From Protoeuglena noctilucae (taxonomy: Eukaryota), in the NCBI GenBank assembly GCA_958009085.1, contig OY253686.1:620001-684000 (forward strand): a DNA stretch of 64,000 nt, read 5' to 3'. The position numbers and the translations under genes were made by a program. The notes below the pieces were generated by a model. That model saw only the letters and a list, made by a program, of their open reading frames with translations, made no database searches and was not told the DNA's origin. This document shows positions 1-64,000 of the stretch, in pieces. Positions within the stretch are counted from its first letter, which is position 1, and each line of letters starts with the position of its first letter.

Positions 1-27
1 GGCGTGCTTATTAGATAGCACACAGTT

Positions 28-950
28 TCATGCATTCACATCTCGGTCCGCTGGCTCACCGGGGTCGTGCAGGAGCCCGTAGGTGAGGAAGGGCAGGGCC
101 AGGGGCAGCCCCAGCAGCGCTGCGACACCGAGCGACTCCCGCAGAGCCGTGCTGCCTGCGAGTGCCAATGTGTGGGACATCTCTGCTCGTGCTGATAAAA
201 ACGACAGCAAAGATTCGAAGATTAACAACCATGGATGGTCGTGCCGTAGCTGCTAGTCGTTACTGGTAGTACCAGTATCTCTTCTGGCACGCGACGCACA
301 CCTGGGTTGTCGTGGGCGGAGGCGGGGATGCGGAGGGGCGTGGAGACAAACACGAGCATGCGCCAAATCCAGCACAGGAAGGGGAGCAGCAGCCCAGGGT
401 CCTCCATGGGACGGGGCCGGGGACCCCGGGGGTCGCGAAGGGCAGGGTTCGCTTTCCGCGCCTGCTCAATCCTCGCCCGCAGCTTCTCCGGCAGCCCCGT
501 GACCTCCGCGCCGCAGACCTCACACGTGGCGTCCACTCTGCGGCAGAGCCGGAATGTGACGGCATGCGGAAACGGGAGCACGGGGTCACGCCCCGCAACC
601 ACCGGGGCTCTTCGGACGCTCACCGCGTGTCGCCAAACCAGCGCTCCGCGCACTTCCGATGCATAAACTCGTCGCCGTGGCTGCATCCGCAGCCCAGGCG
701 CACGCAGCCGTCTCTCCGAGACCGCACCTCCCCCAGACAAATCCTGCGCGGAGTGCGAAAGCGCGAGCGGCGTTCGCGCCGCCACCGGAAACAAGTGTAA
801 ATGCTCCGTCCATCGCAATGGCTTGCTGGGGCATCGGAGCCCGACGTCGCTGGCGGGGTCAACACCAGCCAAGAAAGCACCAGCACTCCGCGTCCACCTG
901 CATTCCCGGCCGCGGGTCGGGGGCCCGGCATCGTCCTTGGATCCACCCAT
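28..950 (-). CDS. Small RING-variant (RINGv/MARCH-type, C4HC3) membrane E3 ubiquitin ligase, 4 exons
   Basis: Spliced model MGGSKDDAGPPTRGRECR|ICLGEVRSRRDGCVRLGCGCSHGDEFMHRKCAERWFGDTR|VDATCEVC gives the C-x2-C..CxC..HxxC..W..C-x2-C RINGv pattern. Two hydrophobic segments follow (LLLPFLCWIWRMLVFVST; LGVAALLGLPLALPFLTYGLL). Introns are GT-AG. An in-frame upstream ATG at 1007 is an alternative start. Confidence 0.8.
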
Positions 951-1166
951 TGCGAGGCACTCGCGGAGGACCCTGGCTTTTCTCCTCCACGCGAGGATCA
1001 GCGGCATCTTGGGCCGCCGCGAGGCCGGGCCCTCGGAAGCCGCGCGCTCTCCACTGGCCGTTTGCCTCGCATTCACAAACCACACGAATTCATCGCAACG
1101 AGATGTTCTGCGCAACGACCGGCACCTGTGGGGTTCTACAAGCGTGCTACTGACGCCTGCAACGAG

Positions 1167-4100
1167 TCAGGCAGACGCTAAGCTAGCTCCCCGCGACGCT
1201 CCCGCCGGCGCTCCATCCCTCCCGCGCCTTGCTCGCCCCGCGCTCGCCGCCGCGTCCTGCAGCCTCGCCACCGTCGCTGCGTCGAGCTTGCTCTCGCGCA
1301 AAACAAGGTCCAGGGGCACAGGACGGGCCCTGCAGGAGAGAGAACAGTTTAAGAAGACTTGGCGAAGAAAGGCAGGAGCGCGTCCGCATTCTGCCGCGCG
1401 CCCGGGCGAGGGCATCACGAGCGTCGCCATGCAGCTCGCACCGGAGGGCCGCCTCGAGGAATCGGGCGCCGTCCGCGCCGAAGGTATTGCCGGAGATGTC
1501 GAGGCGAGCGAGCCCCGCGTTGTCGCGCACCGCCTTGGCCAGCGCGGCCACGTCCCGGTCGCCCAGTTTGTTGCGCGCCAGTGACAGCGAACGCAGCGCC
1601 CGGTCCTCCGCCAGCGACGGCAGCAGCGCGGTTAGGCCCTCCGAGCGCAGCCGGCACCTGTCCAGCACCAGTTCCCGCAAGCACCCGCCCCCCAGCGCCT
1701 TGGCCAGCGCCCGCGCCCCATCCGCGCCCAAGTGATTGCGGCTCAGGTCCAACACCGCCAGCCGCGGGGGCGCAGACGCTGCGGGGGCACTCTCCGCCCC
1801 AGATCGCGTCGCCGATCCCGCTCCCTTGCCCCCCAGCGACCCCTCTCCCACGCCTGACCCTGCCCTGACCGCCCCCGCCCCGCCCTCGCCTGCCTCCCCT
1901 TCCGCCGGCACCAGGAGGGGCCACAGGGCCCGCACGCCCTCCCCCGCGATGTTGTAGTGGTCGGCGAGGTCCAGGGAGGTCAGCCGCGGCATCCACTTGG
2001 CAGCCAGGGCCGCCACCGCAGCCGTCCCGGGGTTGCCCAGGGCGTTCCCCGCCAGAAACAGCGCCGAGGGGCTCAGGCGCGGCTCAGTCGCCGCCGCGAG
2101 GGCCTTGGACAAGTCTTTGACCCCGTCGATGGAGACGGCATTGCTAGCGAGGGACAGCGACTCCACGGCAGAGCACAACACTAAAGCTGGTGCGATGCCG
2201 GCCACCCCCACGTCGCCCAGCCCGCACGAGGCGATCGTGACTTGGGCCAGGGTGCTCTTGGAATCGCGCAGGAGGGAGGCCAGCTCACTGCAGGTGAGGC
2301 AGGGGCGGAGGTGCTGCCCGTGCTGTGGGTGGTGCATGGCATGCATGTGAATATCAGCACATGTCCAAAAGCACGCTTGCAATTGAACGTAACACATAAT
2401 TCTGAGCAAGAAAACCCCGCCACTCCATCCCTCGCCTGATCGTGCTCCCGTGCGTTCCCAGCAGCACCCCCCGCACCGTCAGCGCCCGCGCACGTGCCGC
2501 GTAGCCGCTCTTGCGCAGCGCAGCGATCACAGCAGTCGCTCCCAGCGGCCCACAGTCGAGTCCGTCCAGCTTTACTTCGTCAAACGCGTCCGGCATCGTC
2601 CCACGCATGTCGTTCATCTGATGAAGCCCCGCATGCGCACCAGCCCCAGCCCCAGCCCCGCCCATTGCCGTGCCACCGATAGGGGCCTCCCCCGCAGCCA
2701 CGCCGCCCCCAGCGAGCCGCGCCACTGCCTCCCGCACACTCCCCGGCGGCGGCAGGGCAGCCACCGGCATCGTCGGCCCCACCGTGACCCCACTGCCCTG
2801 ACCCCGTTTGCCATCTGCACCAAGCTTGTCGGATACTCCGGGCTTGGCCTCTCGTGACCCATCCAGCAGGATCTTTGCCAGCACGAAGGCCCCTGGAGTC
2901 CCCACCGCACCAGACAGCACCATCGCCCACGCCCTGCCGCCCACAACCCCATCGCCCGCCCGGGCCTGGACGATCGGCAACCCCACATTGTCCGCACCGT
3001 CACCATCGCCACCCGCGGGCAGGCGCACGGCCGGCAGGGCGACGCGGCCGTCCACCCCGCGCACCAGCTCCACTCCGTTAAACCACCCGACATGAGGATT
3101 GTCGCACGCGGCGCATGCGAGGTCCCACCACACAGACGCCGAGGCGGTGGCGGAGGCGGACGCAGTCCCGGATGCCGCAGCCGCGTCTCGCTTGGCCCTG
3201 TCGCTCTCCTCGAGCATCCTGTCGATGTCCTGGTGCAGTGCCTGGGCCACTTCGTCACCGCCGCCCCTCGCGGCCTTCGCACGCCCCGACCGGCTCCGCT
3301 CCACCTCTACCCTGGCGTCGCCACGCGTGGCAGGGCCAGCCTCGATGCGAGACTCGCAATTGGGGAAGAGAGGGACGCCCTCCCCGGCTGCACACGCGAT
3401 CGACTCTGCCAGTGCATGGTCGATGTCGATAGTGATACGCGACAGGCGGCAACCGGGCCAGGTGAGTGCCCGGCAGAGCAGCACTAGATCAGGGGCCGAG
3501 AGGGCAGGTCCCCGGAGGGAGAGGGTCGCGAGGCGGCCCGCGCAGATGTGCCGGAGGGGTGTGCGTGCTTGGAAGCCGAAGTCCGACAGGCGGTGGTCTG
3601 GGGAGGCGCAGGCGTGGATGGCACAGTCGGACACTGCATGAGCACACCTGGGGGTAGAGGACGGGGGTAGATAGGGTCAGTGATGTGTATTCGTGACAAG
3701 CCAGTACGTATTGGTGAAATTAGGCATATGATGGCTGTTTCCGTATGATTTGGATTTCAGTACTCGCCTCATGGGCGCCCCGGCAATGGTCATGGACTCG
3801 ACGGCGACGTTGCCAGCGATGACGTCGCACAGGGCCTGCGTCAGGCCGGGGATGCCCTGGGCGGCGGGCGTGAGTTTCAGCCGTAGGTCGGTCGGGGCAC
3901 TCGATAGGTGGCAAAGGTCCATGGATGCCACCTCGGCAGGGACGCGGCGGGCGTCGTCACCCTCGCCGACTGAGAGAGGGAGGCGGAGTTGGTGCTTATC
4001 AGTGGGCCAGTCAGTGAGGGCAGGCGGGTGAATGTCAGTGGTGGTGGCGTTGACGCGGATCGGAGTGGAGAGCGCAGAGCGTGGCTCGCAGGGCATTGCA

Positions 4101-7100
4101 AGGCATGCAGACAGCATCCATTAACGTGCGTGAACCATCTAGGCAAGCAACACACCCTCCGCAGCTTGCCACCCGTTCCAATGCACTCTTGCACCGACAT
4201 GTGCGCCACACTCACCCTGCGTCAGCCCCACCACGCGCCCCCGCTGCTCCGCCACCGCCCGCAGCGCATCCACGCTCAGCAGCGGGAGCATGGTGTCCGG
4301 CATCCCCAACGCCCGGCCCAGGCGCCACACCGCATGCGTTGCCAGTGGCCCCTTCTCTCGCTCCCGGCCCTGCCCCGCAGCAACCCCACCGCCACCATGC
4401 TTCGCGTTCCACTCCCACACGTCCCACTCGCCCGTCCCCGCGGACCCAGGCGGCAGCTGCAGGTCTGGAGCGTCCCCAGAGTAACTGACCATCGCCCCCA
4501 CCGCCCGCTCCAACGCCACCGCCGCCGCTGCGTCGATGTCCTCCAGGCCACGCCGCAGGGCGAGCCGCCCCGATGTGGCCTCGGTGCGCGGTTCTCTCAA
4601 AGGGCTGCCCTCTGCCCCTTTCGCACGCGACACCCCACTGTCCCCCGCCTCAGCCCCAGACCCGCCGCCCTTCTCACGACCTTGCCCCTTCCTCTCCGCG
4701 CTCTCTCCCTTCCCCGTCGCCACCCCAAAGTGCGCCCTTAGCTCCTCTGTAGACGTGCCATACGGCGCAAGCACCATCACACGCGCCCCATGCAGCGCCG
4801 CCTCCCGCAGCACCACCCCTCCCCACCGCCCCGCCCCCGGCACCAGGGAGCCATTGCCACCCAGCTTGCCACCGCCTTTGCCACCGGTGTGCGGCAGCTT
4901 GGGGACCACGAAGAGCACAGCGTGGGCCACGCGGGCCAGAGGTGCGGAGAGGGGCTCCTGCCCAGCGTCGTATGCTTCCAGGGTGGAGCTGTAACCCATG
5001 TGGAGGAGAGAGTTCTGCATGAATGTGGAATGAGATGCTGTTGCGTGTTTGTGTGTGGGTGAGAAGGGTATGGAAAGGTACAAGGACATGGCATCGAAAG
5101 GAACAACGGTGGAATGACTGTGCTTTCGCCATTGCACACCCCAACCATGCCCAACCCCACGCTCGTCGCAGCAGCCCCGCTCGCTGCCTCACCTGCACCG
5201 CCTCCGCTGCCGCCCAGGCCGCGGACCCCTTCCCTCCCCCCACGGGCACCGTGAACACTCGCACCGCCAGCCCCAGCGCCCGCAACGCCCGCGGCGCCCG
5301 GCCCAGCGCCTCGGCCAGCCGCCTGCGCTCCCACGCCCGCAGGTGCTCCTCCGCTCGCTTCGCCTGGCGGCACGCGTCGTCCCAATCGGCAGCGTCCCTC
5401 GCAAGGACGGCGTCGGACAGAGCGTACACCACCCTGAGAGCATGCGAAGGTGCTGGATGATGACATGCGATGACTAGTAAGCAAAGACGACAGAGAGAAA
5501 CGTGTGCCGTGAGGGGTGTTGGGAACACAGCACTGGCATCCCTCAGTGCTACTACACGAAGGAATGGGCTGCTGTCGCTGTCGACATCGATGCCAACAGC
5601 AGAAAAGCATAGACCAGGCAGGCAGGCCACCCGCTGATCCTCACCTCCGCATCTCCCCCACGTCCTCCACCCCCGCAAGCGCCCCTGCCTCCTCCCCCTC
5701 CCTCTCCCGCCCCTCCCGCCCCTCGCGGCGTGGGTGCCGCACCGGCGATACCCCCGGTGACTTAGTCCCCTCCACGGCACCCTGCCCCGCTGCGCTATGA
5801 CTCGCACCCGCCTGCCCCGGCGCTACTTGCTGTGTCGCCACCCCCGCTGCCTGCGCCTGCCTGGCTGCTTGCTCTGCCGCCTCTGCTGCGCGCCGCTCGG
5901 CGTCCGCGGCTGCTTCCCTCGCCGCCGCGTGCTGCGCCAGTCGCCGCAGCGCCGCCCGTTCCGCATCCTCCGCCCGCTCCCGCCGCACCCGCTCCGCTGC
6001 CACTGCGCTCTCGGCCGCCGCAGCTCGCCCGCGCCACTCGGCCACCTCCGCCCGCGCCACCCTCGTCTCCTGAGCGACGATAAGCAAAGAGTGATTGAGT
6101 ACGTGGTTGTGTTGCAACGTGGTTGACAAGATACCAGACTGCGTCAGTCACGGTCTCTGTGCCTTCATCGCTGCAAGACCCACACCCTTGCTCTCATCGC
6201 ACAGCCACCCACACCAGTCATCGCACCCCCAGTCATCGCTGCCACGCCTCACCTCCGCCGCCACCCCCGCCGCCTTCTCCGCCCTCTCCCGCCTGTCTGC
6301 TTCCGCTGCCGCCTTCTGCAGTGCCTCTTGCTCGGCCCTCTCTGCCCTCTGACTCTTCTCCCTCGTGCGCTTCACCTCCTCCCACACCGCCTGGGGTTTA
6401 GCCATACATAGCAAAGGGTTTGTATGTACATAGTACGTACTACACAGTCGCATGATCGGCAAGGGGGTGGGCCATGAGTAGTAAGACATCGGGCTTTTGT
6501 ACATCTGGTCAAATACTTGGCCCACAATCATCGACACTCCCCGCACCTGCAGTGCCTTGGCAGACTCCTCGGCCTGTTCCCTCGCCAGCCCCCGCAGGCT
6601 CAGCGTCCCCGCCTCCACCTCCCGCAGACGCACCGCCATCGCCGCCTTCTCGTCTTCCAGCTCGCTGCGGAGCCACTGCGATGGGCACACGAACATACAT
6701 GGCAGATGTCAGACATCGATAGAATGACCACTAACTGCCCCGATCCAACCATGCACACCCCCGACCCCTCTCGACCCTTGTGGTATCCTCAGCAACCAAC
6801 CAGCCCCCACGTGTGTCACATGTGGCACCCTGATCGTCGTGCTACTCCCTTCCCCACATCTCCCTCCCGTCTTCGCACCTTGATCTGCCCCTGCGCCTCC
6901 CCGTATGCCGCCCGCAGTGCCCCCAGCGCCGCCTCGGCTGCACGCGCCCGCTCCTCCGCCACCTCCGCCGCCCGCAGAGCCTCCGCCTTCTCCCCCGCAG
7001 CCCGCGCCTCCAGGTCCGCCACGCGGCGCCGCAGCCGGGCGATCTCCGCCGTCGCCCCCGGGTCGTGGACCGCTGCTGCCGCCTCGGCTGTCACTGCACG

Positions 7101-9109
7101 CTCGCATGCGGCCAGCAGCGCCGCACGCAAGGAAGCCACAGCCAAGGCATCCACAGCCAGGCCCTTGGCATCCGCTCCAGTCTTAGGCGTGACCTCCGCC
7201 CCCCTGGCCCTCTCTGCACCCTTGTTACTGCTGCCTTGCTCTCCCTCAGCTGCCCCTCCAACCTCTCCCCACGCTCTCCGCGCTCCCCCAGGCACTCCCT
7301 GACCGTCCCCAGCATCCCTGCCCTGCCGCTGCGTCACAGTAGCCCCACCCTCCCCACCGCCGGCACCGTCCGTCCCCGCCCTCTGCCCCCCACGGACGCC
7401 GATGTTGGCCTTGGACCCCGTCACCCCTTCGAATCCCCGCAGCACCGTGTTCTCCCGCGACGTCGCCAGCGGCAGGTCACGCCCCGCCAGAATCGCCGCC
7501 TCCGCCTGTGCCAGAATCACCGCAGCTGCCGCGAGCGCGGCCTCGCTCGCACCCCAGTCGCCCACCCCGGCCTGTCCCATGGACTTCCGCGGGTCTAGCC
7601 CCAGGAACTCCAACGGCCGCGCCTTCACGTGGAAAGCCGCCAGCCTCGTCTCCTCCGCAGCAACCCCACCCACCCCGACCAGACGGGGCGACGTGGCGGC
7701 AACAGCCGGGCCTGGCCCAGACGCCCCATCCAGCTCCCCACTCTCGCCGTGCCTGTCCTCATGTTTGCCCGCAGCCCCGCTGTTCCCTTCTCGCGCAGAC
7801 GACCCACGCACCCCTGCACCCGCCGACGCCCCATCCGCTGCAAGACCCCTCCAAGCACCGGTGTGTGTTTCTGGCACATGCTGTGCCTGTGCAACATCCC
7901 CCGCCTGCTTGGGTAGCGGATTGGACGTCGCAGTGGGATTTGAAACAACACCCGGTGCTGGTGCGGGTGGCTGCGTGGGGGGCGGGCCCCGGCCAGTGCC
8001 TGCACAGGGCAAAGACAAGAGTGTCAGAGGGTCAGCAGTGAAGGCCAGCTGATAAAACTGAATGGAGCCGAGGTTAACGATACACACACCACTCGCCTGT
8101 GACGGGGGCGATGGGTCCTGTGGGGCCAGGGATCGGCACGTTGCGAGACTTGCGCACCACTGACCCCGACGGCCCCACCCCCGCGGTCCCCTCGACGCCC
8201 GCGTCATCTCTCGGCCCTTCCGACGCTTGCGAGGGTTCTGCCCCTGGCCCCGTTGGCGCCCTGCCCGCCCCTGGAAGCGCATTCTCCTTGCCCCCAAACA
8301 CGCTCACGGCGCCCGTCACTCTGGGCTTGGGCATCGTCGCCATCAGCACACCTGCGCGCAAATGTGGGAGACGGCCGGGGATGGGGAAGCGCGAGCTGTG
8401 CGTGGATAAGCCAGTTGGCACGAGGCACGGACACCAACATCGCATACAGCCTGCTCCGTGCACCCCACCTGAGTTGAGGCTGGCGCTGGCACGTGCCTCG
8501 GGGCCCCCTACGCTCGTCACGCCGTCAAACATGTCCGCCGATCGCTGCACTCCGCTTGGTCCCGCCTTGGGCGCGGCTGGCGGTGCACGGGGGCTACCCG
8601 GGGGCGTGATGGCGCTGCGGGTGGGGTGGGGCCAAAGGGCTACGACGTTTACAGAGTATGCCAATCCACTGCATCGGTTCTAAGTCACGATTGGCAGTCG
8701 GCTCTCACCTCGCCGGGAGGTCCTCGTACTCGGGATGAAGAAAGCGAGTGCTGCTTCGAGCTGAGGACGCTCCCTCCGATGGCTCGGGTGCCAGATCCGC
8801 AGGTCCGGGGGTCGTTCCGGGACCTTCGTGCGGAAAGGAGGAACGGCATGGGTTTTTCCACACGCGGGGAAATCGGAATCCCTCGGCAAAATGCGAATTG
8901 CATGTTGTCATCTGAACGGACGGGCGCGAGAATCCTGAGGCCGACGCTGGCCGAGGAGACTCACGTGGTAACGTCTTAAGCCACGAATTGATGTGGCGCA
9001 GGTGTCCGGCCCCTCGGCCGGCCTGCGGCGGGCCAGGGGGGCCCAGCTGCGCCACCGCCCCGCGCGCGGGCAGCATGTGGCCGCGCTTCTTCCCCGGCTG
9101 CGCCGACAT
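1167..9109 (-). CDS. Large multi-exon protein: disordered N-terminus, long Ala/Glu/Arg coiled coil, C-terminal RNI-like leucine-rich repeats (could be two genes)
   Basis: Exon ~1442-2289 has clear LRRs (LSLASNAVSIDG, LFLAGNALGNPG, LDLSRNHLGADG, LVLDRCRLRSEG, LSLARNKLGDRD, LDISGNTFGADG). The last exon reads ARPVPLDLVLRESKL..* to 1167. Exons at ~5200-7150 are coiled-coil-like. Several junctions were checked for phase; the start and some internal exons are uncertain. Confidence 0.55.
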
Positions 9110-9922
9110 GGCAGCGTCTTCAGCAATCACAGATGCGCGTCACGCGTTCATCCCTAGGCAACAGGGCAAGCTTGGGAGCACGAAAAGACAGGGCAGGCAT
9201 CCAAACATCAGCGCAGGCGGGGTGCCATCGTTTTCCTATGGCGTTCGTTGATCCCTCGCGATAGCTGCTGGGGCATGAAGGCGATCGAGCTCTCTGATTT
9301 TCTTGCCAGTGATTGTACGCCGTCGCAAGTGTTGTCCAGTGGTTTTTCAAAGAGGTCGCCGGGCATTGAGCCGCGTCAAGCTTCCCGACCTCGATACCTG
9401 GACGTATCAAGCTCGACATCGCTCCTTCCCTCGGTGCTTCCTGCCCGCCCACCGTGGGTTTCGGGCCTCTTCGTTGCCTCGCCGCGCTCTGACTGGGGAC
9501 CCTCGCAGCCATGGACTTGCACGCGCAGGAACAGTGAGTAGCTGCCACTGTCAGTGGCCGCGGAAAGCCCAAGCGCGGACCTCATGGAGCCGTGCAACGG
9601 AGCTTGTGGTGCAACGATGGATTTTGCAGCGATGTCCGAGCCCTGTGCGTCGTACAGTGAACATAGTGTGGCGGTTCGATGAATGACTGTGGGAGGAGCT
9701 GTCGTGATGGCCGGCGGACTCCCTTGTTTGGGTCATGTCAACACGTGGCTGCCCAGCAGATCCTGAGCTTTTGGCGATCCCGTCGATTGCTGAGGGTGCA
9801 TCTTTCTGGTCTCCTTCGATGGCTGTTGGAATGCGGCGTGTGCCAAGCGCGGGGTGGGGCGGCCCCGTGCCTTTCCTTGCCGCCGGGCCGCACCAGCCCA
9901 CTCGAGGGCCCCTTCGCCGCGG

Positions 9923-10955
9923 ATGAGCGTCGGCGATGTCCCCGCCCTCAGGATGGCCATCATGGCCGCGATGGAGAACGCCAAGGCGGAGGCGGAGGCC
10001 CAGGTTCGCGCGGACCCCACCAATGCGCAGGCCCACTTGCAGTGGGGCGCCGCGCTGCTGGAGCTGGCTCAGGTGAGGCGCTCGCTCGCTCGCTGACAAT
10101 ACGAGTCATGGAGGGGGGCGCCAATGATGCGTATTCGTTGCGCGGGGACCTTGCGAGGCAGCATGGGCACTTTGCATGGGCTGGCCCCGCCGAACGACGG
10201 CGCCTCTTCCCGCGAGCAGCTCAAGACCGCAGACGAGGCGAAGAACCTCGTCACGGAGGCGGTGGCCAAGCTGCGGCGGTGCTTGGAGCTGAAGCCGAGC
10301 GAGCACAAGGCGATGTGGTGCCTGGGGCAGTGCCACCACGCGCTGGGCTTTATGACGGAGGACAGGGAGGAGGCGGAGGAGCTTTTCGCGGTGCGAAGTT
10401 TGCAGCGAAAGGCACCGCGGTTTCCAATCGCGCGTCGTCGCGTGCAGCTGAGGTCACATCGCGTCGCGTTGCCCACGCAGACCATGACGCAGGAGTTCCG
10501 CAGGGCGGTGGAGCTAGAGCCCGGCAATCCCGTGTACCAGCACAGCGTGGAGCAGGCGCGTCAGACCCTGGACATGTGGGAGCAGATCCACGAGCAGCTG
10601 CAGCACCAGCAGCGGCTGCAGGACGTCGGGGAAATCCGGCCAGCGCGCGGAGCGGGGCGCAAGGCGACGTCGTCGAAGGTGGGATCGAACGCAAGCGCGT
10701 GTCATGTCCAGCGGCGCTTTGTGGGGCCTGCCGGGCGTGCCAGGCCTGCCCTCCCATGTGTGTCAATGTACCTTCATCAGGCTCGGCGTCAAAGACCGCA
10801 AGAGGAAATTTTCCTTGCCGCAGAACGCCTTCTGGGGCATCTCGGAGGACACGTGGGTGGAGGGCATCGCCTGGGTGGCCACGGGCGTTTTGGCAGTGGG
10901 CCTCATCTACATGCTCAACCGCGCAGCGCCCCCGCCCCCTCCGCCCAAGGCCTAA
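9923..10955 (+). CDS. TOM20: Plant-type mitochondrial import receptor TOM20, 4 exons (9923-10072, 10220-10390, 10481-10678, 10824-10955)
   Basis: DPTNAQAHLQWGAALLELAQ, EAVAKLRRCLELKPSEHKAMWCLG and FRRAVELEPGNPVY are plant TOM20 TPR motifs. It ends in a C-terminal TM anchor (IAWVATGVLAVGLIYML) followed by a PPPP tail. Confidence 0.9.
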
Positions 10956-11206
10956 TGCCTCATCCGAAAGGGCGCAGCGAATGGCCTGCACTCCACGCCA
11001 AGTTTGCTGCATCGCTGCCTGTATGTGCCTGTGACGAGCTGAGCCGGGCATGTTCTGGATTGAATTGACTTTCGCCGCCCCAAACAAATGACTAGAAATG
11101 CGACGGCGCGGGCAAAGGGGCCTCTTCAGCGATGGCTTATAAGCCAGCGCTCGCCAGCTGCAAGGCGGCACGCGTCGACGCAACTGCTGGACTCGAGCCA
11201 TCTGGC

Positions 11207-13904
11207 TCAGAAAGCGAGCACCGCCGCGTTGCGCTCCACGGCCGCCCTCGTCTTATCCTTGAGGGCACCCCGCGAAGACTCGAGGGACCCCTCCAGGAAG
11301 GTGCGACTGCAGGCAGAGTAGCAGTGGCAGTGATAGCCGGGTATATTGTCGCCCCGGCTAAGCGTCATATCCTGGTCGGTCATTCAGTCCAGTTATTCCA
11401 TGGTGGCTCACCGGAACGTCTCCACCGCGCCCTTCATCGACGTGTGCTCCCACCCCGGCTCCGCCACCCCGCTGGCGCGCGCCTGGTCCAGCTCCTGCAC
11501 CAGCTGCCACACCGTCGGCACTGCGAGGAGACGAGCGACGCATGGGTGCCATGATGAGTTTGATGAAAGCCCCCCCGAGGTTCTCACAGTGCCCTAAGCA
11601 GGGTGCTCCATCACCTGCTTCGGGGGTGAAGTCCAGAGCGGTGGCCGGGTCGATCGGCACGCATATCTTGCCCGTCTTGGGGTGCACGCTGCGAGAGACA
11701 GGGACGCGGGGTGATCAACACGGCCCACGTGCGATGGATCGTGCCAGTCCATCGACCGATGCGCTGGGTAAGTCAAAAGGGAGCAGTCAAGGTACGAGTG
11801 TCGAGTGCTGCCGTGGGGCTCACCAGAAGGGCGCCTTGAGAAGGTGGTTCATCTTGCGGGACACTTCGATGTCGAGCCGGGGATAGGTGTAGGCCAGCAC
11901 GATGGTTCTAGAGAGAGGGGAAGGTGGCGGAACATTACAAGCATGAGCAACCCGTGTTAGGCGAAAGTGCTGCTGGGATGGTGCATGTGACTGGCAGCGG
12001 CAGGCAAGTTAACGTGCTCACTTCAGGGACCGCTCGAGCTCGTCCGCCTGTATCCTCGCCCCCTTGGCGTTCTTCATCCCCCGCAGCCGCCTAGCCTCCT
12101 TCGCCACCTCCACCTTCAGCTCCGCCCACCGCGCCACCGACACACTCTCGGACGCCTCTGCGGCCACGAGCAAGCGTGCGACGACTGAATACATCAAGAA
12201 CACCGGCATTGCGACCACCCGGGTCGTCTAACCCGTTCGCTGCCTCGCTCTGCCCCTCCCACTTCCTTGGCCCCAAGCACCGCCGACTGTACCACTGACC
12301 CCGCTCCTACTCGCCTTCCTCGTCTTCCATCTCGGAGCCCCGAGAGTCGCTGGGAGACTCGGAAACGTTCCCCGAGCTCCACTGGCTCAGCAGACGCGCC
12401 TGCAGCTCTTCGCTGGGCACGTACCTGCAACCACGTCGGCCAGTCGGGGGAGTCAGACGCAACGCGCTTCCTACCCCATGCTCTGTACGTCGCCAGCCAG
12501 GCCCGCCCCCCCCGCACACCACCCCTCGCCTCAACAGGTCGCGCGTCGCGCCCTCCCGCTCCAGCAGCCGCTGCTTGGGGAGGTACCGGGATTCGAACTC
12601 GGCCTCGAGCACCCGCAGCGACTCGGCCACGCTGGGGTGCGGGTGCTGCCCCAGGTCCACTTTGGCGAGCCCCTTGTCGTGGCCCCGGAACACCTCGAGG
12701 TACGCCGCCACGGCCGCGCGGGCGTCGTCGGCCATGGCGCGCGCGGCCGGGTCGCAGACCCAGCAGTGCACCCCGCGGCGCCCCGAGAAGACCCACAGGA
12801 TGTGGCGGAACCCGAAGTCGTGGCGGAGGACGCGGTCGATGACGACGAGGGCCATCGTGAGCAGCGGCCAGCACCTGGGAGTGGCGGCGGAGACGTGTGT
12901 GAGCGACCCGTGGCGACTAGAAGGAGCGGCCAGGGGCTTAGCGATGGGTGGGGTCGTGCGGCTTGCGACCGTCGCGTCCTCAAAGGGCCAGCATGGGTGC
13001 GTCGGACGCTGCCAGCGTGGTCAGGAGCTCTGCTTGTCATGCAAGCGCCGATCCTTTTCACCTGTGGCAGAGGGAGGAGCCCTTGCAGCACACCCGCACG
13101 TCATCGTAGCCGTCCATGTCAATGTCGAAGACGAGCTCTCGCTCCACGGGGACGAACCCGCCCCCCGACTGGTAGGCTTGGCGCTTGGAGGGGTCGACGT
13201 TGTAGACGGGACCGATGTCGATTTTCGCAGGGCACCTGCGACGGTGATGGGGAGCATTAAGCGGGCTCGCCAGGGCCTTCGCTGCGACCTTCGGGGCGGT
13301 TCGCTGTGCAGACATCTCCACCTCCACAGCCAGTTCCACATGTCATCGCCCGCGCGCATCCGCCGCGCCGCGCGGGGCGTGCCACTGCACAGCATGCGCA
13401 GCATGGCTGGGTCGTGTTCTCACTTCTTGACGAGCTCCGCACGCAGTTGCTCGGCGTCCTTGACGGACTGGTACCGGACAAAGATGTCCCCGTCGAGCGT
13501 GAAGCAAAAGTCGCGGCGTTGAAGGAAGGAGGCGTCCGCTTGCGGGTGCGGGCCGTTGTTTCCGTACGCGAGCCACTGCAAATAAATACGCGCGCGAGAG
13601 CGCTGAGAGGGACGCAGAGATGATTATGCATTCAAGAAAGCACCGAATGGTCGTGACCTCGCCTGGATCATGTCGTCGTAGGGGAAAAGGCGTCGGTAGT
13701 ACATCGGCATCAGGTCCTGCACGCGTCCGGAGTGAGATGGGGCCGCGACAGTCCCTGCAATTGGAAGGAACAAGGACGCGTATGGCATCCCCACACGGCC
13801 GGACGGAGGCGGGCGCGAGGAGAGGGCAGGGCGCGGCACACACCCGGCCCGGGGGATGCGCCCTCCGGCTCTGTCCTAGGCTTCTTCGGGGTCGGCTCGT
13901 CCAT
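11207..13904 (-). CDS. PRI1: DNA primase small (catalytic) subunit, multi-exon
   Basis: Motifs YYRRLFPY, RRDFCFTLDGDIFVRYQS, KIDIGPVY, ERELVFDIDMDGYDDVR, WVFSGRRGVHCWVCD, YTYPRLDIEVSRKMNHLLKAPF and HPKTGKICVPID. At least three introns have GC donors (13662, 12529, 12314). Confidence 0.95.
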
Positions 13905-14303
13905 GGTGAGCACAGCTATGTATCAACTCAAAGGAGGCCCCGCGGGGCGGGTGTCTCGATGGGCCAGGCGGGAGCAGCAAAGTTCAAACAATGCCACGAG
14001 GTGTCCAGGGCTGCGCCTGGGCACAAAGAGAGGGACAGGGGGGTTACAGTCACTCAGGACGCGTAACCGAAAGCGAAGTATTCGACCGCGACATTTGGCA
14101 CGCTCTTCGGCGACGGGCGGGCTCATCACGGGGTCCGCCAGTTTGCCAGAGCCCGCCGTTTCGTCCAAAGGCTGGCAGCCGGGATCGTCTGGCCTCAGAT
14201 GGTGCATTTGATGTAGCTTCCTGCGTCCAGAATTGAGAAGGCGTCAGGAAAGGGACCCTGACGCCCAGGCTTGGTACACTCAGAGCGGGGGCGCATCCTT
14301 GGC

Positions 14304-16249
14304 ATGACGGCGCCCGATGAGGATGCCCTTTCCCGCGCACGCAAGGCGCTCGACAATCTCGTGTATCTGGAGGGGTTAACGTCGCGCACGCTCGCTCAGA
14401 AGGGGACCGATGCGCCCAGCACGTCCGCGGCCCAGGCTGTGCCGGAATCGCACCGCGCATGCCGACCCTGGGATCGCGACGACCTGTTCCGGCGGCTCCG
14501 AACGTTCAGGTCTGTGCACGTTGCGTGCGGCACGCACCCATCGCCCCCCCCCCCATGCGCTTGGCGCTGTCGTGACTGCCCCTCGAGCTTCGGTGCCCCC
14601 CCGCAGCGCGCGCACCTGGTTCTGCAAGCCGGCGCCCGTTTCTCCACTGAACTGCGCGCGTCGAGGATGGGAGAACCTGGGAGTCGACAGGCTGGGCTGC
14701 GAGAGCTGCTCGGCGACGCTGACGTTTGCCGTCAAGGCGGGCCTCTCCGCCGCAGAGCGGAAGATCGCGGCGGACAAGTTCGCCGGCAAGCTCGAGTCCG
14801 GCCACGACGACCTCTGCCCGTGGCGCGGCAAGACCTGCAACGTTTCCCTGGCTGCGTTCCCGCCTCTGTCGCAGGCGGTGATCGAGGTGATTGCGAGAGG
14901 CAGGCCAGTGGGTGTCTCTGCGCTTCCCGCTGTGACCGCTTCGTCACCGACGCCTCCGCGTACGCAGGCGCGCTTCCGGAGCCGCGTGGAGGCGATTCAG
15001 GGCGCCTCTGCCCTGCTGGAGATCCCAGCCCTGGCGCCTGCAGCCGTGGCACGCATCGCAGAGACCCACCGGCGGTCGCTGGGGATGCTCGTGCAGCAGG
15101 GCGCGCTCCGACAGCATAGTCTAGAGGTGCCGGAGAGCCCGAGGGACCCTCGCAAGGGCGCAGAGCATGGGGAGGGGGCGGCACGCAATGCTGGCACCCC
15201 GGCAGCGGACAGCGAGCCGCTGCAGGCGGCGACGGCCGACGCCACCGGGGCGGCCCGGCTCCTGGCGCTGTGTGGGTGGGACCTGGTAGCCCCGGGTCTG
15301 ACGTCAGAGCCCGGTGCGTCGCTGCCGGATGCCACGACCCCTCCGCAGCTGCGGTGTGGTCTTTGCGGGGCCAAGCGCGTGCTTCGGACGCGGCTGGAGG
15401 TGTCGGGGGACAGAGATAACAGAGGGGCGGGGGATGGCGCGCGGGCGTGGAGTGCGGGAGAGGGCCATGCCAGGCCTGCACCTCCCGTCGCATCAGCAGA
15501 CGCCATCCGCCTGAGGGACCTGGGCCGCACCATTGCGGGCGGGGATCCGTCGCAGGCCGTCGTGCGCGCCGCTCGCCTCGGCCTGATCTCCGCGGCGCCG
15601 TTCGGGTCGCGCAGCGTGCAGCCGGCATTCGGCCCCGCCACGCCGCCACCCCTGGCCCGGACGCGCCCGCCGCCGGTGCAGACGCCCGCGAGCGCGCCGG
15701 CCACGGTCGGTGCGGTGGTGGGGGAGGTTATGACTCCAAGGATGGGGCCGCCTGTACCGCGGAGAGGCAGGGAGGCCGAGGAGGCGACTGCCATGGACCC
15801 TCTGGCGGCTCACCGGCCCTTCTGCCCCGTGGTGGTCTCTCCAGTGGGAGAGGAGGGCAACTACGGTGAGGGGACTTACAGCATGTGCGCATGGCGAGGC
15901 CAGGAGGCGCAAGTGGGTGGGTGGGATCGAGTCTGGTCTGGCCCTGTCGTGTTCTGCAGAGACGCGCCCGACGGGGGAGGCGCGCATCGGGTGGGCTTAC
16001 TGCCTGGAGGCTCTGGTGGGACCTGTCGGTGAGGGGTGTTGCGCCTGGGCGCGTGTGTGTTGTGACATTTGTCTGGCCGATGGCTTGAGAGAGGGGAGGC
16101 CAGTTGCCATGCTCATCTTCTACCCCGCAGATGGGGGTCGTGGCGACGAGGGGACCGGCAATGCGGGTTCGGGCAAACGCAAGATGCTCGACTCGGTCGA
16201 CACGGGCTACCAGCTTTTCCGGAAGATCATGCGCAAAGCAGGCATTTGA
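14304..16249 (+). CDS. NIPA/ZC3HC1-like C3HC zinc-finger protein with a C-terminal Rsm1-like module
   Basis: CRPWDRDDLFRRLRTF..TWFCKPAPVSPLNCARRGW..CESC..HDDLCPW is a zf-C3HC domain. The second module reads LALCGW..CGLCG..DPLAAHRPFCP..GWAYCL. Confidence 0.85.
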
Positions 16250-16417
16250 GGGGCCGCTTGGCACAGGCTCAGCACAGGCTCTGTTTGAAGACAGACCGTT
16301 GCATTCAAGCACGTCTACGACTAGTAAGAAAGGGCAACATTGTACTGATGGGCCGCGACACGCGCCCAGGAGGCTGCGACGAAGCAGCACATCATGTCCA
16401 ACGCCTGTGCGCGCCGC

Positions 16418-16835
16418 CTACCGCGCCTCGTACTGCACCACCCGGTTCACACGTTTCTTATACAGAATCCTGCGCAAAGTCATGGGTAGAAGGTGGTAAG
16501 TGTCAGCAGCGGCGGCGAGGGGCCCTTGCACACTATGCTCGTGCGGCCCGCCCACCTGCCCCCGCATTCGCGGCAGATGATGGCGTCCTGCGGCTTTAGC
16601 CTGTTCTCGTACCCACAATCTGCATGTGCACGGCGCGGCGCAGGCTCTCGCGCGGTGGAGGCGGCGCGGCGCGCGATGCACGGCTGCCTCCACCGAGCAT
16701 GGGCATACGCGCCCCACGGCGAGTCTGCATGGCACCCTCGGTCGGCGATGTGTCACAAAAACGGCTCTGAAACCCAATCTCACCCCCACACAAGTAAGGC
16801 ACGCCCAGGTTGGCCTGCCCCTGGCCCTGGTCCAT
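16418..16835 (-). CDS. RPB12: RNA polymerase I/II/III shared subunit RPB12 (RPABC4), 3 exons (16835-16784, 16619-16556, 16469-16418)
   Basis: Spliced product MDQGQGQANLGVPYLCGDCGYENRLKPQDAIICRECGGRILYKKRVNRVVQYEAR* has the CxxC..CxxC zinc ribbon and the RILYKKR..YEAR end. Both GT-AG introns are phase-consistent. Confidence 0.95.
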
Positions 16836-17108
16836 CTCCACTCTGCAGTCTCCCCCGTTTCGCGTGAATCGTCTTAGCCGTCAGACGCTAGTTTCAAAGG
16901 CGGAGATATGGAGGAACCACGCAGAGGCAGAGAGCTCCTGTCCAGGCCAGGGCGCTCTGGCGCCCCAGGGCAAGCCTCATTTGCATGGTAATGTTTCCGG
17001 GCTGAGAATCACGTATGGCGCGGCGAGTCACAATGCGAAGATGCTAAAACACAGGTGCAGACGGTATGTCAACCAAAGCAAGGGTGCGCACAGGACACAC
17101 GTCCGCGA

Positions 17109-18145
17109 CTAGAGCCCGCTCCACTCCACCATGCCGATGACCTGTGCGGCCCGGTCGCCGTAGAACTCCGCGAGGCCTTGCCCCCGGCCCTTTGACAGCA
17201 TCCCGTGCAGCTCATCCATGAACCGCACCCGAAAGGTGCCCGGCCCCGGCTCGCCCCGGGCCGCGGCGTCCCCCGCCGCGTTGAAGGCGCAGATGGCGTG
17301 GGCGGTGGCCATCAGCGGGTCCGCAGGACACGCAGCGACGAACGCCGCCACCACTGCGCGGGCAGGGGCGCAGGCAGTTGCTAGGTATGCGTGGTCGGTG
17401 TGTGCGGCTCGCCCGCCAAGGAAGCGCGTCCGCACCTGATGAAAGAGAGCACCCGACGGCCGTGACCTTGGTCATCAGCGGGTGCCCATTGCGCGTGGCG
17501 ACGACGCGGGCGCCGTCTGTGATGTAGTCCACGTGCCCGGTGCACGCCACGACGCACTCGAGGTGCCGCGCCAGGGCCACGGCGTCATGCAGGGCCGCGT
17601 CGGTCGAATGCGCCGAGTCCACGCCCTTGCCTGCGACTGCCGAGTGCCCGCCGAGGGCCGCATACAGTGACTTGATCTCCGAAGCGTTGCCCCGAATGAC
17701 GGTCGGCTTCATTCGAGCCCTTTCGGCCGTGCAGCGGGAGCGGTACGGAGTCGCGCCCATGCCGACGGGGTCCAGCACCCACGGCTTGTTCATCGCGCGC
17801 GTCTGCTCCACCGCCTTCTTCATCCCCGCGACCCACGCCGGCGACAGGGTGCCCAGGTTGACGCTCAGCGCCGATGCGATGCGCGCAAAGTCCCCCGCCT
17901 CTTCCTCGCAGTGCACCATCTGCGATGCAGCTGGATTTCATGGTTGAAGCCACCGTGAGCTTCGCACAACGGCTTTCATGACGGGCACTTGTCGGCTGGC
18001 TTCTCACGGCGGGGGAGCATCCGAGAGCCAGCAGGACGTTCGCCATGATGTCCATGGACACGTAGTTAGTGATGCATTGAACCAGGGGCGCCGCGTCCTG
18101 CACCCTCCCCACGCTCGCAGCGACGTGGGCCACCGTCGCGTTCAT
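17109..18145 (-). CDS. THIM: Hydroxyethylthiazole kinase (thiamine salvage), 3 exons
   Basis: PLVQCITNYVSMDIMANVLLALGCSPA|MVH, VNLGTL, PWVLDPVGMGATPYR, VIRGNASEI, KGVDS, NGHPLMTKVTAVGCSL and GPGTFRVRFMDEL. Confidence 0.95.
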
Positions 18146-18337
18146 CCTGCCCGATGGAGATGCGATTGGCGGGCGGCTTGGCCAAATCAAAGCAGGCGTA
18201 TGCGATCGCTGCGATGGCGGTACTGACGGCGCTAGAGAGCGGCCGGTGACGGCAAACCTCGCAGCCGGATGTCACGTGCTGCAGTGCCAGTTTCTCTCGA
18301 TTCAAGTCCACGCGAGCCCCAGGCTCACGTGCGCCTT

Positions 18338-21300
18338 TCATTTGAGGAAGATAGGGCGCACGTCCGACTCGGCGAACGGCGTGTTGCACGACGGGCACTT
18401 GCGGGAACGGCTCTTGATGTTCTTGTCGATGCATTTTTTGCAGAAGACGTGCATGCACTTCGTGATGACGCGGTCCTTCTGGTTGTTGCGGCACAGCCCA
18501 CAGAAGATCATGTTGCGCGTCACGCGCTGCTCCTCCTCCATCCGCTCCAAGGCCTGCAGAGCCATCAAACGGTGCAGGTGCGATGGAAGACCGCCAAGCC
18601 AGCAGACACTCGGCCCAAACCGCCCGTGACCTGACAGTAATTCGTCCATGCTTCTCGCCTGCAGGTCCCGCGACCCCAACAGCCCCTGCAGCCGCATGAC
18701 CTTCTGCAGCGCGAGCTTCATCTCGGAGACAGCCCGCTCTTTCTCTGCCTTTGCCTTCTCCGCCTCCTCCACCGCAGCCTCGACCTCCCTCTTCATCGCC
18801 GCGACCGTCTCGCGCAGGACCGACGCCTCGCCCTCCACCCTGGCGGAAGCGACAGGGGGGTGACGAGAATCACCTCGGTGCACCACACAGGCGGGGAATC
18901 AAGACAGGGTCGGGTTGCAAGGGATACTTAACAAACGCCAAGTGCGGAAACCGTTGCACACACCGGGTGCCATCCCCTCTGTTGCGTCAAACATCACCCC
19001 ACCACTCGCGCTCACCTCGCCCGCTCCGCGTCGTTCGCCACCTGGCCCCGCAGCCCCTCCCTCAGGCCCCGCAGGTCGGCCCCCAGCGCCTCCAGCGCCG
19101 CCCACACCTCCGCCACGTACTTGTCCGCCTCGGCCAGCAGACGGGCCTGGCGGTCCGACTGCGCAGACAGCGGCGATGGCAACAAGATTGCCATCAGGGA
19201 CATGAAGCGACAGAAAGCAGGGCACACAAACTACAGAACCTCGACGGCAACACCGTGCTTTCATCACAACGCGTCACCGACCCTGGTAGCCAACCCTGGT
19301 AGGGCGTACAGGGTGTCCCACCGCCCCCATAGCACCCCCGCCCCCTCACCTCCTCCCTCGCCCTCGTCACGTCCCCAGCCGCCGCCGCCAGCTCCTCCCC
19401 CAGACGGGCCTTGTCCTTCTCCAGCCCCGCGACGTTCTCGTCCAATGCGGCCACGCTCGCCAGCAGGTCCCTCGCCTGCCCCTGCACCCGCTCGTACTCG
19501 GACCCCACCGCCTCCACCTCCTTCAGATACGTGGCCGACTCCTCCTGGGCCGCCAGCAGCGCGGAGGCGGCCTGCGGGGGCGAGAAGCGCGGGGGTGACG
19601 AGCTGTTGGCACGGTGTCGGTCACCTCTCATGGGCGGCAGCGGCATCCAGCGTCCCCGCCGCTCTTCCAAACCCTCACCTCCTCCCTCGCCGCCTCCAGT
19701 TGCTCGTTCACCGCCTCCAGCTTGCTGCACTGCTCCCGAGCAGCCGTCAGCTCCGCCTCCACCTCACGCACACGCCCCTCCAGGCGCGTCACTGCATTGG
19801 AAGAAATTCAGCCAGGGTCTTTGACATCATAGTTAGTGTAAACCGGAGAAATAGCCACCCGAGACACCTCTTCCAATCAAAACCCCACAGCGAGCCCCCT
19901 CTGCCACCCTGCTCACCCTCGGCCCCACCCCTCAGCCCCGCCACCTCCTCCCTCAGCCTCTCCACCTCCTTGCGCAGCTCTGCCGCCTCCGCGTGCCCCT
20001 TCGCCGTGTCCAGGTCGTCCCCGCACGTGGCCGTGAGGACGTCCAGGAAGGCCCGGTGGCGGCGCTCGGCACTCCGCGCCTCCTCGGCGTCTTTTTCCAG
20101 AGCCGCCACGCGTGCCTGCAGTGCAGTTGAAATGTGTGTGACGCCTACGGCTTTGCTTAATTGTTGCCTATGGAATGGTAGCTACTGCTTGTCGCTCAGC
20201 TCCCCTGAGCCACGCCACGCGCGTGCCCCATCAATCACGTGGCTCTGTCCCATCTCTGCCAAGACCACTCGCCTGGGCTTCCTTGAGCTGCGCGCGTGCC
20301 ACGAACAGCGGCCCCTGCTCCGCCCCCAGCTCCCGCCGGGCCGCCGCCACCTCCCCCGCCGCCGCGTGCAGGTCCGCCCCCTGACGCAGGCGCTGCTTGG
20401 CCGCGGACAGGTGCCGCCGCAGGGACGCGTTTTCCCCGCTCAGCCGGCCCACCTCGGCGCGGAGGGCGTCCCGCGTCTGCCGGGGGGGGGCAGAAAAGGC
20501 GTAGTGAGCGACCAGACATACTGGCATACTGGGGCACATCGTTTCGGTAGTGCAGAACAGGGAGAAGTGATATGCAAACGAGACAAACACATGGACGTTC
20601 GTTAACGATAAGAGCTTCTCTTGTTCCTGTCCCGTAACAAAAGGCCAGCTGCACCCCACCACCCCTCGCCTGGCTGGACGGGATCTGCGCCTTGAGCTCC
20701 TCCAGCTGCCCTGAGAGCCGCGCCCGCTCCGTCCGCATCCGCGCCACCTCCCCCTGCGCCGCGTCCAGCTCCGACTTGAGCCTGTCCCTCTCCAGGTCAA
20801 ACACCGACACACGGATCCGAAGCGTGTTGGACACATCATCCAGCTTGCCCAGCAGGCGCTTGGTCCACGCCGCCTCCAGCGTCCGCAGCTCATCGGTGAA
20901 CTGCAAAAGAACGTCGGTACGTGGTCATCAATTGAGGGGCCAGGGCATTGAGAGTCGTGCCACAGCTTTCTCATGATGAAAGGACGACCGGCGTGCGACC
21001 ACTGTCCCACTCCCGCATGTTGGGGGTTCCCCAGCCTACGCCCGGCCCTCACCTGCCCCAGTGCCGCATCCCTCCGCTGCCCCTCCGCGCGCCGCTCCGC
21101 CTCTCGCCGCTCCTTCTCGAGCCGCGCCACCTGCTCCTCCAGCCGTGAGACCACCTCGTCTCGTGCCGCACGCAAGTCCCGCATCTCCGCCTCCAGCTCC
21201 TCCTGTACCTTCCGCTGCGGCAAGTGATTTAAAACAAAAGCATGTGAGCGTGTCAAGGGGCCCATCGCGGCGCAGGGAGCCTCCCCATGTGCAGTGGTGC

Positions 21301-22457
21301 AGCAGCTCACAGCGCGCTGTGGCAGGCGCACCTGAGCCTCCCCGTCCGCGGCCGGCAGCCCCTGCGCGTCGGCGCCGTCCGTGTTGCGCGGCGTGCGCGA
21401 CCCGGGCGTCGGGTGCGGCGTCCCGGGCCGGGATGCGTCCCCCGGCACGCTCACGTGCAGCCCCTCGCCTAAGGGCTGCTCCACCCGCGCCCTCTCGGCC
21501 TCCGCGCGGGCCCTCTGCGAGACGACACGTGTATATATAAGTCCGAGCGGCCGCACAGCAGGAGTTGGTGCACATCTTTCACGACACGCCACACACCTCC
21601 ACGTCTCGCCGCGCCTGGTCCAGCTGCTCCTCCAGCGTTGCTGCCTCGCCACGCAGCCGCGAGGACTCCAGCTCCTCCCGCTCCAGCGCCACCGAGAGCT
21701 GCGCCGCCCGCTCCTCCGCGGCGATTGCCCTGCAGGCCAGGCAGAGGCATCTCCCTCGTGTCGCCTGGCACGGTGCGATGCGAAGGCTGGGGCGCGAGCC
21801 ATCACGTGCAGGGATGCACGTGCCCGATCGCGTCTCATCTGCCAGCCTCACCTGGCCGCCGCAGCGTCCGCCTCCGCCAGCAGATCGGTGCCTGCTGAGC
21901 CCCCCGCAGCCTCGGCCAGGGCCAGGGCCGCTGACAGCGCCTGCTGCGTGCGGGCGAACCGCGCGCGCAAGAGCGATTCCAGCTCGCCCATCTCGACCAC
22001 CGGCGCGTCCGCCCCGCGCTTGCGCTTGCGGCTCGAGGAGCCCTCCTCCCGCAGCGGGCGACCACGCAGCAGGCGCTGAAGGAAAGGGTCCAGTTGGTCC
22101 GCCTTCGCGCCGCCCGCGGATGAGTCATCCATCGCACCCTCGTCACGCGGGCCGGCCTGCGCGTTTGACCCCGCGCGTCGCGCAATCAGCTCGACGTCTT
22201 CCTGCAGCCGGTCCCACATTCTCGCCACGCAGGACGTCGTCTCTTCATACTTGTCCCTCTTCTCGTCCGCCTCATCTATCTTCTTTCGAAGCGCCCGGAT
22301 CTCTGCGCGAACGGGCGCGGCAGGCCGTCGGCAGAGCGCAGGACGGTCAGGTGGTCCTTGCGGTCCGATGCGTCGCCGCCCGCTGACCTTCGCGCTGGAT
22401 GCGGAGCCGCTCAGCCTGCTTTCGACACAGGATGCGCACAACTCGCAGCTCCTCCAT
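18338..22457 (-). CDS. HUB1: BRE1/HUB1-like histone H2B monoubiquitination E3 ligase (long coiled coil plus C-terminal RING), multi-exon
   Basis: C-terminal C3HC4 RING CGLCRNNQKDRVITKCMHVFCKKCIDKNIKSRSRKCPSCNTPFAESDVRPIFL. The N-terminal KYEETTSCVARMWDRLQEDV and internal YLKEVEAVGSEYERVQ segments are BRE1-like. HUB1 versus HUB2 is not resolved. Confidence 0.85.
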
Positions 22458-22966
22458 CGTGGGCGACGGGGCGCTCCCAGGCCTGGTCAGGCAAACTCAA
22501 GATCAATGGAGGCAGCAATTCGCTGGGGGCGAGAGGCCAATGGCCACGGCGACAGAGACGTAGCAAGTTCACCAAACAGACCGCAGAGCCTTTTCTGCGC
22601 GCCAGGGCACGAGGACTCGCCGGCGTTCACTTTTCGAAGGGCGCCGCAAATTTGGGGCCCAAGGAAGCGAAGGCTGGACAGAGTGGCTGGCCACGGCACA
22701 CGAGTGAGGTGAGGACAGGATTGCAGCCAGATGGAGGAGAAGGAGCCCACCTGCCTGGCTTCTGGCGAGGGCAGCACAGTGCTGACTTTGCGCCAGAAGC
22801 CTAGCCATTCAAGCGTGCTGTGCAACTAGATTCGTGATCGAGCTAAGCGTGGGTCACGGCACCGGAGGCACAGGTCAAACGCCGGATCCAGGCTCTGCAT
22901 GCCCTGCGCGCCGTGAGCGGATGGCAGAGCCGCTTCTTGCCCCGGCGCTACGCATCCCCGTCACGT

Positions 22967-25145
22967 TCAGTCGAAAAAGCTGCTGGCGAACTCCTGGTAC
23001 GAGATCTTCCCGTCGTGGTTGGCGTCCATCTCGGCGAAAATGACGTCGATGTCCTTGTCCCGCGTGCCCGGCATGCCCCGGATCGCCACCAGGATCTCAT
23101 CGCGGTCGAGGAAGCCGTTGCCGTCTGCGGGTGCATTGATATACATGTGAGCACCACCATCAAGCGAGTGATGGACGCACCAAGCAAGGACGACCGACAA
23201 CTCCCGACACTGAGTTACAGCACGGCAGCTCGCGCACTGCACCTGTGTCGAAGAGGCTGAAGACGTACTGCAGCCGCTCCTGGCGCGTCATCTTGACCTT
23301 GTCCACCGTGGCGGCCAGGAACTCCTTCCAGTCGATCTTGCGGTCCCCGTCCAGGTCCGCCGCCTCCAGCAAGTCCTGGATCTGCTCCCGGCTGATGCGG
23401 TAGGCCGGGTTCTCCAGGGCGCTGCGGAGCTCGTCGACCGTGATCGTGTTGCTGCGGGGCAGGCGGCAGATGAATGGTGGAACACCTCGCGACTCGTCTT
23501 TCGTGGCCGAGATGGTACGCTGCAGGCAGCGACGTGCCAGCCCTGCCCGACATGCGAAGTGCGGAACGGAAACGGCCTCACCTCTTGTCCTTGTCAAGGT
23601 CCTCAAACATGTTCTTCATGCCGCGGATCTCGTCGTCGGCCAGCGTGTCGGCCAGGGCGTACATGGCGCGCTTGATGAGCTTGTTGTGCTTGCTGAACTT
23701 GGCGATGCGCTCCGCCACCACGTGCGACAGGACCGTGTCGGGGGCGTGGCCACACAGCCACGGGTCGCGCAGCACCTCCTCCGCCGTCGGCCTGGACACG
23801 AGCGAGCCGGGGGACGGAGGCCGCTAAGCCACGGGGACTCCCTTGCGAGGCCAAGCAACTTGAGAACCGCCAGGAGCCTCGACGATGCCGTGCTCATCAA
23901 GCATCCGACTCCGCCCCATGGCACGCACCTCATCTTGATGTTGCGCTCCAGCATCTGCTGCACGAGCTTGTGGGCTCCCTCCGAGACGTTGGGCCACGGG
24001 TCCGTCTCGAAGTCGACCGGCTCGTACCGGATCTGCCGGTACACCTGCTTCTGGTCGCCCCAGAAGGGCGGGAGGCCGCTCTGCAGGGAAGGGGAGGACG
24101 CGGGGCGTTGCCGGAGGTGCCCGGGGAGCAGCCCTTGCTTCTGCACGGCCATGCTGCTCGGCACCACCGCTGGCGCCACCGCCAGCGTCTCACCAGGAGG
24201 ATGTAGAGGATGACGCCGACGGACCAGATGTCCGCCTTCTCGTTGTAGCGCGTGACGAGCTCCCCGCGCTCGTTCTTCAGGCCGCACACCTCGGGCGCCA
24301 TGTAGTTGGGGGAGCCCAGGTGCTCGTTGAACCACTGCCCCTTCTTGAAGAACGAGCTGAGGCCGAAGTCGGCGAACTTGATCTGCCCCTTGCCGTCCAT
24401 CAGGAAGTTCTCCGGCTTGATGTCGCGGTGGATGACGCCCATCTGGTGCATCTTGGCCAGGCTCATGAGGATGTTGCGGATCATGTCCGCGGCCTTCTTC
24501 TCCGTGTAGGGCACCTCCTGCTGCACCTTGTCAAACAAGTCCCCCCCCGCGCACAGCTCCTCAATGAGGTGCACCTGGTCCTGGTCCTCAAACGTGTCGA
24601 CGATCGTCACCACGCCCCCCGCGCCCTCCAGGTGCTTCATGATCATCACCTCGCGCCTGCGCAGGTCACAGCTGGCGTGGGGGTCGAGGCGAGCGCGTCC
24701 AGGCAGCACGACACAAGAGGCCATCCGATGGCAAAGAGGCTCTGTAGAGGCCGCAGAGGCTCAAGAAAGATCAAGAACAAATAAGGCCTCACCGCACGTC
24801 CTCCACGTCCAGGATGTCCTGCATGCCCGGCGCCTGGTGGTTCTTGTCGTTGCGGGCAAACTTGTAGATGGTCTTGCAGGCGAACACCTCCCCCGTCTCC
24901 TTGCTCGTGCACTCGCGCACCAGCCCGAACTTGCCCTTGCCGAGCACGCGCCCCAGGTTGTACTTGTCCGCCAGGGGCGGCGTCTCGCGCCCCAGCACGA
25001 ACGTCGGCTCCCCGAGCTTCTTCATGTCCGTGCCCAGGTGCACCGAGATGTGCTTGTAGTTGTCCTTGAATTTGGGGACAAACGGACCCCTGAGCTTCTT
25101 TTCCTCGTCCGTCATCTTCTGCCCTCCCGACGCGCAGTTTCCCAT
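22967..25145 (-). CDS. CDPK: Calcium-dependent protein kinase (kinase, junction domain, 4 EF-hands) with an N-terminal MGNC acylation motif
   Basis: Kinase motifs LGKGKFG, FACKTI, ELCAGGDLFD, HRDIKPENFL, DFGLS and GSPNYMAPE. EF-hands DKDKSNTITVDE, DLDGDRKIDWKE, DTDGNGFLDRDE and DANHDGKISYQE. Confidence 0.95.
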
Positions 25146-26234
25146 AATCAACGTCCCCCAGGCGCGCCCAGCTCTCCAGTGCGGGCGCGGGTCGCGGAAC
25201 TGAGCGGGTCAGATCCGTGCAGAGCTGCCTCGGTCCGCTTCGCCGGGATCCGCGGCGGGGAGCACCTGCGGCGTGGCACGCGGTGGCGTGTTGGATGCCG
25301 GCAACCGGGTCGCGGAGCGAGGAATCCAGCGCTGGCGTTGAGACAACTGCTGATGTTTGCAGACACAGCGGATCAGACCGGCGTCTGGCGCGGGGCCGGC
25401 GGCGGGCAAGAGGCGATCGGAAAGCGCCATTTCCCGGCGAACGGGCGCTCGCGCCCCCTGCAGGGCCCCTGCTGCAGCCATCCTGTGCAATCGGCGCGAC
25501 CCGAAAAAGGGGAGCAGCTGGAGAGATTAGCCGGTTGTTATGCGTGCCTGGGCGGCAAAAGCATCCCCAGCACCTGCGGAGCTGGTCCCTTCCCTCCCGC
25601 TGCCCCCAAACCCGGGAAACGATTCGCCAGCAGGATGCCGCGGTCAACAGAGAGCTGGTGGGATGCAGAGGGCTGCGCGGGCACCTCCAGGCGCCACAGG
25701 GGGCGTGCAAGGCTACAGAGCTTTTGACAGGGCGCCCAGGCACGCGCTGGGCTTTCCGCAGACATCCGAGGGGACAGTCACCGTCAACATGACGACTAAC
25801 CCACGGGAACAACACCCATCGCTGCCCAGAGGCTCGAGCTGGGCACACCAGGGCAGACATGCGAGGTCCCACGGTTCCCTGCGCTCAGCAGAGGCGCGAC
25901 ATCCCCGCGGTCTCACCTCTTCGGAAAGCCTGACGGGCGCTTTCGGCGTCCGATCACGGGGAGCGGGACGGCGCGATCTCCCTGATCCGACGCTCCGAGA
26001 CCACGCTCCGGGACAAGCGCTGCTTTACGACGATAAACGTGCCGACCTCACCGCTTGGCGGGGCCCGGCGAGCCGCTGCCAACTGTGGTCAGCGAGTGTC
26101 AGAGCCAGCTTGCCGCGGGGGGGGGTAGCTGTCGCTCAAAGGGCGCTGCCGGGGCGCGTAGCCGGCAGACGTCTCCCCCTTCACCCGCTTCCCGACTCTC
26201 TCGCGCTCAAGCAAGGCCACAGGGCCCCAGCCAG

Positions 26235-26587
26235 GCGAGTCCGCGCGGGAGCCGGGGGCCCGGCGGGGCCACGGCGTCGCATCTGTCGTAAATCAGCATT
26301 TCCGCACTCATTTTCTGCCGTGGGAGGCAAAGAGTCCCCAGTAGGGCTTAGGTCGCCCCGGACATGTCGGGCAAGGCGACCGGTCCCCGGGCGGCGTGTT
26401 AGGACCCGTTAGGTCGCTGCGCGCGATGCGAGAGCACGGATCGATCTTGCGACCGCCTGTGGACGCGCCTTGGCGCTCCCGATCGGGTCCCCGCGGCAAC
26501 TTTTCGCGCGCGTTGTTGGGCGGGGCCAGGGAGCGCCCCCGCGGCCCCCCGCCGTGCCGATCGCCGGTCCCTGAGCCGTTTTTGCAG
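26235..26587 (+). other. Probable 5'-UTR intron (GC-AG) of the PLAC8 gene
   Basis: CAG|GCGAGT donor at 26235 matches the donor consensus seen across the window. A TTTTTGCAG acceptor ends 5 nt before the ATG. Confidence 0.55.
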
Positions 26588-26592
26588 GAAAG

Positions 26593-27230
26593 ATGTCCGC
26601 TACGCACGGGAAGTGGTCCAGCAGCCTTTTCGGCTGCTGCACCGACTGCGGCGTCTGCTGCTACGGCCTGTGGTGCCTCCCCTGCCTCTACGGGAAGAAC
26701 GCTGACTTCCTCGGCGCCGGCGGGTGCTGCATCCCCTGCCTCTCCTACTACTTCATCTGCTGCTGCGTGGCGCCCCGCACCCGTCGCCAGATCCGCGAGA
26801 AGTACCAGCTGCCGGAGCAGCCCTGGTGAGCGCGCGCGTGCGGCACGAGGCCGGCGGCCACGCGGATTGCGAGCCACGCGCGGTCAATTTGAATGGCATG
26901 GCATGTGGCCCCCTGATCCCTTGGCCAAACCTTCGGCGGCTCGGCACACCTCGCCGTCAAGTCATCGCTCATCGGCACTCCGTCTCCCTCTCGACGCAGC
27001 GGCGACTGCCTGGTCCACCTGTGCTGCAGCCCGTGCGCCGTGTGCCAGGAGGCCCTCGAGATCAAGCTCAAGTGAGTTCGGGGCGGGGCCGCTGGCAAAC
27101 GATTGAGCAATCGCTCGGGCAGCGATGTCACGGAGCGGTGCCGTGTCTTGTTCCTCGCAGGGGCGAGCGGCCGGAGATGACGGGCCAGGTCAACGTGCAG
27201 ACCAACGCCCCGAACCAGGTCCGCATGTAA
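26593..27230 (+). CDS. PLAC8 / plant cadmium resistance (PCR)-family Cys-rich protein, 3 coding exons
   Basis: WSSSLFGCCTDCGVCCYGLWCLPCLYGKN..RRQIREKYQL..C|GDCLVHLCCSPCAVCQE. Confidence 0.92.
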
Positions 27231-27362
27231 AGGACGTCCTCGCCAGGGCGCCAGCCGCAAGCGCAGCTGACAAGGCCCAAGCGATCCTACCTATCCTGCT
27301 CTAAGCTACCTCGGCAGCGTGTCTGCGCATCGACACAGATTTGAAACAGAGCTATTCAATTG

Positions 27363-28440
27363 TCACGCCGCCCGCTCAAAGATGAAGGTTCCGCGCCCAA
27401 GCACGCTCCTCCCGATCAGCATATCGTCGTCCAGGTAAGTCAGCAGGTACTGGCCGCCTCGAGGCGCCCTACCTGTGCTCCCTGGGGGCAGGGCGGAGAT
27501 AGCAGTTGTGGGAGCATGTGACTCGGGTGTCACAAAGCGACAGCAGGACAGCGAGCAGGCCCTCACCTGTCTCGCGATGCACGGCCCCAAGCAGCGTCGA
27601 CGGTGTCCGCAGCGGCACGGTGAAGCGCAGGTTCTTGACCTCCTGCAAGAGCCGCATCTGCACGAGTGTGCGCGGGAGCACGGCAGGCGCCAGGAGGTTC
27701 TGCAAACCCGCAGAGATGTTGACGTCCGAGAGGGACGCCTCCCTGCAGACGACAAGTGAAGGTGTCCGTCACGGACATCAGCCCCCGCTGAGGGCAGTCC
27801 CCGACCATGGCCCGACCACCACAAGACTCGCCGGAAGGTGAGCTCGATGCGATGTGGGGACGTGACTCTGTAGTCGGCCCGCACGGTCGCGGTGACTCCC
27901 TCGCTCTCGTCTAGGAGAAAAGGCACGCTCAGCTTGATGATGTTCTCCACGATGCCCTCCTCTGCAAAGGGCATACGGGGACCAAGTCATCCTGTCATTC
28001 ATGCAACTGGACGCGTGGCCCATCCATCCGCACGCACCCGGCGTCGAGAAGCGCTGGTAGATGTCGCCCACTCTGAGCGGCACCGGCAGGCCCTCGGGCG
28101 GCTTCGCGACAAGTCCCAGCACGTCTGGCGCGGTCGTGTACAGAAGGCGCCATGTCCCCGCGAGCTTGGCGTAGTCCAGGCGGGTGCCGAACGCCTCCAC
28201 GCCCAGCTGGGCGTCCTCCACGGCCCCCTGCTGATTGGTCGACGCCGTGCCCCCTCGGTTGGTGTACGCGATCTCAGAGAGCAGCCGCTGCTTGGCCTGC
28301 TCGGCTTCCTCAGTCACGCTCCGTCCGGAAATGTCTTGGCGGGCCGCGGCCGCGCCGGGCGTGGCGCGAACTCGCGAGTCGCGGATTCGTGGCTGCGGTG
28401 GATGGGGCGTCGCGGACTCTCGCAGGGCGCGTAGAGTCAT
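27363..28440 (-). CDS. Plastid lipid-associated protein/fibrillin (resembles the FBN8/PAP10 subgroup)
   Basis: AKQRLLSEIAYTNRG, LAGTWRLLYTTAPDV, VGDIYQRF, GIVENIIKLS, LLAPAVLPR and YLLTYLDDDMLIGRS..GTFIFER, with an Ala/Arg-rich transit-like N-terminus. The subgroup call is from memory of the plant sequence. Confidence 0.88.
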
Positions 28441-28984
28441 GCGATGGTGTCAATGATCACGCTCGCCTCTCACCACAGAAAGCGCGGCCCGTTCTCGCCG
28501 ATCGGGAATGCCCGGCCGCCTTCCCAGGGAGGCATGCGCATGCAACAACGCCCCGCTCATAGTGGCCGGGTCTGCCACCGAGGCAGCCGTGCCTACGCGA
28601 TGAACAGCGGACGGAGGTCGCCGACGTGCCCTGAAAAGACACAACAGCTGGTATGAGAGACCGCAAAACCTGGATGAGTGTCTACGATTGCACCGGGCCG
28701 GAGCAAGGCAACGCGACTGCAGGTTGACTCTCTCTTGCAGCGGGCATTAGTCGGTAGTCCAGGATGAGCTGCCGCGTGCCGTGTGCCTTGCTTGTGCTGC
28801 AATTTGACCTGCGACTACGCGGGACAGACTCGCCGCACAAGCGCCGATCCATGCTCTGGCGTGCGTAGGGCGTAGAGAATCCGATTGCGGTGCGGCTGTG
28901 CCGCCGGCGGGGCCGCCCGCGTGTCCGGCTGAGGCGCGGCACGCTGGCGACGCGGCACCGCGCGAACGCGCTTTACTTCGGCGA

Positions 28985-31900
28985 ATGAGCGCGGTGGCCT
29001 CCGCTGCCGCGGGGCCGGCAAGCCCTTCCTCAGACCTCGACGCTCGGGAGGAGGAAATCAAGCGGTTGCGTGCCGAGAGGGAGCAGTGAGCAGCCCGTTT
29101 GCGGGGGGGGGGGGGGGCACGCTGGGCACCTGCTCCTCGGCGGGAGCTCCGATTCGTACTTGGCCGTCCCTCGCGCGTCCGCAGACAGCTTCGCGATGCG
29201 CTGCGGGAGCGGAACGAGCAGCTGCGCACGGCAGCGGAGGCGTTGGCCCAGCTGCGCAAGGACTTCGACTTCAACCTCGAGGCAAGGGTCGCGCGGCCCC
29301 CGGGGAGAAGGGACGGGGCGCTCTTTCCCGCCGCGACCATACTGCCATCCGATGCGCAGGTTGTGAGGGCCCGGGACCGCGAAATCGCCGCGCTGGACGA
29401 GGAGGTCCAGGAGCTGCGGTCCGACATGCAGGCCAACGCGCGGCTGTTGTCCGAGGCGCGCCTGGCCGTGTCCCATGCCGACGCGCAGCTGTGGTGAGAA
29501 TCGAGGTGCTCTCTCGCCACGGTCCCGGGGCGCCTGGCGGAGCGAGCGGCAGGATTGTCACGTCCTTTGGGTCGCAGGTCCGCTCGCCAAGGCGCTGCTG
29601 AAGAGGTCCAGGCGCTGCGGTCCCAGCTCGCAGCGCTGGCGGGGCAGATGGAGCACGAGCGCGCCGCGGCGGTGCAGGAGCAGCTGCGGCTGCAGGAGGC
29701 GGCGGCGGCGGAGGGCAGGCGCCTGCGTGCGCGCATTGCCGAGGTGAGGGCGGGCTGCGAGGGGAGGCACGCGCGCGGTATGGACCTCCGGGGCTGATAT
29801 CAATACCCCAGCTCTGCCTCAGCTGGAAGACGAATCGGCGCGGCAGCACGAGGCTCTGTCGGCGAGGTTTGGGGAGGAGATGGCGCGGCGGGAGTCGGAC
29901 GCTCGGGTGCGCGCGCTGGCCGCCGAGCAGCGCGCCGAGCAGGCGGACTCGCGGGCGCGGCAGCTGGCGGCGGAGGTGGAGGGGCTGCGTGGGAGGGCGC
30001 GGGAGATGGCGGGGCGCGCGACGGACGCCGAGCGGCGGGCGAGGGAGGCGGAGGCAGAGACGGCGGCAACAAGATTCGAAGCCTCCGAAGCGGCGCGGCG
30101 GGCGGAGGATGCGTTGCGGGAGGGGCAGGTGGGCGCGTGGCAGCCCAGGCACGTCTGCCTTGTCATGTGGCAGCACTCCATGGCTGGCTCCCGGCACCTG
30201 CGCAATCCCGTGTGTCTTTGCAGGAGCAGGTCCGCGCGTCCGAGGAGGCTCGCCGATCTCTGGAGAGCGACCTGCGGAAGGCGCTGGGCGAGGAGCGGCA
30301 GCGGAGTGCGGCGCTGAGCCGGGAGGTGGAGGGTGCCAGAGCCGCAGCGGCGAAAGCGGAGGCGCGGGCGAGGGCAGCGGAGGAGGAGCGGGAGCGGGCG
30401 GGGCGCGCGGCGGCCGAGGCGGCTGCTGCCATGGGCGAGGCGATGCGAGGGGAGGTGGCGGAGCGGGCGGCGGAGGCCGAGGTGAGGAGCTGTGCGGGCT
30501 GTTGGGCGACATGCGTGTCGCAAGTGAACATCGGGATGCATTTGGTGTCAATCAGGAATCGCAGTGTGGGGATGCCCGGCGAATGTGTGGCAGAGACGCA
30601 AGTGTTTGATGCGCCTACGCAGTCGTTGCGGGAGCGCCTGTGGGAGCGGGAGCAGGAGGTGGGGTCGCTGATGCAGCAGTGCTCTCTGCACCAATCTCTG
30701 TGTGAGGCGAAGGAGAGGGCCGCGGAGGAGGCGGCGGAGGAGGCCCGGCGGGCGGAGGAGAGGGCGAGAGAGGCACAGCGGCAGGCGAGGGGGTGGCAAG
30801 CGGGCATGGTGCCTTGCCAAGACAACACCGCGTGGCTGTCTAAGCAAGAGATCTGGAGTGGACGACGCAGCCAAAGGGTTTGTCCCTGACAGCTGCGCCG
30901 CGTCCCTCTCGGTGGGCATCGCACGATCACACCTTGATGCCCCTGTCGCCCCTGCAGGCGGTCACCCTGCGTCTGCAGCTCGAGGAGGCGCGGTCCGTGG
31001 CGGCGGAGGCGGAGTCGCGGGCGTCAGCGGCGGGGGAGGTGGCGAGGAGGGCCCAGCTGCGGGCGGAGGGGGCGGAGATGGCTGCCATGGCGGGTGAGGC
31101 AGAAACGTGTGGTAGGCACATCGTGTACTGTGACCTTGGTTTCATAAAGTATAACCTTACGCAGATGAGGATGTCATATCACCCATGCTCACGCTCGCAC
31201 CGCCCACCTCGCCACCTCGCAGCCCCGGCACACGCCACGCCCAGCCCGGCCCGCCCGGCAACGTCGCCGCCTGTGGCACCTGAGCGTGCATCCCTCGCTG
31301 GGCAGCCACCCGGCTCCCAGCCGAGCGCCACGCACCGGGCAGACGGCAGTCCTTGCCGACCCCTCCAGCACGGCGGGCAAGTGCGGCCGCTGGCTGTGGC
31401 GGGTCGCGACGACGCGGGGTTGCCTGTGGGTGAAGTGCATGTGGGTGCAGTGCAGGAGGTCAGGGCCTCTGGCGACTCCTGGCCTGCGGGGTGCCATCCG
31501 GGGACTTCCATGGAAGATTCGCTCGCGTGAGTGGCGGGGCGTGGCAATCATGGTTTGGGGTAGGGACTCAGGTGTCCGTAGCGTGAAGTGTCATCAGGGT
31601 TGGTGACTGCGCAAAGGGAGGGATGCTAGTTGTTAGCCATATGCACCAGCCACATCTTCCTCTCTCATCCATCACACCTGCAGGAGTGCCAGCTCTCTTC
31701 GGTCTCTCCCCGCCAGCCCCGGCATCGACAGCCACGGTCCGCCCTGGGCCCCCACGCCCAGCCGCCTGCAGCCGGGGCACCACGCGCACGATGCCTCGCC
31801 AGCCGCACACGCGCATGTAGAAGATCGCACGGGGAGGCCCGGGGTGGCTGGCATGGGCACGGGAAGGCAGTCGTGGGACATGGGCCAAGCGGGTGCCTTG

Positions 31901-34630
31901 CATGGCGGTGACTCAGAGGGTGGCCAGGCGCGGGGATCCTGGGCCGAGGAAGAGGGCCCCTCTTCGGGTGTGCGTGAGGTGTTTCTGGCATACCAGGAGG
32001 CGGCGGCGGATCTGGGGAGGGCCAGGGAGGAGAACGCGCGGCTGCGGTGAGAGGATCGGGGGCGGGGGCGAGGGCCAGGTTGGTGGGGTTGGTTTGACAG
32101 GCAGAGGGTGAAAGTGGTACACTCCCACAACCACACGTGTCACTTGGGAGTTACCCTGTCCATGTCCGTGTCCATTTGCGACCACGCACTTGTCACTTGC
32201 CCTCAGGTCTGCGGTGACGATGATGAGGGAGGAGATGGAGTCGCTGCTGATGGCGCAGAGGGGCCGAGAGGGCGAGACTCGAGGGGCGGATAACAACGCG
32301 GGGCTGTCGATGGGGGAGACGGCGTCGGTGCTGCTGGGCAAGCTGGCGCGGCTGCAGCAGCGCAATGCGCAGCTCAAGCAGGCGAGAAAGGGACTGCGAG
32401 AAATGGGCATGCTGTGATGAACATGCCAGGGATGTCTTGTACATAGCACGAGCAGCTGCCAACTGCCATGGCAATGACAGGCTTGGTGCCGGTCGCCTGC
32501 TTGCCCCGGCCATCAGGCTGCTCACAAGGAATTGATCGTGACTGTGCTTGGCTCATGTGTGTGTGCAGGAGAACGCCCGTCTGCTGGAGCTGTCGGTGGA
32601 GGCGCGTGCCGAGGTCCTGGCGCTTCAAGAGGAGTTGGAGGAGGCGAGGGAGGGGGTCGAGGGGGTGGCGAGGGAGGTGGCCGAGACGCGGAGGCTGGGG
32701 GGGGGACAGGTGCGGCGGGGGTGCCACCCAGGCAATGTTATTAGAATCACTGGTAGTAGTGTCATTAATGATATTCATACTGTGCAAGCCACACGTAAGT
32801 AGCTTTGTAGCTCAGACCCTGACACCGGCACCCGTTACCGCTGCAGGCAAACGAGGCAGAGGCGTCCCGTGGCCCTGCATCGGCTCAGCCGAGGATGGAG
32901 GCCCGCTTTGACGATGATCGTGGCTTGAGAGAAGTGGGTGGCGATGCAGCACACGACGCGGCCACTGCGGCACTGCTGCGTGCGGCGGGGGCGAGGGGTC
33001 CGCAGTTAACACGACCCTCGCGCAACGCACGGAGGCGGGCGGAGGTGGCGCGGACGGTGCACCCGCGAGCGGAGCCAGAGGGCGGTGCAGCGGCGCAAGC
33101 GCGTGCAGAGGCGGGGCGGCGGGGGCGCGATGGGGCTGGGGATGCGTGGGCGGGGGAAGGGGCGCGACAGGCGGCGTGGGGTGCGGCGCCGAGTGGCACA
33201 GCCGTGGATGCGGCGCAGGACCCCCGTCCGTCGTTCCGTGCGCCGTCGGGTCGCCCCAAGGACCTTTACATGGAGCCTGGGGACTACGTGAAGCCTGGGG
33301 ACCGTGACAGCCCAGAGATGAGGCGGTCTCTGGAGATGCAGCGGCAGGGAGGGCCGCTGGCTGCCGCACAGGTGAGAGCAGAGCACTCTGTGCTTCCTAA
33401 GTGGCTGCTTGCTAAGAGGCACTCGACATGACGTGTCGAACAACTTGTTCTGCCGTGGTCGACGCAGCGCACTGCTGACATGGCACGTGCGGTGGCTTGC
33501 TCCGTAATATGAGGCATGACTTCAGCACTTATCTACCACCCGCACTCTCTGCAAGCATGTGCGATAGCCTAAGCACTGCTCCACCCTCCCACCCCGCAGA
33601 CCCGGGCGTCGATCGATGCGGCCCGCCGGTCCCTTTCCCATGGCCTGGCCCTCGCCCTGCGCGCCTTCACGACCCACGCCCACTCGGGGTTTCAGAACGG
33701 ACCCGGCGCATCGGACCTGGCAAACGTGGCAGATGCAGAAGGGACTGGGGGAGGTGAGGAAACAGTATTGCATCACTCGCGACTCCAAGTGCCAACGTCT
33801 GTTGATGTACTAGTTGATAGTCTGCTATCAAACCAATCAACTGCTGGTCAGGGCCACGGAATGAAGCATTGCCAACAGCTTGCACGTTTGGGCCTGCCAC
33901 TCAGTCCGCTGCCGCGTCTGGTCTTTGCAGGGTTTGCGGCCTTCCCATCTGACCCCTACTGGGCCGCGGGGGGCGCAGCGAGTGATCCGGAGGGGCTGGC
34001 GAGGCGGCGGGGAGGCTACGGTGGGATGGATGGCGAGGGGGACCACACTGGCGGTGATGGGGAGGGCGCAGAGTCGGATGGGCCATGGGCGGGGGTGGCC
34101 GGGGCGGGCATTGGGCTCGAGGAGCGCGCGCCGAGGACAGCCACGGCGTCCTCGCGCTACAGCGAGGTGAGATGAGAGGGTTTGAACACATGACGGTGCT
34201 GTATCCATGGGCTCTTCGCGGGTCTTTGAGTCTCCCACCCTTTACTCGAGTATTGTTGTGGCTCTCGCAGTCGCAGCGGCGCAAGCTGCGTCAGCTGGCC
34301 GAGCGCCGGGCGCGGCAGCGCAGTGGGCAGGGGTGGGGCAGGGGCCGTGGGATGGAGGGCCTCGTGAGCGTGGAGACATTGGAGCGGGTGAGGGGTGGCT
34401 GATGGGTATCTTGCACTGCTATGGCCAATGCCATGTGTGTGGGGGATGGGCATACATGGCTTGTGGCAGGCGAGAGCAGGCGTCAACTGTGACGTGTAAC
34501 GTCAATCGTGACATGCATTTGCCCATTGCAGATGCGGAGGTCGTCTGTGCTGTCGAGCCGTGCCCCCAGCCGTGGGCGGGGGATGCTGGGGGCGGAGCGG
34601 AAAGCCCCGGGGCCGCATTGGACGCCGTGA
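28985..34630 (+). CDS. Uncharacterised long coiled-coil protein, about 14 exons; 3' end is either 34402 or 34630
   Basis: Chain of splice-compatible Glu/Ala/Arg-rich exons (DLDAREEEIKRLRAEREQ|QLRDALRERNEQL.., ARDREIAALDEEVQELRSD, LGKLARLQQRNAQLKQ|ENARLLEL). No catalytic motif recognised. Confidence 0.55.
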
Positions 34631-34878
34631 GGGCCAGAAAAGGGTGGGCGTAGGGTGGCGATTGTGACGTGCGACAGGGAACGTGCTGCGGGTGCCGTTG
34701 TGATGTGAAGCGAGGGCTGCGAGGCTTGCTAGTAGGCAAGCAAGGAAGTCATGAGCAGACGAGTTGCCAGACACTTCAGAGTCACGCGTCAGCTGCTGAT
34801 GATGGTTAGTCACTAAGTAAAGGGACCAACAGGCGCTGGCAAGGCATGGGCAGCTGGTCGAGTTGCCTGGTGTCTCGG

Positions 34879-37800
34879 TCACAGTTCCCCACGAGTGTCC
34901 CCGGCCCGGCTCTGCGGGGCATAGGGAGGCTGACTGACCATTAGACACCAATACCAACGCTTAGCCGCGTTCTACTCATCCGCTGCTTGCATGCGTGTGG
35001 TGTCTCGAGCAACCCCACCCGTCCCTCGCCTGCTTCTGCGTGGCTCTCCTGTGCGCGTCCGCCAGTCTCTCCTTGTACTTCTTCTCCCTCTTGGTCATCG
35101 CGTCCGCCTCCAGCAGCCAGCTGTTGGGCAGCACCACGCCCTGCTCCCGAAGCGTCTTGCGGACCTGTGGACGACGACAGGATGCGTAATGATGGCAAAC
35201 GTAGCAGCACGATCGAGTACTGCGTCACTTCCACTGTGCTGGACTGTGTTGGCACTGAGCCATTGAGTGCTTTGGTTCTGCCTCCAGCCACGGCAGGTGC
35301 CGCCCACGCACACCACTCGCCTTGTACCCCCGCACCCACGCCTGGATGCGGATGACGGCCTTCACCGCCAGCTGCAGCCTCAGCATTTTGTGGTGCCGCC
35401 AGCGCTCCTGCACCAGCCTGGCCGCCCTGCACACCGAGCAATGAGGCGCCTGGCGTTGCATGGATGCCACACGGCAGCGGTGAGCTGGGCGGAATCTCAT
35501 TTCCCTTTCTGCACCACGGCTTATTTTAACAAAACTGTCCAACAAACAAGTGCAACGTACCCCCGACCCCCCAACCCTCTGCCCCTCCCACGGCCCCCTC
35601 ACCTCTGCATCATGGCCGCCATGGCGCTGCCCTCCTCGCCCTCCCTGTCCCCCTGCGCCCGCGGCACCATGACGGCCCCCGCATTCAGCACGCTCTTCCC
35701 CGCCGCAATGCGCAACAGCTCCGAGTTCGCCCTCGGCGCCACCGTCAGGTCGCCACCCGCAGCCCCCGACGGCCCCGAGGGCCCTTCCCCGTCGGAGTCT
35801 CCCTCCTCTTCGTCAATGGTGTCGAGGGAGCCGGGGTCCAGCCCCGCGTCTGCCGGCACGTCCGGGCGCTTCGGGCCGCCTTGCCTGCGATCGGCGGGGA
35901 GGTGGGCGGTGCCAGACGCAACGACAGGGCGCGCGTGGTATGAGGAGGACAGCGGTGCCTGCAGCGCCTCTTGTCGACGAGTAGGTGTGCTTCGGCGGAG
36001 AGCAGGGGAGGCAGCAGCCCGTGCTGGGAATGGGCTGCGACGGGGCAAAGGCAGGTCACAGAGCAATGCGTGGTCCTCTCTCACCTCCTGCGTGGCCTTG
36101 CCGCGATGGCGCTGTCCTGGGGCCGCCCCGCCGCGCTCGCGTGCTCGATGCGCAGGCGCCTCATGTCCGGGTCCTCCCCCTCCACCACCTCCACGCCCGC
36201 ACCCGCCCCGACACCGCCTGCGGCCGACGAGCGCCCCACGACTTGGTGGCAGGCAGCGATGGGCGCGGTAGATGTCAAAGCACACAATAGGCTGAGCCTA
36301 CATTGGTTGGTTGCGCATGTGAGACACAAAGACTTCTGCCGTGTGTGGGCGCAGCCAAAGGGACAGGCAAGCAGCAACCGCATTTGTTTCCATGCTTCTC
36401 ATTCCCCTCCTCACCCGTCTGCAGGATGCTCTCAAGTTCGTCCTGCGGCTCCGGCTCGGTGGTGGTGTTGACGGTGGGCGTGTGCACGCTGCGTCGCATC
36501 CCGAACGACCCCGACCGCTGCGTCGTGATGGGGCGCTTGGCCTGCTGCGGGGGGAGAGAGATGAGGAGATCGGTATTGGCTGCTGGCGCTGTCAATAGCA
36601 ACGACAGGGCATGCATCAGAGATCCCTGCATCGCATCACGCTGCGCATGGTACAAGCCGCGTCGCCCTCACGTCTGCGCCTGGCGGCGGCGGCAGTTCCG
36701 CCACCCCGCCCTCCCTCAGCGCCTTGCTGTTCGCGGCCACCCTCTCCAGCAGCTCCGGCCCCGCCTCGTCGTCCGCAATCAGCACCGCCTCCTCGTACGT
36801 TGCCCCCGCCACCATGGCACGGTCTGCGATTCGGCAACGTTGCTGGAATGCTTAGCAAATGACGATGTCATTGGTCGCATCAACTGATATCGAAAACGTG
36901 CGCATGTCTCCGCGAGCTGGGTCGACGACAGCGCACTCAGGCTCTCCACACTGCCCCAGCGCGTTGTCTCACCGATGACCCGCTTGCGGATGAGGTTGAT
37001 CTGCTGCTCCCGCGCCTGCGCGTCCCACATCTGCTGCTCCTTCTCCCGCTTGAGCGCCTGCGCGCGGTCGCTCTGCAGGCGGCGCCGCAGCTGGGCCGCC
37101 CGGTCCTCCACGTCGTCCTGGGGAGACCCGAGCTCCGCCTCCAAGCCCTCGCCGTAGCGGACGATGCGCGCCTGCGCAAAGAACAGGCACAGCGGGGCGT
37201 TTGCATCGCGGCGCAGCAATCACCTCATGGCATGGGTAGCGGAGACATCGCTTTGCAACACGGCAGTCATCAACCGGCACAGCAAACACACTCTGGCACA
37301 GCAAGGGCCCCCCTCGGGACAGCACTCGCCTCGCCACCACATCACGTTCGCCGCACAGCCGCCCCATGCAATGCAACCGACCCCGACCCCACCCCGCTCA
37401 CCGGCGTCTGGTAGACGAGCTCCTCGACCTCCTGGGTCGGGTCTGGCACGAAATCGAAGTTGAAGTTGCGGAACCCCAGCTGCAGCGTGTACACCTCATC
37501 GGTGGCCGTGCCCGTGGAGGCGCCACCGCGCGCGTCCAGGCCCAGGCCCCCGATGACCCACATGGCGTCCCCTAGCACCGTCGCCGTGTGGCCGGCGCGG
37601 CCGCGGATGGCGTCGCCGCCCACCTGCGCGGGCGTGGAGGAGGCAGCCGTTAATTGATGAACGCAACGACCTCAACCGTGCGGGGTGAGGACGGGGTGAG
37701 AGTACCATAGTACCATAGTCGTTACAGCGACGGGCCACCATGGCGACTGATGACGCCTTGATCATTGTCATACGCCGCATTGACCGAGTTGCTTCATGAC

Positions 37801-39812
37801 ACACTCGTCACTTGCACCCCACACCCAGGTGCCTCTCGCCTTGATCTGGTGCCACCGCCAGTCCTTGCGGGGGTCCCCTTTAACCGACATGACGTGCACC
37901 TCGTTGCTCATCGTGACGCCCGTCCAGCCCCCGAACAGCACCACCATCTGCAGCTCCGGCACGTACGTCAGCGTGTGGCCCGACCGCGCCGAGGGGGGCT
38001 TGCCCTGGGGCATGACCTGAGGGTTGGGTGGGCGACAGGGAGAGTGACGGACAAAGCACGGAGCGGATGCAATGGGGGTCGTCCGTAGGCTCTCATTTAG
38101 TGCAGAGCAAAGGCGCAGGGGGTGCCGCGAGTGTTAGCGCGACAATGTCATGACCCTCATCATCCTTCTTACCAGGATCCACTCGAATCGGTTCATGTCC
38201 AGCACCCACATGTCCTGCCGCTGCCCGTACTGGTCCTGTCCCCCGTGGATCACCATCCACGTCCCGTCCCTCATCACGCACGACGCCGAACTGGCACGCG
38301 GTGCGGGGGACATGCCCTGCAACGGACGGATGCACGGTGCATGGCAACCGACGATTCGATTGGTGAATCTGCTGCATGCGCCTGTTTTCCAGTCCATCCC
38401 TACCCATATGACCCATGGGTCAGTTTATGACGTCACCCTGCCCTCTCTGCCCATGGCCGCCTGGCCAAGCCACCGCCCGTCCCCTAACACTCACCCCGTC
38501 GTCCTTGACCCGCTTCAGCGCCCATCGCCACGAGTCCGTGTTGAGCACGTACACATGCTCGATGAAGGCCGTGTTCCACCCCCCGTACACGACCATATGA
38601 CGGCCCCCAAACGACACACCACACGAGTGGTTGCAGCGGCCCACGGGGACGTCGCCCTGCGGGGGATCGGACCCGATGAGCTAGCTGTTTGCTTTACGTG
38701 GCTGCCTCAGAAATGTCGCATGCTTGGCTGAGGTGCACGGCAGCCTGTCTGATGGAGCCCCCATGCCTGACGTGCAGCTAGGCAACGAGGGTGCTCATGC
38801 TCTCACCTGCGGCACGACTGTCCCCCAAATGTCCTCCTCCAGCCCCGCCGGTGGGTCCTTGCCCCTCAGATGCCCGGGGACTTCGAGCTTGGCAGGCGGG
38901 TTGGGCCCACGCTTCATCACGCCCCATTCCTCCAGGATGGCCAGGTCTGGCAAGAAACGCGGTGAGAGTCGATATCGCAGTCATCACTATGCAGTAGAGA
39001 GGGGCGCCTGACCACAGCGCTGAGGTCGGGCCACAGGGCGCGGCCATGCATGTTGATGGGGCAGAGTGATGGTGCGAGCAGGGTGGCCATGTCTCTCACC
39101 GGACAGGCAGTCCCCGCGGTTGAAGCCGCCGTACAGGAGCAGCACGGGCACGGCCCCGCGTGCCAGCTTCCGCTGCTCGGGCGCCACGATGGCCGCGGAG
39201 TGGTACGCGCGGGCCCGGGGGGGATAGTAGGTGTGGACGCTCTGCCACTTGAGCGTCTGGGTGTTGAGCGAGTAGAAGTCCTGCAGGAACTGGTCGCCGT
39301 TGGCCCCGCCGAAGATGAAGATGCGAGAGTCCTTGGGGTTCATGATGAAGGCCGTGTGGCCGCCGCGGGGAGGGGGCCTCCGGACCTGGGGCATCACCCC
39401 GGTCTCCTTCTTCGTCCATAGCCCCTGCGCGGGCGCGGAGGGGGCGGCGCTCGCTCCGGGGGCGGAGAGCGAGCCTCGCATGAGTGACAGCGTGCCTGTG
39501 GGCCGCGTCCCGCACCTCGATGTGGCCTTCCCCGCGCTGGCGGTCCTTTGCCTGCTGCACCCAGTCACTCGCTCCAAGCACGTCGGCCTCAACCCCCTGC
39601 GGCAGCGCCAGGAAGGCAAGCATGGATGGAAATCCAAGCCAGGGCCGGGGCGCGGAGAGCAAGGACAAGCGCATGAGATAAGGAACGCGCTTGCGGTGAC
39701 GTGGGCTGCCCACGGACGAAGCAAGCGTCGGCCAGAGCGCACCGGCGCTCACCTTGTCCTTGGCCTTCAAGAGGCTCGCGCCGGTCCGCCGGTTCTTCAA
39801 CATGGACGCCAT
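34879..39812 (-). CDS. Kelch-repeat beta-propeller protein with a C-terminal helical region and IQ calmodulin-binding motifs
   Basis: About six Kelch blades (PPPRGGHTA..IFIFGG, PRARAYHSA..LLYGG, GRCNHSC..VVYGG, APRASSASC..VIHGG, PSARSGHTL..VLFGG, RGRAGHTAT..WVIGG). C-terminal AARLVQERWR and IQAWVRGYK|VRKTL. Joining both halves into one gene is inferred from compatible splice sites. Confidence 0.7.
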
Positions 39813-40353
39813 GACGGTATGCAGGCGACTCAGGTCCGTCGGACAGGACGTCTATTCACCCGCGCGAGGGGCAGGGCGACGCGGGCGGCACGCGCATGTG
39901 CATGTCTGGCCCAGCAACAGTGTGAGGTACCGGGCTTCACTGCGACCGTTCCGACAGGCGACACTTGCGAAAATAGGGCGGCGCTGGCACATAGAAGGGA
40001 CGGGCCCCGCGAGTCCGACCGGGGTCAGCAGTCAGAACCCGCGTGCGGGCGCCCGGCATCAACGGTTCCGCCGTGGGTGCGAGGAGCAATAATCGTCGAA
40101 CCGAGCGACGTCGCCACCCGCGGATGCCCAACCCGGAAGCTCCTTTGGCCGGACGTGGAACCCACCCCGCTGCGCGCTTTCCCGCGGCTTGCCGTGCACC
40201 GCGAGGGTCGCAGGCCTGCTTCGACAGTGCGAGGGAGTGACCGCGCCGTGCCTGACTCGCGCGTGTGGACGAGGGTGGCGGGAAGCTGCGTGCCGGCATC
40301 CGGTTGCGGTGCACCCGTCTGCTCCTCGCGTATCGGGCAACGCCGTCGCCGGA

Positions 40354-43300
40354 ATGCATAACCGTCTACAATCGCTCGCGAGTACCTCCGCGGCGGCCCC
40401 GTCGAGGCCTCTGCGCGCGCGACGGGCCGCGCGATGCAGGGCGGGGCCCCCGGAGGGTGGGGTCGGCGACGCGGTAGCCGCGACGGGCCAGGTGCGCTGG
40501 CATGCCTTTTTGCGCCTGGACGTGTTCCGTGCGCGTCGGCTTTACGCTGCCGCGTTAACGGCGCGGGTGGCAGGGGAAGCTTCCTGCCCCCCGTGTGTAC
40601 GGCGCGAACTCCGCGGCGGATGGCGGCTTAACGGCTTCGCTTCCGAGCGCCATCCAATGCTTGTTACTAGCAGGTGCAGACGTTGTCCATCGAGGAGCAG
40701 CTGGACGTTCTGCGGAAGGCCCGCGAGGAGTCGCTGGTGCGTGGCGGCCTCAGGAGCACTTCCCGGCGCGCCCCGGATCTCGCATACCCCGCGACATGAC
40801 GCTCCGCTGTTCTTTGTTCGCAGAAAGTGCTATCGCAGTATCCATCCATCTCGAGCAGCATCGTATCGCCCGCGCTCGTGCAACAGCCTGGAGCCAGGGC
40901 TGCGGGGGGCGTCGGCGTCGTGGACGTCCGGATGTACGAACAGGTGACCGCGTCGTGCTTTGATTGTTTGTACGGTATTGCGTGCGGGAGGGCGGTCCGA
41001 ACGCGGCCTCCTCGACGACGTTCTCGCGACCTCGACCGGCCGGGCTCTCTGGACCGCAGCTGGAGAAGAGCCGCGCGCGGCTCAGCGCGCAGCTGGCCGA
41101 GGAGCGACGCGTCAACGGATTCCTTCGTCGAGTCGCGGAAGAGCGAGAAAAGGAGGTTTCGGACGGGGCGGAGCTGCTTCGGAAGGTGCGACCGCCATGC
41201 ATGGTTGGGACCGCAGCTGACACTGCCCCGTCTCCTTTCACTACCCGCGACTGCCTCGAGGGGGTGAGCTAGTCCATGCATCGCAAGCGCGTGACGGTCT
41301 TTGATCCCGTCTCCCTCGCAGGCCGCCCAGGTGGTCAGCGCGGTGATGCGGTTAGCGCGGCGTGCAGCGGACGTGGTGCGCTTCGGGGTGGATCGGGACG
41401 AGATGCTCTTTGGCCTGGAGACTCTGATGGAGCGGCTGGAGATGCTGAACGAGGTCGTGGTGCGTCGCAGCGAGCGCAGGGGTGCTGCTCGAGGTCGCCA
41501 GCCCATCTGTCGCTCGCTCGGCTCGTTGCTGCTCAAGCATCGCCGTGCTTTGCTGCAGGGTGAGACGGCTACAGAGGCGGACGCGCTGCGGCGGCGCGAG
41601 GTGCCGATCGAGTGGCTGAGCCCCGCGAGTGAGGTGCGCGTGATGGGGACGTTTGACGAGTGGACGACGGGCGTCGAGCTGTCTCCCGAAAGCATCGAGG
41701 ACTCGGGTGAGGACCGCGTGCAATGCCGTGTGGTGCCCGCATGGCTGAAGAGCCCAGTCTGCCCGTGTGGCTGACGTGGCAGGAGCTGACACGAGCTGCT
41801 CTCCGCTCGCAGTGATGACCCGGTTCGTCGGGACGCTGATGCTCCGCCCTGGGAGGCACCACATCAAGTTCTTGGTGGACGGGGAGTGGCGCCTGGCCCC
41901 CACGTGGCCCATGGAGCAGGACGAGATGGGCAACGACTGCAACGTGGTGGAAATCAAGGCGACAGACCTGACGCTGAAGCCGGTGAGAGGGGGGCCTGGT
42001 TGCTACTGTTACCTGAAGCCAGTGCTTGCATGCCCGATGCACCCTGCCGCACCTGCTAGGCTCGCCTGCGCGCCTATGCGGAGCGACACCAGGGCAGCCT
42101 GTGGTCGGGACTTGGCTGGTGACCGCGTTCCGTGGCCGTCACTGTGACGTCATCGCCGTCTCTCAACGTCGCCACCGTCGCTGCCGTGTCTGCAGGAGAC
42201 GCGCAGCCTCGTGAGGGAGGGCCTTCCCGACGTGGCGCGCCCCACAACCGGCTCTGGCAAAGCCCTGGCCGACCTGGTCGACGCCGAGAGGGCCGCGTCA
42301 CCGGCCCCCGACTCGGCCAAAGTTGATGCCAAGGCCTCTGAGGCAGAGGCCAAGCGGGCTGAGGAGGCCAAGCGTGCTGAAGAGGCCAAGCGGGCTGAGG
42401 AGGTCAAGGCGGCAGAAGCGAAGGCTGCCGAGGCCAAGCGGGCTGAGGAGGCCAAGGCTGCTGAAGCCAAGCGTGCGGAAGAGGAGACCAAGGCTGCTGA
42501 GGAGGCCAAGGCTGCTGAGGAGAAGGCTGCTGAGGCCAAGCATACGGAGGAAGTGAAGGCGGCTGAGGCCAAGGCAGCCGAGGAGGCCAAGGCTGCTGAG
42601 GAGGCCAAGGCCGCTGAAGCCAAGCGTGCCGAGGACGAAGCTAAGGCGGCAGAGGCGAAGCGCATTGAGGTGGAGGCCAAGCGTGCTGAGGAGGAAGCTA
42701 AGGCGGCAGAGGCGAAGCGCGCTGAGGAGGAGGCCAAACGAGCTGAGGAAGAAGCTAAGGCGGTGGAGGCGGCCAAGCGTGCGGAGGAAGAGGCCAAGGC
42801 GGCCGAAGCCAAGGCTGCTGAGGAGGCCAAGGCTGCCGAGGCGAAACGCGCCGAGGAAGAAGCCAGGGCCGCAGAGGAGGCCAAGCGTGCTGAAGAGGCC
42901 AAGCGCGCTGAGGAGGAGGCAGCTAAGGCTGCTGAGGCCAAGCGCGCTGAGGAAGAGGCCAAGGCAGCTGCCGAGGCCAAGCGCATGGAGGAGGAGGCGG
43001 CCAAGGCAGCTGAAGAGGCGGCCAAGGCTGCTGAGGCCAAACGTGCTGAGGAGGAGGCCAAGGCAGCTGCCGAGGCGGCGGCCAAGGTTGCGCAGCCCGC
43101 GGATCAGGGCAAGGGTAGTGGCACCGTCCTCACCAACACGGGTGACCAGGGCAGCATTGAGCGGTACGTGGCAGGGGTGGACAGCCCCGCGCCCGTCTTG
43201 CCCAAGGTGGAGGCGTCCATCATGCACGCGCTGGCGCAGGCGGCCGCGCCCATCGTCCAGGCGCTGACCCACGCGACCGCACCCGCGGCGCCAGCAGGCA

Positions 43301-44109
43301 AGGCGGCCCCCCCTGCCACCACGCCGGCTGCCAGTGCGCCCGTTTCCGGGGACAAGCCGGCCGCCCCGCCTGCCCCGGCGCCCCCCGCGTTCCAGTCGGT
43401 GTTTAGCTGGGGCAACCCCACTGTTTTCGAGGCGCCCATCTACGCCAAGCCTGCTAAGTCGGCCCCTGCTGACGCGGCCCCTGGCACCCCCGCGCCCGTT
43501 GAGCCGGTTTCCGCGAGCGCAGCGCCGGCGGAGGCGGCGTCTCCCAGCCCAGCCCCCGCTGCGCAGGGCGAGGGCTCAGACCCGCCCCGGCCTGCTGGCC
43601 AAGTGGCTGGGCAGGAGCCGCCCGCCCCTCGCCCTCCCTTAACGCCGCTCCCCTCCATTTTCTCGCCGCACAGCGGCGCCTCCTCCGCCCAATCCAATGC
43701 CGTGCCGAAGCCCATTGCCCCCGCGGATGCCCCGCCCTCTCCCGCCACGCCTGCCGCCCCCGCCGCGCCCGCCACCCCTGCCGCGCCCGTTGCTGCTGCC
43801 GACGCGCCCAAGCCCCTCCCGCTGCTGCCGATCGTCGGCACCTCCCGCGTGTTGGGCTCCAAGGGCGTCGCTGCTCCTGCCAGCGTGGACAGCTCGGACA
43901 GCCCTGGTGACCGTGGCGCGCCTGCTGGCCCCCGCGCCCCGCCCTCTCCGCCCATGCCGCCCATCGTCTCCCGCCCCTCCGGCGAGGTGTTTGTGCGCCC
44001 CGAGAGCGCCACGCTGCGCAAGCTCAAGCAGGCCATCGAGGAGGCCCGGGCCATGCGCGAGCTGCCCATTGTTCGGAGGTCCCAGGACGGCGACTTTGAG
44101 AACAAGTGA
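40354..44109 (+). CDS. PTST1-like plastid starch-binding protein (transit peptide, coiled coil, CBM48) with a ~640-aa C-terminal extension; 8 exons
   Basis: CBM48/AMPK-beta-type motifs VPIEWLSPASEVRVMGTFDEWTTGVELSPE..FVGTLMLRPGRHHIKFLVDGEWRLAPTWP..GNDCNVVEI, preceded by a coiled coil. Donor GTGAGA at 41983 and acceptor AG ending at 42195 join in phase 0 to the 42211-44109 ORF. Confidence 0.8.
42340..43086 (+). repeat. Coding degenerate tandem repeat (EAKRAE / EAKAAE units), about 250 aa
   Basis: Repeated GAGGCCAAGCG(T/G/C)GCTGAG and GAGGCCAAGGCTGCTGAG units with synonymous third-position variation. Confidence 0.95.
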
Positions 44110-44250
44110 CGGGCCATGGGTGGCGAGCTAGGCACTAGCCAGTGCGCGGCGCCGTTCTGGATAATCTTTAGACTCTAGGCTGCCGGCAAACAAATTGAAG
44201 TAGGCGGAAAGACAAGTTACGACATGGCACATACGCTGCACATCACGCCC

Positions 44251-46371
44251 CTACCCCTGCCCTCGGCCCCCGCTCCCTGTCGCCGGGGCCGCCCACTCTG
44301 GCGGGGCCAGGATGCGCGCGGAGGGACTCTCCGGCGCCCCTAGCTGCCCGCACGCTGCCATCTCGTCGTCGCCCCGGCTGTCGCGCACCGTGCACACGTA
44401 CCCGTCGGCGATGAGGGCGCTGCGGAAGGACGCCACCGCGGCGGGGGTGCTGGGCGCGAATTGGGCGCCCTGGTGGGGGTTGAACACGATCAGGTTGACC
44501 TGCGGTGCAGGTAGCGAGGCAGAGTTGATACAATGACGCCCTTGTCATGCCACACTGGTGTAGAAGGCGTGGGAACCGGCCATGGCGGTGCCATTGCAGC
44601 GTTCCGATGGCCTCACCTTGCACTTGATCCCCCGCAGCAGGGCTCCGAGCCTCTGGGCGTCTTCGGCCGTGTCATTCACGCCCTTCAGCATGACATACTC
44701 GATGAGCACGAAGCCCTTGCCCTCTCTCGGAAACAGCTCCTCCAAGCAGCCGAGCAGCTGTGCCAAGGGGTACCTGAGAGGCATGGCAAGAGAGGCATGA
44801 CAAGCAGGCGTCCAACGCATGCTCACAGAGGAACCGTTCCCTTTGCAAGCGACAGCACAAACTGGCCAAAGCACGTTAGCAATCGATCCCGGCCCCTCGC
44901 CTGCGGTTGACGGGCACGATCCAGTCCCGCACGGCGTCGGTGGTGGCGTGCAGGGACACCGCGAGCTGTCCCCCCACGGGGCTGCTGGCAAAGGCGCGGA
45001 TGCCGGGGACCAGCCCGACGGTGGACACGGTGACCTTCTCGCGGGACATGTGCAGTCCCTGGGGATCGCAAACAATGGCCAGGGCGCGCTCGACGGCCGG
45101 CCAGTTGTCCAGGGGCTCGCCCATGCCCATGAACACCAGGTTGGTCACTGTCGATGGCAGGCCGCCTGGGGGTGCGGGTGCGGGTGGGCGCGGTGTCAAG
45201 CGGGTGCCACTGGCCCTCAGCATCACGAGCCGTTTTCATCAGCCCCAGTCATCCAGCTTGCCTCGTTCCGCCACGTGCCGCTTTGCCTGCACCACTTGCT
45301 CGACCACCTGCGCCGCGCTCAGGTTGCCCCGCAGACCCATCCTGCCCGTGTAGCAGAACTGGCAGTTCATCGCGCACCCCACTTGCGTCGACACGCACAC
45401 GGTCACCCGCCGGCGCCGGCCCTCTGACCTGCAAACAGCGAAAGCCAGGCTCTCAAGCAAGATCGGCCCGCTGACGTTCACTCCCACACAGCCGATGGGC
45501 ATTGGACAAGCGATCTGCCCGCCCTGTGCCTCACCGCACGACGGGGATGAGGACCGTCTCCACTCTGCCCCCCGCAGCCTCCCCTGCAGTGACGCGAAAC
45601 ACCAGCTTGGTGGTGCCGTCCGAGGCGTCGTGGGCCTCCAGGAGCTCCAGGCCACCGTCTGGAGTCCCGCGACCCCGCACAGCTTCCCGGAACCGCGCTG
45701 AGAAGCCGTTCTGCAGGCCCTCCGTCTCGTCAAACGTGCTCATGTACAGGGAGCCGCCGTACGAGGGGGAGTCCGAGTACATCCAGCGCCAGACCTGGCG
45801 CGCTCGGCGCTGCGGGTAGCAAAAGATGGGGCTTTCAGCACGCATCGTCGCGTGCAATGCGGCCTGCTCCTTCGCGAGCTGAAGCACCTCCGGTTCGGCG
45901 TCTCCCACGCTCGCGCACCATTCCACGAGCTCTGGAAACAGCATGTCTTTCAGCAAGAACTCATCGCCGGCGCAAGTGCCGGGCTGCGGGGAAGGGGGAC
46001 AGGATTAAGTGCGTGGAGGTGCGTGGGCCGTTGAAAGACAATGGTGGAGCTCAACGAGCACCTTTGTACTGCATTATCATCGCACCAGCCACTCGCATGC
46101 ATGCAGACCGGGAGATAGAAGTGCTGTCACGCATTATCACCCTTTTCTTCGCTGCGTGCTCCCCGCCCAGGGGCCCCGGAGCCGGTGCGTGCGCCACGGC
46201 GCGCAAAACAAGGCCTTTGTCACGCCCCCCGACCGTGCGTCGCTCAGCCAGCTCTGCACGCTGACGCAAAGCGCTGCCCCATGCTAGCGAGCAGCTCAGG
46301 GGCAGCGAACGGACATGGCGGCAGTGGTGGCCGGTCCAGCAAGCCGAGGGAGCTCTGAACGCGACACTCAT
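44251..46371 (-). CDS. rlmN: RlmN-like radical SAM RNA methyltransferase, probably organelle-targeted
   Basis: [18 protein letters not shown] (CxxxCxxC), [31 protein letters not shown] and AACGQL. The N-terminal exon [11 protein letters not shown].. looks like a transit peptide. Confidence 0.92.
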
Positions 46372-46735
46372 GCCGACGAGCGGGTGCACATGCCCAGAAA
46401 CGTCGGCGGGTACGCTTATCAAGTGGTGGCGGGGGCGTCACGAGGCCAATAATGCTGCGAGCAGGGCGTCGTGCGACAAGGCGTGCATGTGACGGTGGAG
46501 ACGGAAGGTCAGCAAGTAAAACAGGCTGCGGCGGCGAGAGGCGGACCTCAGAAACACTCGTTTCTGAGGTGACTCTTCGCGTCTCCAGCTGAAGAGGCGC
46601 CCCGGACAGGCTGAGACGCCATACCATGCTACGCGATGGTAATATGCCACGTGCTGGGGGACACGCTGACTCCATCAGGGTCTCCAGGGAAGCGTTTGCG
46701 GGGCGCCGCACCCACGAGGGCGCTTCCCTGCCCCG

Positions 46736-49700
46736 ATGGCATCGCAAGGGCCGGGCGGGGCCATCCACGCCGTCCCGAAGGACTCTGTACACAAGATATG
46801 CAGCGGCCAGGTCATCCTCGACCTCGCCACCGCGGTGAAGGCGAGCGCGCGGGCCACGCGCGAACGAGCGCGTTCGTGGATTCGTCGCGCGCCGCACACA
46901 TCGCTGACGTAAAGCCAGGGGGACAATCGAGCCGACGGTGTTGCTCCGCTGCTGCTGCCGCTGTCGTGTGCCTCGCTCTTGTGGCTTGAGGCCCCGCCCA
47001 TCCCGCTGCTCTGTTTCGAACAGCCCGCCGCCGACGCGAGGCTCTCAGCTGCTGGCGGTCTCGCTCGCGAACCGCAGGAACTCGTGGAAAACGCCTTGGA
47101 CGCGGGGGCGACCAGCGTGGAGGTCCGCCTGAAGGAGTACGGCGTGGACCTGGTCAGTGTGCCGCACTGCAGCTGCCCCACTGCGTGTGCCCTTTGCCCA
47201 CCCTGTCCCGGCACGGCAGCGGTCGATTTCGCTCATCCTCGCGCCTCTCCACGCCCCTCCCGTGCCTGTCTTGCATCAGAGACCTCCTGCACCCACGCCC
47301 TCGCCCGCCGTACCCCCCTGCCCAGATCGAGGTGGCGGACAACGGGACGGGCGTGGACCGGGGGAGCTTCGCCAGCCTGGCCGCCAAGCACCACACGAGC
47401 AAGATTCGCGACTTCGCCGACCTGGAGGCTCTGTCGACGTTTGGGTTCCGTGGGGAGGCGCTGTCGTCCCTGTGTGCCGTGGCAGCCGTGTCTGTGGTGA
47501 CGCGGACGGCGAGTGACGCCACGGGCACGCGGGTGGTGTACGACCGGGCGGGGGGGGTCGCGTCGACGGAGCCGGCGGCGAGGGCGGTCGGGACGACGGG
47601 TGAGGGCTCGCCAGGGCGGCATGCGCTGGCGGACACAGGGGCGTGCAGGGTGTGAGAACCGAGTGTAACGATGTTCTAATCATCGACTGCATCCCTGCAG
47701 TGGCTGTCGAGTCTCTGTTCGCGCCCCTGCCCGTCCGCCGCCAGGAGCTGGTGCGCAATGCCAAGCGCGAGTACACCCGGCTGCTGCAGGTGCTGCAGAG
47801 CTACGCCCTCGTGTGCGAGGTGAGTAACTCTGTTACAACTGCGTCGCTGTCACAAATGCGCGTCTCTATCCATGGGTGTTCGAATCTCAGGTCCCCGTCG
47901 CTGTCTTGTCAGGGCGTCCGCCTGCTCTGCACCAACCAGACAGGGACAGGCCCGCGGCAAACGGTCGTCAGCACTCTCAAGAGGCAGGGGCAGCGCCAGG
48001 CCATCGCGGCGGTGTTTGGGGCCAAGGCCGTGGCGGGGCTCATGCAGGCGAGGGGAGGGAGCATGTAGTGACATATGCAGCAGGTCTAGACTGGCAAGCA
48101 CCGGACATCTCATTAGTCTCACCAGGCTGATGTCCACCGAGCTTCTTCTACTGCCCATGTTCTCAGGTCGAGAAAGCAGTGGCTCTCGTTTCCGAAGACC
48201 CAGCGCCCGGCAAGAATCGCCCCGACCGCGCGACACCCGCGGCGGCGACGGAGGGCGCGGCCGAGGGGGCACCACAGACGCAAACGCACTCTCAGCCGCA
48301 ATCGCTGTCGCTGCCGTCCGCGGACGCTGCGGGGAGGCTGTCCCTGGGGTCGTTTGCTCTCTCTGCGGGGCAGACACAGGCAGCGGGGCCGGGGGCAGGG
48401 GAGGGGACGGCGCGGGGCGAAGGGGCGGGGCCGGGGGATGGGAGCGGCGCGGTTGCAAGCATCGCGCTTAGTCCCGCGCAAAGCGGATTGCCGCCTGCCC
48501 CGCTGAGCCTGGGCGCGGACCCTACCCGTGCCGTGATCCGCGGATGGGTGTCGCGTCCCGAGGCGGGATGTGGGCGCGCATCGGGGGACAGGCGAGGCTG
48601 CCAGTGCACTGCGCGGCGCTGTGCTGGTATAATATGATTACAACCCCACATGCAGACACTCGCTGCCCTAGCCACGTGCTAGCCATGTGCTCATGCGGCC
48701 ACCCAGCCACCCCTGTCGTGGCCCCCAGGCAGTTCTTCTACCTCAACGGCCGCCCCATCGACTTCCCCCGCGCGGCCAAGGTCGTCAACGAGGCCTTCCG
48801 CGCCCAGACGTCCCCCCTCGGCTCCACCGCTGCCCACAAACCCGCCGCCATCCTCGACATCGTGGTGGGGAGGGGCGCGGTAGACGTCAACGTCACACCG
48901 GACAAGCGGAAGGCGAGGGAATGCTATTAGAAGAGGAGATTATGGCAATGATGTATGCCCATTGTTCGCCTTTACTGCAACAGGCTACTGGTCCGGTTCC
49001 CTGTGTTGTGCTTCTCATGTTGGCGTGCTTGGAGTCACTGTCACGATGATTAAGGTTCGAGTCTCCCCAGGTTCTTCTCCACCACGAGGGCGCGATTCTA
49101 ACAGCCATGCGGGAGATGCTCGAGGAGGCGTGGGCGCCCCACCACAGCACGTACCGGGTGTCGGACGTGCTGTGCCCGTTGCAGGGGGGGCGGGGGAGGC
49201 GCAGCCGGGGGAGCATGGGAGGGGTGGAGAGCGAGGGGGTGGGGGATGAGGGGGAGGGTGGGGCTGGGGTTGGGGCGGAGCTGGGGGGAGGTGGGGTGGA
49301 TGTGAGTGAGAGAGGACAGGACTTGCCGGCAGACGTGGAAAGGAGGGAGGGTGAGGCGGCCAGGGGAGAAAATGGGACTCAAAGTGAGGGAGGCGACGAT
49401 GTTATGTCAGATCGCAACGACGAGGGGCTGCAGAGGACGGCACATGGAATCAGGGCTGAGGTTCGGGGCTGTGATGGGGGGGGAGATGAAGTAGGGCTAA
49501 GCGGGGCTGGGCGAGGCAAGCGACGAGCGGAGGGGGTGGCAGCGGCGGTGGCAGGGACGTCATCGGGGGGGGATGTAATGGGGTCCGGTCACTTGGCGTG
49601 GACGGGCAGGGGAGGGGGCGCAAGGGCTGCCAAGCGCGCAAGGGGGGGTGAGGGCGGGGGAGGGCGTGAGAGGGCGTTTATGCGGGCGTTTTTGGGTGGC

Positions 49701-52114
49701 AAGGGTGGGGAGCCAGCGCCAGCGACGAGAGAGGATGAGGGGGAGGTGGGAGATGACGATGGGGGTGGTGCGGTAGGGGAGAGGGTAGACGATGGAGGGG
49801 GCAACGAGGCTGGCGACGGGGAAGAGAATGGGGGAGGCAGTGAGGCTGGCGTAGGGACGGAGAGGGTGGTGTTGGCGACGCCGGAGGAGGCGACGGGGGA
49901 CGTTGACATCAGTGAGGTGCCGGTGGGTGGTGACGAGGGCGAGGGTGGGGGCGAGGATGGGGCGGGGGTGGTAGAGGAGATGCTGGGGGAGGGCAAGGGG
50001 GTCGAGGAAGCGCTGGCGATGGGCGTGGAGGTGATTGGCAGGTGGCAGGTGGCAGGCGGCAGGCGGCAGGTGGCAGGGCACGAGCGTGCGTGTGTTTGAA
50101 TCGCACCCCATCTGTGTTGCTTGGAGTCAAAAGCATCGACGTGACGCACCGCAACGCTGCTCTTCTTGTCGCAGTTGCCGCCCCCTTTTGAGGAAGGGCC
50201 TTTGGGAATTGGCGCAGGGGAGGGCGAGGATGCTGACATGCCAGTGGCAGCATGGGACCAGCCGCGTGTGCTGCCCTCTGGGGATGTGGAGGCGGCATTC
50301 GACGCAGAGAAGCTACGACAGCTCTACCAGCGGCTGGCGGAGGGGGCTGCGGCGCGGAGGGCGGCGGGGGAGGCAAGGCCGGTGGGTAGGGCTCGCGATG
50401 AGGACAGGGGCGGGGAAATGGAGCTGGGGGCGTTTGCGATGGGGCAAGGGGGTGCTGGGGCCGCGGGGGTGTCCCAGGCAAGGCCGGGTGAGGGGCGGGC
50501 GCGGCGGAGGGCGTTTGTGGCGGCGACGCTGGCGCTGGGCGGGGGTACGGGGGGGCCGAGCCAGGGCGGTGGCAGGGAGGGGGCGGAGAGGGCGAGGGAG
50601 GGGGATGCACCGCTGCGGGAGGGCCTGGACGAGGCTGGGCGGGAGCTGGACCGCGTGTTTGACAAGCGCGACTTCAGGTGAGTGCGTAGGTTGCGACACC
50701 GTTGCACAGCCGGTCTGTGTCTGTGGGTGCTGGGTAAGCTGACCTACTGCTTGGTAACCTGGATGCGTCGCATGTCATTCTCTTCCCTGACTATGAACCA
50801 TCCCGTCCTCTGCCCCTCCTCAGCCGCATGGACATCATCGGGCAGTTCAACCTGGGCTTCATCCTCTGCCGCCTGGGCCGCGACGTCTTCATCGTGGACC
50901 AGCACGCCAGCGACGAGAAGAGCACCTTCGAGCGACTGTGCGCCACCACCGCCATGACCAGGCGAGGGGGGGAGGCGGAGATGGTGGGAGATGGACATCT
51001 GTGTGTGCTCGCCTGTTGCAATGTCGGGCCATTGTTGTACTGTTCGATTGCACCGGCATGCAAGTAGCCAAGGGATGCATCATGCGCTCACCCCCGCCCA
51101 TCGTGTCTGCGCAGGCAAGCCCTCCTCCGTCCCCTGCCTCTGCCCCTTTCCCCCGCGGAGGAGGCCGTGGTGCGAGACGCCGCCCCCGTCTTTGAGGCCA
51201 ATGGCTTCGCCTTTTCAGACGACCCCGACACCGGGCGACTGATGCTGAGCGCCGTGCCAGTCAGCAAGGTGCGGAGAGGAGACGCGCCGCTGCCGGCGAC
51301 ACGAGGCGCTCACTGCTTTGCCTTTGCGATTGTTTGGCCTCTTGACTGGGACAGCGTGGGCGAGTCAGTGCCGCCTCCACTGCCATACTCGCGTCTACGG
51401 CCGGCACACCGGCGTCGGACTCCCCGCGAAGTACGAGTTTAACCGGCCGCTGTTCGCCGCCATCGCCCGCAATCGATCATTCCCATCGATCCAGCCATGT
51501 TCACCTCTGCAGGGGGTACAGCTGGGCCCGGAGGACGTGGTGGAGCTGGCGGCATTGGTGCGGGGGGGCGAGGGGGCAGCGCAGGGGTGGCGGTGGGGGG
51601 AGGGCACTGGGGGGAGGGGCCGTGTGCTGCGCCCCAGCCGCGTCCGGGCCATGCTGGCGTCGCGGGCGTGCAGGCGAGCTGGCTGCGTCACTTGCCCTGT
51701 GCCCTGCGCTGCACTGGGAGCCGTCACAGTGCACCCTGGCTGGCCCCTCTCATGCCGTCTGCTGTGTCCCGGACTGCGATGCGCATGACAAGCAGCCGTG
51801 TTTTTTCCCTTTCCTCCAGGTCCTCGGTGATGATCGGGAAGGCCCTTGACCGCCGTGCCATGCGACGCATCGTGGACCGATTGTCGGAGGTGAGGGGGTG
51901 GATGTGCAGAGACACACGCCGCGTCGACTGAGTAAACATACATGACTTTGTCTCAATCGTGCCGCCACGCACTCTTCGCTGGGCCACGCCGCGACCATGG
52001 ACACCCCACCTGCCCGCACTGCAGCTCGACAGTCCTTGGAACTGTCCCCACGGGCGGCCCACCATGCGGCACCTCTTCGCCTTGGCAGACGGGCGAGACG
52101 CAGATAACGAATAA
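46736..52114 (+). CDS. PMS1: MutL-alpha endonuclease subunit PMS1 (human PMS2 type), 14 exons
   Basis: [95 protein letters not shown] and [13 protein letters not shown]. Confidence 0.96.
50037..50078 (+). repeat. Six tandem copies of the 7-mer GGCAGG(T/C/G) at the start of a PMS1 intron
   Basis: ggcaggt ggcaggt ggcaggc ggcaggc ggcaggt ggcaggg, read directly from the sequence. Confidence 0.9.
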
Positions 52115-52321
52115 ATCGACCACTGAGGGTTCACGAGGACGGGGCTTTCATAGCTGCAACTGTGCAACTGTGTCGACTGCCGCGCTTGAACCGTTTCGCT
52201 TGGCAGTGCACAACCATGTCTCCTCACACACACAATGGCGCGGCCAGGCATTCGCCGGCCCCCGTAACAAAGCACGCAAGCGGGATCCGAGCGGGGTTGG
52301 CGAGGGCCGCATAGCAGGCAA

Positions 52322-55485
<3,164 letters not shown>

Positions 55486-56254
55486 CGCGTACGGACACCC
55501 TCCTTGCCGATGGCTCGATGCTCAGGCCGATACGGGGGTCGGCAGGCGAGAACGAGAGGGTAGCGCGCCAGGCGCGGAGCCCTCGGACGACGCGAGGCTG
55601 GTGCAGGCCCGTGGCGGTCGCTGAGCGAAGCAGGTGGCCTACGGGCTCTGCGACAGCTTTCTCGTAGCGTCTCCCAGCCACGTGACCAATGACGACGGCA
55701 AGGGCGGTGTTCTCATCCTTCCACATCACTTCTGACGCGGGCAAACCGTCTCCTTTGTGCTCCTGCGCTGGGCTCGCGGCCACGAGTCGCCAAAGTCGCA
55801 CCTGAGCGTGGTAGGCGCTGCAACCTCGTCGGGTGCCGCCGTGGATGGGCAACGTCCCCGCAGTCTCCGCAGTGAGCCCTCAGCCCTTCTGCGCGTGCGA
55901 CGATGTACAACTTGAACAAAGAGGTGACGGCAACATGCCCTCTGCCTGGACGGGGCCTGCTGCAGAGCGCAAAGGAGCTTTCTCCTTGAAAAACGGCTCT
56001 CCCCAGCGAGCGGGGTCGCCTGGAGCTTGTGCGCTCGCTTCAGCTGTGACTTTGTGCTCTTATCAACACCGGGAATCGAAGGGTCCGGGCTGTTTTGGCT
56101 CCCTTGCGCCGCACGCCTTCCCGCCCGAGAGTTGGGAAATTTTCGCTCGTGCGGCGCGCGGGAGACCGCTTTCGCGCGTTTCTCACATTTGCATAGCATC
56201 GTTGTACTAATCGTGTCCTCTGGGCGGGTGCCGGTCGCCGGCATTTTGAAGGGG

Positions 56255-58453
56255 ATGGCTCAACAGCCAGCCGGACTTTCTCGTCGACCGGGCCCCGGCA
56301 TGTTCTTAAAGTGCCGCCTGCACATTGCTGTCCGCCTCCCGCGACCGCAGGTGTCCCGCGTAGAGCGCGAGGTGGTCGACTTGCTGCGCAGCATGAACTC
56401 GGGCGAGGCACTCCCCCTCGCCCAGCCGGCCCCGACGCGCTTTTCGACCCAGCGCAAGAGCTCCTCCGGGCATTCACGTAGGGAAGCTCTCAGCGGCGAG
56501 GCACCCCCGGGGGACGAGGCGGGGGCCGCGCACGTCGGTGAGCCACCGTCTCTCGGCAGCGTCTCTCGACCGGCATGCCGGACGCTGACGCTGCTTCGCC
56601 TGTGGACCCCCGTACCGCCCGTTGCTGCTGCTCATGCAGGGTCTTCCGCAGAAGACCTGGACTCTTCGAAGGAGAACCTTGTTTGCTCGGAGGAGCTTTC
56701 TCCCTCGGACCAGATGCCCAGCAGACTGCCGACCCAGCACTCCATGCCCTTCACGGTGCTGCGGCAGCGCCAGCCCCGCCGTCACGCGTTGAGCGATGTC
56801 ACGAACGCGGAGGCACCCTCGTCGCCCTTCGGACAGCGCGGCGCGGGCGTGCTGCTGGAGATGGCCCGGGGGAGGGGGGCCGCGCAGGCTACGGAGGCTG
56901 GGAGGGGAGTCGGGAACGCTGCCGGCCCGAGGCCGATGGAGCGGTGGGGTGCTAAGCGCCCGCGGAGCACGGACACGGTGCTTTCAGAGGAGGACGACAC
57001 CGCCCCGAGTCCGCACGACACGGCCGCCAGGGTGGCAGCCACGACGGGTCCCCCCAGCGTGGCGCCTCCCGCCTCGCTGCGGGACACGGCTGCAAGCCCC
57101 ATGCGCCCGCGGGTGGCGGGGCCCTCAGGAGGGGGGAGCAAGATGACCCCGAAGACGCAGTGGAGGCGAGGGTGCAACGAGCGAGCCGCACGCTTCGGCT
57201 GACTGCAACTGCTTCTCAACCACCGTTGGCGTCCCACGCTGTATGCAGGGCGGAGTTGGCTGGGAGCCTGGAGTCAACGCTGCGGTTGCTGGAAGAGAGG
57301 GTGCCGACTCCCCAGCTGGACCAGATGGGGGACTTGCCGCTGGTGCGGTGGGTCCGTCTGGTCGGGGCGAACGCTTTGGCACGGGCAGCGGCCATGCAAG
57401 TGACGTTGAGGGGCATCGAGGAGGAAGAGCTCGCCCTCAGCAAGGCGGAGGCCGACATCGAGCCCGAGCTGTTGCCACTCTTAGCGGAGGCGTACCGTGA
57501 CACGCGGGAGGTGAGCGTGTGGCACCGCCTGTTTCCCGAGTCACACTCTCGTCGCGTTGATCATCGCCGCAACTCCTTTGTCGCCATCGTCCCCGCAGGT
57601 GCTGTCCCGGGAGCACACCCTCCTGCAGAGCACTCTGCGGGTGTTAGACTTTGTGGCGCCGCTCGCGAGGGACAGTGTGCCTCCAGAGGTGCGCGCGGCA
57701 CTCCTGCTTGGCGGCGGCAGGGTACCCGAGACCCTTGGGCCGAACGTGGGTGCGGAGGTCGTCAGGGCCGGGGCGCTGGCGAGGAATGTGATGGACGGGT
57801 TTGCCAGGCGTGCGCGCGACATTCGCGAGCAGTCGGGGGCCGGCGTTTCACGGTCGTCGCCTGGCACGGCCGAGGACCCTCCCAGGCGCCCGGAGGGCGG
57901 TGTGAGCCTGAGGACGACGGTGGAGGCTGCGGGGACCACGACGCCGGTCTTGGCTCCGGCTGAGCGCGCCCGGACGTGCGTTCGCGTGCGGGAGGCTACG
58001 GAGACGCCAGTGGCGGGCCAGGCGCACGTGCCGGCTGCCCTGGGTGGCGCGGCGGGGAACCTGACCATCGCGCGGCCTGTGGCACCGGTGCTATTCCCTG
58101 CCGTGGACCTGGCGTCGCTGATGCCCAAGCTGTACCCGGCGACGGGGCCAGGCACGGTCCAGGCGACGCCCGCCGCGCTGGCGGGGAACCTGAGGACTGT
58201 GCAGGGGGGAGCGGCGAGCGCGGCGTTGGACCCAGAGTCCGTCGCGGGCAAGCGACTCTCGTTCGGGTCGCCCTCGGGTCTGACACCGCTGGCGACGGGC
58301 CAGGCCGGGCAGGCGGTGACCGTGAAGGCAACGCCAGGGGCGGCCATCGGGCATGGGGCCAAAAGGCAGGCGCTGGCCACGCCGCCCACGGATCCTGTGG
58401 GGAGAGTGGGCCGTGCCCCCGCGGCCGATGGCAGCCAGGGCGGGGGGCGCTAA
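56255..58453 (+). CDS. Uncharacterised protein with KEN-box and D-box motifs, a central helical domain and disordered ends; start uncertain
   Basis: Splice-compatible exons 56351-57165, 57249-57510 and 57599-58453. Contains KEN and RHALSDVTN, plus several S/T-P sites. Confidence 0.55.
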
Positions 58454-58691
58454 CGATAGCTCATGCCGAGCTGTCTACGCTCCTTGAGAGGCCGGCTCAA
58501 AGCCGGATCGTTACATGTGACACCTCTCATGACGCACTTCAAGATGCACATTGCGCAGGATTGAATGCCCCATCCATGCGATTTCTTGTGTATCCTCGAG
58601 GTCTCAGAGGCTGGCGCCACTGCCGAGCCAAGACGCGATGTCCCACATAGCGTCTGCCGCCAGCTCTGCGAGGGCAAAACAGGAGAGGTCC

Positions 58692-59787
58692 TCAGTTAGC
58701 AACTGAGCCTGATCTTGCAAGAAACGCCGGCGTTGTGTCACAGCTGACGGCGGCTACCAGCAGCACCTCGCGCAGCACCTCACCGACAGCATCCTCCGTG
58801 CCCAAGCCAGCCGGTACGGTCACGTACCAGCCGAGCTCCATGTGCGACCTCCAGGAATCGCTGCCGGGCCCGTCAGTCAAGTCAGTGCTACCCGTCAGGC
58901 TTCTCCGCACCACCTCCTCAATCCCCTCGATGTTCGGAAGCCGCACTAGCAAGGGCTCGTCCATGGTCCACGGCCGGCCCCTGCGTTTCTCCAGATGTGG
59001 GGGAGAGGATGCTTGCACAATCCGTAGCAGAAAGGGTGGGGCGTATACGGGTTCCCCAGCGGCAAGAAGTCACCCCTGCCCGCCAGTTGGTTCCGTGTCT
59101 TCGTCGGACGATGCGCTCTCGGCCTCCAACACCACCACACGGCACTGGAGGCTGCCCGCCATCCGCACGCAGCGCCGGAACAGGTCCGGCATCGACATGT
59201 CCGCGTCCACCACCACCGAACGCCGTCGTCGGACGAGGCTGAGGGCGGCTTCCAGCACGCCACTGCAGATGCGGGTGGAAGGCGGGCTCGCGCATGTGTG
59301 CCGCACAGACATGCTGCACAGGCACGAGCAGGGCACGGCGTCACCTGCTAGGTGCGTCTCCCTCTGCCACGGCGGCCCCATCAGTTCCTCGCACGATAGG
59401 CCAGGCCAGGGACTCTCCGAGGCTCGAGGCCAGCGACGACGCCCTTGGCCCAGCAACGAGCACTACGTGTGGGCTGTCACGGGTGAGGTGCCGAGCCACG
59501 AGGGATAGAGGACCTGGCTGCTCCTCCGGGACTACGACCGCGGAATTCATGGCCACCCAAGCTCCACCCTGTGCCCATTCCTCCCTACACCATTCCTCAT
59601 CGTCCACCTCCGTGCTGTTGTCTAGGGATGCAAGATTGCGGGTCCCAGACGGCGCCTCCTCCATGGACGGCGCGGCCGAACGAACGCATTGCCAAGTACG
59701 AGAACTGCGCCTGCTGCTAGGTGCGCAAAAGAGCCTGAGGCCCGTCGCGACAGGCCCCACGGCGCGGGGCACGGCATTCCAGGCCAT
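58692..59787 (-). CDS. Putative organelle-targeted protein with a degenerate P-loop kinase-like (AAA_33-like) fold, 3 exons
   Basis: Transit-like N-terminus, then VVLVAGPRASSLASSLGESLAWPIV..RRSVVVDADMSMPDLFRRC..CRVVVLE. The first intron (59344-59263) is phase-consistent. A minus-strand TGTAA at 58511-58515 may be its poly(A) signal. Confidence 0.5.
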
Positions 59788-60172
59788 GCCGCCTTCCAGG
59801 GTTTCACGTCACGTCCGATCCGAGCGATGGCAGCAGTTCTGTGGACGATGTTCCTACGAGGAGCACCCAACAAGCCTTGTGCATCGACCCGGCGCTCGGT
59901 TTTCTGGCTAGGGTTTTGCTCAAAATCCTCGGCAGTCCCCAGCGCGTCGCGGGTCCGTCACGCATATCGACGCCTTTGTTCGGTCTCGCGGGGGATGTCC
60001 TGCGGGTCAACTCGGGCGGTTGGCCGTGACCAAGGAGGCCTTCGGCATGCGGTGACATGCACCCTTCCGTTCGTGCTCGTTTTTGGCGGCTCCTGGCTTG
60101 AGCGGCGGCGCCAGGCAGCAGTCTCTTCGGCGGACCGAGTCCCGGTCCTGGCTGCCGGAGGGAGGGGCGGGG

Positions 60173-63100
60173 ATGGACGTCATCGTCGAGTCTTTGGTCC
60201 GGAGGCGGTGGCCCGGCGTGGAGGACCTGGAGCTCGTCTTGGCAGGTGCGCGTTGCGTCCATGCCCGGCAGATTGGCGCTCCGCAGATTGGCAGCGGCCA
60301 GGAGGCGCGGGGGCGTAACTGGGCCCGGGATCGCACGAAACGTTTTTTAGCATTATCTGCGAGCGCTTGGCGCGTCGCTGGCCGTCGGGGCCACGCGCCG
60401 TGCGTGCCTCCTCTTGCTTTCCAAACGGCCGCCCGTCCACCCGTCCCTCGCGCGCCACACTCTCCCGCAGGTCAACTCGACATCGCCACGGACTTCATCT
60501 ACCTGGAGAACATCCGGGGGGACGTGCGCGTGCCGCGCATGCTCGTCACGGCCGTGCAGTGCCTCGCCATATGGGGCTGCCTGATTGAGGTGGTCCGCAT
60601 GGCGTGGCGGCACCTGGTGGTCAACAGCAAGGCCGTGAATCGCAACTACGGCGGCAACAACGTGCGGGTCGGGAAGCCGAGTCCGCGACTGCTCTTCGCG
60701 TGGTGGGCGGCGCTCCTCCACTCCGCGCCCCAGGTCGCCCTCCTCGCCTACGTGGAGAACAGCCGCAACACGTTCGGCTCCGGCGGGTCCTTCACCATCG
60801 CGGCCTTCCTCAGCCTCGCCATCGCCTGCATCAACCTCTTCCTCGCCCAGTGGTACATGCTCAAGGCCCTCGGTTACCCGTGCCTCCCCACCTGCTGCGT
60901 GGTCCTCGCCAACTACACGGTCGATGACAGCGCGGGGCAAACGCTTCTCCACGACGCCGCGGGGTCCGGGGACCTGCCCCTGGTGAAGCACCTGCTGTAC
61001 CGGTGCAAGGCGCGCATTGACGCCAGGAATCTGCGGGGGCAGACGCCTTTGCACATCGCCGCGGGGTGAGGGAGCGGGGGTCGTGGGCGTGCGACCGTGC
61101 GGTGCCTGTCATGACCCGACGTTCCCGACGCGCCTTGCACCTGCCCCGTCCGCGCAGGGCTCCCGAGGATGTCAAAGGCGCTCTGGCGTGCGTGTCCTTC
61201 CTCATGTCGGCTGGGGCAGACGTGGGGGCGATGGACATGGAGGGCCGCACCCCCCTGGCCGTGGCCGCCGCGTGAGTGGCGCAGGGGGGGCACGCGGGGG
61301 CTCGCCGCGCATGCGAACTGGTGACCACCGTGACACCCTTCCCCTCCACGCCTGCGCAGCCTGGGGACGGAGGCGACGATCAAGTGCCTGGTGACGGATG
61401 GCAAGGCGGAGATCCACACGACGGACAACGCGGGCATGACTCCGCTGCACCTGGCGGTCTGGTGAGCCGCGCGCCCAGCAACGCTCGTCTGACATCAGCG
61501 GAGAGCGCTAGAGCATTGACGAGCTCCCCACCCCTTCGGTTGCAGGCACGGCCACGCGGCCAACACGCGCGTCCTGATCGGCTTCGGCGGCGCGAACGTC
61601 AACGCCGTCGACTACCTGGGGCGCACGGCTCTCCACTGGTGCTTGTGGTGAGCCCAAGCGTAGCGTCGCTGTGAGAGAGTGTCTGTATGGTGCTGCGTCT
61701 CTGCAGCCACCTCTCATCTCTGTCATGTGGTTCTTCAGGACGGACCGGGAGGACCTGGCCAAGACCCTCGTGGGAGCCGGAGCGGACGTCAACTGCGCCG
61801 ACAGCCAGGGCAAGACGCTGCTCCACATCGCGGCCGAGAGGCGAGTGGGGCAGCAGAGGGCGCTTTGCCGCATTCACGGAGCGTATTACGGCCGCAAGCG
61901 CACCCTCTCCCATGGCGATTCGCCCGCGCCCTCGTCCCCGCAGTTCCAGCCCCGCCCTGTCCCACGTCGCGCTGGCCACGGTCCTGGTGGACTCGCTGGG
62001 GGCCGACCCCAACAAGCGGGACCGCCACCGCCGCACCCCGCTGATGCTGGCCATGGGCGCCAAGGCCCGCGACGAGGCGCTCGTGGCGTTTTTGGCGGAC
62101 CGGACGGCGCCGGGCGGGGACGCCAACTCGCGGGCGGGTGCCTTGAGCGCGGCGCCGTCGGCCCCAGGCACCCAGGCGCCGTCCCGGGTGCCGTCCCGGG
62201 CACCGTCGCGCGCGGGGTCGCGGGCGGGGGATGCCGATGGGAAGGCGCCCGCGAAGACGGCGCCGACGGTCGACGCGGGGTCGTCGCGGCGTGTGGCGCC
62301 GGCGGGGTGGCCCTCGCATGCGGCAAGCGAGGACGCGGGTGGGGACTCGGACGGCGGCAGTAGCCGTCACGCGGCGCCCAAGAGCTGCTACAGCTCGCAG
62401 GACCTGAGGGGGAGCCGGGGGGAGGAGGAATCCCCCCCTCGTCCCCCGCGGCCCCGGGCGGCGTCGTCCCTGCGCACGCACCTCCTGCAGGCGCAGATCC
62501 GGGCGTCGGGGCTCGCGGGCGCGGCCGCTCCCGACGGCTCCGAGGCGGCGTCCGTGTCCCGCATCGCCGTGGCGCCCGCGGTGGTGCCCCGCGAGAGCTC
62601 GGCCGCCTCGGTGGCGCAGACGTTTGCGTCGTCGTCGTCGCGGCGGCCGTCGCTGGTCAGCTGCGATGGTGACAGCGGCAGGGGGCTAGGGGCGGACGTC
62701 GCGAGCGGGAGCGGGGCCGAGGGGTCCCCCGGGTCGCGGCCGGGCTCTAGACGTGGGTCGCAGGCCAGCGGGTGGCTGTCGCGCATGCTGAGCCAGCGCC
62801 GCGTGGCGGACGAGGGCATGGCGCTGTCGGAGGCGGAGGGGTCGCCGAGGCCGGGGGGCCTGGCCCTCGCCATGACGAGCTGGGAGTTCAAGGGCGGGCT
62901 GGGCGGTCCAGTATGCGGCGTGGGCGGCGGGAGCGCGGGGAAGGGCGGCAGCAGGAAGGGCAGCTCGGGCGTGGAGGCGGCGGCCGGCACCCGGCGCGGA
63001 GGGGAGAAGGCGGGGAGTTCCGGGCAGGCGACGGACAGGAGCGACGGCGACGGCAGTGGGGAAGTGGATGGGGCCGCGCGTGGCTTGACGGTGCGGAACG

Positions 63101-63801
63101 AGAGCGCCGCGGAGGGCGATCGCCCGGGGGAGGCGGCGCCGCGTGCCCCCGCGGGGTCGGCGTCTGCGCTGACGGCGGCGTTGTTGTCGCGCGAGGTGGC
63201 GCCGATCGGTGCCGCGGAGGGCCTGCGGCCGTGGACGCGCGAGGGGGCCCCGGGGCCGGCCGTCGTCCCCGCGGCTCTCGTGGCGTCGGCCCAGTCCTCG
63301 CAAGCGTCCGGCAACGAGGAGCTGGAGAAGCTCGAGTCGGTGTACGGCAGCGTGGGGGCCTACTCGGGCCTGGGCTCAATGGTGGAGGGGGAGGGCGCGG
63401 GCGACGGCGGCGCGGACGGCCTGTCGTCGCTGCTGGGGTCGGAGTACGAGGGGGCGGAAGAGGGCGCGTGGCCGGGAGGGGCTGCGGAATCGGACGCGTC
63501 GGCTGGGGAGCCGGGCCCGGAGGTGCCGCAGGGTGCGGGGCAGGAGGGGGGCGGGGGCAAGAAGCCGAAGAAGAAGCGGAGCAAGAAGCGGCTGGCGCGC
63601 AAGGCGTCGAAGAAGCAGCCCGCGACGGAGGCGGGGGAGCGGCGGCCGGGGAAGAGCCCCTCTCGGAAGCGGGGCCAGCTGAGCAAGGGGCCCACGCCCA
63701 AGAAGGGGGAGTTGGAGACCGCCGCGGGGCAGCCCCGGGCCCCGGTGAGCAAGCGGCCCACCCCTAGCAAGAGCGACATGGACCGAGCCGCCCGGGGGTG
63801 A
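60173..63801 (+). CDS. Multi-pass membrane protein (XK-related-like segment) plus ~6-7 ankyrin repeats and a long disordered tail
   Basis: Hydrophobic helices with LDIATDFIYL and AALLHSAPQVALLAYV. Ankyrin motifs GQTLLHDAA, GQTPLHIAA, GRTPLAVAA, GMTPLHLAV, GKTLLHIAA and RRTPLMLAM. Polybasic KKPKKKRSKKRLARKASKK lies near the end. Confidence 0.8.
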
Positions 63802-64000
63802 CCGACGATGACGCCGGCGTTGGATGCGTTCCCACGCGGCGACTGACGCGCCGGGAGGTGCGCAGGGCCGCAGCGAAACAAAACTGGCTTAGGAGCCTGG
63901 CTGGAAGGCTCGCCGCTGTCGTCCCGGTAATACCCTTTAGGATGACCCCTAGGCGACCGTGGGCTGCTGGCGTTGTGGGTGCACTTTCCGTGATCCATGC

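Follow-up and report, generated by a model that had tools for sequence, protein, structure and literature searches.

Protoeuglena noctilucae raises at this locus the question of whether introns beginning with GC, usually about 1% of introns, can form an ordinary and frequent class and, if so, what makes them frequent. The question was addressed in a stretch of 64,000 nucleotides (hereafter the window), in which an earlier note had listed 26 GC donors. Slashes in the motifs below mark exon-intron boundaries or the position of an intron in the protein.

The GCGAG motif at the listed donors

The listed donors are present in the sequence: GCGAG was read as the first five intron bases at all 26 coordinates on the strand implied, with AG directly 5' of it at 25, the exception being 27831, which is preceded by CG. 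The statement that all GC donors read GCGAG held for these sites but not for two further predicted GC donors, 45261 and 29282, which read GCAAG; likely GC donors at 3767, 18658 and 37839, absent from the list, were also predicted. On both strands of the window AGGCGAG occurred 45 times against 17.8 ± 4.4 expected, and none of 100 dinucleotide-preserving shuffles contained 45 or more. The surplus of about 27 corresponds to the number of donor sites; at least 17 of the 45 served as a donor in no gene model.

Verification of GC-AG introns

Twelve of the 26 listed donors were confirmed as GC-AG and none was refuted. Four (55398, 54342, 53721 and 53404) were confirmed by identity to the protein P0007, seven (46841, 48592, 48913, 50962, 51674, 13662 and 12529) by scoring junctions against homologs and one (44900) by exons abutting on a solved RlmN chain. 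Homolog scoring enumerated all dinucleotides rather than canonical pairs alone, and at each of the seven donors no canonical pair but GC-AG scored at or close to the top. The same procedures returned GT-AG introns at 15 junctions in four genes (cathepsin, PMS, primase and RlmN-like), and thus do not favour GC. Another 12 listed donors were predicted by a self-trained gene parse (2435, 8096, 12314, 20272, 20669, 30785, 32382, 35029, 35320, 48048, 57166 and 61841). Among six junctions that the earlier note had regarded as forced by conserved protein motifs, AVK/ELVEN, DKRK/VLL, ACR/SSVMIG, DWTE/EEF and MIQ/WLAYG were confirmed, and the sixth, GYK/VRK, was supported by the parse and a Pfam IQ profile.

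Transcript-level support came from one protein, P0007 (687 aa, from a transcript contig, sources jgi and lgn), which the ten exons of a cathepsin L-like protease gene reproduced residue for residue. On the genome the gene spans 3143 nt, more than the longest P0007 contig (2676 nt). Each junction had exactly one canonical solution, and the GT donors lie at 55141, 54763, 53078, 52868 and 52546.

52322..55464, minus strand: cathepsin L-like protease gene, 10 exons, 9 introns (4 GC-AG, 5 GT-AG), matched by P0007
55194..55398, minus strand: GC-AG intron, gag/GCGAGT, exact P0007 match, without any GT-AG solution
54190..54342, minus strand: GC-AG intron, aag/GCGAGG, exact P0007 match
53624..53721, minus strand: GC-AG intron, gag/GCGAGT (DWTE/EEF), exact P0007 match
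53309..53404, minus strand: GC-AG intron, cag/GCGAGG, exact P0007 match

In a MutL/PMS-type mismatch-repair gene, ten junctions were fixed by homology (scored against P0006, P0003, P0001 and P0002), five of them GC-AG and five GT-AG (donors 47153, 47600, 47820, 51269 and 51890). The best GT-AG alternative to 46841 would remove the conserved VK, and at 50962 the overall top score of 440 was reached by non-canonical pairs only.

46736..52093, plus strand: MutL/PMS-type mismatch-repair gene (Pfam DNA_mis_repair, MutL_C)
46841..47077, plus strand: GC-AG intron (AVK/ELVEN), score 168 versus 147 for the best GT-AG
48592..48728, plus strand: GC-AG intron, phase 2, score 656 versus 610 for the best GT-AG
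48913..49070, plus strand: GC-AG intron (DKRK/VLL), score 689 versus 501
50962..51114, plus strand: GC-AG intron, score 436 versus 402 for the best GT-AG
51674..51819, plus strand: GC-AG intron (ACR/SSVMIG), score 451 versus 373
48048..48166, plus strand: candidate GC-AG intron of the PMS gene from the gene parse, in a stretch too poorly conserved for homology

A gene for the DNA primase small subunit yielded six junctions fixed by homology (scored against eight homologs), two GC-AG and four GT-AG (donors 13423, 13061, 12021 and 11823). Homolog searches found no annotated same-species protein for PMS, primase or cathepsin.

11207..13713, minus strand: DNA primase small-subunit gene (Pfam DNA_primase_S)
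13576..13662, minus strand: GC-AG intron (MIQ/WLAYG), score 1444 versus 888 for the best GT-AG
12425..12529, minus strand: GC-AG intron of the primase gene, score 651 versus 548
12158..12314, minus strand: candidate GC-AG intron in the primase linker from the gene parse, where homology does not decide

The twelfth confirmed donor belongs to an RlmN-like radical-SAM gene. On chain 6fz6_A the 5' exon of this intron reaches residue 251 and the 3' exon begins at residue 253, with a split codon between them; when the intron was shifted at constant length, a canonical pair (GC-AG) appeared at shift 0 only. The next intron has a GT donor at 44616, and its exons abut at residues 303 and 304. Around a further candidate donor, 45261, the match of the exons to the RlmN chain breaks off at residue 164 and resumes at residue 169, which fixes continuity to within about three residues.

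44774..44900, minus strand: GC-AG intron of the RlmN-like radical-SAM gene, cag/GCGAGG, exon abutment on chain 6fz6_A
45166..45261, minus strand: candidate GC-AG intron of the RlmN-like gene, GCAAGC donor, gene parse

The verified introns are excised exactly from their GC to their AG.

Donor context and intron properties

All 11 verified GC donors first compared carried AG at positions -2 and -1, as did 4 of the 14 verified GT donors (Fisher p=0.00055), and GAG at +3 to +5 was found in 11 of 11 and 9 of 14, respectively. Two junctions verified later, 44900 (cag/GCGAGG) and 44616 (aag/GTGAGG), fit this pattern. GC donors are thus confined to the full match AG/GCGAG, whereas GT donors tolerate much weaker contexts. 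The earlier note had expected a strict consensus elsewhere to compensate for the C, as is borne out here, and this restriction is how U2-type GC-AG introns are known to compensate.

In a census of the window, donors reading AG/GTGAG or AG/GCGAG had C at +2 in 26 cases and T in 23, compared with 2 C and 71 T in other contexts; the latter proportion (2 of 73) is circular, because the parse matrix was trained on AG/GCGAG. Within introns the ratio C/(C+T) was 0.59. The two classes are alike in 3' ends, length and base composition. Among these mostly predicted introns a final CAG was present in 28 of 28 GC and 92 of 94 GT introns, and the pyrimidine share 5' of the acceptor was 0.69 and 0.68; median lengths were 147 nt (GC) and 135 nt (GT), and intron GC contents 0.61 and 0.63. 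The G+C content was 67.1% for the window and 64–72% in each of its 4-kb bins.

Frequency of GC-AG introns

The census, which consists mostly of predicted introns, gave 28 GC-AG among 122 introns (23%; Wilson interval 16–31%), close to the earlier hand estimate of about one intron in five or six. If every unverified site were false, 12 GC-AG introns among at most about 130 would still give a floor of about 9%, so that within the window the claim of a frequency far above the usual 1% stands, the floor being well over 1–2%. The GC share among verified junctions, 44%, is biased by the choice of claim-rich genes. Predicted genes had about 5–17 introns each.

Both the census and the ratio in strong contexts rest largely on the self-trained parse, whose GC-donor matrix, trained on AG/GCGAG sites, penalises GC donors in other contexts. 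It is known to have called a GC donor falsely at 52093, to have given 51890 the wrong acceptor and to have lost the cathepsin gene through overlap. With GC donors disabled, the gene scores summed to 2995 rather than 3285, and of the 290 units lost only 57 and 34 were regained by decoy donors, GG or GA, that kept the same flanks. Most decoys lay close to a displaced GC donor, a few dozen bases away at most; as they land near these sites and recover little, introns are needed there, and GC fits best. The candidates outside the four verified genes are as follows.

2288..2435, minus strand: candidate GC-AG intron of an LRR gene, gene parse only
7838..8096, minus strand: candidate GC-AG intron, gene parse only
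20116..20272, minus strand: candidate GC-AG intron of a coiled-coil gene, gene parse only
20477..20669, minus strand: candidate GC-AG intron of a coiled-coil gene, gene parse only
30785..30957, plus strand: candidate GC-AG intron, gene parse only
32382..32568, plus strand: candidate GC-AG intron, gene parse only
34912..35029, minus strand: candidate GC-AG intron, gene parse only
35165..35320, minus strand: candidate GC-AG intron splitting an IQ motif (GYK/VRK), gene parse
57166..57248, plus strand: candidate GC-AG intron, gene parse only
61841..61943, plus strand: candidate GC-AG intron of an ankyrin gene, gene parse, acceptor uncertain
3648..3767, minus strand: further predicted GC-AG intron, not previously listed, gene parse only
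18554..18658, minus strand: further predicted GC-AG intron, not previously listed, gene parse only
37624..37839, minus strand: further predicted GC-AG intron of a Kelch gene, not previously listed, gene parse
27743..27831, minus strand: candidate intron of a fibrillin gene, ccg/GCGAGT or GT-AG 4 nt further on
26235..26239, plus strand: listed GCGAG site, motif present, covered by no gene model

At 35320, the Pfam IQ profile (positions 2–15 of 21) extends exactly as far as the exon upstream, to its final residue. The acceptor of 61841 is uncertain because the ankyrin profile matches on both sides leave about five extra residues, and at 37839 Kelch profile matches lie on both flanking exons, the repeats making continuity ambiguous. 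Scored against the relative L001, which is intronless at this position, junction 27831 gave 74 for GC-AG and 70 for GT-AG shifted by 4 nt.

Origin of the GC donors

In this nuclear DNA (67% GC) of a green-lineage alga, these sites very probably belong to ordinary introns of the major spliceosome (U2-type) that carry C for T at +2 and account for roughly one intron in four. The 5' end of a standard U1 would pair with positions -2, -1, +1, +4 and +5 and form a wobble pair at +3, and it could tolerate one C/A mismatch, at +2. Where the context is strong enough, GC-biased substitution or fixation would then convert GTGAG to GCGAG, and in such permissive contexts T and C at +2 might settle near the ratio found in intron interiors. 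The link to GC pressure drawn in the earlier note fits this, both in the published GC-rich algae (PMC3033335) and in the 26:23 ratio of C to T set against 0.59 within introns.

The same note had added to GC pressure a relaxed or variant U1/U6 recognition system; on this reading GC pressure would be insufficient by itself, and C at +2 would be cheap for a relaxed or altered splicing machinery (the U1 5' end, U6, U1C or Prp8). We regard this as unlikely, even if C and T are nearly at par at +2 of strong sites, as if the position were barely selected. For Iwata & Gotoh the origin of such abundance is 'an enigma', with base modification or proteins of the U1 snRNP as suggested causes, and their figures for M. 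pusilla (22.2%) and Micromonas RCC299 (2.7%) diverge at similar GC content (PMC3033335). The strict need for AG at -2/-1 and GAG at +3 to +5 in all 11 verified donors, on the other hand, is what an unaltered U1 would impose, and the U1 5' end is of consensus sequence in Aureococcus and M. pusilla, both of which have the trait (PMC3033335). The window itself is silent on the machinery, its 64 kb giving no Rfam match and holding no snRNA gene. A variant U1 or U6 is not required by the data. Strong donor contexts are common in human DNA. Since human GC donors nevertheless remain near 1% (PMC1557818), a near-neutral +2 position calls for strong GC-biased fixation or else for a spliceosome of greater tolerance. 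It is conceivable, though we give it a low probability, that +2 is effectively free (Y) in full-match sites, with T and C at the mutational ratio, and that the spliceosome pays almost no cost for GC, by way of U1 snRNP proteins, snRNA modification or proofreading by Prp8/U6. If true, the alga would offer an intron-rich green-lineage model for why some GC-rich algae have 20–40% GC-AG introns and close relatives do not.

Three other readings were weighed against that of ordinary U2-type introns. The verified dozen could be real and most other listed sites chance occurrences of AGGCGAG, with a true share nearer 10% than 25%; about 18 such motifs are expected by chance, at least 17 of those present serve as donors in none of the models, independent proof covers 12 of the 26 sites on the list and the parse is in part circular. 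We nevertheless consider this quite improbable, as the excess over chance equals the number of proposed donors, the parse deprived of GC donors loses 290 units and puts decoys beside the same sites, and none of the 12 testable sites failed. Still less probable is that the introns are copies of a mobile introner carrying its own GC donor. The two most GC-AG-rich algae in the survey of Iwata & Gotoh, Aureococcus and M. pusilla, are classic introner hosts, a coincidence in favour of such copies, and introners were reportedly described in both by Huff and colleagues in 2016. In the window, however, there were no sequence families: all-against-all blastn of 122 introns returned one weak pair (31 nt, 84% identity), both members GT, with no match to a GC intron, and the introns have only splice signals in common. 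That they belong to the minor spliceosome (U12-type) has a negligible probability; GC-AG introns of the U12 type do occur elsewhere, a few being known from other species, but these read GCATCC at +1 to +6 (PMC1557818), whereas the sites here read GCGAG or GCAAG. Neither U12 form, (A or G)TATCC or GCATCC, was found among the listed donors, which are all GCGAG, that is, the U2-type GTGAG with T replaced by C.

Comparison with known systems

The trait is real, but it has already been described in other GC-rich marine algae. GC-AG shares of 39.6% in Aureococcus anophagefferens, 22.2% in Micromonas pusilla CCMP1545 and 7.7% in Chlorella sp. were reported for what are the three most GC-rich of 61 genomes (Iwata & Gotoh 2011, PMC3033335), and a 2024 preprint gives 14–17% in Aureococcus strains and about 14% in Pelagomonas, two pelagophytes (bioRxiv 10.1101/2024.10.30.620910). 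Protoeuglena noctilucae is a different organism, yet resembles these algae in GC content (64–70% in those genomes, PMC3033335; 67.1% in this window), in a GC-AG frequency that exceeds the usual 1% by one to two orders of magnitude, with about 23% in this window close to the M. pusilla value, and in intron length, which is alike in both classes there and here. It differs from Aureococcus in having about 5–17 predicted introns per gene against 0.4–0.9 (10.1101/2024.10.30.620910). The strict AG/GCGAG context and the roughly 1:1 ratio of C to T seen here go unreported in the accessible parts of PMC3033335 and 10.1101/2024.10.30.620910.

U2-type GC-AG introns make up 0.4–0.9% of introns in human, mouse, Arabidopsis, fly and worm, and their 5' sites bind U1, the mismatch at +2 being offset by a better match elsewhere (Sheth et al. 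2006, PMC1557818). The introns described here share this better exonic and intronic match and 3' sites like those of GT-AG introns, but are about 25-fold or more as frequent; their consensus is GCGAG rather than the general GCAAG, since this genome has GTGAG at its GT sites. In mammals, 298 GT-to-GC against 40 GC-to-GT donor events were counted (Churbanov et al. 2008, PMC2490688). As in that system, GC donors here would have arisen from GT by single substitutions accumulating over time, but there selection for alternative splicing was invoked (PMC2490688), whereas for this alga GC-biased substitution is the simpler reading.

Gene content of the window

G+C content was 67.1% throughout the 64-kb window, and both of its strands are densely filled with intron-rich protein genes. 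Pfam searches on its open frames gave matches to the following:

plant-type TOM20
PAP/fibrillin
DNA primase small subunit
thiazole kinase
calcium-dependent kinase
Kelch protein
MutL/PMS mismatch-repair protein
cathepsin L-like protease
ankyrin and LRR proteins

In a protein search with the primase exon, streptophytes and Mesostigma came out as the best named relatives (~50–54% identity), and the source of the window was therefore read as a green-lineage alga. Protein searches with PMS, primase and cathepsin found no annotated protein from the same species; the PMS exon search returned distant homologs only (≤50% identity), which still served for junction scoring. A protein-atlas search with the kinase exon yielded no informative taxon. 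Of the words sampled from the region 46500–56400, 23–34% were present in four metatranscriptome runs that belong to a single study and carry the label marine metagenome, and all were present in four runs labelled organism A; this is word presence only, which shows neither expression nor habitat.

Donor motif

At all 26 GC donors listed in the earlier note, the intron would begin with GCGAG when read on the implied strand, and 25 of these donors follow an exonic AG, the exception being 27831, which is preceded by CG. Counting both strands of the window, there are 45 copies of the heptamer AGGCGAG, compared with 17.8 ± 4.4 expected from dinucleotide-preserving shuffles (n=100, none of which reached 45), an excess of ~27 copies. 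Since ~18 copies are expected by chance, each site needs its own evidence. The statement that all donors read GCGAG holds for every listed site but not for two further predicted GC donors, which are GCAAG (introns 45166–45261, minus strand, donor 45261; and 29282–29359, plus strand, donor 29282); if these are real, GCGAG is not a strict rule. The exons flanking intron 45166–45261, in an RlmN-like gene, fit a solved RlmN chain to within ~3 residues. Nearly every GT donor across the window reads GTGAG or GTGCG (90 of 94 have G at +3), and almost all acceptors are CAG, often followed by G; the splice consensus is a GC-shifted form of the usual GTAAG.

Verification of splice junctions

Junctions were fixed independently of any splice-site model for 12 GC-AG and 15 GT-AG introns, and real GC-AG introns are thereby confirmed at 12 of the listed donors, through identity to a transcript-derived protein, homolog scoring or exon abutment on a solved chain. 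The ten joined exons of the cathepsin gene (55464–52325, minus strand) equal, residue for residue, the transcript-derived protein P0007 (687 amino acids; sources jgi and lgn). In genomic DNA the gene spans 3143 nt, more than the 2676 nt of the longest P0007 contig, which must therefore be spliced. Each of the nine junctions had exactly one canonical solution. For the PMS and primase genes, the peptide joined by each donor/acceptor pair near a junction, irrespective of dinucleotide, was aligned to homologs (eight for primase) and scored. At the five PMS GC donors listed here, GC-AG alone among canonical pairs had the top score or one close to it.

Splice donors fixed by protein identity or homolog scoring (position, strand, evidence)
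55398, 54342, 53721, 53404 (−): cathepsin GC-AG donors, P0007 identity; all four listed in the earlier note
55141, 54763, 53078, 52868, 52546 (−): cathepsin GT-AG donors, P0007 identity
46841 (+): PMS, GC-AG 168 vs best GT-AG 147
48592 (+): PMS, GC-AG 656 vs best GT-AG 610
48913 (+): PMS, GC-AG 689 vs best GT-AG 501
50962 (+): PMS, GC-AG 436 vs best GT-AG 402
51674 (+): PMS, GC-AG 451 vs best GT-AG 373
47153, 47600, 47820, 51269, 51890 (+): PMS GT-AG donors, same junction scoring
13662 (−): primase, GC-AG 1444 vs 888
12529 (−): primase, GC-AG 651 vs 548
13423, 13061, 12021, 11823 (−): primase GT-AG donors, same junction scoring

At donor 44900 of the RlmN-like gene, the upstream exon ends at residue 251 of the solved chain (6fz6_A) and the downstream exon starts at residue 253, with the split codon between; among shifts of the same length the only canonical pair was GC-AG. 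At the next junction (44616, GT) the exons abut at residues 303 and 304. The exon upstream of donor 45534 in this gene had no match to any solved chain.

Several introns have a length that is a multiple of three (47820–47912, plus strand; 53309–53404, 54190–54342 and 52995–53078, minus strand). Because some of these also lack an in-frame stop, open frames cross them uninterrupted, which is why the first cathepsin query was only 80% identical to P0007. The N-terminal part of the cathepsin (53722–55464, minus strand) is unusually long at ~400 residues, with a proline-rich start, and is followed by an I29 propeptide and a C1 peptidase domain.

At other sites homology and profiles do not discriminate. 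Donors 48048 and 12314, predicted by the gene parse, lie in poorly conserved linkers. At 27831, scoring against L001, a metagenome contig of a relative, gave 74 for GC-AG vs 70 for a GT-AG pair lying 4 nt beyond it. This contig (50% GC) was the sole match of the metagenome scan with the fibrillin exon, at 63% identity, and L001:3001–3750 encodes as one exon the fibrillin stretch that in the window holds intron 27743–27831. The intron position is therefore not common to that relative, and L001 can neither separate GC-AG from the 4-nt-shifted GT-AG nor give an orthologous donor. Pfam continuity was ambiguous at the Kelch (37839), LRR (2435) and ankyrin (61841) junctions because of repeats, and the exons downstream of the fibrillin and IQ junctions were too short for a Pfam match. 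P0180, the only strong match to the exon upstream of 20669, was rejected as support for that donor: this protein of 453 amino acids spans 20234–21592 (minus strand), is 99.8% colinear with genomic DNA and translates the intron. Prokaryote-style read-through ORFs of this kind from this DNA are thus already in public protein collections.

Frequency of GC-AG introns

In a census of the window, 28 of 122 introns were GC-AG (23%; Wilson interval 16–31%), based on a parse corrected with the verified genes; an earlier rough count of one in five or six was about right, perhaps slightly low. The share among verified junctions was 44%, a figure biased by the choice of genes for their many listed donors. 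The parser, self-trained on the 64 kb with one donor matrix for GT and another for GC, was used for the census, not as proof. It included 12 of the 14 listed sites outside the verified set (2435, 8096, 12314, 20272, 20669, 30785, 32382, 35029, 35320, 48048, 57166 and 61841; not 26235 and 27831) and added candidate GC donors at 3767, 18658 and 37839 as well as the GCAAG donors 29282 and 45261. It is known to have erred in calling a GC donor at 52093, in the acceptor it paired with 51890 and in dropping the cathepsin gene because of an overlap.

When GC donors were switched off, the summed gene score fell by 290 units (from 3285 to 2995) and genes were rebuilt around the missing donors. Decoy GG or GA donors, given an identical flanking matrix, regained only 57 and 34 units, respectively, and the parser put most of them no more than a few dozen bases from the site of a displaced GC donor; these places therefore call for an intron, with GC as the best fit. 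A gene caller restricted to GT would break approximately one in four introns in this genome, and annotation of the assembly should allow GC donors with an AG/GCGAG matrix.

The GC-AG share seemed uneven between genes, with ~10 of 23 in PMS and cathepsin (46700–55500), none of five in the calcium-dependent kinase gene (22900–25200) and none of seven in the gene at 40354–44109. This could reflect chance, or local recombination or expression.

Intron type and donor context

Among 25 verified junctions, AG at −2/−1 was present in 11 of 11 GC donors vs 4 of 14 GT donors (Fisher P=0.00055), and GAG at +3 to +5 in 11 of 11 vs 9 of 14. The proposal that a strict consensus elsewhere in the donor compensates for the C is thus borne out. 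In the census the two classes otherwise look the same: the acceptor was CAG in 28/28 GC vs 92/94 GT introns, the upstream pyrimidine share 0.69 vs 0.68, median length 147 vs 135 nt and intron GC content 0.61 vs 0.63. In U2-type GC-AG introns, better pairing at other positions makes up for the C/A mismatch to U1 at +2 (PMC1557818), and the introns of the window behave as textbook examples. U12-type introns, which would read ATCC at +3 to +6, do not match these donors. Mobile introner copies were likewise rejected, as comparing each of the 122 introns with all the others gave a single weak match, 31 nt long and between two GT introns.

In the full context AG/G[TC]GAG, position +2 was C in 26 and T in 23 census introns, vs 2 C and 71 T in all other contexts, a contrast that is partly circular as the GC matrix was trained on AG/GCGAG; the same restriction appears in the verified set, which is small but free of this circularity. 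C/(C+T) in intron interiors was 0.59. A simple quantitative picture emerges, with GC confined to the full-consensus context and there about as common as GT, which bears on whether GC pressure alone accounts for the trait. Position +2 may be nearly free once the rest of the donor is perfect, in which case GC-biased substitution would set the C:T ratio.

The earlier note had invoked GC pressure together with a relaxed or variant U1/U6 recognition system, and was half right. GC pressure with compensation is well supported by the strict context, the C:T ratio and the precedent of GC-rich algae. Variant U1/U6, or otherwise altered machinery, is a minority reading: the near 1:1 C:T ratio at +2 in full context implies very little cost of GC donors, which would suit it, but a variant is not needed to explain the strict AG/GCGAG context, and no variant was found in the two comparable algae, whose U1 5′ end is reported as plain consensus (PMC3033335). 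An Rfam scan of the window gave no matches, and hence no U1 or U6 within it.

Comparison with other genomes

In mammals, GT-to-GC conversions exceed the reverse (Churbanov et al., 2008; PMC2490688). Iwata and Gotoh (2011; PMC3033335) gave a mean GC-AG share of 1.3% over 61 species; Aureococcus anophagefferens (69.5% GC) stood at 39.6%, Micromonas pusilla (65.9% GC) at 22.2% and Chlorella sp. at 7.7%. Aureococcus and both Micromonas had an ordinary consensus U1 5′ end. The authors termed the cause of the abundance an enigma, given that the share in Micromonas RCC299 is only 2.7%. A 2024 preprint (10.1101/2024.10.30.620910) gives 14–17% for Aureococcus strains and ~14% for Pelagomonas, attributed to GC content. 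Matched passages of a plant survey (PMC6310983) have nothing specific on the trait, and the literature covered, to which subscription journals are external, contained no report of abundant GC-AG introns for another intron-rich marine green alga.

Abundant GC-AG introns are already known in GC-rich algae, and the window is an added case, which matters in practice for annotation and is of moderate interest biologically: an intron-rich member of the green lineage that joins the few GC-rich algae in which such introns abound. It has the same GC content as Micromonas pusilla and a similar GC-AG share, whereas this genome is different in being far richer in introns (~5–17 per gene predicted by the parse).

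What the first reader, a model, noticed from the sequence alone, without database searches (positions are those of the whole stretch)
40354..44109. PTST1-like starch-binding protein fused to a ~250-aa helical repeat rod and a ~340-aa disordered tail: candidate starch-sheath/pyrenoid tether
Seen: transit-like peptide, coiled coil and CBM48, then a phase-0 GT-AG intron (41983-42195) into one 1.9-kb exon encoding EAKRAE/EAKAAE repeats and a Pro/Ala-rich tail. Known: land-plant PTST1 ends right after its CBM48 and delivers GBSS to starch. In Chlamydomonas the starch sheath is organised by SAGA1/SAGA2, which pair a starch-binding module (CBM20) with long helical regions. Inference: this lineage may have independently built a SAGA-like starch-binder, spacer and low-complexity-tail tether from a PTST1/CBM48 scaffold.
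Basis: partly seen in the sequence, partly recalled or inferred. Interest (0 to 1): 0.82.

Follow-up and report, generated by a model that had tools for sequence, protein, structure and literature searches.

The report
Starch-binding PTST1 with long helical tail
A marine green alga makes its version of the starch-granule adaptor protein PTST1 with an unusual 637-residue extension (a stiff charged helix followed by a floppy proline/alanine-rich tail), which could let it link starch to something else, though nothing yet shows to what.

Summary
An 8-exon gene (40354-44109, + strand, 938 aa) encodes a transit-like N-terminus, a PTST-type coiled coil, a CBM48 split over exons 6 and 7, and one 1.9-kb exon. 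RNA-derived contigs from two metatranscriptome runs of one study join all seven GT-AG introns with no mismatch, including 41982/42196. A DNA run shows no joints. The N-terminal 301 residues are a chlorophyte PTST1 orthologue. Its nearest relative is an unnamed metagenome protein at a locus that shares the upstream Kelch gene; among named sequences Pedinophyceae is nearest.

The extension is rare. Twelve of 17 coiled-coil-homologous relatives, and 40 of 44 metagenome loci, stop at the CBM48. Only the positional orthologue has a tail, of 65 residues. Exon 8 has no detectable homologue. It folds as one 257-residue helix with a strong single-alpha-helix charge register, followed by about 340 mostly disordered residues with short hydrophobic islands and a terminal helix.

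The SAGA-like pyrenoid tether idea stays untested. There is no CBM20 and no Chlamydomonas-type Rubisco motif, and whether the organism has a pyrenoid is unknown. Verdict: a real, expressed, new architectural variant of PTST1; the role of the extension is unknown.

The parts
40103..40353 (+). 5' UTR as far as RNA contigs reach; it holds an out-of-frame 38-codon uORF at 40124-40240
   Evidence: The X4 contig begins at 40103 and the X5 contig covers 40110-40364. The uORF was found by script.
40354..40491 (+). Exon 1 (aa 1-46): Ala/Arg/Ser-rich, transit-peptide-like N-terminus
   Evidence: A 24%, R 15%. The junction 40491/40674 is in RNA contigs. Plastid targeting was not tested.
40674..40736 (+). 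Exon 2 (aa 47-67)
   Evidence: Both junctions are in RNA contigs X1 and X4.
40824..40943 (+). Exon 3 (aa 68-107); PTST homology starts near aa 95
41060..41185 (+). Exon 4 (aa 108-149): coiled-coil region homologous to PTST1 relatives
   Evidence: phmmer of aa 96-200 against the fetched proteins gave E 1.4e-33 (P0003 cluster) down to 3e-4.
41322..41459 (+). Exon 5 (aa 150-195): second half of the coiled-coil region
41559..41706 (+). Exon 6 (aa 196-244 plus 1 nt): first third of the CBM48
   Evidence: Pfam PF16561, E 2.2e-4, profile positions 3-32. The phase-1 junction is in RNA contigs.
41813..41982 (+). Exon 7 (aa 245-301): remainder of the CBM48 plus 9 residues of linker
   Evidence: Pfam PF16561, E 6.5e-15, profile positions 35-84. 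22 of 24 conserved family columns are kept, including W214, W230, K263, W270, W276 and N288.
41983..42195 (+). Intron 7, phase 0, GT-AG, 213 nt
   Evidence: Skipped in RNA contigs of X1 and X4, with 151 nt laid on the 3' side. Depth inside it is 0 in those runs, and DNA run X7 is colinear.
42196..44109 (+). Exon 8 (aa 302-938 plus TGA): the whole extension
   Evidence: Open frame. No Pfam family. The word share of 0.68 in RNA runs matches full inclusion (my arithmetic).
42313..43083 (+). Charged helical rod (aa 341-597), made of E/A/K/R repeats
   Evidence: AlphaFold2 gives one helix, pLDDT mostly 70-87. Composition is A 42%, E 30%, K 16%, R 7%, with 7 large hydrophobic residues in 255 aa. There are 154 opposite-charge i+3/i+4 pairs against 72.5 +/- 6.4 in shuffles, and 1 same-charge pair against 74.5.
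43084..44106 (+). Pro/Ala-rich tail (aa 598-938) with short hydrophobic islands
   Evidence: pLDDT is below 50 for most of it. PIV occurs 4 times (0 of 20000 shuffles reach 4) and [VI]F occurs 4 times (14 of 20000); both motifs were chosen after looking.
43198..43272 (+). Short predicted helix in the tail (aa 636-660), overlapping a 33-nt direct repeat
   Evidence: AlphaFold2 helix at exon-8 residues 335-359, block pLDDT up to 76. TRF array 43213-43284.
44008..44058 (+). C-terminal amphipathic helix (aa 906-922), followed by the last PIV motif
   Evidence: AlphaFold2 helix at exon-8 residues 605-621, block pLDDT 69-77. Hydrophobic moment is up to 0.57 in 18-residue windows starting at 898-902.
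37438..39427 (-). Upstream, divergently oriented Kelch-repeat gene. It marks the locus as positionally orthologous to metagenome locus L001.
   Evidence: tblastn of the L001 Kelch ORF gave E 3e-92, 1.5e-29 and 3.4e-15. Pfam Kelch matches below the gathering score.

Best explanation
This is the PTST1 (PROTEIN TARGETING TO STARCH 1) orthologue of a GC-rich, intron-rich marine chlorophyte. It is expressed as one 8-exon mRNA. In this lineage it has gained a 637-residue C-terminal extension encoded by a single exon. Shown: the gene model and its splicing; homology of aa ~95-292 to PTST1-type coiled coil plus CBM48, with the conserved aromatic, Lys and Asn positions of the family kept; the rarity of the extension; and its anatomy. 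That anatomy is a ~257-residue E/A/K/R helix with a single-alpha-helix charge register and no hydrophobic seam (about 38 nm if fully helical). It is followed by ~340 mostly disordered Pro/Ala-rich residues carrying a few hydrophobic islands, and it ends in a short amphipathic helix. Inferred: the CBM48 holds the protein on starch or malto-oligosaccharide, and the coiled coil recruits a starch enzyme (GBSS in Arabidopsis). The rod would act as a monomeric spacer that presents the tail's short motifs tens of nanometres from the granule surface to a second, unknown partner. On this reading the protein is a granule-anchored adaptor or tether rather than a plain PTST1. Which partner it binds (Rubisco matrix, thylakoid or envelope, or another starch protein) is not known.
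For: Splicing: two RNA contigs join all 7 introns with 0 mismatches, and the DNA run has no joints. The word share of 0.68 fits the 0.69 expected for the full spliced mRNA. CBM48: Pfam PF16561 on exons 6 and 7. A profile of relatives hits the CBM48 of LSF1, SIP2 and AMPK beta in the PDB at E 4.5e-11 to 1.2e-7 (17 distinct sequences). PTST1 orthology: phmmer of aa 1-301 gives 1.7e-89 to P0003, 5e-60 to Pedinophyceae sp. YPF-701, 8e-47 to Coccomyxa elongata, and hits to Polytomella, to a Chlamydomonas euryale-like sequence and to Populus 'protein PTST'. In the tree, the window groups with P0003 at 100/99, then with Pedinophyceae and P0108 at 92/94. 22 of 24 conserved columns are kept. A preprint reports PTST1 in Chlorophyta and PTST2/3 only in Streptophyta (10.1101/2024.10.03.616402, passages). 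Positional orthology of L001 comes from the shared upstream Kelch gene. Rarity: see the counts. Rod. Tail motifs. Coding signal in the tail: GC3 is 0.82 against 0.64 in introns.
Against: Nothing shows that the extension has a function. It has no homologue, so no conservation test is possible. The positional orthologue manages with a 65-residue low-complexity tail. Some repeat units are still 80-89% identical at the DNA level, as expected from recent slippage or duplication, and the charge register may simply be inherited from the amplified unit. The tail motifs were picked after looking, so their shuffle counts overstate significance. AlphaFold2 ran on a single sequence (pTM 0.21) and cannot tell a single alpha helix from a coiled coil. 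Only about 195 nt of exon 8 are physically joined to exon 7 in a contig. The RNA evidence comes from one study, and contigs cannot exclude a minor intron-retaining isoform that would stop at about 42145. GBSS binding, starch binding and plastid location are all inferred from other organisms.
Confidence: 0.5

Rival explanations
1. This is an ordinary PTST1 carrying a functionally neutral low-complexity expansion. The E/A/K/R repeats and the Pro/Ala-rich tail arose by replication slippage and drift in a GC-rich genome. The protein works like any PTST1, targeting GBSS to starch, and the extension is tolerated baggage.
For: There is no homologue of exon 8 anywhere searched. The positional orthologue has only 65 low-complexity residues. 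The repeats are degenerate tandem DNA arrays with some units at 80-89% identity. 313 of 637 residues are predicted without structure. From general knowledge, not from a call: GC-rich green-algal proteomes are rich in Ala/Pro/Gly low-complexity inserts.
Against: The 1914-nt frame is kept open and the tail has exon-like GC3 (0.82). The charge register is extreme even though units of 5, 6, 11 and 19 residues are mixed: 1 same-charge i+3/i+4 pair against 74.5 expected. Hydrophobic residues in the tail are clustered, and it ends in a predicted helix. The exon is fully represented in RNA.
Confidence: 0.3
2. It is a starch-pyrenoid tether, a functional analogue of Chlamydomonas SAGA1/SAGA2 and Chlorella PMST. 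The CBM48 sits on the starch sheath, and the tail motifs bind this lineage's Rubisco or its linker.
For: The architecture (carbohydrate-binding module, long helix, disordered region with repeated short motifs) matches what PMC13167743 predicts for non-Volvocales algae (passages). It also parallels PMST, which has a CBM20 plus a disordered region with six Rubisco-binding motifs and binds starch plates in vitro (10.64898/2026.07.17.739135, passages). PIV occurs 4 times and [VI]F 4 times in the tail.
Against: There is no CBM20. There are 0 matches to the Chlamydomonas motif (pattern recalled). Only one short helix, seen by eye, faintly recalls the helical CsLinker-type motif printed, and I did not compute that comparison. 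It is unknown whether the organism has a pyrenoid or a starch sheath (no genome held). No paper in the library links PTST or a non-enzymatic CBM48 protein to a pyrenoid role.
Confidence: 0.13
3. It is a starch-granule positioning adaptor that binds a membrane, combining the roles of land-plant MFP1 and PTST2. The rod and tail would tie granules or initiation sites to thylakoid or envelope membranes through the terminal amphipathic helix.
For: Chlorophytes lack MFP1, PII1 and PTST2/3 (passages), so another positioning device is expected. There is a terminal amphipathic helix. SAGA1/2 have been likened to MFP1 plus PTST2.
Against: There is no transmembrane segment. The hydrophobic moment is modest (at most 0.57). 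No homology to MFP1 was tested or seen. This is purely architectural reasoning.
Confidence: 0.05
4. These are two separate genes or an assembly chimera: a normal PTST1 ending after the CBM48, plus an unrelated downstream low-complexity ORF.
For: Reading through intron 7 gives a stop at about 42145, which would make a PTST1 with a short tail (the 110-aa ORF P0001). Exon 8 has no homologue.
Against: RNA contigs in two runs join 41982 to 42196 with 151 nt or more on the 3' side and 0 mismatches. Depth inside the intron is 0, and an independent DNA run covers the region colinearly.
Confidence: 0.02

Closest known systems
PTST1 (PROTEIN TARGETING TO STARCH 1) of land plants and its chlorophyte orthologues (for example Pedinophyceae sp. 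YPF-701 CAG9467719.1, Coccomyxa elongata CAL8468184.1)
   Same: The N-terminal presequence-like region, the homologous coiled coil and the CBM48 are arranged in the same order. The family's conserved residues are kept.
   Different: Those proteins (163-427 aa in the set seen) end 0-15 residues after the CBM48. This one continues for 646 residues (aa 293-938), through a spliced-on exon.
Unnamed metagenome orthologue P0003/P0151 (loci L001-L003)
   Same: It is the sister in the tree (100/99), with 54% identity over 259 columns. It shares the upstream Kelch neighbour. It also continues past the CBM48, and the first ~25 residues after the domain align loosely in MAFFT.
   Different: Its tail is 65 residues, K/G/D/E-rich, with no rod and no Pro/Ala-rich region. 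BLASTP finds no alignment to exon 8. The gene region matching window exons 3-7 is uninterrupted in L001, and the downstream genes differ.
Chlamydomonas SAGA1 / SAGA2
   Same: Each is a non-enzymatic starch-binding module joined to long helical and disordered regions. SAGA1/2 connect starch to a second structure (PMC13167743, passages).
   Different: SAGA proteins use an N-terminal CBM20 and carry the Volvocales Rubisco-binding motif. Here the module is CBM48, placed after a PTST coiled coil, and that motif is absent. There is no sequence relationship.
Chlorella sorokiniana PMST (putative matrix-starch tether)
   Same: A starch-binding domain fused to a long disordered region with repeated short binding motifs (10.64898/2026.07.17.739135, passages).
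   Different: PMST has a CBM20, six CsLinker-like helical motifs and no rod. Here I did not compute any match to that motif.
Single alpha-helix (ER/K) domains and engineered A(EAAAK)n linkers (recalled, not from a call)
   Same: An E/K/R/A-rich sequence with dense i+3/i+4 salt-bridge potential and no hydrophobic seam.
   Different: It is unusually Ala-rich (42%) with net charge -20. Monomeric stability is untested. I found no plastid starch protein with such a domain reported in the searches I ran.

Membership tests
PTST1 | CBM48 (Pfam AMPK1_CBM, PF16561) with the family's conserved aromatic, Lys and Asn positions | tested here: met
   Exon 7 scores E 6.5e-15. Exon 6 scores E 2.2e-4, below the cutoff on its own because the domain is split. 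22 of 24 conserved columns are kept.
PTST1 | Coiled-coil region directly upstream of the CBM48, homologous to that of PTST proteins | tested here: met
   aa 96-200 hit 17 proteins (10 clusters) at E below 1e-3, including Pedinophyceae, Coccomyxa and Polytomella. Coiled-coil propensity itself was not computed.
PTST1 | Groups with PTST1 rather than PTST2/PTST3 | tested here: inconclusive
   The tree places it among chlorophyte PTST-like proteins, apart from land-plant PTST (Populus 'protein PTST', Linum, Camellia). No PTST2/3 sequences were available. A preprint states that chlorophytes have only PTST1.
PTST1 | Protein ends at the CBM48 (canonical architecture) | tested here: not met
   646 residues (aa 293-938) follow the domain. 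This is the variant feature.
PTST1 | Plastid transit peptide | tested here: inconclusive
   There is an Ala/Arg/Ser-rich N-terminus, but no targeting predictor was available.
PTST1 | Binds GBSS through the coiled coil and starch through the CBM48 | not testable with these tools
   Needs biochemistry. Whether the genome encodes GBSS could not be checked.
SAGA1/SAGA2 | CBM20 starch-binding domain | tested here: not met
   Pfam finds no CBM20 on exons 4-8 at E up to 1 (exons 1-3 were not scanned); the only families found are CBM48 and a weak CBM53 (E 0.14).
SAGA1/SAGA2 | Copies of the Volvocales Rubisco-binding motif [D/N]W[R/K]xx[L/I/V/A] (pattern recalled) | tested here: not met
   0 matches in aa 600-938; the single Trp is not followed by R or K.
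SAGA1/SAGA2 | Localises to the starch-matrix interface | not testable with these tools
   Needs tagging or immunolocalisation.
Chlorella PMST-type tether | CBM20 plus a disordered region with several CsLinker-like helical Rubisco-binding motifs | tested here: not met
   No CBM20. The motif comparison was not computed, because the motif sequence is known to me only from the paper text and I did not enter it. By eye, at most one weakly similar helix (aa 906-922).
Single alpha-helix (ER/K) domain | Dense opposite-charge i+3/i+4 pairs, few same-charge pairs, no hydrophobic heptad seam | tested here: met
   154 against 72.5 +/- 6.4 (0 of 5000 shuffles reach it); 1 against 74.5 same-charge; 7 large hydrophobic residues in 255. 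AlphaFold2 gives one 257-residue helix.
Single alpha-helix (ER/K) domain | Stable monomeric helix in solution | not testable with these tools
   Needs CD, AUC or SAXS.

The most novel reading that the evidence does not exclude
This lineage has turned its PTST1 into a starch-to-pyrenoid (or starch-to-membrane) tether. The CBM48 and coiled coil stay on the granule. A ~38-nm single-alpha-helix rod spans the gap. The PIV and [VI]F islands and the terminal helix of the tail are this lineage's own binding motifs for Rubisco or its linker. It would be the first CBM48/PTST-based counterpart of SAGA1/2 and PMST, and a third independent invention of a matrix-starch tether.
Probability: 0.13. Interest if true: 0.75.

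Novelty: new variant of a known kind. Interest (0 to 1): 0.45.

Why it matters
PTST proteins are the known adaptors that bring enzymes to starch granules. In green algae the PTST1 orthologue is essentially unstudied, and the proteins that position starch (SAGA1/2, PMST, LCI9) all use CBM20. A PTST1 that naturally carries a long rigid spacer and a motif-bearing disordered tail would be a ready-made test of a specific question: can the PTST scaffold be recruited for spatial organisation of starch, around a pyrenoid or elsewhere? That question bears on the convergent evolution of pyrenoid starch sheaths and on efforts to build them in crops. If the extension proves neutral, it is still a clean, RNA-verified example of how a single added exon of low-complexity sequence triples the size of a conserved plastid protein.

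Tried and rejected
1. Homologues of the extension. I ran the search for homologous proteins on exon-8 residues 290-637 (8000 candidates scored, none at E 1e-3 or better) and on residues 575-637 (51 candidates, none). Both covered only proteins of 350-1115 aa; shorter and longer proteins were not searched, and the first search was swamped by Pro/Ala words. phmmer of the tail against the 159 fetched proteins found nothing. BLASTP of P0003 against the first 135 residues of exon 8 gave no alignment. In the ESM Atlas the best feature score was 0.76 and the best TM was 0.22, which is noise level. Pfam found nothing.

2. Word-index search with exon 7 and 'longer' lengths returned only the window's own 110-aa ORF. 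The exhaustive representative search was the one that worked.

3. Whole-genome questions (GBSS, Rubisco linker, other proteins with PIV motifs, other CBM48 proteins) could not be asked. No genome is held for this window.

4. Earlier notes of this scan: none for this genome and none for 'PTST ... pyrenoid'. The 'CBM48' hits were bacterial systems that do not bear on this finding.

5. The 'two genes' reading is rejected.

6. Canonical coiled coil for the rod is rejected as the less likely reading, because there are only 7 large hydrophobic residues in 255. It was not tested experimentally, and I did not run a dimer prediction.

7. Parts without RNA cover: introns have 0 depth in X1 and X4, and X5 (a second study) covers only 40110-40364. 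I draw no conclusion from X5's absence elsewhere.

Among named sequences, Pedinophyceae is nearest for this one protein, which is not a placement of the organism.


Full report
**What is there**

The window is GC-rich (0.64-0.76 per 2 kb) and carries intron-rich eukaryotic genes. Reading 40300-44150 in three frames and joining the open stretches at GT-AG sites gives eight exons on the + strand:
- 40354-40491
- 40674-40736
- 40824-40943
- 41060-41185
- 41322-41459
- 41559-41706
- 41813-41982
- 42196-44109

The CDS is 2817 nt including the stop, and the product is 938 aa. Pfam places AMPK1_CBM (PF16561, the CBM48 model) on exon 6 (profile positions 3-32, E 2.2e-4) and exon 7 (profile positions 35-84, E 6.5e-15). 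A domain split by the phase-1 intron 6 should look exactly like this. Exons 4, 5 and 8 match no family.

**Is it one transcript?**

The look-up of sequencing runs listed 14 runs. Four metatranscriptome runs of one study hold 0.68 of the sampled words. Four runs of 'organism A' hold 0.99 and may be the source DNA.

I laid X1, X4 and X5 (RNA) and X7 (DNA) on 39800-42345. I stopped before the repeat array because the tool turns long repeats away.
- One X1 contig (1127 nt) and one X4 contig (1349 nt) skip exactly the seven predicted introns, each GT..AG, with 0 other letters. This includes the 213 nt between 41982 and 42196.
- Depth inside intron 7 is 0 in both runs.
- X7 is colinear with no joint.
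- X5, from a second study, covers only 40110-40364.
- Both spliced contigs end about 45 nt past 42345, at the start of the repeats, so about 195 nt of exon 8 is physically linked to exon 7.

The rest of exon 8 is supported indirectly. Exon-internal 31-mers make up 2577 of 3726 (0.69) if all of exon 8 is in the mRNA, and 0.23 if the mRNA stopped near 42390. The observed share is 0.68 (the arithmetic is mine). The junction evidence comes from two samples of one study. Contigs also cannot exclude a rare intron-retaining isoform, which would stop at about 42145.

**What the N-terminal 301 residues are**

An exhaustive HMMER search with exon 7 found 394 proteins at E 1e-3 or better (49 at 1e-10 or better), and the best 150 were listed. 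Many of these are multi-CBM48 proteins. The single-domain hits with 50-73% identity are PTST-like.

Names came from two cluster look-ups:
- Pedinophyceae sp. YPF-701 (322 aa)
- Coccomyxa elongata (340 aa)
- Polytomella parva
- Chlamydomonas euryale
- Populus 'protein PTST'
- Linum
- Camellia

phmmer with the spliced aa 1-301 gave 1.7e-89 to the unnamed P0003 cluster, 5e-60 to Pedinophyceae and 8e-47 to Coccomyxa. The coiled-coil part alone (aa 96-200) hits 17 proteins in 10 clusters at E below 1e-3.

A 17-row ML tree puts the window with P0003 (100/99), then with Pedinophyceae and P0108 (92/94). The land-plant PTST sequences form a separate clade. The rows were my own choice from the hits, and no PTST2/3 sequences were available.

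The window keeps 22 of 24 invariant or near-invariant columns of the relatives' alignment, including the four Trp, the Lys and the Asn of the CBM48. A profile of the relatives hits the CBM48 modules of LSF1, SIP2 and AMPK beta in the PDB (17 distinct sequences, E 4.5e-11 to 1.2e-7). A preprint reports that chlorophytes have PTST1 but not PTST2/3, MFP1 or PII1 (10.1101/2024.10.03.616402, passages only).

**How unusual the extension is**

| Set examined | Ends at the CBM48 | 65-residue tail | Undetermined |
|---|---|---|---|
| 17 proteins (10 clusters) with coiled-coil homology | 12 proteins in 9 clusters, 0-11 residues after the domain alignment | 5 proteins, 1 cluster (P0003) | 0 |
| 44 of 62 metagenome loci with a tblastn match to exon 7 | 40 | 3 (L001-L003) | 1 (L055, stops mid-domain, probably at an intron) |

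The other single-domain PTST-like hits that I checked, including the three land-plant ones, end within 15 residues of the domain. None of the relatives has anything like exon 8.

L001 is a positional orthologue. Its upstream minus-strand Kelch ORF matches window 37438-39427 (E 3e-92). The two ORFs downstream of the L003 gene have no match in the window. In MAFFT the first ~25 residues after the domain align loosely between the window and P0151, so a short extension may predate their split. BLASTP, however, finds no alignment between P0003 and the first 135 residues of exon 8.

**Anatomy of exon 8**

The rod (aa 345-599):
- Composition is A 42%, E 30%, K 16% and R 7%, with net charge -20.
- Only 7 of 255 residues are large hydrophobic residues.
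- Opposite charges sit at i+3/i+4 154 times, against 72.5 +/- 6.4 in shuffles (0 of 5000 reach it). Like charges sit there once, against 74.5 expected.
- AlphaFold2 on the single sequence (mean pLDDT 57.7, pTM 0.21) gives one helix over exon-8 residues 40-296, with pLDDT mostly 70-87.
- This is the signature of a single alpha helix rather than a heptad coiled coil. At 0.15 nm per residue it would span about 38 nm.
- TRF shows mixed periods of 15-99 nt, with some units at 80-89% identity. No other E/A/K/R-rich stretch exists in the window.

The tail (aa 600-938):
- It is A 22% and P 20%. In the model of all of exon 8, 313 of 637 residues, most of them in the tail, have pLDDT below 50.
- AlphaFold2 predicts short helices at aa 322-335, 636-660 and 906-922.
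- Hydrophobic residues cluster in a few islands. PIV occurs 4 times (0 of 20000 shuffles) and [VI]F 4 times (14 of 20000). I chose both motifs after looking, so these counts flatter them.
- GC3 in the tail (0.82) matches exons 1-7 (0.84) rather than introns (0.64).

No homologue of the extension was found. The limits of those searches are given under Tried and rejected.

**How it probably works**

Shown: an expressed PTST1 orthologue with an intact-looking CBM48 and coiled coil, plus a rod and a disordered tail.

Inferred from Arabidopsis PTST1 (Seung et al. 2015, as cited in the passages, otherwise recalled): the CBM48 binds the granule and the coiled coil recruits GBSS.

Inferred from anatomy alone: the rod is a monomeric spacer, and the tail offers short linear motifs to a second partner, making the protein a granule-anchored adaptor. 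I put about 0.5 on that reading. I put about 0.3 on the extension being neutral low-complexity growth. The remainder goes to specific partners: pyrenoid matrix 0.13, membrane 0.05.

**Comparison with known systems**

- SAGA1/2 join CBM20 modules to Rubisco-binding motifs and localise starch to the pyrenoid. The authors predict analogous proteins, with a carbohydrate-binding domain and lineage-specific motifs, in other algae (PMC13167743, passages).
- Chlorella PMST is a CBM20 plus a disordered region with six CsLinker-like motifs, and it binds starch plates in vitro (10.64898/2026.07.17.739135, passages).
- LCI9 is a CBM20 coiled-coil protein that its authors compare with PTSTs (10.1101/2025.11.18.689020, passages).
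- A review passage repeats the SAGA description (PMC13655443, one passage).

The present protein resembles these in layout but is a member of none. It has no CBM20 and no Volvocales motif (pattern recalled). The CsLinker-type motif was not compared computationally.

In the held library, 'pyrenoid' with 'CBM48' gives 7 papers and 'PTST' with 'pyrenoid' gives 8 (listings, plus passages of four of them). In what I saw, none reports a PTST with such an extension or a PTST at the pyrenoid.

**Verdict**

This is a new architectural variant of a known family, of moderate interest.

Noticed in passing
window 40124-40240 (+): An out-of-frame 38-codon upstream ORF lies in the 5' UTR, which is covered by RNA contigs starting at 40103. 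It is the only ATG before the main start.
   Followed up: partly
window 37438-39427 (-) and 39800-39953: A divergently oriented Kelch-repeat gene lies upstream and is conserved in position in metagenome locus L001. A separate X4 RNA contig ends at 39953, leaving only about 150 nt without RNA cover between the two transcripts. This may be a shared bidirectional promoter.
   Followed up: partly
L001 4275-4700 (+), L003 993-1418 (+) and L003 1910-3709 (-): In the orthologue's locus, a 141-aa ORF of normal composition starts 58 nt after the PTST stop. A 599-aa minus-strand ORF follows; by eye it looks like an acetyltransferase/bromodomain protein, but I did not test that. Neither has a match in the window, so gene order breaks at the 3' end of the PTST gene.
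   Followed up: partly
proteins P0008-P0060 and similar: Dozens of ~470-490-aa proteins made of four tandem CBM48 modules, and larger ones with up to seven, rank among the best hits to exon 7. One of them (P0002, 1409 aa) is named as an alpha-amylase N-terminal Ig-like domain protein of a MAG. I did not examine them.
   Followed up: no
P0025 / P0041 / P0163 (about 600-655 aa; P0163 is from Tetraselmis chui): These algal proteins have two CBM48 modules followed by a C-terminal part that by eye looks like a HAD-type phosphatase. I did not test that.
   Followed up: no
window 44879-45235 (-), 12310-13020 (-), 23933-25208 (-), 26575-26826 (+), 52868-54720 (-), 18341-18898 (-), 60056-61066 (+): Pfam on exon-sized ORFs shows ordinary neighbouring genes: a radical-SAM fragment (below the cutoff), DNA primase small subunit, a protein kinase, PLAC8, a papain-type protease with an I29 propeptide, a RING finger and ankyrin repeats.
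   Followed up: partly
window 62001-64000: GC content rises to 0.76 in the last 2 kb of the window. I did not examine this.
   Followed up: no
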